This document shows positions 1 through 49,265 of a stretch of 49,265 bases of DNA, one piece after another; position 1 is the stretch's first letter; each line of letters opens with the position of its first letter. A program made the translations under genes and the position numbers. A model generated the notes under the pieces. That model did not search any database. It was given only the letters and a program-made list of their open reading frames with translations, and had not been told where the DNA came from. The stretch is from Chiloscyllium plagiosum (lineage: Eukaryota): positions 5,952,811 to 6,002,075 of the forward strand of contig NC_057756.1 in the NCBI RefSeq assembly GCF_004010195.1, given 5' to 3'.

Positions 1-96
1 AGCTTAAAAATGTGTTGCTGGAAAAGCGCAGCAGGTCAGGCAGCATCAAAGGAGAAGGAGAATTGACGTTTCGGGCATAAGCCCTTCTTCAGAAAT
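1..96 (-). mobile_element. Penelope-derived short element with hammerhead-like core
   Basis: Minus strand of 65-92 reads CTGAAGA-AGGGCTTATGCCC-GAAACGTC; same family as 37910-38100 and 39625-39822. Confidence 0.6.
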
Positions 97-1349
97 CAAA
101 AAGATATTGATAGATGAAGGGGAGGGACAAAACAATGGCAAACAGATTTCAATGTTGTTAGAGGAGAGATTATCCACTTTGGAATTAATTAGGATATATC
201 AAAATACTTTTAAAAATTAATTAATGGGATATGGGCATTGCTGGCTGGCATTGCATATATTGGCCACTTCTAATTGCCCTGGAGAAGTCGGTGGTGAGCT
301 GCCTTCTTGAATGCTACAGTCCATGGGGTGGAGGGACACCCACAGTTGCTGCTAGGAAGTGAGTTCCAGCCTTTTGATTCATTGACAGAGAACAAAGTGA
401 TTTAGTTTCAAGTCAGAAAACTGTGTGATTGGAGGGGACCATGCAGGTGGTAGCATTTGATTTATCTGCTGTCCTTGTCCTTCTTGTTGGTAGGGGTTTG
501 GAAAACAATGTCTAAGGAACCTTGCTAAGTTGCTGCAGGGCACCTTGTAGATGCTTTGGTGGTGGAGGAAGTGAATGTTAAAAGTGATGGATGTGGACAG
601 CATTGTCCTGGATGATGTTGGACTTCTTGAGTACTGTTGGAGCAGCACCCATTAGGGTAAGTCCATCATACGCCTGCCTTGTATCTTGTAGGTGGCGAAC
701 AGGTTTTGGGGAGTCAGGAGATGAGTTACTCACTACAGGAGTCCTGGCCCTGAACCTCCATTTGGACTAGCCATGGTATTTATTTGGCTGGTTCTACAAA
801 AGTTTTAGTACAATTCTCTCAGTCTCTAACTGCAAGCCCATCTTGCTCATTTGGTAATAACAACCAGCTCATTTGATTTTTCCTTGTGGAAAGACAAGTG
901 GATGGAAAATTAAAAAAAAAACACACTTTGAGAAAGGCCATCTTGGAAAGAGAGAAATGTATACAAAACTATTCAGGACCTAAACAACAATATACAAATC
1001 TCTGATAAAAAATAATAATGAATCACCTCAAATTAAAAAGTGATGCAATGCAAGACAATCTTTCTTCATGATCTGATTTTTTTTCACTTTGTTGTTTTTA
1101 TTTTAGAAAGATTTATGGAGAAGCTACCAGCTGACAGTTGTAAGATGTTGTTCACTTTGTTTCAGAGATTGGGCTGATACCTCAGGAGGATATGCTAAGA
1201 TCAGAGATGTGAGTAACACCTGTGCTTTGCTTATACTCAAATTTCCAAAGCGATTGTTTACAGAAAATAGACAGCTGTTACTTCTCTATCCTTTAAGGAG
1301 AGTTTTTTTTCTTTATTTGCTCATGGGACATGGGTGTTGTGGGCTGGGG

Positions 1350-1585
1350 GGGTAGGTATAGGACAGATGTTAGGGGTAGGTTCTTTACTCAGAGAGTTGT
1401 GAGTTCATGGAATGCCCTGCCAGTAGCAGTGGTGGACTCTCCCTCATTATGGGCATTTAAGCGGGCATTGGATAGGCATATGGAGGATAGTGGGCTAGTG
1501 TAGGTTAGGTGGGCTTGGATCGGCGTAACATCAAGGGCCAAAGGGCCTGTACTGCGCTGTATTTTTCTATATTCTATGTTCTATA
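1350..1585 (+). mobile_element. CR1 LINE 3' end fragment
   Basis: ...GRFFTQRVV..WNALP-type coding remnant, gggccaaagggcctgt motif and (tattcta/tgttcta) tail. Confidence 0.8.
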
Positions 1586-1679
1586 TGTCAGTGACAAATG
1601 TGGGCACAGCCTGTATCAAACAGATTACTCTTGTAAAATCTACTGCAGAAAATTAGAAGTGAGTTAATTTCAATCAGGG

Positions 1680-2650
1680 TTCGTGGTGAGTTTCTGCAGT
1701 GCGTCTGGTAGATGGTACACACTGCTGCTATTGAGTGTCAGAATGTGGTGCCAAACAAGCAGGGGGCTGCTTTGTCTTCGGATGGTATTGAGTTTCTCGA
1801 TGTGTTGTTGGAGCTTCACTGATCCAGGCAGGTGGGGAGTATTCCAGCACACTCCTGACTTGGCTTGTCAATGGTGGACAGGTTTTAGGGAGTCAGGAGG
1901 TGAGTTACTTGCTGTAGGATTCCGACCCTCTGACCTGCTCTTGTAGCCCCTGTTTTACATGATGAGTCCAGTTGCAATTCTGGTGAATGCCCCCCCCCCA
2001 GGATGTTGATAATTGGGGGACTGACTGATGGTAACACCATTGAACATCAAAGGGTGATGGTGAAATTCTCTCTCAATGTTAACTCCTGGGATGGTGAGGG
2101 TGAGGGGACTCAGTGTTGTAACATCATTCAACATCACGGAGGGATGGTTAGATTCTCTCTTATTGACTGCTACTTGTGGGGCATGAATGTTACTTGCCAA
2201 TTGTCAGCTCTAGCCTGGATATTGTCCAGATCTTGAAGTATTTGAATGTGATCTGCTTCAGTATCTGAGGACTAGCAGATGGTACGAAACATTATCAGAG
2301 AACATTCCACTTCGGACCTTATGATGGAGGCAAGATCATTGATGAAGCACGGTTGGGTCTAGGATACTAGCCTGAAGAACTACTACAGAGATGTCCTGGA
2401 GCTGAGATGACTGACCTCCAACAAACACAACCATCTTTGTGTGTGTCAGATATGGTTCCAACCAGTGGAGATTTTGCCCCCAATACCCATTGATTGGAGC
2501 TTTGCCAGGGCTCTTTGATGTCAAGGGCTGTCACTCTCACCTCCCCTCTGGAGTTCAGCTCTTTTGTCCACGTTTGAGCGAAGACTGTAATGAGGTCAGG
2601 AGCTAAGTGGCCCTGGCGGAATCCAAACTGGGTAGCACTAAGCAGGCGAT
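1680..2650 (-). mobile_element. Old degenerate LINE fragments (a similar piece lies at about 220-790)
   Basis: Shares segments with 220-790 (gggagtcaggagg/atgagttact) and with RT-like repeats at 25075-25535. Confidence 0.45.
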
Positions 2651-3394
2651 CTTTACTGAGTTCCTGTCTGTATGCATCATTTCCGTAATAATAACCCCCC
2701 CTGCTCCCAATCCAATCTGATGGGACGCAACCAAATGCTGTTCATTTGGGAAACTGGTTCACTGCAGAACTTTAAGCAAGAAAAATCTTCCAGGTCTGGC
2801 TTACACGTGACTCCAGCTCAAAAGTATTGGAGGTGAATCTGAAACGTGCTCTGACATGTCCTAGTGAGCCGCACAGTGATAGGTCTGCAAAGTCCGATAA
2901 AGTGAATCAAAAAAGGGCAAACCTATCTTCATTTTTTTCTCCCTGCGTGCTGTTCTCTCAAAGTTGTCCCCCAGGCACTCTCACAGAGATAACATCAAAC
3001 TTCGGAAGAGTTATTTATGTTTGAAACCACACAGTTTCAGGGTTGGTTAAAAAAGGGAAGTAACCCTTTCTCTCATTCTCCCTGCAGCATCTACGTTTTC
3101 CGTATCCCTCCTTCCCTTGCTCTTTGTTAGAGCCCTCGCTGATTTTTCATGCGTTTCAGTTTTATTTTATCAGTGTTGTTATTGCGAGCTGGAAATGGGC
3201 CTGTGGACTTTGGGAAACAACCTACCTTAGATTGCCAACGTTACTTACTGGAGGTTTAGTGCAGTCTCCCAGTGATTTGCGGAGTGACTCCGATCAAATA
3301 AAGGCACGGGGAATGAGAATGTCACACATAACACTCTCAAATAATTGCCCGTGGCTTTACAGCAAAACTGGGGCAGCTTTGCCATAGGCTAATC

Positions 3395-4420
3395 GATGTT
3401 CGTATCCCTATCCAAATGTCTTTTAAATGTTGTAACTGTTTCTGTAGCTACCTTTCTCTGGTAGTTCTTTCCAGACCACTGTCTGTGAACAGGCTGCTCC
3501 TCCAGTCCCCCTTAAATCTTCTCCTCTCACCTCAAAGATATGCTCCCTAGTTTTGAACCACCCTCCCCCACCTCAGGGAAAAGACCTTTGCTACTCACCT
3601 TATCTATGCTCCTTGTGATTTTATAAAGTTCTGTAAGTTCATCCCTCAACATCCTATGCTCTGGGGAAGGGAAAAAGTCTCAGCCTTTCCAGCCTCTCCC
3701 TATAACACAAACCCTCCATTCAGGCAACATCCTTGTAAGTCCTTTCTAAACTCTCTCCAATTTAATAATATTATTTCTATAGCAAGGCGAGCAGAGCTGT
3801 ACTCCAAAAGTGCCCTCACCAACGTCCTGTATAACCTCAACATGACATCCCAACTCCTTTACTTAAGATTACCTACCATATGGAAACAGGCCCTTCGGCC
3901 CAACAAGTCCACACTGACCCTCTGAAGAGTAACCCACCCAAACCCATTCCTGACCCTACATTTATCCCTGACTTCAGAGGGTCAGTGTGGACTAGCTGGG
4001 CTGAAGGGCCTGTTTCCACACTGTAGGGAATCTAATCTAATGCACCTAACACTATGGGCAATTTAGCATGGCCAATTCACCTAATCTGCACATCTTTGGA
4101 CTGTGGGAGGAAACTAGAGCACCCAGAGGAAACCCACACAGACACAGGGAGAACGTGCAAACTCCACACAGTCAGTCGCCTGAGGCCAGAATTGAACCCA
4201 GGTCCCTGGCGCTGTGAGACAGCAGTGCTAACCACTGAGCCACTGTGCTGCCCAATAATCTGACCAATGAAAGCAAGCATGCTAAGTACCTTCTTCACCA
4301 CCCTGTCTACCTGTGACACCATTTTAATGGAACTATATCCCTGAATCCCTAGGTCTCTATGTGTGACATCACTCCCCAGGGCCCTACCATTAACTGTACT
4401 AGTCCTGCCCTTTCTCATTT
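3395..4420 (-). mobile_element. CR1 fragment interrupted by a SINE (about 3865-4254)
   Basis: Antisense CR1 ORF2 3' region on both sides of the SINE. Confidence 0.7.
3865..4254 (-). mobile_element. HE1/V-SINE with an inverted tail fragment nested inside
   Basis: tRNA-like head and V-domain core (gtgtggagtttgcac.ttctcc..gtgtctg.gtgggtttcc) on the minus strand. Confidence 0.85.
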
Positions 4421-4714
4421 TTTACTGAATCTACAAATATCCCATCGTGGATGAGGCCGGCGTGCAGAACCACAGCAAAAGACAAGGTTGACGCACTGCA
4501 AAAGTCTACAGCCAGAAGTGCGGGTTATCTGGAGGACTGTAAGCAGTTTTGCTCCCCTTACTTAAGGGAAGATATCATTTTATTCAGAGGCAGTTCGGAG
4601 AAGGTTCACTATGATGAGCCCCAGGATGCAGGGATCGTCTTTTGAGCAAAAGTTAAACAGGTTGGGATTCTACTGACTGGAGTTTAGAAGTGTGAGAGGT
4701 GAGAGGTGAGATAT

Positions 4715-5052
4715 GGGCGGCACGGTGGCACAATGGGCACAGTGGTTAGCATTGCTGCCTCACAGCGCCTGAGACCCGGGTTCAATTCCCGCCTCAGGCG
4801 ACTGACTGTGTGGAGTTTGCACGTTCTCCCCATGTCTGCGTGGGTTTCCTCCGGGTGCTCCGGTTTCCTCCCACAGTCCAAAGATGTGCAGGTCAGGTGA
4901 ATTGGCCATGCTAAATTGCCCCTAGTGTTAGGTAAGGGGTAAATGTAGGGGTATGGGTGGGTTACGCTTCGGCGGGTCGGTGTGGACTTGTTGGGCCGAA
5001 GGGCCTGTTTCCACACTGTAATGTAATGTAATCTAATCTAATCTAATCTAAT
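4715..5052 (+). mobile_element. HE1/V-SINE, full length, inserted in a + CR1 fragment (about 4540-5405)
   Basis: A/B-box head (cagtggttagca; ggttcaattcc), V-domain, CR1-like tail gggccgaagggcctgtttccacactgta and (atcta)n end. Confidence 0.92.
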
Positions 5053-5844
5053 ATGTGGGCCTGACAGGGTCAATGCTGAAAGGATGTTTCCCCCTCATGG
5101 GAGAGTCTAGGGCCAGAGGACACAATCTCAGGATAATGGGACTCCAATTGAAGACTTAAATGAGGAGAAATTTCTTCTCTCAGAGGGTTATCTTTGGGAC
5201 TCCTTGCCACAGAGAGCTGTGTGTGGGGTCAGAGTCCCTGTGTATATTTAAGACTGAAGCAGATAGGTTCTTGATCATTGGAGAATCAAAGGTAAGGGCA
5301 GGAAAATAGACATGAGGAACGTTGCATCATCCACAATCCAATTGAATGGTGGAATGCAATTGAGGGGCCGAATGTCCTACTCCTGTTCCTATTTTGTATG
5401 GTCTTAGGATAGAGTAGAGTCTTCTCTTGAAACCCCAGGCCTGCTAAAATGCTCCCCTCAGCTAATTTAATTCTTCTGTCAAGAAAGACAGCCCAGAGAT
5501 GGAGTCATGGACCCTTCTAGTTGGAAGACGTCTCCAAATGTCATTTAAGACCCCCATGAAGGTTTAATGGCATCAGGTCAGATTTGGACGTGGAATTTCT
5601 GTGCTCATTCCCTTCCCATGAACCCACTGAGGGGTTAGCAACTTGTGGAATTCAGAAAGATCTGGACGCAGTTAAAATGAACAACTGCTTGGAGTCTTCA
5701 AGGGCACATTGGAAGACGTTGGTGGTTGTTACAGACCACGATCGGCATCAACCACGATTCCTCAGAAAATGAACCTTCATCTGAACGCAGCCGGACCCGG
5801 AGAGTATTGGAGGTTGATCTGATAAATCATCACACAACTGTCAA

Positions 5845-6053
5845 CCGGGTGCTCCGGTTTCCTCCCACAGTCCAAAGATGTGCGGGTCAGGTGAATTGGC
5901 CATGCTAAATTGCCCGTAGTGTTAGGTTAAAGGGGTAAATGTAGGGTATGGGTGGGTTGCGCTTCGGCGGGTCGGTGTGGACTTGTTGGGCCGAAGGGCC
6001 TGTTTCCACACTGTAAGTAATCTAATCTAATCTGTAAGTAATCTAATCTAATC
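5845..6053 (+). mobile_element. HE1/V-SINE, 5' truncated
   Basis: 3' half matches the copy at 4715. Confidence 0.88.
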
Positions 6054-6536
6054 AATGGCAGGTTTTCAAAAGGACAATTCAACCATTCACCCTTCCACTT
6101 ATTATCTGCTGAATTTGTTCTGTGTGGAACCATTTATCAGGAAATGGCTATAAATACCATGGTGACAGGAACAATCAGAAAATGAGTATTCTCATAGAAA
6201 CTATGAGCAGGAGTAGGCTATCCAGCGCCTCCAGCCTGTTCCACCTTCATGTACGATAATGACAGATCATCAAGCTCAATACCCTCATCCCACCCTCCCT
6301 TCGTATACCTTGGTCCCTTTCGCCTCAAAACCTCGATCCATCTCTATGAACAAAGTTCAATGTTCTGTCCCCGATCACTTTCTGTGGCACAGATGTTTCC
6401 AGGATCCCCACTCTCTGGGTGAAGACATTTCTCCTCATCTCAGTCCTACCACATCTTGTTTAGACTGTGATTTCCCGGTTCTTCCCCACCCCCGTCCCAT
6501 TGGGATTATCCTTCCTGTGTTTATCATGTTTCATCT

Positions 6537-8322
6537 GGGCGGCACGGTGGCACAGTGGTTAGCACTGCTGCCTCACAGTGGCAGAGACCCGGGTTCAATT
6601 CCCGCCTCAGGTGACTGACTGTGTGGAGTTTGCACATTCTCCCCGTGTCTGCGTGGGTTTCCCCCCACAGTCTAAAGATGTGCAGGTCAGGTGAATTGGC
6701 CATGCTAAATTGCCCGTAGTGTTAGGTTAGGGGTATAGGTGGGTTGCGCTTCGGCGGGTCGGTGTGGACTTGTTGGGCCGAAGGGCCTGTTTCCACACTG
6801 TAATGTAATCTAATCTAAATCTAAAAATCTTGTTAGCATTTTACAGGTTTCTTTCAGATTCCCTCATCGTTTTTCTAAATTCCTGTGAATATAACACCAA
6901 TGGATCCAGTCTCTCTTCATCCATGAGTCCTGCCATCCCAGGAATCTGTCCGGTCAACCTTCACTGGTCTCCCTCCGTAGCCTGAACATCCTTCCTCAGA
7001 TAAGATTAGATTAGAGTCCCTACAGAATGGAAACAGACCCTTTGGCCCAACAAGTCCACACTGACCATCCAAAGAGTAACCCACCCAGACCCATTACCCC
7101 TGACTAATGCACCTAACACTATAGGCAAGTTAGCCTACAGTATGAAAACAGGCCACTTGTGGACCCAACAAGCCCACACCCACCCTCCGAAGAGAAACCT
7201 TATATTACCCCTGACTAATGCACCTAACACTATGGGCAATTTAGCCTGCACCAAGCCAATTCACCCGAACCTGCACAGAGGCGAGGTGGGAATCGAACCC
7301 AGGCCCCTGGCACTGTGAGGCAGCAGTGATAACCGCTGAGCCACTGTGCTACCCCTTGGGGGTTAGCACTGCTGCCTCACAGCACCAGAGACCTGGGTTC
7401 AATTCCAACCTCAGGCGACTGTCTGTGTGGAGTTTGCACATTCTCCCCGTGTCTGCGTGGGTTTCCTCCGGGTGCTCCGGTTTCCTCCCACAGTCCAAGT
7501 TGTGCAGGTCAGGGTGAACTGGCCATAGTGTTAGGTGCATTAGTCAGAGGGAAATGGGGGTCTGGGTGGGTTACTCTTTGGAGGGTTGGTGTGGACTGGT
7601 TGGGCCGAAGGGCCTGTTTCCACACTGTAGGGAATCTGATCAAATTTCTCCGACAATTTGTGGGTGGCACAGTGGATAGCACTGCTGCCTCACAGCGCCA
7701 GAGACCCGGGTTCAATTCCCGCCTCAGGCGACTATCTGTGTGGAGTTTGCACATTCTCCCCGTGTCTGCGTGGGTTTCCTCCGGGTGCTCTGGTTTCCTC
7801 CCATAGTCCAAAAATGTGCAGGTCAGGTGAATTGGCCATGCTAAATTGCCCGTAGTGTTTTGGGATCTGCAGATTAGGTACATTAGTCAGGGGTAAATGT
7901 AGGGAAATGGTCTGAGTGGATTACCCTTTGGAGGGTCAGTGTGGACTTTTTGGACTGAAGGGCCTGTTTCCACACTATGGAGATTCTAATTCTAATTCTG
8001 TGACAGGGCCTTGCTTTAACCATCATGTCTGAAAATCTGAACCTATTTCTTGGGGTGGCATGGTGGCTCAACGGTTAGCACTGCTGCCTCACAGCACCAG
8101 GGACCTGGGTTGGATTCTTGCCTCTGGCAACTGTCTGTGTGGAATTTGCACATTCTCCCACAGTCCAAAGATGTGTAGATCTGGTGAATTGGCCATGCTA
8201 AATTGCCCACGGTTTTCAGTGCATTAGTCAGAGGCAAATGGGTCTGGGTGGGAAACTCTTCAGAGGGTCGATGTGGACTTGTTGGGCCAAAGGGCCTGTT
8301 TCCACACAGTAGGGAACCTAAT
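6537..8322. mobile_element. Cluster of at least 5 HE1/V-SINE copies (6537-6825 +, 7003-7352 -, 7358-7640 +, 7660-8000 +, 8052-8322 +) nested in an antisense CR1 (about 6195-8700)
   Basis: Repeated SINE heads, cores and tails; CR1 sequence resumes at 8325. Confidence 0.85.
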
Positions 8323-9529
8323 TATAAGGAGACCCAAACTGCACACAATACTCCAGGGTGTGCTCTCACCCTGTACAGTTGGAGCAAGACATCCCTGCTC
8401 TTAGCTTTGAATCCTCTCGCTACGAAGGCCAACATCCAATCTGCCTTTTTCACTACCTGCTGCTCCTGCAATGCTCACTTTCAGCGCCTGGTGTACGAGG
8501 GACACCCAGCTCTCTGCCTTTGTCAGTTCACCGTCATTCAGATAATAGAGGTTTTGCTCGCCGAGTGGATAACCTCACACTGATCCACGTTAAACTGCAT
8601 CTGCCCTGCACTGGCCCACTCTCCCACCTTGTGCAGGTCACACTGAAGCATCTCTGCATCCTCCTTCATAGCTACCCCTCCCTCCCAGCTTTGTGCAAAC
8701 TCTGAGGGGCAAGAATACGCCATTTGGCCCCTCAAACCTACTCCGGCAATCACTGGGATTGTGGCAGATCTCTGAGATCAATACCCTAATCCCTCCCTCT
8801 CCCCATTGCCCTTGGCCCCTTTCGTCTGAGGTGCTCCATCTCCCTTCTTCTTGAAAACACAATATTTTGGTCTCAGCCACTTCCGAGTGAACCATCCGCA
8901 AATGCATAGCAATAGCACCTCAAGGTCACTTGGGTAGTCGCTGCTAAATTTAGCCTCTTGAAGTGCAAAATTATTTCCTTGTTTGCCTTTTTTAAACCTA
9001 GTGACTGATTCTCAGCCAACGTTCACCCTGCAGTTTGGAAACAGGCCCTTCGGCCCAACAAGTCCACACCGACCCTCCGAAGAGTAACCCACCCAGCCCC
9101 ATTTCTCTCTAACTAATGCTGCTCCAGGGAAAGTGTCCCAATCTTATTCAGCCTCTCCTTATAACGCACCATCACCAGCACTATCCTGGTCAATCCTTTC
9201 TGAACCCTTTCCAATTTAATAACATCCTCCCTACAGTAGGGCAAACAGAGCTGTACATAGTAACCCACTCCGGCCATGGGGGTGAGATAGGTGTCTTCAG
9301 GGTCCGCCTGAGGAGCACTGCTCTCTGAGAGACCTCCCCCGACTGCCCGTGGCCGGTGTAACTAGCCAGGGTGTGGGCTCACCTCTGTGGGTTTTCCCTG
9401 GCACCTCCTGCCCTGAGTAATCCCACCCTCTGAGCCTGGCACCTAATTGGAATGAAAACAGTGACGGAGTACAGTGCGGGTCAGTGTGAGGTGACGTACT
9501 TTGGCAGGAAAAATAGCTGTGTCAACATT

Positions 9530-9855
9530 TGGGCGGCATGGTGGTTAGCACTGCCTCGCAGCGCCAGAGACCCGGGTTCAATTCCCGCCTCAGGCGACTG
9601 ACTGTGTGGAGTTTGCACGTTCTCCCCGTGTCTGCGTGGGTTTCCTCCGGGTGCTCCGGTTTCCTCCCACAGTCCAAAGATGTGCAGGGTCAGGTGAATT
9701 GGCCATGCTAAATTGCCCGTAGTGTTAGGTAAGGGGTAAATGTAGGGGTATGGGTGGGTTACGCTTCGGCGGGTCGGTGTGGACTTGTTGGGCCGAAGGG
9801 CCTGTTTCCACACTGTAAGTAATCTAATCTAATCTAAGTAATCTAATCTAAAAAA
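9530..9855 (+). mobile_element. HE1/V-SINE inside a + CR1 fragment (about 9440-10085)
   Basis: Full SINE; flanks translate to CR1 ORF2 remnants (KANAMPAFI.R.LEYK). Confidence 0.88.
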
Positions 9856-10327
9856 AAACTTATCCAAAATGGGAAAAGGCTTCGGAAATCTGAAGCACAA
9901 AGGGACTTGGGAGTCTGAATTCAGGATTCATTTCAAGTTAACAGGCAGCTTCAGTTGGCATTTAAGAAAGCAAATGCAATGCCAGCATTCATTTTGAGAA
10001 GGTTAGAATACAAGTGCAGAGATGTCCTGCTGAGGCTGTTTAAGGCTCTAGTCGTACTGCATTTGGGATATTGTGAGCAGTTTTCATGTGTTGCCTCCTT
10101 TTCCCAATCTCCTTTGCGCTATGGAAAAATACTCCAGTCTGTCCATCTCTCTCCATCACTGAAACTCTTGAGCCCCTAAGACAAAGTCCTGGTAAATCCC
10201 ACTCTGTCCCCTCTCCCAGGGCTATCACATTCCTCCTAGAATATGGATTCCAGAACAATTGAAGAAGAAGAACATGCATTAACCTATGAAGTGCTAAAAC
10301 AAGACTGAGGTTCAAAATGGCCAGACT

Positions 10328-10617
10328 TTAGATTAGATTACTTACAGTGTGGAAAAAGGCCCTTCGGCCCAACAAGTCCACACCGACCCTCCAAAGAGCA
10401 CCCCACTCAGACCCATTCCCCTACACCTAACACTACAGGCAATTTAGCATGGCCAATTCACCTGACCTGCACATTTTTTGGACTGTGGGAGGAAACCCAC
10501 ACAGACACAGGGAAAACATGCAAACTCCATACAGACAGTTGCCTGAGGCAGGAATTGAACCCGGGTCTCTGGTGCTGTGAGGCAGCAGTGCTAACCACTG
10601 TGCCACTGTGCTGCCCA
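10328..10617 (-). mobile_element. HE1/V-SINE
   Basis: Reverse complement of the SINE consensus. Confidence 0.88.
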
Positions 10618-11194
10618 ACACTCTAGTGAAGCTCAGCACAAGCTGGAAGAACAGCATCTCGTTTTCCAGTTGGCCATCCTGCAGCCTTCGGAACTCAATA
10701 TCGTGTTCAATAATATTTGAATCTGAACGTCTCCTTCCATGTCCCTTATCTACCCCCACACCCCTGGCTCTGTCATTGCATAGGCTGCTTTCAGCACAGC
10801 CAGCCCATTTTCACCTACTAATGGTCACCGTTAGCAGCTTCTCTTTCTTCCTAGCTTACCATTATCCATCTCCTTGTCTGCTTAATTGGCTTTATATCCC
10901 TTTGGGCTCCATTTCCAACTTGTTCCCATTTCGCAAATCTTTCTGCGCAACAATGTTGCTTGTGAAGAACATTGTAAAGGGGAAAAACAGGAAGTTACGC
11001 AGCTTAAATAGAAAGTTCCCAAATTTGCCCTCAAACTGATTATTATTGTGTTCACATTGGGCACTGAAAGTAAAATCAGAGTAATCAAAAATAATTGGAC
11101 ACTGGTCATTAACATGAAGATTCTGTTCCAGTGGTGCAGACAGAACTCTGACGAGGACTCTGTGTAAAAGAATATAGCAATTTGTAGGAAGATC

Positions 11195-11920
11195 GGAGAG
11201 TAGGGACAGAAGTAGGCCATTCGGTTCCACCATTCAATGGCTGATCTGTGGTCTAACTCCGCATACCTGCCTTTTGCTCCTATCCCTTTGCTCAACAAAA
11301 GTGTGTCTCTCTCCGATTTAAAATCCAGCATCCACTGCAGTTTGTGGAACAGAGTTTCAAACCTCTATGACCCTTTGTGTGGGCAAGTGCTTCCTAACAT
11401 CTCTCCTGAACGGTTTGGCCCGAACTCTCAGACAGTACCCTTCCTAGTTCGAGAATCCCCAACCAGTGGAAACAATTTCTCTTTATCTACCCTGTCTTTA
11501 ACTGTTAACGTGTTAAATATTTCAATCAGATTTCATCTTAAATATCTAAATTCGAGAGAAAACAGCCCTAATTTGTGTAATGGTTCCTCATAATTTAACC
11601 CAGGAATCATTCTTGTAAACATACATTGTTCTCCCTCTTGGCCAATGTATCCTTCCTAAAGTGTGGTGCCCGGATCAGCTCCAAGTGGAGTCTAACCAGG
11701 GTTTGTGTCATTGCAGCAGGACCTCTGCATCCTTGTACACCAGTCCTCGAGACATAAAAGCCAGCCTTCATTATTTTAGCTATCTATGAACCTGAACCTG
11801 GATCTCCACTGCATTTAACACCATCTGGAAAGTTCCCTGATCCTTTCTCAATCCATAATGGATAACCTCACACTTGCTTGCATTGATCTCCACCTGCCAC
11901 AGTTTTGCCCATTCATTTCG
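11195..11920 (-). mobile_element. CR1 3' fragment
   Basis: gaagtaggccattcgg tail and antisense ORF2 remnants; similar to 46270-46580. Confidence 0.65.
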
Positions 11921-11922
11921 AC

Positions 11923-12251
11923 TAGATTAGATTAGATTACTTTACAGGCTAGATTAGATTACTTTACAGTGTGGAAACAGGCCCTTCGGCCCAACAAGTC
12001 CACACCGACCCGCCGAAGCGCAACCTACCCATACCCCTACATTTACCCCTTACCTAACACTATGGGCAATTTGGCATGGCCAATTCACCTGACCTGCACA
12101 TCTTTGGATTGTGGGAGGAAACCGGAGAACCCGGAGGAAACCCACGCAGACACTAGGATAATGTGCAAACTCCACACAGTCGCCTGAGGCGGGAATTGAA
12201 CCCGGGTCCCTGGCGCTGCGAGGCAGCAGTGCTAACCACTGTGCCACCGTG
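11923..12251 (-). mobile_element. HE1/V-SINE
   Basis: (tagat)n tail, V core and head. Confidence 0.9.
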
Positions 12252-13589
12252 ACTATCATTATCCATTTCAAATATACCGGGTCAATACTTTGCAGCGTAT
12301 TTTTGTTAAGTTTTTTCAGGTTAACTGTCTATCAGCATCTCAATGTGACAGTGCAGGGAAACCAAAGTGAAATTTGTCACAAATGAATCAGGGGTATGAA
12401 AAGACCGAACAGTATTACACTACAAATTGTCATGTACTTACAATATTGTGTCATATCTGAAGATGTCATTTGAAAATCTTGTCGCCACAAAGTTATGTCG
12501 CACATCCATTAGTGTAAGATTCATCACTTAATTTTCAAAACTGCCGGGAAACCAGCTGCTTTATAATATTTCAACAGATTATTACTGTAGAAGCAAAAAA
12601 TAGAATTCAAGTTCCTGTATCTCTCTGTCGCTGTCTTTTTTAAGCATTAGATCAGGTCAATCTGTTCACTCATGCATTGCTGTTCCTGAAAATGAATACA
12701 TTTTGCTTCATGCATATTGCCAAACATATTGCCCGAAAGGGCTTAATACTGGAATCGGGGCAATTAGTTCCATGATAAGTCCTACAGAAATGTGACAAAA
12801 TCAGTTCAGATTCATTTTTCCCTGACAACATTATCCTTGATAGTGTTGGTCATCAAGACTACCTCTTACCTTCAATCTATGCCCCAACCCAGTCACTGAT
12901 CCCTCCATCCAGGGGGAGAGGGTACTTCCTGTCTACCCGACCAATCCCCCTCATGATTTTATGTACTCCCTCTCTCAATCTCCTCTGCTCTAAGGATAAC
13001 AATCCCAGACTGTCCAATCTCTCTCCATCATTGAAATTCTCCAGCCCCAAGGCAACATCCTGGTAAATCTCCCTCTGCACCTTCTTCCAGTGCTATCACA
13101 TCCCTCCGATAATGTACATTCCAGACCAGCACACAATACACTGCTCATGGCATTCTTAACATCATTTCATAGAATCACAGAACCCCTACAGTGTGGAAAC
13201 AGGCCATTCAGCCCAACAAGCCCACACCTACCCTCCAAAAAGTATCCCACCCAGGCCCATTCCCTCTGCCCTATAACTCTACATTTATCTCGACTAATAG
13301 ACCTAACCTACACATCACTGAACACCATGGAGAATTTAACATGGCCAATTCACTTAACCTGCACATAGAACATAGAACATTACAGCACAGTACAGACCCT
13401 TCAGCCCTCAATGTTGCGCCACCCTGTGGAACCAATCTGAAGCACATCTATCCTACACTATTCCATTTTCATCTATATGTCTATCCAATGATCATTTAAA
13501 TGCCATTAAAGTTGGTGGGTCTACTACTGGTGCAGGCAGTGAATTCCACATCCTATTACTACCTCTGACATCTGTCCTATATCTATCAC

Positions 13590-13964
13590 AGGATAGCCAG
13601 AAGGGACCTGAAGAAAGGGATTAGGAGAGCCAAGAGAGGGCATGAAAAATCTTTGGCGGATAGGATCAAGGATAACCCAAAGGCATTTTATACGTATGTG
13701 AGAAACATGAGAATGACAAGAACGAGGGTAGGTCCAATCAAGGACAGTAGTGGGAGACTGTGTATTGAGTCAGAAGAGATAAGAGAGGTCTTGAATGAGT
13801 ACTTTTCTTCAGTATTTACGAATGAGAGGAACCGTATTGTTGACGAGGAGAGTGTGAAACGGACTGGTAAGCTAGAGGAGATACTTGTTAGGAAGGAAGA
13901 TGTGTTGGACATTTTGAACAACTTGAGGATAGACAAGTCCCCCGGGCCTGACGGGACATATCCT
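13590..13964 (+). mobile_element. CR1 ORF2 fragment (tether / pre-RT region)
   Basis: IKDNPKAFYTYV...LNEYFSSVFT...DKSPGPDG. Confidence 0.9.
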
Positions 13965-14382
13965 NNNNNNNNNNNNNNNNNNNNNNNNNNNNNNNNNNNN
14001 NNNNNNNNNNNNNNNNNNNNNNNNNNNNNNNNNNNNNNNNNNNNNNNNNNNNNNNNNNNNNNNNNNNNNNNNNNNNNNNNNNNNNNNNNNNNNNNNNNNN
14101 NNNNNNNNNNNNNNNNNNNNNNNNNNNNNNNNNNNNNNNNNNNNNNNNNNNNNNNNNNNNNNNNNNNNNNNNNNNNNNNNNNNNNNNNNNNNNNNNNNNN
14201 NNNNNNNNNNNNNNNNNNNNNNNNNNNNNNNNNNNNNNNNNNNNNNNNNNNNNNNNNNNNNNNNNNNNNNNNNNNNNNNNNNNNNNNNNNNNNNNNNNNN
14301 NNNNNNNNNNNNNNNNNNNNNNNNNNNNNNNNNNNNNNNNNNNNNNNNNNNNNNNNNNNNNNNNNNNNNNNNNNNNNNNNNN
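13965..14382. other. Assembly gap
   Basis: Run of N. Confidence 1.
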
Positions 14383-16502
14383 TGATCGAGTCCCTGTGAT
14401 CGAGTGTGTGTGACTGACTGCCTGTGACCCGAGTGCCTGTGACTGAGTGCCTGTGGCAAAGTGCCTGTGACCGAGTGCCTGTGTCCCGAATGCCTGTGAT
14501 CGAGAGCCTGTGACGGAGTGCCTGTGACGGAGTGCCTGTGACTGAGTGCCTGTGAGGGAGTGCCTGTGATCGAGTGCCTGTGACCGAGTACCTGTGATCG
14601 GGTGCCTGTGACTGCGTGCCTGAGATTGAGTGCCTGTGATCGAGTCCCTGTGATCGAGTGTATGTGACTGACTGCCTGTGATCGTTTGCCTGTGATTGAG
14701 TGCCTGTGACCCGAGTGCCTGTGATTGAGTGCCTGTGACCGAGTGCCTGTGACCGAGTGCCTGTGATTGAGTGCCTGTGACCGAGTGCGTGACTGACTGC
14801 CTGTGATTGAGTGCCTGTGACCGAGTACCTGTGATTGGGTGCCTGTGACTGTGTGCCTGTGACTGAGTCCCCGCGATTGGGTGCCTGTGACCGAGTGCCT
14901 GTGATCGAGTGCCTGTGATCGAGTGTGTGTGGCTGACTGCCAGTGATTGAGTGCCTGTGATCATGTGCCTGTGATTGAGTGTCTGTGTCTGGGTGCCTGT
15001 AATCTAGTGCCTGTGAAGTGTGCCTGTGTCCGATTGCCTGTGATTGAGTGCCTGTGACCGAGTGCCTGAGATTAACTGCCTGTGTCTGGCTGTTTGTGAC
15101 CAAGTGCCTGTGAATGAATGCCTGTGATGGAGTGACAGTGTCGGAGTGCCTGTGACCGAGTGGCTGTGACCGAGTGCCTGTGAATGAGTGCCTGTGACCG
15201 AGTGCCTGTGACCGCGTCCCTGTGATCGAGTGCCTGTGACTGAGTGCCTGTGACCCGAGAGCCTGTGACTGAGTGCCTGTGGCCGAGAGCCTGTGACCGA
15301 GTGCCTGTGACCGAGTGCCTGTGTTTGAGTGCCTGTCACCCAGTGCCTGTGATTGAGTGCCTGTGACTGAGTGCCTGTGATCGAGTGCGTGTGACTGACT
15401 GCCTGTAATCGAGTGCCTGTGATTGAGTGCCTGTGGACGAGTGGCTGTGACCGAGTGCCTGTGACTGAGTGTCTGTGATGGAGTGCCTGTGATGGAGTGC
15501 CTGTGACTGAGCGCCTGTGAGGGAGTGCCAGTGATTGAGTGCCTGTGACCGAGTACCTGTGATCGGGTGCCTGTGACTGCGTGCCAGAGATTGAGTGCCT
15601 GTGATCGAGTGTGTGTGACTGACTGCCTGTGATCGTGTGCCTGTGATTGAGTGCTTGTGACCCGAGTGCCTGTGATTGAGTGCCTGTGACTGAGTGCCTG
15701 TGGCTGAGTGCCTGTGACCGAGTGCCTGTGGCTGAGCACCTGTGACCGATTGCCTGTGACTGAGTGCCTGTGATTGAGTGCCTGTGACTGAGTGCCTGTG
15801 ATCGAGTGCGTGACTGACTGCCTGTGAACGAGTACCTGTGATTGAGTGCCTGTGAACGAGTGCCTGTGATTGAGTGCCTGTGACCGAGTTCCTGTGACGG
15901 GGTGCCTGTGACGGAGTGCCTGTGTTTAAGTGCCTGTGACGGAATGCCTGTGATTGAGTGCCTGTGACCGAGTACCTGTGATCGGGTGCCTGTGACTGCG
16001 TGCCTGAGATTGAGTGCCTGTGATCAAGTACCTGTGATCGAGTGTGTGTGTCTGACTGCCTGTGATCGTGTGCCTGTGATTGAGTCCCTGTGATCGAGTG
16101 CCTGTGATTGAGTGCCTACAACCGAGTGTGTGTGACTGAGTGCCTGTGATTGAGTGCCTGTAATCGAGTGCCTTTGACTGAGTGCCTGTGACCGAGCGCT
16201 TGGGATGGAGTGCCTGTGGTCGAGTGCCTGTGACCCGAGTGCCTGTGATTGAGTGCCTGTGACTGAATGCCTGTGATCGGGTGCGTGTGACTGACTGCCT
16301 GTGGTCGAGTGCCTGTGATTGTGTGCCTGTGACCGAGTGCCTGTGATTGTGTGCCTGTGACGGAGTGCCTGTGACGGAGTGCCTGAGATTGTGTTTATGT
16401 GACCGAGTACCTGTGATTGGGTGCCTGTGAGTGAGTGTCTGTGATCAAGTGCCTAGCATCGAGTGCGTGTGACTGACTGCCTGTGATCGAGTGCCTGTGA
16501 TG
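14383..16502. repeat. About 2.1-kb minisatellite, 14-bp unit GAGTGCCTGTGAYY, with higher-order variants
   Basis: Direct reading, roughly 150 units; left end hidden in the gap. Confidence 0.97.
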
Positions 16503-16724
16503 GAAGGTATAGGGGAGATGTCAGGGGTAGGTTCTTTACCCAGAGAGTGGTGGGGGCATGGAATGCGCTGCCTGTGGGAGTGGCAGAGTCAGAATCTTTG
16601 GTGACCTTTAAGCGGCAATTGGATAGGTACGTGGATGGGTGCTTAAGCTAGGACAAATGTTCGGCATAACATTGTGGGCCGAAGGGCCTGTTCTGTGCTG
16701 TATTGTTCTATGTTCTATGTTCTA
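16503..16724 (+). mobile_element. CR1 3' end
   Basis: GDVRGRFFTQRVV-type remnant and (tgttcta)n tail. Confidence 0.85.
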
Positions 16725-17339
16725 TCACCTCTCAATTTAAAGCTATGTCCCCTCGTGCTAGCGATTACCATCCAAGGAAGAAAGGATCTCACTGTCCACT
16801 CTATCTAGCCCTCTGATTATTTTATATATCTCAATTAAGTCACCTATCAACCTTCTTCTCTCTAACGAAAACAGCCTCACATCCTTCAAGCTTTCCTCAT
16901 AAGACCTTACTTCCATACCAGGCAACATCCTCGTAAATCACCTCTGAATCCTTTCCAAAGCTTCCACATCCTTCCTGTAATGAGGTGACCAGGACTGTAC
17001 GCAATACTCCAAGTGCGGCTACACCAGAGTTTTGTACAGCTGCAGCATGATCTCATGGCTCTGAAACTCAATCCCTTTACCAATAAAAGCTAATACACCA
17101 TGTGCCTTCTTAACAATCTTATCAACTTTCAGGGATCTATGTACATGGACATTCAAGTCTCTCTGCTCATCTATACTACCCAGAATTGTACCGTTAGCCC
17201 AGTAATCTTTATTCCCGTTGCTGCTTCCAAAATGAAACACCTCACACTTTTCTCCATTAAACTCCATTTGCCACCTCTCAGCCCAGCTCTGCAGCCTATC
17301 TATGTCTCTCTGTAACCTGCAACATCCTTCAGCACTATC

Positions 17340-17500
17340 CACATCTTTGGATTGTGAGAGGAAACCAGAGCACCCGGAAGAAACCCACGCAGACACGGGG
17401 AGAATGTGCAAACTCCACACAGACAGTTGCCCGAGACTGGAATCAAACCTGGGTCCCTGACGCTGTGAGGCAGCAGTGCTAACCACTGAGCCACCATACC
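17340..17500 (-). mobile_element. HE1/V-SINE 5' half
   Basis: Head plus V core. Confidence 0.85.
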
Positions 17501-17659
17501 ACATGGTCCTGCGTGATTCTATGATCATATTGGGAAGTGAAGTCATATGTTATCAGCAATTTTCCATTATCGTCACAATGAAGCCTTTATATTTTGTCAT
17601 CCAGATACAGAAAAAAAGTGGACAGAATGTTTGAGTAAAGTTTTTGTTTACACTGGAGT

Positions 17660-18400
17660 TTAACCCCAATTGGTGTGAGGTTAGAAGAAGGAACAAGATG
17701 AGGGAGTACTCAATGAATGGCACAACACTCGGAAACTCAGAGGAACAGAATGTGTTTGGGCTATTAGTTTGTAGGTTAACGGGGGGGGGGGGGTTAAGAA
17801 GGCAGATGGGACACTTGCCTTTATCAGTGGAGGAATGGATTATAAGAGGGGGGAGGTGATGTTGGAGTTTGGTGAAGCCACAATTGGAGGCCACTGTGTG
17901 CAGTTCCCATCTCCGCACTATGGGAAGAATTCTACTGGAAGGGGTGCAGAGGAGATTCACCAGGATGCTGTCTGGGATGGAGCAGTTCAGCGATGAGGGA
18001 AGACTGGATAAGCTCAGGACTTTAAAGTGAAAGGCAGAGGTTTAGAGGGGAATTTGAGGATTATTTCACCCAGACAGTGGTGGGAGTCAGGAATGCAGTG
18101 CCTGGGAGGGAGCAAAATTAAAAATCACACAACAACAGATTGTAGTCCAACAGGTTTACTTGGAAACTCTAGCTTTCGGAGCGCTGCTCCTTCACCCCAT
18201 GGTTGTGGAAGGGTAGTTGAGGGATGAACCCTTGGAACATCTAAAAATTACTTGGACGAGTGCTATAACATTCAAGGCTATGAGGGCTAGCCTGACAAAG
18301 TGGGATTACTGTCAATGGTAGTATATGTTTGGTGGGAAAGACTCAACAGGCCAAAGGGTCTCTTTTGTACTGTACTTCTTGTACTATGAGTCTATGAATA
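17660..18400 (+). mobile_element. Degenerate CR1 with a Penelope-derived insert at about 18115-18200
   Basis: ORF2 3' remnants; insert ctagctttcggagcgctgctccttca is related to 22970 and 48278. Confidence 0.6.
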
Positions 18401-18442
18401 GATGCAATTCTCATCACTAGAATGCTAAAGACCACCTTCAGA

Positions 18443-18905
18443 TTCATAGAGTCATTGAGACGTACAGCACAGAAACAGACCCTTCGGTTCAACCCGTCCA
18501 TGCCGACCAGATATCCCAATCCAATCTAGTCCCACCTGCCAGCACCCGGCCCATATCCCTCCAAACCCTTCCTACTCATATACCCATCCAAATGCCTCTT
18601 AAATGTTGTAATTGTACCAGTCTCCACCACATCCTCTGGAAGCTCATTCCATACACGTACCACCCTCTGCGTGAAAACATTGCCCCTTAGGTCTCTTTTA
18701 TATCTTTCCCCTCTCACCCTAACCTGTGGCCTCTAGTTCTGGATTCCCCCACCCCAGAGAAAAGACTTCGTCTGTTTATCTTATCCATGCTCCTCATGGA
18801 TTTTATAAACCTCTATAAGGTCACCCCTCAGCCTCTGACGCTCCAGGGAAAACAGCCCTAACCTATTCAACCTCTCCCTATAGCTCAAATCCTCCAACCC
18901 TGACA
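18443..18905 (-). mobile_element. Young CR1 3' fragment
   Basis: RYKRDLRGNVFTQRVVRVWNELP; same subfamily as 28447 and 33130. Confidence 0.88.
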
Positions 18906-19284
18906 ACGTGTCAGAGTGAAGACTTAACTCTGTTTCCTGTTCCACAGGATTTGCCTGACTTACTGATTACCTCCAACACTTTCTGCTTTCTACAAATTAT
19001 TCAATCTTCAGAAATTCTCTCATCCACATCAGAGTGTTGTGACCAGCTCTGAGCGAAACATCGTCTGAAGGACAGATTACATTGGGAGATGTGCAGAGTC
19101 AATTCGATAGAAATGAACCACTGGTCTCCAGACTCTAAACTGATGTTTATCTAGTGTGGAAACAATATATCAAAAGAGGGTGACGTAATAGAAATTTTAA
19201 CACCATGAAATTGAAATCATAGTATCAAAGTGCTTTACTTGGATTCTTAAAGCACAGGAAGTGGATATTCTGTTTTTAAATATA

Positions 19285-19382
19285 TCTGTCTTTCTCTCTC
19301 TGTCTGTTTGTTTGTCTGTCTATCCATCTGACAGTCTGTCTGTCCGTCTGTCTGCCTATCTATCTATCTACCCATCCATCCA
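19285..19382. repeat. Compound (TCTG)/(TCTA)/(CCAT) microsatellite
   Basis: Direct reading. Confidence 0.8.
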
Positions 19383-20054
19383 AACAACCAAATTTGACAG
19401 AGTAATATGGTTTGCCTTCTTTAAAACCATAAGAAATAGGAACGGGAGTAGGCCATTCAGCCCCTTGAGCCTGTTCCATTCAATAGGATCGTAGTTGATC
19501 CCACATTCCTCACATCCACTTTCCTGGCCTTTCCCCGCAACTCTTCATTCCCCGACTGACCAAGAGTCTATCTATGTCAGCCTTAAATATGCCCAAGCAT
19601 GCTGACCACCCCTTACTCACAGCTCTCTATAGTAAGGAGTTCCAAAGACCCACAACCCTCGGAGAGTCTCTAATTGGTGTCCCTTTATTCTGAGACTATA
19701 CCCTCTGGTCCTCGACTCTCCCATGAGGGAGAAGCATTCTCTCAAATTGACCCAGATCATTGAGATCACCTCTCATTCTTCTAACCTCCAGTGAGTACAC
19801 ACCAACCTGTTTAGCTTTTGCTCATTGGACAGTCCCTCCATGCCAGGGACTATCCTATGCATTGTCACTAACTCATTTTTGGAACCATCATTAGGCCCTC
19901 TTGTCTGCCCCACCATTCAGTAGGAGCTGACATTCCCCGTGTCCACCTTCCAGCCCTTCTCATCTGTCACCCTGAATACCCCGACTGAACAAGAATGCAA
20001 TCGGTAATTCTTTGCTCAGAATTCGGTCGACACTGTAAATGGTGTGACATCTTG

Positions 20055-21130
20055 TCCTTATCCAGGTATCCAGTATCTTCACTCTCGATTCCAGGATTAA
20101 TCTGTTCAATACAAAACATAGAACATTACAGCACAGTAGGCCCTTCACCCTCAATATTGTGCCAACCTGGGAAACCAATCTGAAGCCCATCTAACCTACA
20201 CTATGATCCATTATCATCCATATGTTTATCCAATGACCATTTAAATGCCCTTAAAGTTGGTGAGTCTACTCCTGTTGCAGGCAGGGTGTTCCACACCCCC
20301 TACTACTCTCTGAGTAAAGAAACTACCTCTGACATCTATCCTATATCTATCACCCCTCAATTTGAAGCTATGTACCGTCATGCTAGCCATCACCATCCAA
20401 GGAAAAAGGATCTCACTGTCCACCTGGTGTAACCCTCTGGTTATCTTGTGTCTCTCAATTAAGTCACCTCTCAACCTTCTTCTCTCTAATGAAAACAGCA
20501 TCATGTCCCTCAACCTTTCCTCATAAGACTTTCCTCCATACCAGGCAACACCCTAGTAAATGTCCTCGGAACCCTTTCCAAATCTTCCACATCCTTCTTA
20601 TAATACGGTGACCAGAACTACACACAATACTCCAACTGCAGCCACATCAGAGATTTGTACAGCTGCAACATGACCTCATGGTTCCAAAGTTCAATCCCTC
20701 TACGAATAAAATCTAGCACACCATATGCCTTCTTAACAGAACTATAGTAGCAACTTTGAGGGATCTATGTACATGGACACCGAGATCTCTCTGCTCATTT
20801 ACACTCCCAAGAATGTTACCATTTGCCCAATAGTCTGCATTCCTGTTACTCCTTCCAAAGTGAATTACCTCAAACTTTTCTGCATTAAACTCTATTTGCC
20901 ACCTCTCAGCCCAGCTCTGCAACTTATCTATGTCCCTCTGTAACCTACAATCTCCTTTGGCACTATCCACAACTGTACCGACCTTAGTGTCATCCACAAA
21001 TTTACTAACCCATCCTTCTACGCCCTCATCCAGGTTGTTTATAACAATGACAAACAGCAGTGGACCCAAAACAGAACCTTGCAGTACAGGATGAACATCT
21101 CCCATCAACCTTCTTTCAGCTAACCAATTT
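20055..21130 (-). mobile_element. CR1 with RT domain remnant
   Basis: QGSVLGPLLF...VSKFVDDTK...LQRDIDKLQSWA. Confidence 0.92.
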
Positions 21131-21154
21131 ATGTCAACAATTTTTAAAACTGTT

Positions 21155-21860
21155 GGTTCATGGGATGTAGGCATTGCTGGCTGGGTCAAGGTTTATTGCC
21201 CATCCTGAAATGTCCAGTGAGGGCAGTTAAGAGTCAATCACATTGCTGTGGGGTCTGGAGTCACATGTAAGTCAGACCAAGTAGGGACAGCAGATTTGCT
21301 TCCACAAAGGACATTAGTGATTCGGATGAGTTTTTATAACAGTTAGCAATGGATTCATGATCATCATTGCACTCGTAACTTTCTTTGTTTACAAATTTAA
21401 TCATGTTTTAATTGCTTTAGCATACTAAACATCCAAAAGAAGGAAATATACCTCAGATACAAGATCATTTAAAGTACAGAATGCTCGCAGTTGACACTCG
21501 AATTTGAGTAAAATTAGAGTCACTACACAGCCTGACAAGATTGAGGCAGGCCCACATTATCCTACAAAGCCTCATATCATTTTTAAATTAAAAAAAAGGA
21601 TGCCTGAAAGTATTTTGCTGAATTGTTACCAAACTAGACCAGTTGTGAACTGCGCACACTTTAAAACATGAATATTACCTGGAACACCATACACAGAATG
21701 ATTTAGAAAAAAAACAGTTTTCAATGAGGTTTTGATTTTTCATTTAGCTCTTAATTCCAGATTTTTATTGATTGAATTTGAATTCCAACATCTGCTGAGG
21801 GCAGAGTTTGGACCTGGGTCCCTAGAATGTGACTTGATAATATCATAAGGTGTCACATCA
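21155..21860 (-). mobile_element. Second SINE-like family, interrupted; other copies at 35415-35785 and 45605-46050
   Basis: Shared gggcagttaagagtcaa.cacattgctgtggg.tctggagtcacatgta.g.cagacca.gta motif. Confidence 0.65.
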
Positions 21861-22243
21861 CATTGAAAGCTGCTCATTGTATTGCATATTTTGAGGATAA
21901 AGTTTTATCAGACCATTGGGCTGCTCTCCCATTAAGAGAGAGAGGTGGCTGGTGGTGGTTCAACATGAGGATCACGTGAGGGGAGAGGTAGAGAAGGAGA
22001 GACCTTCATCGTAACCATGGGGATGAAGCCACACTGTTAGCATCAGTCTACACCACACACTGACCATCCAGCCAACTGAGGAGCTAACCAACCCCTGAAT
22101 TTTCCAGTGCCTCTCGGTTAAGAATTATTTCATGTTTTTTTTTGTTTAATTCCACAGAAGTTGTCAAAGTAAGCTATGCTGGAGACATAAAGAAACGAAG
22201 GCCTTGAAACGAATCTGGTATTCTGGGACATCTTCACATCAAA

Positions 22244-22280
22244 ATGGCATTGTGGTCATTATTGTTTTTCATAAATTCAA
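22244..22280 (+). CDS. Leader exon 1, coding part (MALWSLLFFINS + 1 nt); exon starts at 22158 with 5'UTR
   Basis: Acceptor ttttttttgtttaattccacag ends at 22157; strong Kozak context (AAAATGG); hydrophobic peptide; donor a|gtacgt at 22281, phase 1. Confidence 0.72.
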
Positions 22281-22969
22281 GTACGTAGTTCTTTAAATGT
22301 AGAGTCAGAGAGGTCTACAGCACAGAAAAAGGCCCTTCAGCCCATCATGTGTGTGCCAGTCAAAAACAACCACCCCACTATCTCTAATCCCATTTCTCCA
22401 GCACTTGATCCATAGCCTTGGCAACGCAAGTGCTCATCTAAATCCTTCTTCAACATAATGAGGGTTTCTACCTCTCTCCCCCTTACAGGCAGTGAGTTCC
22501 AGATTCCCCACCATCCTTTGGGTGAAGAAACGTTTCCTCACACCCCCCTGCAAATTTCCTGCCCCCGCCTTCATTCTATGGCCCCTCCCCCGATTGCTGA
22601 ACCCTCCATCAAGGGGGTACGGTTTCTTCCTCTCTCCCCTATCTAAGCCCCATCATTATTTTAGACATCTCAGTCATGTCCCCCCTCTCTCAATCTCCTC
22701 TGGTCTGAGGAAAACAAGCCTTGTCTGTCCAATCTTTCTCCATCCCTGAAACTCTCCGGCCCCCCCACGGTAACATCCTGGTAAATCTCCCTGTACACCC
22801 TCTCCCAGTGCTATCCCATCCCTCCGAGAATGTGGATTCCAGAACGGCACACAATATTTTTTTGCTGTATGACTGAACAAACTCTTTTTTTTATCTGTTT
22901 GTACTCATTTGTAACCTTGTTACTGATGATTCATTCATTCATTATGTTTGAAGTTGTTCAAAAATGAAC

Positions 22970-23004
22970 CACCTGATGAAGGAGCATCACTCCGAAAGCT
23001 AGTG
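22970..23004 (+). ncRNA. Minimal type-I hammerhead ribozyme motif in a Penelope-derived repeat (about 22960-23055)
   Basis: CAC-CTGATGA-A-GGAG(CATCA)CTCC-GAAAGCT-A-GTG. Confidence 0.6.
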
Positions 23005-23129
23005 CTTCCAATTAAACCGGTTGGACTATAACCTGGTGTTGTGTGATTTTTAATCTCAAAAATGAAAGCATTCCCATCTATGCAAGGAAGTAAACGCTTA
23101 ATGCCTTCAGTAGGATGAGTAGAGGCAGA

Positions 23130-23545
23130 GACTATTTTCCAAATGGGGAAAGGCTTCGGAAATTTGAAGCACAAAGGGAATTGGGAGTCTGAGTTCAGGA
23201 TTCCCTTCAGGTTCACAGGCAGATTCAGTTGGCAGTGAGGAAGGTAAATGTGACGTTAGCATTCATCTCGAGAGGGTTAGAATACAAGAGCAGGGATGTC
23301 CTGCTGAGGTTGTATAAGGCTCTGGTCAGACCACATTTGGAATATTGTGAGCAGTGTTGGGCACCGTATCAAAGGAAGGCCGTGCTGGTCTTGGACGGGG
23401 TCCAGAGGGGGTTTACAGGAAAGATCCTGGGGATGAAGAATGTGTCAAATGAAGAGAGGTTGAGCTCTCTGGGTCTGTACACCATGGAGTTTAGAAGGAT
23501 GAGGTGCAATCTGATTGAAACTTATAAAATATTGAGAGGCCTTTT
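23130..23545 (+). mobile_element. CR1 ORF2 fragment
   Basis: [31 protein letters not shown]. Confidence 0.9.
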
Positions 23546-24108
23546 TATTTTGCAATTTATAATCTTTCTCATACTGCATTGCTCACACTATGAGGAGATA
23601 CTAAAATACGAAAGGTGAGGTGTGGGGACAGTGTACAAACGGTGCATGTGATATTCAAGACCATTAGATTTCGGAGCAGAATTCAACCATTCGGCCCAGT
23701 GACTCTGCTCTACCATTTGATGGCGGCTGATGTTTCTCAACCCCATTCTCCTGCCTTCTCCCTGTAACCCTTGATCCCCTTATCAATCAAAAACTTATCT
23801 AACTCTGTCTTCAATACACTCATTGGCCTCTACAGCCTTTTACAGCAATCAGTTCCACAGATTCACCATCATCTGGCTGAAGAAATTCCTCCTCATCTCA
23901 GTCCTAAAGGATCGTCCCCTCACTCTGAGGCTGTGCCCTTGGGTCCCAATCTCTCCTACTCATGGAAATATTTTCTCCATGTCCTCCCCATCCAGGCCCC
24001 CCAGATGAACAATACCCATGAAATTATATTATTACAGTCAATCATTTATACTTCGATCAACAGCTCGGGCTCATGTGGTAATCAAAGCCTGTTTTCATTG
24101 TCTTACAG

Positions 24109-24144
24109 TTCATTTGATGGTTCTGAAGTGCCAAGCTTCAACAG
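24109..24144 (+). CDS. 36-bp leader mini-exon 2 (IHLMVLKCQAST)
   Basis: Acceptor gttttcattgtcttacag|, donor cag|gtaaga, phase 1-1; completes a signal peptide with a C-Q-A small-residue cleavage motif. Confidence 0.78.
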
Positions 24145-25074
24145 GTAAGAACACCTTTTAATTTCGAATGCATGTGAGCGAAAGATTAATTGGGATGGAG
24201 GCTCATTTTGTACCTTTAAAACAAAAAGCAAAGAAAATTATAGCACAGGAACAGGGCCCTTCGGCCCTCCAAGCCTGTGCTGATCCAGATCCTCTATCTA
24301 AACATGTCACCTATTTTCAAAGGATCTGTATCCCTCTGCTCCCTGCCCATTAATGTATCTTTCTAGATACATCTTTAATGATGCTATGGTGCCCGCCTCT
24401 ACCACCTCCGCTGGCAATGTGTTCCAGGCACCCACCACCCCTTTCCGCACATATCTCCCTGAAACTTTTCCCCTCTCACCTTGACCTGGGGATTCCTAGA
24501 AATTGAGTCCCTCACTCTGAGGAAACCCTTCTAGCTATCCATCATGTCTAAACCTCTCATGACTTTGGAGATTCACTGAGTAAGTCCCATCCTGGTTTGT
24601 CTGACAATGCAACACCTCATATTTATCTATCTGCCATTCCTTGGCCCACTGGCCCAAGTTCCCATTGTACTCTTCGATAACCTTCTTCTCTGCCCGCTAT
24701 ATCACCCAGAACATTGTTCAATGATAAATATTTCCCAAAGAACTGAAATTAATTATTGCATTTGGCCAACTGTCTATTTGTTGTATGGGATGACCTATTT
24801 TAGCAGGAACTGCTTAGAAATCTATAAAATTTCAGTTGTGGCCCATTCTTTATGAGTCAGTTTGATCTTTGTGCATCTTTCAATCTCATTTCCACGATTG
24901 TGTGGGATTTTCCGCTGTTTGGAGACTCATAATAGTCTATAGGCCAGAAAATGGCCCTTCAGCCCATCAAGTCTGCACCTATCAAGAGCAACCACCTCAC
25001 TATCCTGTAGTCTCACTATCCCAGGAGTTGGCCCCATAGCCTTGTCTGCTTTAGCATCACACAAGCACATCTGC

Positions 25075-25535
25075 TTCTGACGTTCAATGTTGTTACCATC
25101 ACTGAGCCCCCACTATCGAGATTCTGGGGGTTACCTTTGAGAGAATCGAGCCATAACCTGTTAACATTTACTGGCAGTACCATCCCTGAATCACCACCTC
25201 CACCCCTCCCCCCACTCCCTGCCTCACTATCAACATTCTGAGGGTTACAACTGGGAAAGAATCTCACCATTGCCCCTTTACACTCAACTGTGTTACCATG
25301 ACTGAATTGCCTACTATTAGTACCCTGGGAGTTACCATCGAGAGAGAATCTAAACTTCGTGCCCTTGACATTCAATAGCATTATCATTTCTGAATCCCCC
25401 ACTGTCAAATTCTTGGGAGTTATCATTGAGAGAGAATCTAACCATCATCCCCTTGGTGCTCAATGCTGTCACCATCTTAGAATCCCCCCCAATAGCAACA
25501 TCCTTGGGATTACCTTTGAGAGAGAATCTAAACAC
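25075..25535 (+). repeat. About 5 degenerate tandem copies of an ~85-bp LINE-RT-derived unit
   Basis: Repeating ttcaat...accatc.ctgaatcccccact.tcaa..t..tggg.gttacc.ttgagagagaatcta. Confidence 0.7.
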
Positions 25536-26054
25536 TCAATGTGATGAGGATTTCTGCCTCTCCCACCCTTACAGGTAATGAGTTCCGGATTCCCCACCAC
25601 CCTCTGGTTGGAGAAGGCTTTCCTCACATCCCCTCTAATCCCCCGATCCCTTACCTTTAATCTATTCCACTTCTCCCCAGCCTTTAACATTGTTGCCTCT
25701 ATCAAGGGAGCAAGGTTTCTTCCTGACCACCCTATCATTACCCCCTCAACATTTTATACACCTTAACGAGGCAGCGTCTGCTATTTGTTCAGGTAATGTT
25801 CATTTTCAGTGAATTTTGTTAGGCTTCCCACCTGAGGTGACGTGACATATCGTTGCGAAGAATAATGGTGAGTTAGACATTTTTGCCATCATGGGTCTTA
25901 AGGACCAAAAAGGAATTTTACTGACATCTCATCAGAGACTGAACCAGTCCGTTTCATAACTCTCTTATACTTGTTTCTCTGATACACCCTAAGTGCTTGA
26001 CCAACTCCATTCCAATTCCAGCTTTCCTTTTGTCTCTGGTTAAACCCAATTCTC

Positions 26055-27165
26055 ACCTGGATGTAGGTTTGCTCACTGAGCTGAAAGGTTTGTTCTCAGA
26101 CATTTAATCACCATACTAGGTAACATCATCAGTGAGACTCCAGTGAAGCGCTGGTGGTGTGTCCCGCTTTCTATTTATGTGTTAGGTTTCTTTGCGTTGA
26201 TTATGTCATTTCCTGTGGTGATGCCACTTCCTGTTCTTTTTCTCAGAGTATGGTAGATAGGGTCTGAATCGATGTGTTTATTGATAGAGTTCCTGTTGGA
26301 ATGCCATTCTTCAAGGAATTCTCGTGTGTGTCTCTGTTTGGCTTGTCCTAGGATGGATGTGTTGTCCCAGTATAGGGTTCCCAGCAGAAGCAGGAATACA
26401 GAGATGAGAAAAAAACAGCTCTCTCAACCATCCAACCCAAACTTTGGGTCCTATGTGGTCAACATCTTTTTCACCAAGAAACAAAACAAATTAGAGGAAA
26501 CCTACAACACTATCAATAATGCCCTTACTGGCATAAAATTCACTAAAAAACAACAAACTGCCATTCCTAGATGTCACAGTAGAGCGAACAGCCAATGGGG
26601 AACTTCAAACCAGCGACTACAGGAAAACAACACATACAGACCAAATACGTAACTACAGAAGCAGTCATCCTAACCCCCACAAACATGCAGTAGGACATTA
26701 TTGCAACAAGCCATCACACAGTGCAGCACCAAGGCACTATGAAGAGCAGAATAGAAATACCTATATAGCGTATTCAAGAAGGACAGGTACCCAATAAACA
26801 CAGTCCACTGATGCCTCAGCAACAAACCCAAACAGCAGACTCAACATGCCCAGGAACCCTCGCCACTCTCCCCTACATCAAAGATATCTCTGAAATGACT
26901 TCTAGACTACTCAGACCCCTTGGCATCATGGCAGCTCACAAATCTACCAACACACTAAAACAGTGGCTAATGAACTTAAAAGACCCTATACAAACAACAA
27001 ATGAAATGAATGTCATTTTACAAAATACTTTGCAAGAACTGTAACAAACACTACATCAGACAAACAAGCAGAAAACTAGCCACCAGGGTGCACGAACACC
27101 AACTAGCCACCAAAAGACATGACCCACTATTATTAGTTTCCTTGCATACAGATGAGGAAGGACAT
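26055..27165 (+). mobile_element. Penelope-like element (RT C-terminus / GIY-YIG linker remnants) with an inverted terminal segment at 26055-26370
   Basis: ATLPYIKDISEMTSRLLRPLGI..AHK.TNTLKQ; inverted end carries a degenerate CTGATGA hammerhead-like motif. Confidence 0.75.
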
Positions 27166-27169
27166 CTCC

Positions 27170-27925
27170 TGTGATCTTCCATACCCCAAATCTGTTCAAA
27201 TCTGTCCAAATCTCCGATTTGATCAGTCTAAACCTGTCCAAATCTCGGACCCGAGCCACCAAATTGTTATGACACAGAGGTGAACGCCTCTGTTAATTAA
27301 ATCAAACACCCAGAAAAGCTCATTTCGCCTCATAATCTATTCAAGGATGAGTGACAGAGAACCCCCAAACTCCACTATTTAAAGAAAATTACATCATTTA
27401 TTTTTGAACTCCACCAGTGAACATTAAACGACTGTTCGTTTAAACTGCTTATAATCTGCCTCCAACTCTATAACAAATGCTGTTCCAAATAAACACTTAT
27501 TAAAAATACATCAACTTAATTTCAAAATCACACAGCCGCTGTCGACTTTTGTGTCTTTCTTCTTCTGGCTGAGGATCTCCCTAGGTCATCTCCTTTCCTT
27601 TTACTTCAAATACATTTCATATGAAAAGGTAGCTTTGATAGAGAGTGTTCCTAGTTTCTTGGACAGCAAGAGATGAGGTCTCTATGCATTTCCGTCTCAT
27701 CAGCAATTGCTCTCTGACCAATTAACTGATTGGTTAAATTCAAATTGTCGTCAAAACAGCAACCAAAACTCAGGTATCCATTTCACAGCTGAATGTTACA
27801 TATTTTCAATTTTACAGTCCACTCCTTGACTGCCATCTAGTCATGTGCACAGGTGCTTGTAATCTCTCAGTTCAAAACTGCAATTTCTCTCTTAAAAGTA
27901 AGTTCACACCTTCAATTTCACAACA
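27170..27925 (-). mobile_element. LTR (27265-27925) with adjacent primer-binding site and internal stub, Gypsy/ERV-type
   Basis: Termini tgttatga...tcacaaca; minus strand of 27242-27261 reads TGGTGGCTCGGGTCCGAGAT, resembling the tRNA-Pro PBS TGGGGGCTCGTCCGGGAT. Confidence 0.7.
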
Positions 27926-28446
27926 CAAGCACGCCTCTAAATCCTTCTTCAATGTGATGAAAGTTTCTGCCCCTCCCACCTCCACAGGCAGAGAGTTCTA
28001 GATTCCCCACTACCCTCTTTCCTCACATCTTCCTCAAAACCTCCTGCTCCTTACCTTCGCTCTGTGCCCCTTCCCTGGGGTCATTGATCCCTACATCAAG
28101 GGGTAAGGTTTCTTCCTGTCTCCCCTATCTATGCTCCCTCCTCATTTTATGTATCACAATCATGTCCCCCCTCTCTCTCAATCTCCTTTGCTCGGAGAAA
28201 AACAACCCCAGTCTGTCCAATCTCTCCCCGTCACTGAAACACTCCAGACCCCATGGTAACTTCCTGGTAAATCTCCCTCTGCACCCTCACCCAGTGCTAT
28301 CCCTTCCCTCCTAGAATATGGATTCCTGAACTGCACAGACTACTCTCACTGTGTGGCCGAACCAATGTTTTAGACAGTTCCATCATCGTGCCCCTGCTCT
28401 TAAACTCTCAGGTAATAAAGTCAAGTATTCCGCCATAAACCTTGTT

Positions 28447-29900
28447 AGAGTCATAGAGTCACAGAGATGTACAGTATGGAAACAGACTCTTTGGTCCAAC
28501 CTGTCCATGCCGACCAGGTAGCCCAACCCAATCTAGTCCCACCTGCCAGCACCTGGCCCATATCCCTCCAAACCCTTCCTATTCATATACCCATCCAAAT
28601 GACTCTTAAATGTTGTAATTGTACCAGTCTCCACCACTTCCTCTGGCAGCTCATTCCATACACACACCACCCTCTGTGTGAAAATGTTGCCCCATAGGTC
28701 TCTTTTATATCTTTCCCTCTCTCCCTAAACCTATGCCCTCTAGTTCTGNNNNNNNNNNNNNNNNNNNNNNNNNNNNNNNNNNNNNNNNNNNNNNNNNNNN
28801 NNNNNNNNNNNNNNNNNNNNNNNNNNNNNNNNNNNNNNNNNNNNNNNNNNNNNNNNNNNNNNNNNNNNNNNNNNNNNNNNNNNNNNNNNNNNNNNNNNNN
28901 NNNNNNNNNNNNNNNNNNNNNNNNNNNNNNNNNNNNNNNNNNNNNNNNNNNNNNNNNNNNNNNNNNNNNNNNNNNNNNNNNNNNNNNNNNNNNNNNNNNN
29001 NNNNNNNNNNNNNNNNNNNNNNNNNNNNNNNNNNNNNNNNNNNNNNNNNNNNNNNNNNNNNNNNNNNNNNNNNNNNNNNNNNNNNNNNNNNNNNNNNNNN
29101 NNNNNNNNNNNNNNNNNNNNNNNNNNNNNNNNNNNNNNNNNNNNNNNNNNNNNNNNNNNNNNNNNNNNNNNNNNNNNNNNNNNNNNCACTGGTCACAGGC
29201 CTCCAGTCTGAAAAACAACCCTCTACCACCACCCTCTGTCTTCTCCTTTGAGCCAGTTCTGTATCCAAATGGCTAGTTCTCCCTGTATTCCATGAGATCT
29301 AACCTTGATAATCAGTCTCCCATGGGGAACCTTGTCGAATGCCTTACTGAAGTCCATATAGATCACATCTACTGCTCTGCCCTCATCAATCCTCTTTGTT
29401 ACTTCTTCAAATAATTCAATCAAGTTTGTGAGACATGATTTCCCACACACAAAGCCATGTTGACTATCCCGAATCAGTCCTTGCCTTTTACATGTACATG
29501 TACAGTCCTTGCCAAATACATGTACATCCTGTTCCTCAGGATTCCCTCCAACAACTTGCCCACCACTGAGGTCAGGCTCACTGGTCTAAAGTACCCTGGC
29601 TTGTCCTTACCATCCTTCTTAAACAGTGATACCATGTTAGCCAACCTCCAGTCTTCCGGCACCTCACCTGTGACTATAAATGATACAAATATCTCAGCAA
29701 GCGGCCCAGCAATCACTTCTCTAGCTTCCCACAGAGTTCTCGGGTACACCTGATCAGGTCCTGGGGATTTATTCATCTTTATGCGTTTCAAGACATCCAT
29801 CACTTCCTTCTCTGTAATATGGACAGTCTGCAAGGTGTCACCATTTCGCTACTTTCTATATCTTCCATATCCTTTTGTACAGTAAATACTGATGCGATTA
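28447..29900 (-). mobile_element. Young CR1, RT-containing, spanning gap 28749-29186
   Basis: KSPGPDQVYPR...RPVSLTSVVGKLLE...DVIYMDFSKAFDKVPH. Confidence 0.92.
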
Positions 29901-30163
29901 ACCACTTTTTCCACCTGTATACCTTAATGTGTAACTAATCTCTCTGTCCCTCAGTGCTTCCCAGGGTCCTAGTGTCCATCATCTTTACCTTTGCCTTGTT
30001 TCTCCTGCCCAAGTCCATCACACCACAATGCAAGATTTCTGCAGGAAGCAAGCTGAGGGTAAAACCACGGGGGAGACAAAGATTTTGGATCTGTTCACTA
30101 CACCCAGTGGTAGAAGCCCCTTTGGAGGATGATTGATTGTCTGTGACCTCTTGTGCCCTTCAG

Positions 30164-30478
30164 AAACTGTCCGAATGCGTTTGGCTGATGGTGGAGGACC
30201 GTGCTCCGGCAGAGTGGAACTCCTTATCAACGGCACTTGGGGCGCAGTTTGTGACGATGACTGGGACCTGCTCGATGCAAACGTTGCCTGCAAGCAGATG
30301 GCATGTGGGGCAGCCAGACTGGCCCCTCATGGGGCCCATTTCGGAGCCACTGCTGCCCCCTTTTGGCTGGATGATGTTGAGTGCAGAGGCACTGAGTCTA
30401 ACCTAATCCAGTGCCCTGCAAACACTTTGGGAAAACACAACTGTGGCTCTGGCGAGGCAGCGTCTGTCATCTGCACAG
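30164..30478 (+). CDS. SRCR domain exon 1 (group B, 8 Cys)
   Basis: ccttcag|...cacag|gtaagg, 315 bp; RL.DG..PCSGRVE...WGAVCDDDWD...FWLDDVEC.G.ES.L.QC...HNC...VIC. Confidence 0.95.
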
Positions 30479-30584
30479 GTAAGGTCACTTTGAATGCAAA
30501 CTGTAACTCCTGGGGTGTCACAGGGTTCACTTCCCGGACCTCAACTATTTACAATTTAGATAAACAATCTTCAAGTCGGGACAG

Positions 30585-31650
30585 GGTGTAACGTAGCAAC
30601 ATTCACGGTTGATACTAAAATACGTGGGATCGCAGGCTGTGATGTGGAGATAAAGAGTTTACAGATGGATATTGTTCGGCTGGGCAAATGGGTCAGAGTC
30701 TGGCAGATTAAATTTAATGTGGATAAATGTGAGGTTGGCCAGAAAAATAAAAGAGCACCTTGTTATTGAAATGGGAAGCAGATCAAACACAGAGGGATCA
30801 GGGTGCCCTTGTTAATGCGTCGCAGATAGTGGGTATGCAGGGACAGCAAATAATAAAGGCGAATGGGAATCTGGCATTCAATGCAAAATTCAATGGATTA
30901 TAGAAGTAAAAACAATGTAGTTACAGTTTTATAAGGTGTTGCTGACACGACATTTGGAATATTGTGTCCAGTTTTGGTCTCCTTATTTGAAGAAGGATAT
31001 GGTGGCACTGGAGGCAGTTCAGAGGAGGGCCATAGGTTGATTCCAGGGGTGACAGGGCTGTCGTACTATAAGCTTGGGCTTATAGTCACTGAACTTCAGA
31101 GAATGAGGGGGGATCTGATTGAGGTGCCACATATAAAATGCTAAAGTGGATTGATAAGGTGGATGTTGAACAGATGTTCCCCTGTGTGGAACGGTCTTGA
31201 AGAAAAAGTCATAGGCACAGAGGGAGAGGAGGTAAGCTCAAAACTGAGATGAAGAGAAACTATTTCTCTCAGAAAACTGTGAATCTGTGGAGCTCACTGC
31301 CCCTGAGTGCAATGGAGGCAGAATCCACCGACAGATTTAAAAAAGAAATAGATACATTTCCAATGCAAGGCAAGACAAAAGGCTATGAGGAGGAGGCAAG
31401 GAAGTGATGTTGAAACCTGAGGTTGACCCATGCTGAATGTCGACTCCTCTTGCCAACTCCCCTTGCCCTTCTGATGCTGCTTGACCTGCTCTGCTTTTTC
31501 CAGCTCCACATTTTATCGACTCTGACTTTTCAACATCTTCATTCCTCATTATCTCCATGAAACCAGGATTAGATCAGCCATGATCATGTTAAATGGCTGA
31601 GTGGATTTGGAGGGCTGAATTGCCTACTCCCGCTCCTAATTCCTAAGCTC
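30585..31650 (+). mobile_element. Degenerate CR1 (RT end to 3' UTR)
   Basis: Remnants of [16 protein letters not shown] and RGDLIE motifs. Confidence 0.7.
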
Positions 31651-32008
31651 CCACGAATGCTTCCCTACTGGGAAGTCAAACAGAAGGACCTTTCATGTGG
31701 ATTTTAATTTTACAATAAAAAAACAAAGTTTCTTTGAAATGCTGCGCCATTAAAATGATACAGCGTTGAAGGGGTTGTGTTGTCCATGCTGATACAAGGA
31801 CACCCTTTCTAATCCCATTTCCCTGTATACCATCCATAGCCCTGCAGCTTATAGTACATATGGTGTGCATCCAGATACTTTTAAAAGAGTTTAAGGTCAA
31901 TGCCTCCATGACCAACTCAGGCAGTGAATGCCAGACACACATCACTCTCTGCATAAAGGATGTTTCTCCCCAGGTTCCTTCTGTTACTTAGGTTGAATTA
32001 ATTTTTTT

Positions 32009-32314
32009 TAGATTAGATTACAGTGTGGAAACAGGCCCTTCGGCCCAACAAGTCCACTCCGACCCGCCGAAGCGCAACCCATCCATACCCCTACATTTAC
32101 CCCTTACCTAACACTACGGGCAATTTAGCATGGCCAATTCACCTGACCTGCACATCTTTGGACTGTGGGAGGAAACCGGAGCACCTGGAGGAAACCCACG
32201 CAGACACGGGGAGAACGTGCAAGCTCCACACAGTCAGTCGCCTGAGGCGGGAATTGAACCCGGGTCTCAGGCGCTGTGAGGCAGCAGTGCTAACCACTGT
32301 GCCACCGTGCCGCC
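32009..32314 (-). mobile_element. HE1/V-SINE, full length
   Basis: Reverse complement of the SINE consensus. Confidence 0.92.
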
Positions 32315-32411
32315 CACCTCCATCCACCAAGGATTTTGATCTCTCCGCCAAGGGAAACAGGTTCCTCCTCTCTACTCTATCTCTATCGCCCTGCACAATT
32401 TTGTATACTGC

Positions 32412-33457
32412 AGTAACAAAGAGGATTGCTGAGGGCAGAGCGGTGGATGTGATCTATATGGACTTCAGTAAGGTGTTCGACAAGGTTCCCCATGGGAGAT
32501 AGATTAGCAAAGTTAGATCTCATTGTTTACAGGGAGAACTAGCCATTTGGATACAGAACTGGCTCAAAGGTAGAAGACATAGGGTGGTGGTGGAGGGTTG
32601 TTTTTCAGACTGGAGGCCTGTGACCAATGGAGTGCCACAAAGATTGGTGCTGGGTCCACTACTTTTTGTCATTTACATAAATGATTTGGATGCAAACATA
32701 AGAGGTACAGTTAGTAAGTTTGCAGATGACNNNNNNNNNNNNNNNNNNNNNNNNNNNNNNNNNNNNNNNNNNNNNNNNNNNNNNNNNNNNNNNNNNNNNN
32801 NNNNNNNNNNNNNNNNNNNNNNNNNNNNNNNNNNNNNNNNNNNNNNNNNNNNNNNNNNNNNNNNNNNNNNNNNNNNNNNNNNNNNNNNNNNNNNNNNNNN
32901 NNNNNNNNNNNNNNNNNNNNNNNNNNNNNNNNNNNNNNNNNNNNNNNNNNNNNNNNNNNNNNNNNNNNNNNNNNNNNNNNNNNNNNNNNNNNNNNNNNNN
33001 NNNNNNNNNNNNNNNNNNNNNNNNNNNNNNNNNNNNNNNNNNNNNNNNNNNNNNNNNNNNNNNNNNNNNNNNNNNNNNNNNNNNNNNNNNNNNNNNNNNN
33101 NNNNNNNNNNNNNNNNNNNNNNNNNNTAGACAAAGTCTTTTCCCTGGGGTTGGGGAGTCCAGAACTAGAGGGCATAGGTTTAGGGTGAGAGGGGAAAGAT
33201 ATAAAAGAGACCTAAAGGGCAACTTTTTCACGCAGAGGGTGGTACGTGTATGGAATGAGCTGCCAGAAGATGTGGTGGAGGCTGGTACAATTGCAACATT
33301 TAAGAGGCATTTGGATGGGTATATGAGTAGGAAGGATTTGGAGGAATATGGGCCAGTTGCTGGCAGGTGGAACTAGATTGGGTTGGGATATCTGGTCGGC
33401 ATGGACGTTTTGGACTGAAGGGTCTGTTTCCATGCTGTACATCTCTATGACTCTATG
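32412..33457 (+). mobile_element. Young CR1 spanning gap 32731-33126
   Basis: DVIYMDFSKVFDKVPH...GVPQ..VLGPLLF...SKFADD; 3' tail ctctatgactctatga. Confidence 0.92.
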
Positions 33458-33674
33458 AATCTATGCCCAGCCTTAGAGGCTGGGGGGTGACTTTATAGAG
33501 ATTTATGAAATAATGGGGGGCAGAGATAAGATGAATCGTCAAAGTCTTTCCTCCACACATTTTGAGCCCACTGACCCTTCTTCAAGACTGATGCCTGTTA
33601 GGAAAAGATGGTACATGTGCTGATGACAGGGTAGGTGGAGGGGAAAGGGGTGAGCAGATAGGTGGGGACAGAGG

Positions 33675-33676
<2 letters not shown>

Positions 33677-33710
<34 letters not shown>
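33677..33710. repeat. (GA)n microsatellite
   Basis: Direct reading. Confidence 0.95.
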
Positions 33711-33715
<5 letters not shown>

Positions 33716-34279
33716 AAGTTAGACGACAGAGTGATAGTTGATAGTAAGTCCAGGGAAGAGGAAAAGCTGGTAATAGGGACAATGAGTAGGTGAGAATGTG
33801 CTGTAAGCAACTGATGTTGTGACAGGGTCTGGGCTGTGAGGGTTTGGTAAGGCACATGGAAGCAGGTGTTTCAGGCTGTGAAATGATTGAACTCAATATT
33901 GAATCCTGAAGTCTGCAGGGTACCCTAGTGGGAGATGAGAAGCTGTTCTGTGAACTTCACTGGAGAATTGGAGCAAGACGCTGAAGGGTGTTGGGGGGGG
34001 GGATTGCAGTGGAGCATGTTTCAGTTTTATTTTAATTGGTCCCAGCTCCTTTCTCACACAGCTTCACATTTTCTGCGATCTTGATATCGTGTGCAAGTGG
34101 AACGAGCTGGGCAGCTCTTTCGAGTGCTGGCAGAGACACGATGGGTCGCATGGGTTCCTTTTGTAAAATTCGGTGATTCTACACTGCGTGGAGCAAAACG
34201 GATGCTCAGCATTATTGCAAGTGAGGGTTTTATCTGAGCAACTAACACATCAGTGGGAATTTGTCAAAACCGATCAAAG

Positions 34280-34922
34280 TGTGTCTGGACCAGAACAAAC
34301 CCCCTCAGAATATATTAAGAAGATAGTCTAGCCTCCAAGTTTCTTCTTATTTCGAAGGGAAGTGACAGACATTGTGTTCCAGAAACACTTTGGTTGGTCA
34401 AATTACCAGTCTTGAAGTGGAAGACACTTTATTCATACATGACAGTTAAATTACAACACAACAAAGAAGAAATTGGAATAACTTAACTCTATTGGAAAAC
34501 TTAACAAAATAATTGATTATTCAACTACTGTACAGTAACTGTTCTGATATAGTAACATCCCATAAACACACCCATGGCAAAGGCAAATAAGTTGTCTCAC
34601 AGGCAGCTCCCCAGACCAGGAAAAAAAACATCAAGAGAAAACTCTCAGAGAGAGAGAGTAGCAGGGAGAAATGTACTGCAATTTCCAAACCCACTTTCAA
34701 AGTCCTAGTAACTGCCACTGAAAACTAAAACCAAAAACCTTGTTTCTAAGGAGCTTCACCCCACCCAGTTAGGATGCTTCTATTGTTCCAAATTTTTTAA
34801 AAATCCCAAGGTCTCACAAGCTGTTTACCTTCTTGGTTCTCAGTCAACTGATCTACTCTCTCAACCTTTCTTCATAAAAAAAAGGACAAAAATACATCTC
34901 TTAAAGCTATAGTATCGACACG
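34280..34922 (-). mobile_element. Solo LTR
   Basis: Termini tgtgtc...gacacg; AAAG target duplication at 34276-34279 and 34923-34926; ends resemble the reverse complement of the LTR at 42426-43098. Confidence 0.7.
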
Positions 34923-34956
34923 AAAGTGACCCTGTATTTACTTTTCTCTCCCACAG

Positions 34957-35267
34957 AACAATTCCAGGTCAGAATTGTGGATGGAGACAATAAGTGTTCG
35001 GGGAGAGTGGAAGTCTTTTACAAAGCAACATGGGGCACAGTCTGCGATGATGGGATCTAAGTGATGCTCAGGTTGTCTGCACCGAGTTGAGTTGTGGGTT
35101 CGCCCACGAGGCGCCCAGAAGTGCCAAATTTGGGGAAGGCCTATCATCGATTTGGCTGGATTCTGTCCAATGCAATGGGTCTGAATCAAACCTCTGGCAG
35201 TGCCAGTCAAGCGCCCTGGGTCAGCATGACTGCCAACACAGCGAGGATGCATCTGTAATCTGCTCCA
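34957..35267 (+). pseudogene. SRCR domain exon 2, frameshifted
   Basis: ccacag|...tcca|gtaagt, 311 bp versus 315 bp for the other SRCR exons. Reads [32 protein letters not shown] then G-I-TAA (35058-35060); the rest of the domain ([10 protein letters not shown]...[10 protein letters not shown]) is in another frame. Confidence 0.9.
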
Positions 35268-36609
35268 GTAAGTATTCCAGCCATTTCCCTGCGGGATCAG
35301 TATTTCCTACGGGAAAGGGCATTGATCAGTTTGTTTTATTTATTATTGTCACATGTACCAAGATGCAGTGAAAAGCATTATACTGTGTGCTATTCAGATT
35401 AATTTTATTTTGTGTTTATTCACTCACGGGATAATAATGCTGAGCATCCCTTTTGCTCTGGCCAGCCCAGCATTTATTGCCCATGCCTAATTGCCCAGAG
35501 GGCAGTTAATAGTCAACCGCATTGGTGTGGGTCTGGAGTCATATGGAGGCTAGACCAGGTAAGGACAGCGGTTTCCGTCCCTAAAGGACATTAATGAACC
35601 AGGTGGGGTTTTCCCCCACAATCGACAATGGATTCATGGTCATCATTTCGACTCTTAATTCCAGATTTTCTTTAAAAAACTGAATGCATGCTCCATCATC
35701 TACCATGGCAGGATCTGAATCCAGGTCCCCAGAACATCTCTAGCATGATAGTGCGGTGATATTACCATTAGGCTACTGCCTCACCCCATCATATATTATA
35801 TAAGTACATCAGAATAATGGAAAAGGATATTACAGCTACAGTGAAGTTGCAGAGAAAGATCAACTGTAAAATATGAGAGGTTTGATCAATTATCTGATAA
35901 CATCGGAGAAGAAGCTAATCTTGAATCTGAAGGGCTGTGTTCTGAAGCTTTTGTATTTTCTGCCTGATAGAAGAGAGTGGAGGAGAGTATAACTGGGTGG
36001 GAGGGGTCTGTGGTTATGTTGGCTGCTTTCCTGAGGCTGCGGGAAGGGTAGTCACAGTCAATGGACGGAAGGCTGGTTTCCATCATGGACTGGGCTGTGT
36101 TCACAACACTTTGTAATCTCTCACAGTTAAATTCAATGATTTTTAAGAAAATCTGGAATTAAGAGTCTAACGGATGTGATTGCACTGGAGGGGAATGCAG
36201 AGGAGATTCACCACGATGTTGCCTGGGAAGGAGCAGTTCAGTGATGAAGAGAGGTTGGATAAACGCAAGCTGTTTTATTTTGGAATGGAGAAGGTTGAGG
36301 GGGTGAACCTGATAGAGGTGTGTAAGATTATGAGGGGCATGGACAAGGGGCGGTGGGGGTGGGGGGAGTAGGAAGCAACTGTTCCCCTTAGTCGAAGGGT
36401 CAATAACAAAGGGGACATCATTTTAAAATGAATGTACTCTCTGGGATGAGTACTTGAAGTGTCATAACATGGAAGGCTATGGGCCTGTTGCTGGGAAAGT
36501 GGATGAGCGTAGATTTGGTGGGAAAGACTCAATGGGCTGAAGGGCCTCTCTGCACAGTACAATCCATGATTCTATTTATTGCAGCTTTGTCAGGTACAGA
36601 CCTGATAGT

Positions 36610-37430
36610 CTGAAGGGCCTACTGTGTACTGTGTCATCTGAGGATCCTACAGTAAATCAGGTTGGTGGGCTGAAGAGCCTACTGTGTACACAGAACATAG
36701 AACATTACAGCGCAGTACAGGCCCTTCGGCCCTCGATGTTGTGCTGACCTGTCATACTAATCTGAAGCCCATCCCACCTACACTATTCCATGTACGCCCA
36801 TATGCCTGTCCAATGACGACTTAAATGCACTTAAACTTGGTGAATCTACTACCATTGCAGGCAAAGCATTCCATACCCTTACTACTCTCTGAGTAAAGAA
36901 CCTACCTCTGACATCTGTCTTATACCTATCTCCCCTCACTTTAAAGTTGTGTCCCCTCGTGTTTGCCATCCCCATACTTGGAAAAAGGCTCTCCCTGTCC
37001 ACCCTATCTAACCCTTTGATTATCTTTTATGTCTCTATTAAGTCGCCTCTCAAACTTCTTCTCTCTAACGAGAACAGCCTCAAGGCCCTCAGCCTTTCCT
37101 TGTAAGACATTCCTTCCATACCAGGCAACATCCTAGTAAATCTCCTCTGCATCCTTTCCAAAGCTTCCGCATCCTTCTTATAATGCGGTGACCAGAACTG
37201 TACACAATACTCCAAGTGTGGCCGTACCAGAGCTTTGTACAGCGCCATCTTTGCTTTGTACTGTACCATCTGATGATCCCACAGTAAATCAGGTTGATGG
37301 GCTGAAGGGCCTACTGCATACTGTGTCAGCTGATGATCCCACAGTAAATCAGGTTGATGGGCTGAAGGGCCTACTGCATACTGTGTCAGCTGAGGATCCC
37401 ACAGTAAATCAGATTGATGGGCTGAAGGTC
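36610..37430 (+). repeat. 60-bp minisatellite (about 3 copies at 37255-37430 plus a copy at 36610-36690) split by an antisense CR1 (36690-37245)
   Basis: Unit tgatgatcccacagtaaatcaggttgatgggctgaagggcctactgcatactgtgtcagc; CR1 motif [20 protein letters not shown] on the minus strand. Confidence 0.88.
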
Positions 37431-37909
37431 AGTGAAAGTTTGATGAGGCCTGTTGAACAGTCAGCATAATTCCCTGTACTGAGGGATCTCGGGTCACTTA
37501 CCGAAGCAGTTAGGGAATTCCAACACTTCCTGAGGAAGTGGTGAGTGTGAATACAATTACAGCATTTCGAAGACATTTGGATCAGTACATGGAAAGGAAA
37601 GGTTTGGAGGGATGTGTGCCAGGAGAAAGCAAGTGGGACTAGTTTAGTTTGGGATTATGTTCGACATGGACTGGTTAGCCCGAAGGCTCTGTTACCTTGC
37701 TGTATGACTCCATAACAAAGCCAGAGGGATAAGGGTGGGTGTGTGGGAAAATTGAAAGTTACACACTTGGTATAGTCATATCAGGAAGTCAAACTGAAGC
37801 CTTGAAGAGCATCCATGGGCTATTGGGGGAGAACATGTTACCACGTTTAGTTTCTTGGTCAAACATCTACTGTTTGAGCTTCATAAATTTGTGTGTCGTC
37901 AATGACAGG

Positions 37910-38100
37910 TGAAAAATGTGTTGCAGGAAAAGTGCAGCAGGTCAGGCAGCATTCAAGGAGCAGGAGAATCGACCTTTGAAGAAGGGCTTATGCCCGAAAC
38001 GTCGATTCTCCTGCCCCTTGGATGCTTCCGGACCTGCTGCGCTTTTCTAGCAACACATTTTTCAGCTCTGATCTCCAGCATCTGCAGTCCTCACTTTCTC
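37910..38100 (+). mobile_element. Penelope-derived foldback element
   Basis: aaaatgtgttgc.ggaaaag...cttttctagcaacacattttt inverted arms with a gaagaagggcttatgcccgaaacgtc core. Confidence 0.7.
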
Positions 38101-38785
38101 CTCGTCAATGATAGGGCCAATTAAGTATGTAAAAGCTTTGTGTAGAATTTAGAACATCAAGTAGTGATCTGATCAAAGATATTAACAGGAAGACATTGGG
38201 TCGAGAAAGACAAGCTATTTCCATTAGTTGGGTGTTCGATAACTAGACAGGGTACAGTCTGAGAATGAGGGCCAGACAATCTCGGAGAGATGTTCGGAAA
38301 CATTTCCACGCACAGAGGGTGCAGGAGGTTTTCAGCTGCCTTCCACAAATGGCAGTGGATGTGGATTCAATGTTAGTTTTTGATCTGTGAAGCAAAGGCG
38401 TTAAGGAGTTAGGGGGCCAAAGGTAGGTCACAAACAGCCAGGATCTCACTGCACAGACATGAGGGGCTGAATGGCCTACTTCCATCTTCCCGTGCCGACA
38501 ATGTGTGGAGCAGGAGACAGAGCGATAAAGTGCTCCACTGTGGGTGACTGCGGTGCTCCATTTAAACAGTGTGTTATATTCACCCCAGCAAAATTGAGCC
38601 TGTGTGTTCCTCAATTCATTTAGAAGCAGCTGTGGTCGAGTTGATATGATACAGCGAAAGTCAAAGAACGGCAGATGGCTCAAAATAGAGTTGGATATTC
38701 TGGTTTCACATGCAGTAACCTTGACTGTCTGTGTCAGTTCTGAGTGGGAGATAATGCCAGTATATTGTTTTACATTTATCTGCAG

Positions 38786-39091
38786 ACCACCCACCAAAGC
38801 CCATTTTGTCGCTTGACATGAAACGTGAAATCTTCACACCAATGGACACACTCCAATTAAAATGTACTACTCGGAGTTATTATGTGGGGAGTACCTTTTA
38901 TTTGAAGAAAACAGGAGACAGTTCCTTTGGTGCCACTCAAACCGCTCCCGAAGGGGCGTATAGCATGATCTTCTTCATCCACGATATGGATCTGAGCCAC
39001 AGTGGGAACTACACCTGTCACTATCAAACAAACAGATCAGGATCGCCTCGAAACTCAAGCAGCAGTGACTCTGTGAAGGTGGTCGTCACAG
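38786..39091 (+). CDS. C2-type immunoglobulin domain exon (LILR/KIR/CHIR/IGSF1-like signature)
   Basis: tttatctgcag|...cacag|gtaagt, 306 bp, phase 1-1. HPPKPILSL...LKC...FYLKKTG...FFI...SGNYTCHY...SDSVKVVVT, with 50 aa between the cysteines and no C-strand Trp. Confidence 0.9.
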
Positions 39092-39624
39092 GTAAGTAAG
39101 GGAGAGTGACCAACAGAAACACACTGTCCACTGTCACAATCCATCAGTCCCATCAAACCATCCCCAGCGTCCTGTTCTGTGCCACATTGCAATCAGGAAA
39201 CAAGCTTTGTCGCTTTGTGACATGATAAACAAAACCAGAAATTGCTGGAAAAACTCAGTTGGTCTGGCAGCATCTGTGTGGAGAGAGCAGAGTTAATATT
39301 CGAGCCCAGTGACCACACTTGCGAATTTTGGTTTTATTTATTGTTGTCAAATATACCGAGATACAGTGAAAAGTGTTGTTTCCCATGCTCTACAGGCAGA
39401 TTGTACTGTACAGAGTCAGGATACAGAGAAGGTGCAAGGAGTGTCATTAACATTTGGAAGGTCCATTCATAAGTCTGATAACAACGGGGAAGAAGCTGAT
39501 CTTGAATCTGTTCATACTTGTGTACGTCTGCCTGATGGAAGAGGGTGGAGTAGAGTACAACTGGTATGGGAGGGGTCTTTGATTATATTGGTTGATTCCC
39601 CAAGTCAGTGGGAAGTATAGTTGT

Positions 39625-39822
39625 AGCTGAAAATGTGTTGCCGGAAAAGCACAGCAGGTCAGGCAGCATCCAGGGAACAGGAGAATCGACGTTTCGGGCA
39701 TAAGCCCTTATGCCCGAAACGTCGATTCTCCTGTTCCCTGGATGCTGCCTGACCTGCTGCACTTTTCCAGCAACACATTTTCAGCTCTGATCCCCAGCAT
39801 CTGCAGACCTCACTTTCTCCCA
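39625..39822. mobile_element. Young Penelope-derived palindromic element with a 13-bp TSD
   Basis: 80-bp arms at 39625-39704 and 39707-39786; gaagtatagttgt duplicated at 39612-39624 and 39823-39835. Confidence 0.85.
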
Positions 39823-40577
39823 GAAGTATAGTTGTGGTCGATGGAAGGAAGGCTGTTTGGTGTGATGGATTGGGCTGTGTTTGTGACTCTCTGTAGTTTC
39901 TTGCGGTCTTGGGAAAGCTGTCATACCGAGCTGTGATGCATCCAGACAGAATGCTTTCCATGATGCATCTATAAAAATGGGTAAGAGTCATTGTGGACAT
40001 GCTGAAAATCCTGAGCCTCCTGAGGAAGGAGAGGCATTGGTGCATTTTGTCATGACAAGATTGTAGCGAGGAAAATGTTGGCGTACTTCGGGGGAAGGAG
40101 GGGGAGATGGAGGCCAGGGAGAGGAAATGACCATTGGGCAGATATAGGACAGAATAATGTCAGCCTGGGAGGGTGAACTGTTGCTAATGGGGACCAGAAT
40201 GAGTTGTTTGTGGTATCAGTCCACCTGATATCTGGGGATGAGGCTATGGAGTTGGGAGAAGGTGTCTCATACCTTAAAATTGTTGAATTAGACATTGAGT
40301 CCAGAAGGTGACAGAGTTCCCAAGTGGAAAATGAGATGTGACTCTTGGAGCTTGTACTGAGTTTCCCTGGAACTCTGCAACAATCCTGAGACAGAGATGT
40401 TTACCAGGTAACAGGGTGGGGTATTGTAGTGGTAAGCAGCTGGAAGCTGAGGGTCTTGTTTGCAGAAAGAATGTAGGAGCTCTGGAAAGCAGTCACCTAG
40501 TGCACACATCACTTCCCCAATGCAGAAGAGACCATATTGTGACCAGCAAGTACAGTACATTGAGGGAATGGTTCTTT

Positions 40578-40877
40578 ATAGATTAGATTACATTACAGTT
40601 TGGAAACAGGCCCTTCGGCCCAACAAGTCCACACCGACCCACCGAAGCGAAACCCACCCATACCCCGACATTTACCCCTTTACCTAACACTATGGGCAAT
40701 TTAGCCTGGCCAATTCACCTGACCTGCACATCTTTGGACTGTGGGAGGAAACCGGAGCACCCGGAGGAAACCCACGCAGACACGGGGAGAACGTGCAAAC
40801 TCCACACAGTCAGTCGCCTGAGTCGGGAATTGAACCCGGGTCTCTGGCGCTGTGAGGCAGCAGTGCTAACCTGTGCC
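40578..40877 (-). mobile_element. HE1/V-SINE
   Basis: Reverse complement of the SINE consensus. Confidence 0.9.
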
Positions 40878-40879
40878 AG

Positions 40880-42110
40880 GTAAATTCGATCATGGCTGTT
40901 CTGTTTCTCAATTGCATTCTCCTGCCTTCTCCCTGTAGCCCCTGATCCCCTGACTAGTAACGAACCTATCCATCTCTGTCTTAAAGACACTCAATGACTT
41001 GGCCTCCACAGCCCTTTGTGACAACATGTTCCACAGATTCGCCACCGTGTGGCTGAAGGAATTCCTCCTCACCTCAGCTCAGAAGGTAGAAATGTCAAAT
41101 ACTAGGGGGCATAGGTTTAAGGTGAGGGGAGAAAGTTCAAAGCAGATGTGTGAAGCAAAGCTTTTTGTACAGAGGATGATAGGTGCGTGGAATGCACTCT
41201 AAATCCCGTCACTCTGAGGTTATGTGCCTGTGTCCTAATCTTCTCTCCCAAGGGAAACATCTTCTCCATGTCCAGGTCTCTCAGAACTCTGTACGTTTCA
41301 ATCAGATTCTCCCTCATCTTTCTAAACTCCATGGAGTACAGACCCAGAAACCTCAGGCTCTCTTCATAAGACATGTTGTTCATCCCCAGGATCTTCCTTG
41401 TAAATCCCACGTGGACCCCTCACAGTCCAGCACATCCTTCCTTAGATATGGGGTCTGAAACTGCTCACAATGTTCCAAATGTGGTCTGACCGGAGCCTAA
41501 TACAGCCTCAACAGCACAACTCTGCTCTTGTATTCTAACCCTCTCAAAATGAATGCTAACATTACATTTGTCGTCCTAATTGCCAACTGAAGCTTCCTGT
41601 GAACCTGAAGAGAACCTGAACTCGGATTCGCAAGGCCCTGGGCACTTCAGACTTATTCTATTTCGACAATAGACTATGCCTCTATTCTTCCGACCAAAGT
41701 GCGTATTCTCACATTTTCCCACACCACGTTCCATCTGCCACTTCTTGACCCACTCTCCCAGCCTGTCCAAGTCCTTCTGCAGCCTCCCCACCTCCTCACC
41801 ATTACACGACCCTCCACCTATCATTGTACAAACTGCACAGATAGAAAACATGTCCTCAGTTCCTTTGTGTAGATTATGAAGATATGGTGTGAATAGTTGT
41901 GGTCCCTACACTGACCCCTGTGGAACTTCACTAGTCATCGGCTGCCATCCTGAAAAAGACCTCTTTATCCCTACTCTGTACTTGCTGCCAGTCAGCCAAT
42001 CCTCTATCCATGCCAATACCTTGCCCCTGATATCACAGACTCACATTTCACAGCCTCCCTGTACAGCACATTGGCTGTGACCTACTGGAACTCCAAATAG
42101 ATTACATCCA
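40880..42110 (-). mobile_element. CR1 fragment(s)
   Basis: LQKDLDRLGEWVKKWQM and FTRKILGM remnants. Confidence 0.8.
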
Positions 42111-42139
42111 CTAGTTGTCACCTCCTTCTAGATTTAAAC

Positions 42140-43306
42140 AGCTGTCGAGGCATACAACATTGAAACAGACCTTTCAGTCCTACTCATCCATGCTGGCCAC
42201 GTTTCTTAAACTAAACTAGTCCCACTTGGCTTGCGTTTTGCCCTTTCCTATCCATGGACCTGCCCAAATACCTTTGAAATGTTATAACTGTACCTGCATC
42301 TGCTACTTCCTCTGGCAGTTCACTCCACATGCACACTGCCCTCTGTGTGCAAATGTTGCCCCCGTCAGGACCCTTTCAAATCTTTCCCTGCACACCGCAA
42401 ACCTATGCCCTCTAGTTTTGAACTCTGACACAACACTATGGCTTTCAAGAGGTTATTTTGTCCTGTGTTTTGTTTTGAAGAGAGGTTGTAAGGCAGAGGC
42501 GACTGGCCAGCTACTGAAGACCACTTGAGCAAACAGCGTGAGGCCTTGGGTATTTTTTGAAAGGTGGAACAATGGAAGCAACCTTGCTGTGGCCAGCTCT
42601 CACAGACCAGGATGTCCAGGATTTGGTTTAGGTTTGAGGTTTAGGCTTAAGCAGAAGCTAATGGGCTCTCAAAGGAATTGGAAGCTTCAATGAACATCTC
42701 TTGGCTTTTACTTTCTCTGAATCTTCTCTCGATGTGTTTTACCTCATGGATTGGAGAAGTGCATATGAGAATTTGTGTCTGAATTTACCTTTTTTTGCCA
42801 AGGGGTGTATTTATGGAATGTTACTGTATTGGGACAGTTAATTAGTGACAGGCGCAGTGTCTATTATTTGGTTAAGTTTACAGTTGAGTTAAGGTATTCT
42901 AAATTCCTCCTCTTTCTTTCTTTGTGTTTTAACTAGTGTTTAAATAAACTGTGTTTTATTAAACTTCGAGTAGTTTGACCAGCCGCATTGCATCCGGAAC
43001 AGATTCTCTAAAATTCATTCACCTTCAAAGCAAGAAAATGTTGGGGTCTAGATTACTGCCTTAAAATATGTTGAGGGGGTCTGATCTGGTCGACAAGAAC
43101 ACCCCCCACCCCAGGTACAAGACCTTTCCCATTCACTTTATCTATGCCACTCGTAATTATATAAATCGCTGTCAGGTCACCCCTCAACCTCCTCTGTTGC
43201 GGGGAATTAAGTCCCAGTCTATTGAGCCTCTCCTGATAACTCAAAACCTCCAACCCTGGTAATGATTTTGTAAATCTTTTCTGCCCCCTCTCCAATTTAA
43301 TAATAT
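42140..43306 (-). mobile_element. CR1 3' fragment interrupted by a solo LTR, ending at the SRCR3 acceptor
   Basis: Minus-strand IIKLERGQKRFTKSLPGLEVLSYQERLNRLGL...RRLRGDL. Confidence 0.85.
42426..43098 (+). mobile_element. Solo LTR
   Basis: Interrupts CR1 at ttttgaactc|...|acacccccc with an imperfect actc/acac duplication; internal AATAAA; related to 34280-34922. Confidence 0.65.
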
Positions 43307-43308
43307 AG

Positions 43309-43623
43309 ACTTGATCCAAATACGGTTGGTGAATGGGACGGATGCGTGTTCCGGGAGAGTTGAACTCAATTACAAGGACATTTGGGGAGCAGTTTGCGAT
43401 GATGCGTGGGACCTTCGGGACGCGGACGTTGCTTGTAAACAAATGGGCTGTGGACCAGCCAGATCAGCCCCAGGGAGCGCTCAGTTTGGCGAGGCCACTG
43501 GAACCTTCTGGTTGGATGATGTTGAGTGTAAGGGGCATGAGTCACACTTGCTCCAGTGTCCGTCGAACCCAGTTGGAAAACACAACTGCAACGCAGGAGA
43601 GGCAGCGGCTGTTACTTGCTCAG
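43309..43623 (+). CDS. SRCR domain exon 3 (group B, 8 Cys)
   Basis: taatatag|...ctcag|gtgtgt, 315 bp; LIQIRLVNGTDACSGRVE...WGAVCDDAWD...FWLDDVEC...HNCNAGEAAAVTCS. Confidence 0.93.
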
Positions 43624-43740
43624 GTGTGTTTTGTGTCATTCAATTGTTCCTCTTCAATGTAACCAAGATATTTTGAAGGGAAAGATAATCGCCGAGAACT
43701 ACACTGATGATTATAAATACATGAAAACGTGCATAATTAA

Positions 43741-44860
43741 AGAGTCATAGAGTCATATAGCACAGAATCAGGCCCTTCGGCCCAACACTGCAATGCCCAC
43801 CCAGATTCTTAAACTGAACTAGTCCAATTTGCTTGTGTTTGGCCCATATCCCTCTAAACCTTTCCTATCCATGTACCCATCTAGATGCCTGTTAAATGTT
43901 GTGATTGTACCCACCTCTATCACTTCCCTCTGGCAGCTCATTCCATACACGCACCCCGCTCTGTGTGAGAACATTGCTGGTCAGGTCCTCTTGTCTTATA
44001 CTTGTACCCTCTAGTTTTGGAATCCCCTACCCTGAGGAAAAGACCTTGCCTCCTCACCTTATCTATCCCCCTTGTGATTTCATAAATCTCTGGAAGGTCA
44101 TCCCTCAGTCTCCGACGCTCCAGGGATAAAGATCCCAACCCATCCAGCCCCTCCTTATAACTCAAACCTTCCAGTCCCGGCAACATCCTCATCAAGTTTT
44201 TCTGCACCCTTTCCTGTTTCACAACATCCTCCCTATAAGAGTGACCAGAATTATATGTGTTCTGAAAATGACCTCACCAATGTCTTGTGCAGCCATAACA
44301 TGCCATCCCAACTCTAACACACATTGCTCAGACCGATGAAGGTGAGTGTGCCAAATGCCTTCTTAATGACCCTGTCCACCCATGACACCAACAATGTACC
44401 TGCACCCTCTGTTCAATAACACTCCTCATGGTCCTACCATTAACTGTGTAAGTCCTGCCTTGATTTATCTTACCAAAATGCAACACCTCACGTTGATCAA
44501 AATTAAACTCCATCTCGCACCCCGAACCCCATTGGCCCAGCTGATCAAGATCTGATTGTACTCTTAGACAACCGTCTTCTCTGTCCACCACCCCACCAAT
44601 GTTGGTGTCATCTGCAAACTTACTGACCATGCCTCCTAAATTCTCATCCAAATTGTTGAGATAAATGACAAACCACAGTGGACCCAGCACTGATCCTTGT
44701 GGGACACCATTGGTCACAGGCCTCTAGTCTGAATAACAACCCTCTACCACCATCTTCTGCCTCCTCCTATCAAACCAATTTTGTAACCAATTACTTTCCC
44801 TCCCTGGATCCCATGTAATCTAGCCTTACTAACCAGTCAACCATGTGGGATCTTGTCGAT
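43741..44860 (-). mobile_element. CR1 with RT remnant
   Basis: GVPQGSVLGPLWF...VSKFADDT. Confidence 0.9.
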
Positions 44861-46598
44861 ACAGTAAGGTGCTGGGTGCTATGAAGAGAATGTCAACTAT
44901 TCCACGCACATCAATTTGGAGTCATAGAGTACAGAGGAGGCCCTTCAGCCCATCTAGTCTGAGTGGATCTATGTTTTCCCATTTTGCCTCACTAGTTCAA
45001 CAGCCTTAAATGTTATGACATTTTGAGCCCAATTCCAAGTAATTTTTAAAAGTTGGGACATTTCCCACCTCAACTACCCGCCCAGGCAATGCATTCCATA
45101 CCCCCACACCCTCTGGGTGAATTTTCGTCCCCTCAAATCACCTCCAAACCTTCACTTTAAATTATTGCCCCCCTAGTTATTGACCCTGTGCCTGAAAGGA
45201 ACAGAATCCTCCAACCGCTAAGCAAAGTGCACATAGTGTAATTGGTTCCCACGTTACCTTTGAGCTGTGCCTGATCAATGAAATGATTTGTTGCGATAAT
45301 GTGAGTCCTCAACACCGCCATAGGCTTGCTGAATCACTGATGCTGAGAAATCAGAGAAACTCAGACTAACACAAGTGGTCCCCAATTCTTGTGCCTCACC
45401 CCTCATTCCTGCTATTGCAAATTAAAAACCAACCTCAGTTTTGATACACAGAAACAGAAAACCTCACTTTGTTATTGCACATAGACACACAGATAGAACA
45501 TTCCCCCACTGGACAGCAGCACAGGCTCTACCGAGATCAAACTGACCTGCGTCGACCCACAGAGAAGAACATTGGGAGGGGCAGTGGTGCGTTTTACTTT
45601 TACATTCAGTTACCAGATGTGGGCTTTATTGCCCATCCCTAATTGCCCCAGAGGGTGGTTCAGTGTCAACCACATTACTGTGAGATCTGGAGTCACATGT
45701 AGGCTTAGATCCGGGTAGAGACAGGTGAATTCTCCTCCTCTCCCCAGGGTGAGGGCATCGCTGGCCAGGCCTCCATTTATCACCCAACCCTAATTGCCCC
45801 AGAGGGCAGTTAAAAGTCAACCACATTGCTGTGGGTCTGGAGTCACATGTAGGCCAGACCAGGTAAGGATGGCAGATTTCCTTCCCTAAAGGACATTGGG
45901 AACCGGAATTTTCTGACAATCAGCAATGCTTTCATGGTCGCCATCGACTCTTAATTCCAGATTTTTATTCAATTCAAATTCCACTATCTGCCATGGGAGG
46001 ATTCGAACCTGGATCCTGAGAACAACAATAATACCACAAGGTCATCACCTCCCGTTACATTGGTAAATTCGTAAATCAGGAGAGTTTTTCGACCATGGTC
46101 ATCATGCAATACTTAATTTCAGATGTTTTAAAATTTAATTCAATTTGCTTCTGTCTCACAATGTTCAAACATCTGAATGGAAGCAGAAGAGACAAAAAAA
46201 CTATCGATGACGCAGCCTCACCTCTCAAAACGACACGTTCATTAAAAAGGAATATGTTTATGGGATATGGAGAAGACCATTGAGCCAAATCCGTCATTCA
46301 ATAGCTGACCTATGGCCTAACGTCATCGACCCGCCTTTGGTTCCTATTCACTTAATGCTTTTGCTTAACAAAACCTTACCTCTCTCAGATTTAAAACTAA
46401 CAACTGATCCAGCACTCTTTGTAGAAGAGAGTTCCAACCCTCTTCTACCCTGTGCGTGTTAATGTGCTTCCTAACCTCTTCCCCGGCCCGAATTCTCAGA
46501 CTATCTCTCCCTAGTTCTAGAATCAGTAACCAGTAGAAGTACTCTATGAAGTTTATCTTAAGAATCTGCAATATCTTAAATCCGCTTCCCTCCTTTAG

Positions 46599-46913
46599 AT
46601 CCGATTGCACTGCGATTCATGAATGGGACGGACAAGTGTTCTGGGAGAGTTGAGCTCTATTATAACGACAGCTGGACAGCCATCTGTGATGATGGTTGGG
46701 ACATAGATGATGCCAATGTCGTTTGCCGTCAACTGGGCTGTGGGCAAGCCACGTCGGCTCCAGGGGGTGCCCACTTTGGCATGGTACCTGCAGAGTTCTG
46801 GTCATATACAGTCAAATGTAAAGGGACTGAGTCTAACCTCGTCAAGTGTCAAACAAGGTCAATGGAAGGAGACCACTGCAGATCAGGATCTGCAGCTTTT
46901 GTTATTTGCTCAG
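46599..46913 (+). CDS. SRCR domain exon 4 (group B, 8 Cys, divergent)
   Basis: cttccctcctttag|...ctcag|gtaaag, 315 bp; PIALRFMNGTDKCSGRVELYYNDSWTAICDDGWD...HCRSGSAAFVICS. Confidence 0.93.
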
Positions 46914-48277
46914 GTAAAGACCGAGTCACATGACTTAAGTAACATTTGTGTCACACAAGTCCCAGATAATGAACATCTCCAATAAGAGAGAATCTAACTA
47001 TGGTGTTCAGTGGTATCACCATCACTGAATCCTTCCCCATCAACATCCTGGGGATTACCATTGAGAGAGATTGTAACCGTAGTCCTTTGATGTTGAATGT
47101 TGTTACCATCCGTGGTTCAAGAAGGCCACTCACTATCGCCTTCTCAAGGGGACTACCAGGAACACGTCACAACAGAAATCTTCCTCTTGCAACAACATCA
47201 ATTGTTGGAGAAACTCAGCAGGTCTAGCAGCATCTGTGGGGAGTGAGTCAGAGAAACAGAGTTGCCATTACAGGTTATAAAGTGCTGGAGAACCTCAGCA
47301 GGGCTGGCAGCCTCTTGGGAGAGAGAGAGAGAGACAGAGCAAATGTTTCAGGTCCTGTGACCCTTCATCAGAACTGATAGTAACCTGGAAAATTTGTTTG
47401 GTATTTGTGCTGAAGAAGGGAGGGTTTGGGGATAAGGATTGAGCAGATAGGCAGAGATGGAGCCCAGAGAGAGAGGGAGAGCCAGTTAGACAGACATAGG
47501 GATGGATAATGATAATCCTGGGAAGGGAGGAGAGCTGATAGTGGGGACCGTGAGTAGGTGAGAATGGGTTGATGGTCATGTGAAGGTTGGGTAGAGGATA
47601 TCGAAGGAGGTGTATCAGACTGAACTCAATAATGAGTCTGGAAGGCTGCAGGGTCTTCAAGGGGGAGATGAGATGCTGTTGTTCTGAGCTTCACTGGAGC
47701 ACTGCAGCAAGACTCTGAGATGGGAATGTTGGCTGGAGGATCACGGTGGGGCACTGAAGGAGCAGGTGACTGGAAGCTCAGGATCAGTTTTACAGACAGG
47801 GCGTAGGTGTGCTATCGGGCCACCCAGTCTCATTTCCTTTTCTGATTAACCTGCTCAGAAACATTCAGCTGCATTGCTGGATTAGATGGGGACTTGGACC
47901 AAGACTTTCTGGCCCAGAGGTTGGAATCATCCCTTATGATATTACAACACACTTTTCAACATAATATGCCAAAGATTTTACATTTGCTGAGGAGAATACC
48001 AAACATCTCCCAGCCTTAGTGTGTCAAAGTGCTTCCTAACCTCTCTCCTAAATTAGGACTGGCCCTTATTATCCCTCCAGTGAGGAAGCAGGCCATTCAG
48101 CCCATCGAGTCTACACTGACCCTCAAAGAGCATCCCACCCAGATCCTCTGCCCTACCCTATCCTTTGTTTGGAGGAGCCAGTGTTGGACTGGGGTGGACA
48201 AAGTTAAAAATAAAAACAACAGATTATAGTCCAACATGTTTATTTGGAAGCAGGAGCTTTCAGAGCACCTGATCAAC

Positions 48278-48312
48278 CACCTGATGAAGGAGCGGTGCTC
48301 CGAAAGCTAGTG
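48278..48312 (+). ncRNA. Minimal type-I hammerhead ribozyme motif in a Penelope-derived foldback (about 48200-48362)
   Basis: CAC-CTGATGA-A-GGAGC(GGT)GCTCC-GAAAGCT-A-GTG. Confidence 0.65.
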
Positions 48313-48379
48313 CTTCCAAATAACCCTGTTGGACTATAACCTGGGGTTGTGTGATTTTTAAGTTTGTTCTACTCTGTCT

Positions 48380-48585
48380 CTGTAACCCTGCATTTCCCAT
48401 GGCCGACCCACCCTAACCTGCACATCTTTGGACTGTGGGAGGAAACCAGAGCACCCAGAGGAAACCCACGCAGACACGGGGAGAATGTGCAAACTCCTCA
48501 CAGGCAGTCGCCCGAGGGTGGAATCAAACCTGGGTCCCTGGCGTTGTGAGGCAGCAGTGCTAACCACTGAGCCACCGTGTCACCC
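48380..48585 (-). mobile_element. HE1/V-SINE
   Basis: Head plus V core on the minus strand. Confidence 0.85.
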
Positions 48586-49265
48586 AGCTTGGCTCTCTGC
48601 ATAACATAACCCCTCAAGTCCAGGTATTATTGTTATAAACCAACGTTCCACTCCCTCCAAAGCTAATCTAACCTTCCTCAGGCTTGGTGTCTAGACCTGC
48701 TCCAAATGGGGTCTATCCAGGGTTTGGTTTTACTGCAATAGAACCTCTGCATCCTTGCACTGCAGTTCTCTCGATGGAAAGGCCATCATTCCATGACCTC
48801 TCTTCAATGCCCAGTGGGAATTATAAATAGAAATGTAGGGACAGACTGCACGTTGAGTCTTTCTTTTCGGGTCTGTCTGACGGAGCAAGGTGGAGTGTAG
48901 GAGATGTGGGTGGTCTGTTTGGAATGCTGGTGAGATATTACAATAGCACCGCTTGATGTAATGAGAAACCTCCTCCCAGTCTGTGAGATCTTGTTCTCCT
49001 GGGTGCTGCCAGGCTTATGATAATAATTTCAGTTCTGCATGTGCATCACAGAGCATGACTTCCATAAACTGGGATTAAAAACAATAGTTACAAAATGAAA
49101 TTGATTGTTTGTTTGAATTTCTGACCACGATCCAATTGTGAAAGTAATATCATAAAGAGATACAGCACGGATACAGGCCTTTCGGCCCAACACGTCCAGG
49201 CTGCCCAGGTTCCCTGAACTGAACTAATTCCATTTGTCTGTGTGTGACCCACATCCCTCTAAACC

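Follow-up and report, generated by a model that had tools for sequence, protein, structure and literature searches.

A partly decayed candidate receptor gene interleaving group-B SRCR domains with an LRC-type Ig domain in the shark Chiloscyllium plagiosum

In mammals, the SRCR and LRC-Ig superfamilies are treated as separate, FCRLS excepted (PMC7940838). An Ig-like/SRCR-B chimera, FCRLS has been described in mouse, rat, dog and further eutherians (PMC7940838; PMC4016189), and the part of the former paper cited here presents it as a unique exception, attributing it to recombination of an Ig-receptor gene with an SRCR gene. It carries N-terminal FCRL-type Ig domains and one C-terminal SRCR domain, is secreted without a transmembrane (TM) segment, has a 21-bp second leader exon and arose in eutherians (PMC7940838, same part). 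For LRC receptors, the cited section of PMC6557307 gives the NxxR TM as the most conserved element, with an upstream DYT and acidic residues at the C-end, and names its Arg as required for FcRγ association. The portion of a 2014 survey drawn on here reports finding no LRC-like C2-only genes in sharks and no FcRγ in the sharks examined (PMC4016189).

A 49,265-nt stretch of Chiloscyllium plagiosum DNA (the window) was analysed, in which a first-pass annotation had described an SRCR/Ig chimera on the premise that mammalian group-B SRCR proteins are without Ig domains; FCRLS, as described in those sources, contradicts this premise (PMC7940838; PMC4016189). In our preferred reading, to which we assign a probability of roughly 60%, the gene would encode a mosaic type I glycoprotein acting as an adaptor-coupled activating pattern-recognition receptor, the copy in this assembly being partly decayed.

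Gene structure and lesions

Seven exons were located on the + strand at the places originally proposed, with AG acceptors and GT donors and all junctions in phase 1, encoding in order a split leader, SRCR, SRCR* (the asterisk marking a lesion), Ig, SRCR and SRCR. An eighth exon, for TM and stop, lies outside the window, 5.5 kb past its end, and directly follows SRCR4. The features are as follows.

Leader-1 exon: 22244-22280, + strand; ATG at 22244, first 12 signal peptide residues, GT donor, ends in phase 1.
Leader-2 exon: 24109-24144, + strand; 36 nt, phase 1/1, AG acceptor, GT donor, remainder of the signal peptide.
SRCR exon stub: 25765-25792, + strand; 28 nt, last ~9 codons and GT donor, without acceptor.
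SRCR1 exon: 30164-30478, + strand; 315 nt, phase 1/1, group B, 8 Cys; Pfam SRCR E = 6.5e-30.
SRCR2* exon: 34957-35267, + strand; 311 nt, 4-nt deletion, frameshift, in-frame TAA.
Ig exon: 38786-39091, + strand; 306 nt, phase 1/1, LRC-type Ig-like (C2) by sequence and predicted fold.
SRCR3 exon: 43309-43623, + strand; 315 nt, phase 1/1, group B, 8 Cys; Pfam SRCR E = 4.7e-31.
SRCR4 exon: 46599-46913, + strand; 315 nt, phase 1/1, group B, 8 Cys; Pfam SRCR E = 1.5e-28.
TM/stop exon: L010:3114-3214 (window-equivalent 52379-52479); Arg-bearing TM, tail RRKS, stop.

Leader-1 shares 11 of its 12 residues with the N-terminus of the C. punctatum orthologue P0001. Leader-2 aligns with P0001 residues 12-23 and with residues 15-27 of P0003 from Stegostoma, and SRCR1 is 93% identical to P0001 residues 129-239. 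A scan of the 40 kb before the window start and the 60 kb after the window end revealed no further SRCR or Ig exon. All three N gaps fall in introns or upstream sequence, none in exons. The start given in the first-pass annotation, 22158, follows an upstream 'cag', and its end, 46913, is the last base of SRCR4.

The gene copy in the C. plagiosum assembly is partly decayed, with one SRCR exon stubbed and one frameshifted. The asterisk that SRCR2 had been given is justified: compared with its three paralogues, the exon lacks 4 nt (columns 95-98 of their alignment), and while one half matches P0001 at 100%, the other does so at 95% in another frame. A TAA stands just past the CDD motif near 35051, and the all-exon CDS ends at residue 164. 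The SRCR2 equivalent is intact in C. punctatum and Stegostoma. Of the stub at 25765-25792, nothing but the C-terminal NEAASAICS motif can be aligned with P0001 (residues ~121-129); in the orthologues, the complete exon encodes the first SRCR domain. Repeat-like sequence lies immediately upstream of the stub.

Domain classes and relatives

Group-B SRCR domains are encoded by one exon and hold 8 Cys each, whereas group-A domains are encoded by two exons and hold 6. Eight Cys were counted in the translations of SRCR1, SRCR3 and SRCR4, each domain occupies one exon, and the best solved relatives are CD163, PIT54, CD5L, CD6 and DMBT1; the domains are group B, as had been claimed. Pfam SRCR (PF00530) matched SRCR1 to SRCR4 with E = 6.5e-30, 7.9e-21, 4.7e-31 and 1.5e-28, all above the 26.1-bit cut-off, the second value covering the part of SRCR2* after the frameshift.

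The Ig exon matched LRC proteins better than other IgSF families, the basis on which the cited section of PMC6557307 assigns proteins to the LRC, both in a PDB sequence search and in Foldseek. Among PDB chain sequences, the strongest matches were LILR (LILRA6 1.4e-8, with LILRB3 and LILRB1/2), PIR-B (3.3e-8), FcαRI and GPVI, and NKp46 and CHIR-AB1 matched too; no FcγR or FcεRI chain was among the 55 PDB matches. An AlphaFold model of the domain (pLDDT 93.6) gave LILRB1 D3D4 as top Foldseek match (TMq 0.83), other top matches being GPVI, LILRB4, LILRA2/5, FcαRI, OSCAR, KIR, LAIR-1 and NKp46, with TMq of 0.71-0.83 for LRC members versus 0.59-0.64 for FcγRIII. Pfam matches of the single exon (Ig_3 E = 1.2e-5, Ig_2 7e-5, ig 1.8e-3) were all under the curated cut-offs; in the orthologues, Ig_2 and Ig_3 exceed them. 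By sequence and predicted fold the exon is LRC-type, in keeping with the original assignment, with LILR, PIR-B, FcαRI, GPVI, OSCAR, KIR and NKp46 closest. It is single copy in the C. plagiosum genome, the next best genomic match being 35% identical.

Four orthologues or close paralogues were retrieved, all of them automatic NCBI models named 'DMBT1-like'.

P0001, Chiloscyllium punctatum: Ig 95% identical; SSSISSSISS-TM, ten ectodomain units.
P0002, Hemiscyllium ocellatum: Ig 90% identical; partial model, SRCR-Ig-SRCR interleaving.
P0003, Stegostoma tigrinum: Ig 81% identical; SSSISS-TM, six ectodomain units.
P0004, Cetorhinus maximus: Ig 48% identical; partial model, SRCR-Ig-SRCR interleaving, without TM.

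The match of the Ig exon to the C. punctatum protein bears out the suggestion that the DNA is from a shark. Like the C. plagiosum gene, P0001 and P0003 have a leader, an Arg-bearing TM and a 4-residue tail; they differ from it in having ten and six units versus five, one of them broken, here. The first SRCR and the SRCR2 equivalent are intact in the orthologues, unlike in C. plagiosum. A mis-annotation as 'DMBT1-like' had been suspected, and rightly: the orthologues are so named, yet Pfam found only SRCR and Ig families in P0001-P0004 and no CUB or ZP domain. Identity with DMBT1 was rejected for the gene itself, in which the CUB and zona pellucida domains expected after the SRCR array are absent and the TM/stop exon directly follows SRCR4.

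SRCR and Ig also stand in one ORF on each of two Logan contigs of 4.6-4.7 kb that are 92-93% coding. One encodes P0206 (1409 aa), which reads signal peptide-SIISISIIIISII-TM-tail, and the other P0011 (1469 aa). Both contigs are transcript-like and hard to explain except as mRNA. Orthologous gene models together with these two contigs of related family members suggest that Ig and SRCR exons are co-spliced.

Transmembrane exon and alternative readings

The first-pass annotation had pointed downstream for a TM or charged-residue exon, and the exon found there encodes an Arg-bearing TM. It reads ...Y-x3-Q-x-x-R-...-E-L-RRKS. The Arg sits close to the outer face and an acidic residue is found at the inner end, while the tail of 4 residues has no signalling motif. 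Compared with the activating-LRC pattern, Arg and the C-end Glu are present, with Gln for Asn at -3 and LYP for DYT. In phmmer searches (database of 152) the TM showed weak, motif-level likeness to that of P0018, a Heptranchias mosaic (E = 0.0018), and of P0051, an Ig-only shark protein (E = 0.17); all three have an R-L-C core. Canonical NxxR-type TMs were present in Ig-only reptile LRC-like matches. Against the preferred reading, three paralogous TM exons lie on contig C50, two of them without Arg, and no SRCR or Ig exons were found within 30 kb upstream of them. The C. plagiosum genome contains a ζ/γ-type TM exon with Asp (PF11628, 59.7 bits), which we take to be more CD3ζ-like than FcRγ-like. 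No clear FcRγ was found in this genome, a second PF11628 match (23.3 bits) being below the cut-off.

In the preferred reading, the product would be a type I membrane glycoprotein of a hemiscylliid shark whose ectodomain mixes group-B SRCR domains with one LRC-type Ig. Its SRCR domains, and perhaps the Ig domain, may bind microbial or altered-self ligands, by analogy with DMBT1, CD163, WC1 and CD6. The TM Arg would pair with the TM Asp of an FcRγ/CD3ζ-type ITAM adaptor, and this putative pairing would make the protein an activating pattern-recognition receptor on leukocytes. Its mosaic structure probably goes back to phase-1 exon shuffling that combined SRCR and LRC-like genes well before C. 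plagiosum existed. The full-length protein of 474 aa would need the frameshifted SRCR2 exon to be skipped; because all exons are phase 1/1, this skipping leaves an ORF open from ATG to stop.

Because the all-exon CDS stops at residue 164, the C. plagiosum copy may be a pseudogene. On this view it would be decaying, or a null allele, and yield no full-length protein while the mosaic receptor functions in related species; this would account for the 4-nt deletion in an exon intact in C. punctatum and Stegostoma, for the reduction of the orthologues' first SRCR exon to a 28-nt stub without acceptor, and for five ectodomain units here versus ten in the C. punctatum model. We hold it to be rather doubtful, given that neither the six other coding exons nor the TM exon has an interrupted frame or a damaged AG/GT border, that they are 89-96% identical to the orthologue, that skipping of SRCR2 yields the 474-aa ORF, and that the number of domains differs between orthologous models anyway; in a draft assembly with N gaps, the deletion could also be an assembly error or belong to one haplotype. 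Much less probable still is that the Ig exon is an orphan or part of another transcript, the SRCR+Ig models being gene-prediction mergers of neighbouring exons. Every named relative is indeed an automatic model, but the Ig exon has SRCR exons on either side, all of one strand and compatible in phase (1/1), and no separate leader or TM exon turned up when 149 kb were searched with the leader, TM and domain exons of the gene. The Ig exon is moreover open and similar to the Ig of four sharks (95/90/81/48%) in the same SRCR-Ig-SRCR order, both domains share one ORF on the two transcript-like family contigs, and the genome contains a second interleaved SRCR/Ig locus (contig C99971).

A protein could also be made that is not an adaptor-coupled activating receptor: it might be a scavenger protein that is shed or serves in adhesion, its TM Arg playing no part in signalling, or a receptor needing another partner. 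We consider this unlikely, since an Arg inside the TM combined with a 4-residue tail is hard to account for otherwise, the Arg-bearing TM is kept in two orthologues and in Heptranchias P0018, and the genome contains the Asp-bearing TM exon of ζ/γ type. It gains some ground from the QxxR sequence, which departs from NxxR to the letter, from the failure to find a clear FcRγ in the C. plagiosum genome, from the report of no FcRγ in the sharks examined in PMC4016189 (2014), and from relatives that end without TM (P0004, P0007) or have long tails with Tyr motifs instead.

Family distribution and comparison with known receptors

SRCR+Ig mosaics were found in at least 11 elasmobranch, 3 teleost and 3 caecilian species. 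Both domains occur in 89 of the 206 proteins retrieved, and SRCR also in 53 of 152 (the best 150 Ig matches plus P0001 and P0003). The best 21 single-domain matches to the Ig exon were all SRCR-containing proteins, as were 33 of the top 40. Cetorhinus has 25 members in one cluster at ≥90% identity; Ig-only relatives occur in sharks (P0051, P0043). Automatic names in the family are misleading (DMBT1-like, M130-like, WC1.1-like, IGSF1-like, SSC5D). In the literature, no paper describing an SRCR-LRC-type-Ig mosaic receptor was found. The gene belongs to a large family of sharks, rays, bony fish and caecilians that is annotated in databases yet apparently undescribed. As a chimera of two receptor superfamilies the locus stands, with SRCR-B and LRC-type Ig exons interleaved; what falls is the implied one-off, as the same interleaving is seen in the models of four other sharks and is not unique to this gene. 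The hedge that it may be ancient rather than unique fits its recurrence in elasmobranchs, teleosts and caecilians.

To judge by the LRC-type fold, the Arg-bearing TM and the shark Ig-only relatives, the LRC receptor type may have existed before bony fish. Only tentatively, at a little under even odds, can SRCR-LRC-Ig mosaics be read as ancient gnathostome-wide paired (activating/inhibitory) pattern-recognition receptors that were already there when cartilaginous and bony fish diverged, persist in elasmobranchs, teleosts and caecilians, and disappeared in amniotes. If so, no LRC-type modules older than their Ig domains and R-containing TM exons would be known, the origin of the LRC receptor type and of its adaptor-coupled TM would lie at the base of jawed vertebrates, and SRCR-Ig shuffling would be ancestral and no oddity of mouse FCRLS. 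Receptors that combine SRCR-B with LRC-type Ig domains are routine in elasmobranchs, as they are in teleosts and caecilians, and often form large gene families, which offers comparative immunologists a concrete candidate for activating pattern-recognition receptors in sharks. The value specific to this window is lower, the gene being already modelled in sister species and the C. plagiosum copy having lesions.

With CD163, WC1/SCART, CD5 and CD6 the gene shares tandem single-exon 8-Cys SRCR-B domains in a type I membrane protein. To our knowledge, these receptors have no Ig domain; their TM is uncharged and their long cytoplasmic tails carry signalling tyrosines. Unlike WC1/CD163-type receptors, the shark gene has a charged TM and the tail RRKS, four residues followed by a stop.

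Activating LRC receptors (LILRA, PIR-A, FcαRI, GPVI, OSCAR, NKp46, TARM1, CHIR-A) have the same Ig type and likewise combine a TM Arg near the outer face with an acidic inner end and a very short tail (PMC6557307, cited section). Their motif is NxxR, that of the shark gene QxxR, and their ectodomains consist of Ig domains only, whereas here a single Ig exon is flanked by four SRCR exons. The LRC framework set given there (CNOT3, PRPF31, TTYH1 and others) was searched for per contig, contigs not being chromosomes. Not3 was found on C39 and Tweety on C21 and C24, none of them on C47, and Prp31_C had no match in the C. plagiosum contigs, so that the linkage to LRC marker genes that the first-pass annotation proposed to check did not emerge at contig scale; on a larger scale it may still exist.

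FCRLS is the only described vertebrate Ig-like/SRCR-B chimera found in the literature. The shark gene, in contrast, is SRCR-rich (four SRCR exons), with an internal LRC-type Ig, a 36-nt leader-2 and a TM with Arg. Membership in FCRLS was rejected, as leader-2 length, type and position of the Ig, number of SRCR domains and presence of a TM all differ. FCRLS and the shark mosaic gene are independent inventions.

Exon structure of the gene and its surroundings

The window corresponds to C47:5952811-6002075 of an assembly that comprises 3.56 Gb in 101,977 contigs. Seven exons were found on the + strand between 22244 and 46913, with AG/GT borders and every junction in phase 1. An SRCR exon stub and a terminal transmembrane (TM) exon were added by comparison with orthologues.

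Exons of the SRCR-Ig gene (window coordinates unless stated) and their Pfam matches
22244-22280, +, leader-1 exon
24109-24144, +, leader-2 exon, 36 nt
25765-25792, SRCR exon stub, 28 nt, GT donor kept, without acceptor (orthologue comparison)
30164-30478, +, SRCR1 exon, SRCR E = 6.5e-30
34957-35267, +, SRCR2 exon, 311 nt, SRCR E = 7.9e-21
38786-39091, +, Ig exon, Ig_3, Ig_2 and ig E = 1.2e-5 to 1.8e-3
43309-43623, +, SRCR3 exon, SRCR E = 4.7e-31
46599-46913, +, SRCR4 exon, SRCR E = 1.5e-28
L010:3114-3214, terminal TM exon, outside the window, 5,465 nt past SRCR4 (orthologue comparison)

Since exon borders and phases were found and the three N gaps of the window all lie in introns or upstream sequence, the gene structure is confirmed to the base. 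The order leader-SRCR-SRCR*-Ig-SRCR-SRCR, assembled from seven phase-1 exons in the first-pass annotation, was upheld by splice borders, phase and Pfam matches. The downstream sequence was also read for a TM segment, as proposed there; the exon at L010:3114-3214 codes for a hydrophobic stretch that has Arg close to its start and Glu close to its end, followed by RRKS and a stop. A second signal exon of 36 bp, the length found here, is usual in KIR and LILR genes, but no statement to this effect was found in the papers searched, and the length is not counted as evidence. For FCR/FCRL genes PMC7940838 reports 21 bp, and for CD5L 35 bp.

For further SRCR or Ig exons, 149 kb (40 kb upstream to 60 kb downstream of the window) were searched by tblastn with the gene's own domains, and none were found. 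Apart from repeats, only two ORFs were recognised by eye in this region: a C2H2 zinc-finger ORF some 27 kb before the window starts (L018) and a histone H2B-like ORF some 33 kb past its end (L013). Introns and flanks are crowded with fragments of LINE reverse transcriptase and with SINE-like repeats (28583-29848, 32017-33376 and many more), and two of the three N gaps lie between reverse-transcriptase-like ORFs. A 2.1-kb minisatellite at 14383-16501 (151 copies of a 14-nt unit, 76% match), adjoined by the N gap 13965-14382, gives long spurious minus-strand ORFs in all three frames.

Domain types and the wider SRCR+Ig family

The SRCR domains are of group B, each encoded by one exon and with eight Cys in translation, and their best solved relatives are CD163, PIT54, CD5L, CD6 and DMBT1. 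The gene encodes a genuine SRCR protein of group B. For the Ig exon, all PDB chains were searched; LILRA6 (1.4e-8), PIR-B, LILRB3, LILRB1/2, FcαRI and GPVI were strongest, NKp46 and CHIR-AB1 were lower, and no Fcγ or Fcε receptor chain was among the 55 sequence matches. An AlphaFold model of the Ig domain, computed from a 12-sequence alignment, had a mean pLDDT of 93.6. Its best Foldseek match was LILRB1 D3D4 (TMq 0.83), and GPVI, LILRB4, LILRA2, LILRA5, FcαRI, OSCAR, KIR2DL3, LAIR-1, NKp46 and CHIR-AB1 were other top matches; FcγRIII reached TMq 0.59-0.64 at about 5 Å rmsd. By PDB sequence search and by Foldseek of the predicted model, the Ig exon is of the leukocyte receptor complex (LRC) type. 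The earlier reading of group-B SRCR domains combined with an LRC-type Ig domain thus held, given eight-Cys single exons and LILR-type best matches. Among Ig-only proteins, the closest carry the annotations IGSF1-like, A1BG-like, LILRA or DM43-like; their sources are turtles, alligator, lizards, Tasmanian devil and the sharks Heterodontus and Carcharodon.

A word-indexed protein search with the Ig exon returned four longer proteins, all NCBI models with SRCR and Ig Pfam domains.

Shark orthologues and close relatives (S, SRCR; I, Ig)
P0001, Chiloscyllium punctatum, Ig identity 95%, 1101 aa, SSSISSSISS
P0002, Hemiscyllium ocellatum, Ig identity 90%, 477 aa, SSISI
P0003, Stegostoma tigrinum, Ig identity 81%, 687 aa, SSSISS
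P0004, Cetorhinus maximus, Ig identity 48%, 996 aa, SSSSISSIS

P0001 and P0003 have the same split leader, Arg-bearing TM and 4-residue tail as the gene. Although all four are named "DMBT1-like", Pfam found neither CUB nor ZP domains in them; identity as DMBT1 is ruled out, and the suspected mis-annotation under that name was correct.

With the Ig exon as query, an exhaustive HMMER search over 1.84 billion representative proteins returned 467 matches at E ≤ 1e-3. SRCR content was scored with a profile derived from the SRCR exons of the window itself. SRCR domains were present in 53 of 152 proteins (the best 150 of the 467 Ig matches plus P0001 and P0003), and 89 of the 206 proteins gathered have both SRCR and Ig. 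The best single-domain matches to the Ig exon came from SRCR-bearing proteins in all of the top 21 and 33 of the top 40, a count inflated by shared ancestry because many are elasmobranch. Species names were obtained for 30 representatives and from two search tables; as most of the 206 proteins are outside this naming, the species distribution is a lower bound. Among named proteins, SRCR+Ig mosaics occur in at least 11 elasmobranch species (Chiloscyllium, Hemiscyllium, Stegostoma, Cetorhinus, Heptranchias, Scyliorhinus canicula, S. torazame, Heterodontus, Leucoraja, Pristis and Narcine), at least three teleosts (Sardina, Epinephelus and Seriola) and at least three caecilians (Geotrypetes, Microcaecilia and Rhinatrema), and all amniote matches are Ig-only. 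With mosaics in elasmobranchs, teleosts and caecilians, the idea of a unique chimera was abandoned.

P0014 of Cetorhinus maximus (ISIIIISII) represents a cluster whose 25 members, at ≥90% identity, are spread over many short contigs and bear the names WC1.1-like, DMBT1-like or "group B protein-like". The cluster suggests that an SRCR+Ig multigene family has expanded recently in the basking shark.

In the C. plagiosum genome, a second locus with interleaved SRCR and LRC-like Ig exons lies on the minus strand of an unplaced contig, C99971 (L002, L003, L005, L006), in the order Ig, Ig, SRCR, SRCR, Ig, Ig. Its splice sites are proper where readable, and its Ig exons are 30-35% identical to that of the gene. 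At E ≤ 1e-8 the genome holds at least 150 SRCR exons of group B in several clusters, and its SRCR repertoire is therefore greatly expanded.

SRCR-B exon clusters in the genome
C13:59.87-60.44 Mb
C44:14.97-15.22 Mb
C32:3.08-3.17 Mb
C28:43.11-43.16 Mb
C42:12.73-12.74 Mb
C47:8.88-8.90 Mb

Probable co-splicing and partial decay of the C. plagiosum gene

SRCR and Ig exons lie on one strand in a common phase, and a single leader and a single TM serve the whole array. Sharks of three orders keep the Ig exon between SRCR exons; its reading frame is open and its sequence conserved. For two family members the source contigs are hardly genomic: P0206 (1409 aa on 4,592 nt; signal peptide, array SIISISIIIISII, TM and tail), which shares a 90% cluster with a Leucoraja erinacea model, and P0011 (1469 aa on 4,733 nt; array SIISIIISIIISII). 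Both show co-splicing in the family, in genes different from that of C. plagiosum. Short proteins (55-177 aa) spanning exon junctions gave no candidate on record; of the 15 sequencing runs listed as holding the Ig exon, none was recorded as RNA and several were only guessed to be RNA. Taken from strand and phase, conservation and the family contigs, the indirect evidence for SRCR-Ig co-splicing in the C. plagiosum gene is strong.

SRCR2 measures 311 nt versus 315 nt in each of its three paralogues, and DNA alignment placed a clean 4-nt gap immediately 3' of the conserved C-D-D codons. Aligned with the C. punctatum protein, its two halves are 100% and 95% identical, each in a different frame. 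Joining all exons gives a stop at residue 164; skipping SRCR2 gives a 474-residue ORF from ATG to the TM-exon stop with seven N-glycosylation sequons. The deletion may be an assembly error, may be confined to one haplotype, or may mark a skipped pseudo-exon or a dying gene. Repeat-like sequence lies directly upstream of the stub at 25765-25792 and may have destroyed that SRCR exon. The C. plagiosum gene is a partly decayed member of a large, widespread family.

Transmembrane segment and comparison with known systems

The TM exon reads ...L-Y-P-I-E-Q-L-F-R-L-C-L-...-L-E-L-R-R-K-S-stop. Three paralogues, 57-65% identical, were found on C50 at 474046, 2432496 and 7104585 (L021-L023), two of them with Arg replaced by Cys or His. 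As none has SRCR or Ig exons within 30 kb upstream, they are uninformative on the TM donor gene; they may stand alone as orphan exons or belong to genes whose introns are very long. The genome has at least one ζ/γ-type TM exon with the partner Asp, at C12:49769721-49769807 (L036; PF11628, 59.7 bits), with a second, sub-threshold PF11628 match at C7:33969329. We take the C12 exon to be more like CD3ζ than FcRγ. SRCR-B domains of DMBT1, CD163, WC1 and CD6 bind microbial or altered-self ligands, and by analogy those of the shark protein would do so as well.

According to PMC6557307, every activating LRC member other than the KIRs has a TM with Arg in an NxxR motif, and no element of the family is more conserved than this TM; the Arg is essential for FcRγ association, and an upstream DYT motif and acidic residues at the C-end are also characteristic. 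The canonical form was seen in reptile LRC-like matches. A shark variant, in which three to four residues separate Y from (E or Q)-x-x-R-L-C and an acidic residue stands at the inner end, is common to the gene, P0018 (a mosaic of Heptranchias) and P0051 (Ig-only, from Heterodontus); the resemblance of the gene's TM to theirs is weak but directed (E = 0.0018 and 0.17, respectively, database of 152). The Arg-bearing variant and the ζ/γ-type Asp exon underlie the reading as a putative adaptor-coupled activating receptor, which the protein would most likely be, with partner and cell type presumed.

SRCR+LRC-Ig receptors of fish or amphibians were not found described in the full-text literature, subscription journals being outside its coverage. 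PMC10707392 and PMC10751288 hold no mention of SRCR, DMBT1 or LRC, and the single SRCR mention in PMC13337447 is unrelated (sea-urchin gene counts). As far as this search reached, the SRCR+Ig family is automatically annotated and undescribed.

The gene has an LRC-type Ig domain and an LRC-like TM, but neither an Ig-only ectodomain nor, within its contig, linkage to CNOT3, TTYH and PRPF31. The synteny with LRC marker genes raised in the first-pass annotation was not found, as none of them lies on the gene's contig, C47. In 2014, no LRC-like C2-only genes and no FcRγ were found in sharks, as reported in PMC4016189; the gene and its shark Ig-only relatives suggest that this negative needs revisiting. 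The premise that no mammalian SRCR-B protein has Ig domains was contradicted by FCRLS, which PMC7940838 and PMC4016189 describe, the former as a "unique" Ig-like/SRCR-B chimera of eutherians. FCRLS and the shark gene differ in every structural respect, and the shark family is therefore an independent, far older mosaic.

Follow-up and report, generated by a model that had tools for sequence, protein, structure and literature searches.

The time of origin of the leukocyte receptor complex (LRC) family (KIR, LILR, GPVI, FCAR) is unsettled. LILRs and KIRs bind MHC I through two tandem Ig domains, MHC receptors are fast-evolving, and binding of collagen or Ig by a single domain is known from LAIR1 and CHIR-AB1. 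The F-x-L that stands in the C strand of LRC domains in place of Trp is regarded as their motif, and the second signal-peptide exon (S2) of KIR and LILR is 36 nt long, a length for which our literature search returned no paper stating it. Genes flanking the LRC include TTYH1, LENG8/9, RPS9, CNOT3 and PRPF31; VANGL2, ARHGEF11 and SLAM genes mark the FcR region. Among group-B SRCR proteins, DMBT1, CD163 and WC1 capture ligands by their SRCR domains; DMBT1 possesses CUB and ZP domains and is secreted, and receptors of this group depend on secretion or on a long tyrosine-containing tail. Mouse FCRLS is soluble, is encoded in the FcR locus and its Ig domains are of FCRL type.

Parts of a 2014 survey report neither C2-type LRC homologues nor FcRγ in sharks, and describe mouse FCRLS as a mosaic of Ig and group-B SRCR domains, which is a precedent for SRCR-Ig exon shuffling (PMC4016189). 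Passages of a 2019 study treat the fish counterparts of the LRC as uncertain; they characterize the FcRγ-coupling transmembrane segment (TM) by the NxxR motif with an 'invariable' Asn, a DYT-like start and an acidic C-end, call it the most conserved LRC element, and also list NxxR TMs in Xenopus FCRL and SLAM receptors, so that the motif is not LRC-exclusive (PMC6557307). An LRC-precursor region is placed on a proto-gnathostome microchromosome (PMC8302630). S2 of human FCAR encodes 12 aa, residues 12-23, according to Table 1 of PMC5351921. A 30/21-bp rule, with an S2 of 21 bp, holds according to PMC2413239 for FCRL1-6, FcγRI and some Xenopus XFLs; the same paper states that XFLs use an NxxR TM together with FcRγ. 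Group-B SRCRs are understood here as in the corresponding section of PMC2906472.

The window, i.e. the whole stretch of Chiloscyllium plagiosum DNA analysed (49,265 nucleotides), was compared by tblastn with the closest database proteins. An Ig exon was found in the middle of the ectodomain of a mosaic gene, preceded by two signal-peptide exons and three SRCR exons and followed by two more SRCR exons (Table 1). The SRCR domains belong to group B, having eight Cys and one phase-1/1 exon per domain. The preliminary description had recognized the Ig exon correctly and had overlooked both its mosaic context and the damage in this copy. A stand-alone LILR/KIR-like gene is ruled out, since the Ig exon is embedded among SRCR exons. 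Search of the window for further Ig or SRCR exons gave none, and queries with the C-termini of orthologues detected no TM exon in it; the TM exon, or a further repeat unit, is expected to lie beyond 49265. No other gene was found in the window, and no other host gene was recognized in 1-22200. The region 14383-16501, beside an N gap, is a 14-bp tandem array of about 151 copies with long spurious minus-strand ORFs, and many LINE-like reverse-transcriptase fragments (identified by eye) and SINE-like copies are scattered through the window, e.g. at 13569-13964, 29223-29848, 32503-32730 and 44328-44723.

Table 1. Exons of the mosaic gene in window coordinates; P0002 is the predicted protein of Chiloscyllium punctatum.
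Feature	Position	Strand	Properties and evidence
Signal-peptide exon S1, coding part from ATG to donor, 37 nt	22244..22280	+	gt donor; 11/12 aa identical to N-terminus of P0002
Signal-peptide mini-exon S2, 36 nt, phase 1/1	24109..24144	+	ag/gt borders; matches P0002 residues 13-24
SRCR1 exon remnant, ~last 30 nt	25762..25792 (start approximate)	+	intact donor, no acceptor; encodes end of P0002 SRCR1
Intact SRCR2 exon of group B with 8 Cys; phase 1/1, 315 nt	30164..30478	+	Pfam SRCR E 6.5e-30; 101/104 aa identical to P0002
SRCR3 exon, 311 nt vs 315	34957..35267	+	4-nt loss near 35050; halves 30/30 and 69/71 identical to P0002
Intact Ig exon (LRC-type C2); phase 1/1, 306 nt	38786..39091	+	cag acceptor, gtaagt donor
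SRCR4 exon, group B, 315 nt, intact	43309..43623	+	Pfam SRCR E 4.7e-31; 96/104 identical to P0002
Intact SRCR5 exon of group B, 315 nt; no later exon detected in window	46599..46913	+	Pfam SRCR E 1.5e-28; 100/104 identical to P0002

Codons 38788-39090 encode a stop-free Ig domain of 101 aa; the length of 102 aa given previously had counted in the split codon. All motifs listed earlier for this exon are present in the translated domain: PPKPILS at position 2, FYLKKTG at 37, FFI at 62, SGNYTCHY at 72 and the S..SD.V.V.VT end at 90, together with three sequons (NYT 74, NRS 82, NSS 89), all of them on the F-G half. Trp occurs nowhere in the domain and Cys only at positions 26 and 77. Pfam hits (Ig_3, E 8.8e-6; Ig_2, 4.8e-5; also ig) were all under the gathering cut-offs. 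AlphaFold2, supplied with a 31-row alignment of shark, fish and caecilian domains, produced a confident Ig sandwich (pLDDT 95), which was used instead of the single-sequence model (pLDDT 67); the Pfam HIDE1 model matches 22 of the 31 rows of this Ig alignment. A chance ORF is ruled out, as the domain exists in four named shark proteins at 48-95% identity (four matches from 67 candidates) and the Ig pattern, composed after the domain was seen, has one match in the window and none in 100 shuffles. At least half of the words of 38700-39200 are present in 13 of the 24 listed sequencing runs; twelve of these 13, coming from four studies, are not the possible source.

Next, we examined the affinity of the domain. 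Used alone against PDB sequences, it gave 51 matches, with no FcγR or FCRL among them. Fifteen reached E<=0.001, namely 13 named LRC receptors (LILRA6, PirB, LILRB1-3, FCAR, GPVI), an antibody with a LILRB1 insert and a generically named Ig protein; these scores are summed over domains, single domains reaching a weak 12-14 bits. A profile of 31 non-amniote domains, with 424 PDB matches, placed PirB and five LILRs first and FCRL5 seventh. When the shark domain was scored by family profiles, that of amniote LRC (31 domains) yielded 48.1 bits, that of an unclassified turtle family (8 domains) 41.7, that of fish FCRL-like proteins (15 domains) 27.8 and that of CEACAM/outgroup (9 domains) 18.7. For 81 shark, fish and caecilian domains, the best profile was LRC in 48 cases and the turtle family in 33, fish FCRL and CEACAM being best in none; within the domain's own clade the turtle profile was best for eight of ten domains, and hhalign gave 100.3 for the turtle family vs 95.5 for the LRC profile. 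The turtle family (P0059, P0174) consists of separate multi-Ig proteins named FCRL5 or IGSF1-like, and it rivals the LRC profile in matching shark domains. LRC proteins thus match the Ig domain better than other named IgSF families do, as the preliminary description had anticipated, with the turtle family performing similarly.

Structural comparison led to the same group. In Foldseek, the top 12 rows were all LRC proteins (TM-score 0.70-0.83), FcγRIII reaching 0.59-0.65. Among 48,161 chains aligned by VIA-align, LRC proteins occupied ten of the 11 top rows, at Z scores of 12.4-14.0 and an rmsd of 1.7-2.5 A for 92-97 aligned residues, with LILRB4 and KIR3DL1 at 14.0, PirB and CHIR-AB1 at 13.8, FCAR and LAIR1 at 12.8 and OSCAR at 12.4. 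PECAM-1 D2, at 12.5, was level with the lower LRC rows, and Fc receptors did not exceed 11.1 (FcγRI 11.1, FCRLA 10.7, FCRL5 10.6). The closest solved structures therefore have the LRC-type C2 fold, in agreement with the earlier proposal. Named neighbours in the ESM Atlas include KIR3DX1, IGSF1-like and A1BG (0.92-0.94) and FCRL2 (0.91). The C-strand Trp is absent from all shark/ray (10/10), amniote LRC (16/16) and teleost, bowfin and caecilian (6/6) rows. Rows that keep it are those of fish FCRL (6/7), CEACAM/outgroup (5/5) and, in one case out of four, the turtle family. The F-x-L replacing it is found in our domain and is not LRC-exclusive, as teleost, bowfin, caecilian and most turtle rows show.

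Phylogeny is less decisive. One tree comprised 156 domains from 48 mostly named proteins, with at most five domains per protein; for the other, 48 rows (97 columns) were hand-picked from the first and long branches dropped. FCRL labels in this set are automatic names and mammalian FCRLs are not included. In both trees the Ig domain belongs to a chondrichthyan clade (98/89) outside LILR, KIR and CHIR, and amniote LRC domains form a separate clade (100/99). The node joining the two has a support of 27/0, and a tree constrained to unite shark domains and fish FCRL survives the AU test (p-AU 0.144). One domain of P0052 from Heterodontus francisci branches as sister of the amniote LRC clade, with a support of 93/81. 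P0052 (448 aa) and P0133 from Mustelus asterias are Ig-only shark proteins with Arg near the TM start, and they may be better candidates for shark LRC orthologues than the gene in the window.

The signal peptide and, in orthologues, the transmembrane segment provide further characters. The two-exon signal with a 12-codon S2 is shared with FCAR and differs from the 21-bp S2 of FCRLs; by our own estimate, such agreement in length would arise by chance in roughly one case out of ten. At the C-end of P0002 and of P0004 (Stegostoma), a TM with Arg near its start is followed by a tyrosine-free basic tail of four residues. Shark TMs keep Tyr-7, Ser-6, Glu-4, Leu-2, Arg and the C-terminal Glu, and resemble the activating LRC receptors, to which GPVI, FCAR/CD89, OSCAR, LILRA, NKp46, TARM1 and chicken CHIR belong, in the Arg, the aromatic/Thr-Ser N-cap, the Glu at -4 and the acidic C-end, whereas the Asn of NxxR is missing and Gln, Tyr or Ala stands instead. 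A profile was trained on ten NxxR TMs (six named, four picked by motif); among 82 TMs, P0004, P0052, P0002 and P0019 ranked 4, 5, 6 and 8, ranks 1-3 being near-copies of the training set, and they scored between 14.8 and 4.1, the median being -10.7. An ESM Atlas search with the orthologue TM stretch returned only an SRCR cluster at 0.78, and a homologue search with residues 600-687 of P0004 gave eight matches and no further orthologue with such a TM. The earlier claim of an LRC-type domain in a cartilaginous fish is thus backed by sequence, structure, language-model neighbours, the 36-nt S2 and the Arg TM of orthologues, but the grouping itself is not established by the tree.

Orthologues of the gene are RefSeq predictions named 'DMBT1-like' or 'M130-like': P0002, P0003 (Hemiscyllium), P0004, P0005/P0008 (Cetorhinus) and P0019 (Heptranchias) represent the same gene or close paralogues with the same domain order. 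Their names are automatic and none notes LRC-type features; compared with them, the copy in the window is damaged, and P0002 has a doubled unit. Identity of the Ig domain amounts to 95% with Chiloscyllium punctatum (95/100 aa with P0002), 90% with Hemiscyllium, 81-82% with Stegostoma (83/101 with P0004) and 48% with Cetorhinus. These values point to a carpet shark near C. punctatum as the origin of the window. Exon order is common to the window gene, P0002 and P0004, and comparison of individual exons revealed that the Ig exon diverges no faster than its SRCR neighbours (95% vs 92-97% towards P0002, 82% vs 82-83% towards P0004). The number of SRCR-Ig units varies between close relatives: a SRCR-Ig-SRCR-SRCR unit of P0002 is repeated almost exactly (residues ~235-651 and 652-1068), and P0003 repeats SRCR-Ig.

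Tandem 8-Cys group-B SRCRs, one per phase-1/1 exon, are also present in DMBT1, CD163 and WC1. The orthologues differ from these proteins in having an Ig domain, a charged TM and a four-residue tail and in lacking CUB and ZP; Pfam detected only SRCR and Ig in four of them, besides one sub-threshold DUF hit. A DMBT1 orthologue is ruled out by the lack of CUB/ZP. With FCRL, teleost LITR and Xenopus XFL the gene shares C2 domains and the two-exon signal peptide, and it is set apart from them by the C-strand Trp of the fish FCRL rows, by the 21-bp S2 (mammalian and some XFL) and by their lower sequence and structure scores. The 36-nt S2 and the lack of Trp speak against its being an FCRL.

The combination of SRCR with this type of Ig domain is widespread: it occurs in 51 of 150 representative matches. 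Among the 30 of these 150 that were looked up by name, SRCR-Ig proteins come from the cartilaginous fish Heptranchias, Cetorhinus, Heterodontus, Scyliorhinus, Pristis and Narcine, and further from Amia, Sardina, Epinephelus, Seriola and the caecilians Geotrypetes and Rhinatrema. Five Heptranchias perlo genes (P0016, P0010, P0019/P0155, P0093, P0013) appear to be located on one contig of 1,238,652 bases, four of them with near-consecutive accessions; these Ig and SRCR-Ig genes would form a receptor cluster, XP_067833432-438, with Arg-TM and uncharged-TM forms. Two giant ray proteins annotated as uncharacterized, P0006 (Pristis, 3218 aa) and P0007 (Narcine, 2368 aa), have 18-25 such Ig domains among SRCRs. 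The caecilian P0042, P0117, P0176 and P0178, named SSC5D- or DMBT1-like, are SRCR-Ig mosaics with the Trp-less domain, so far as known the form in which such receptors persist in amphibians.

We consider it rather probable that the Ig exon encodes the only LRC-related C2 domain in a type I membrane receptor of carpet sharks. From its N-terminus this receptor would consist of a signal peptide (S1+S2), three SRCRs, the Ig domain, two SRCRs, possibly a repeat of the unit, an Arg TM and a short tail. Its mode of action is probably that of an activating LRC receptor whose ectodomain is of DMBT1/CD163 type. Placed on the leukocyte surface, it would capture most ligand (microbial surfaces or host proteins) by its group-B SRCRs, and the glycosylated internal Ig domain would serve as a module or spacer, or bind a conserved ligand. 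Since its own tail has no tyrosine, the Arg TM would recruit an ITAM adaptor, pairing with the Asp of FcRγ or CD3ζ; since the 2014 survey detected no shark FcRγ, CD3ζ is an alternative partner. Clustering would then activate the leukocyte, as for GPVI, OSCAR, FCAR and LILRA. The Ig domain itself would belong to an ancient stock of Trp-less C2 domains in gnathostomes, with the amniote LRC as one branch of that stock.

We do not class the gene as an LRC member: LRC ectodomains are Ig-only, whereas here one Ig domain lies among five SRCRs, and the LRC node is too weak. The contrary explanation, that it is a true member (a co-orthologue of LILR, KIR, GP6, FCAR and IGSF1 in an LRC-syntenic region) which gained SRCR exons by shuffling and uses its Ig domain to bind MHC I, Ig or collagen, would account for the joint occurrence of three hallmarks (Ig type, 36-nt S2, Arg TM), for the position of the Heterodontus P0052, with its similar Arg TM, next to the amniote LRC clade, and for the gathering of several such Heptranchias genes on one 1.24-Mb contig. 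We judge it unlikely, because the clade of our domain stays outside the amniote LRC clade, the tandem Ig pair is absent and the Ig exon does not outpace the SRCR exons as exons of fast-evolving MHC receptors would. The binding of MHC, Ig or collagen suggested in the preliminary description finds no support here. With its single internal position, its three sequons and its SRCR-like divergence, the Ig domain looks less like an MHC-binding unit than like a structural module or one that binds a conserved ligand; single-domain binding of collagen or Ig, by analogy with LAIR1 and CHIR-AB1, is conceivable. Far less probable still is a generic divergent C2 domain (FCRL/LITR or other IgSF kin) that converged on the Trp-less pattern within an ordinary CD163/DMBT1-like scavenger receptor. 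The unrejected FCRL constraint, the seventh place of FCRL5 in the PDB profile search, the NxxR TMs of Xenopus FCRLs and the Z of PECAM-1 are consistent with such an origin; it is disfavoured by the failure of the fish-FCRL and CEACAM profiles to come first for any of the 81 domains and by the lower FCRL score of our domain, by FcR/FCRL structures lying 2-3 Z units lower, by an S2 of 36 nt, not 21, and by the lack of CUB/ZP in orthologues.

A separate choice concerns the copy in the window. The loss of 4 nt shifts the frame of SRCR3, giving a stop at 35058-35060, and the remainder of the SRCR1 exon was not found in 1-30100; a multi-copy repeat (~25536-25763) abuts its remnant without an N gap between them. 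Elsewhere the reading frame is free of stops, splice sites are canonical and the exons match P0002 at 92-97% identity. Since the exons are symmetric, skipping of both damaged ones would preserve the frame. Probably this is a null or exon-skipping copy: it would be a recent null allele or pseudogene, or would be read only by skipping of SRCR1 and SRCR3. That the gene is intact in this animal, both lesions being assembly errors or a rare allele, appears doubtful to us and would concern copy status only. The good state of the remaining exons, the three N gaps and the 49% self-repeat cover of the window speak in its favour, but the lesions are two and independent, the SRCR3 loss is not a homopolymer slip, the SRCR1 remnant runs directly into the repeat, and the database search gave no protein whose Ig domain was identical.

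In the literature searched, whose scope left out most subscription journals, there is no description of a shark or fish receptor combining SRCRs with an LRC-type Ig domain. Ours is probably not the first record of an LRC-like domain in a cartilaginous fish, one LRC-like gene having reportedly been found in elephant shark (Immunogenetics, 2021). The new element is the mosaic of SRCRs with three LRC-like traits, the orthologues of which already exist as RefSeq predictions. A shark gene family joining these traits to DMBT1-type SRCRs offers concrete candidates for tests of synteny, adaptor coupling and ligands.

Tentatively, and with clearly less confidence than in the receptor reading itself, the SRCR-Ig mosaics of sharks, rays, bowfin, teleosts and caecilians may be proposed as the form from which the leukocyte receptor complex descended, or as its sister. 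If so, a clustered family of gnathostomes would already have combined a signal exon of 36 nt with a Trp-less C2 domain and would have included activating members with an Arg TM beside others with an uncharged TM. Amniote LILR, KIR and CHIR would have arisen by loss of SRCR exons, and the fish LRC, so far 'missing', would have been annotated as DMBT1-like and IGSF1-like genes. The gene family described here suggests an earlier coupling of activating Arg-TM signalling to scavenger domains, and hints that the set of LRC-type receptor parts dates back to the origin of jawed vertebrates.
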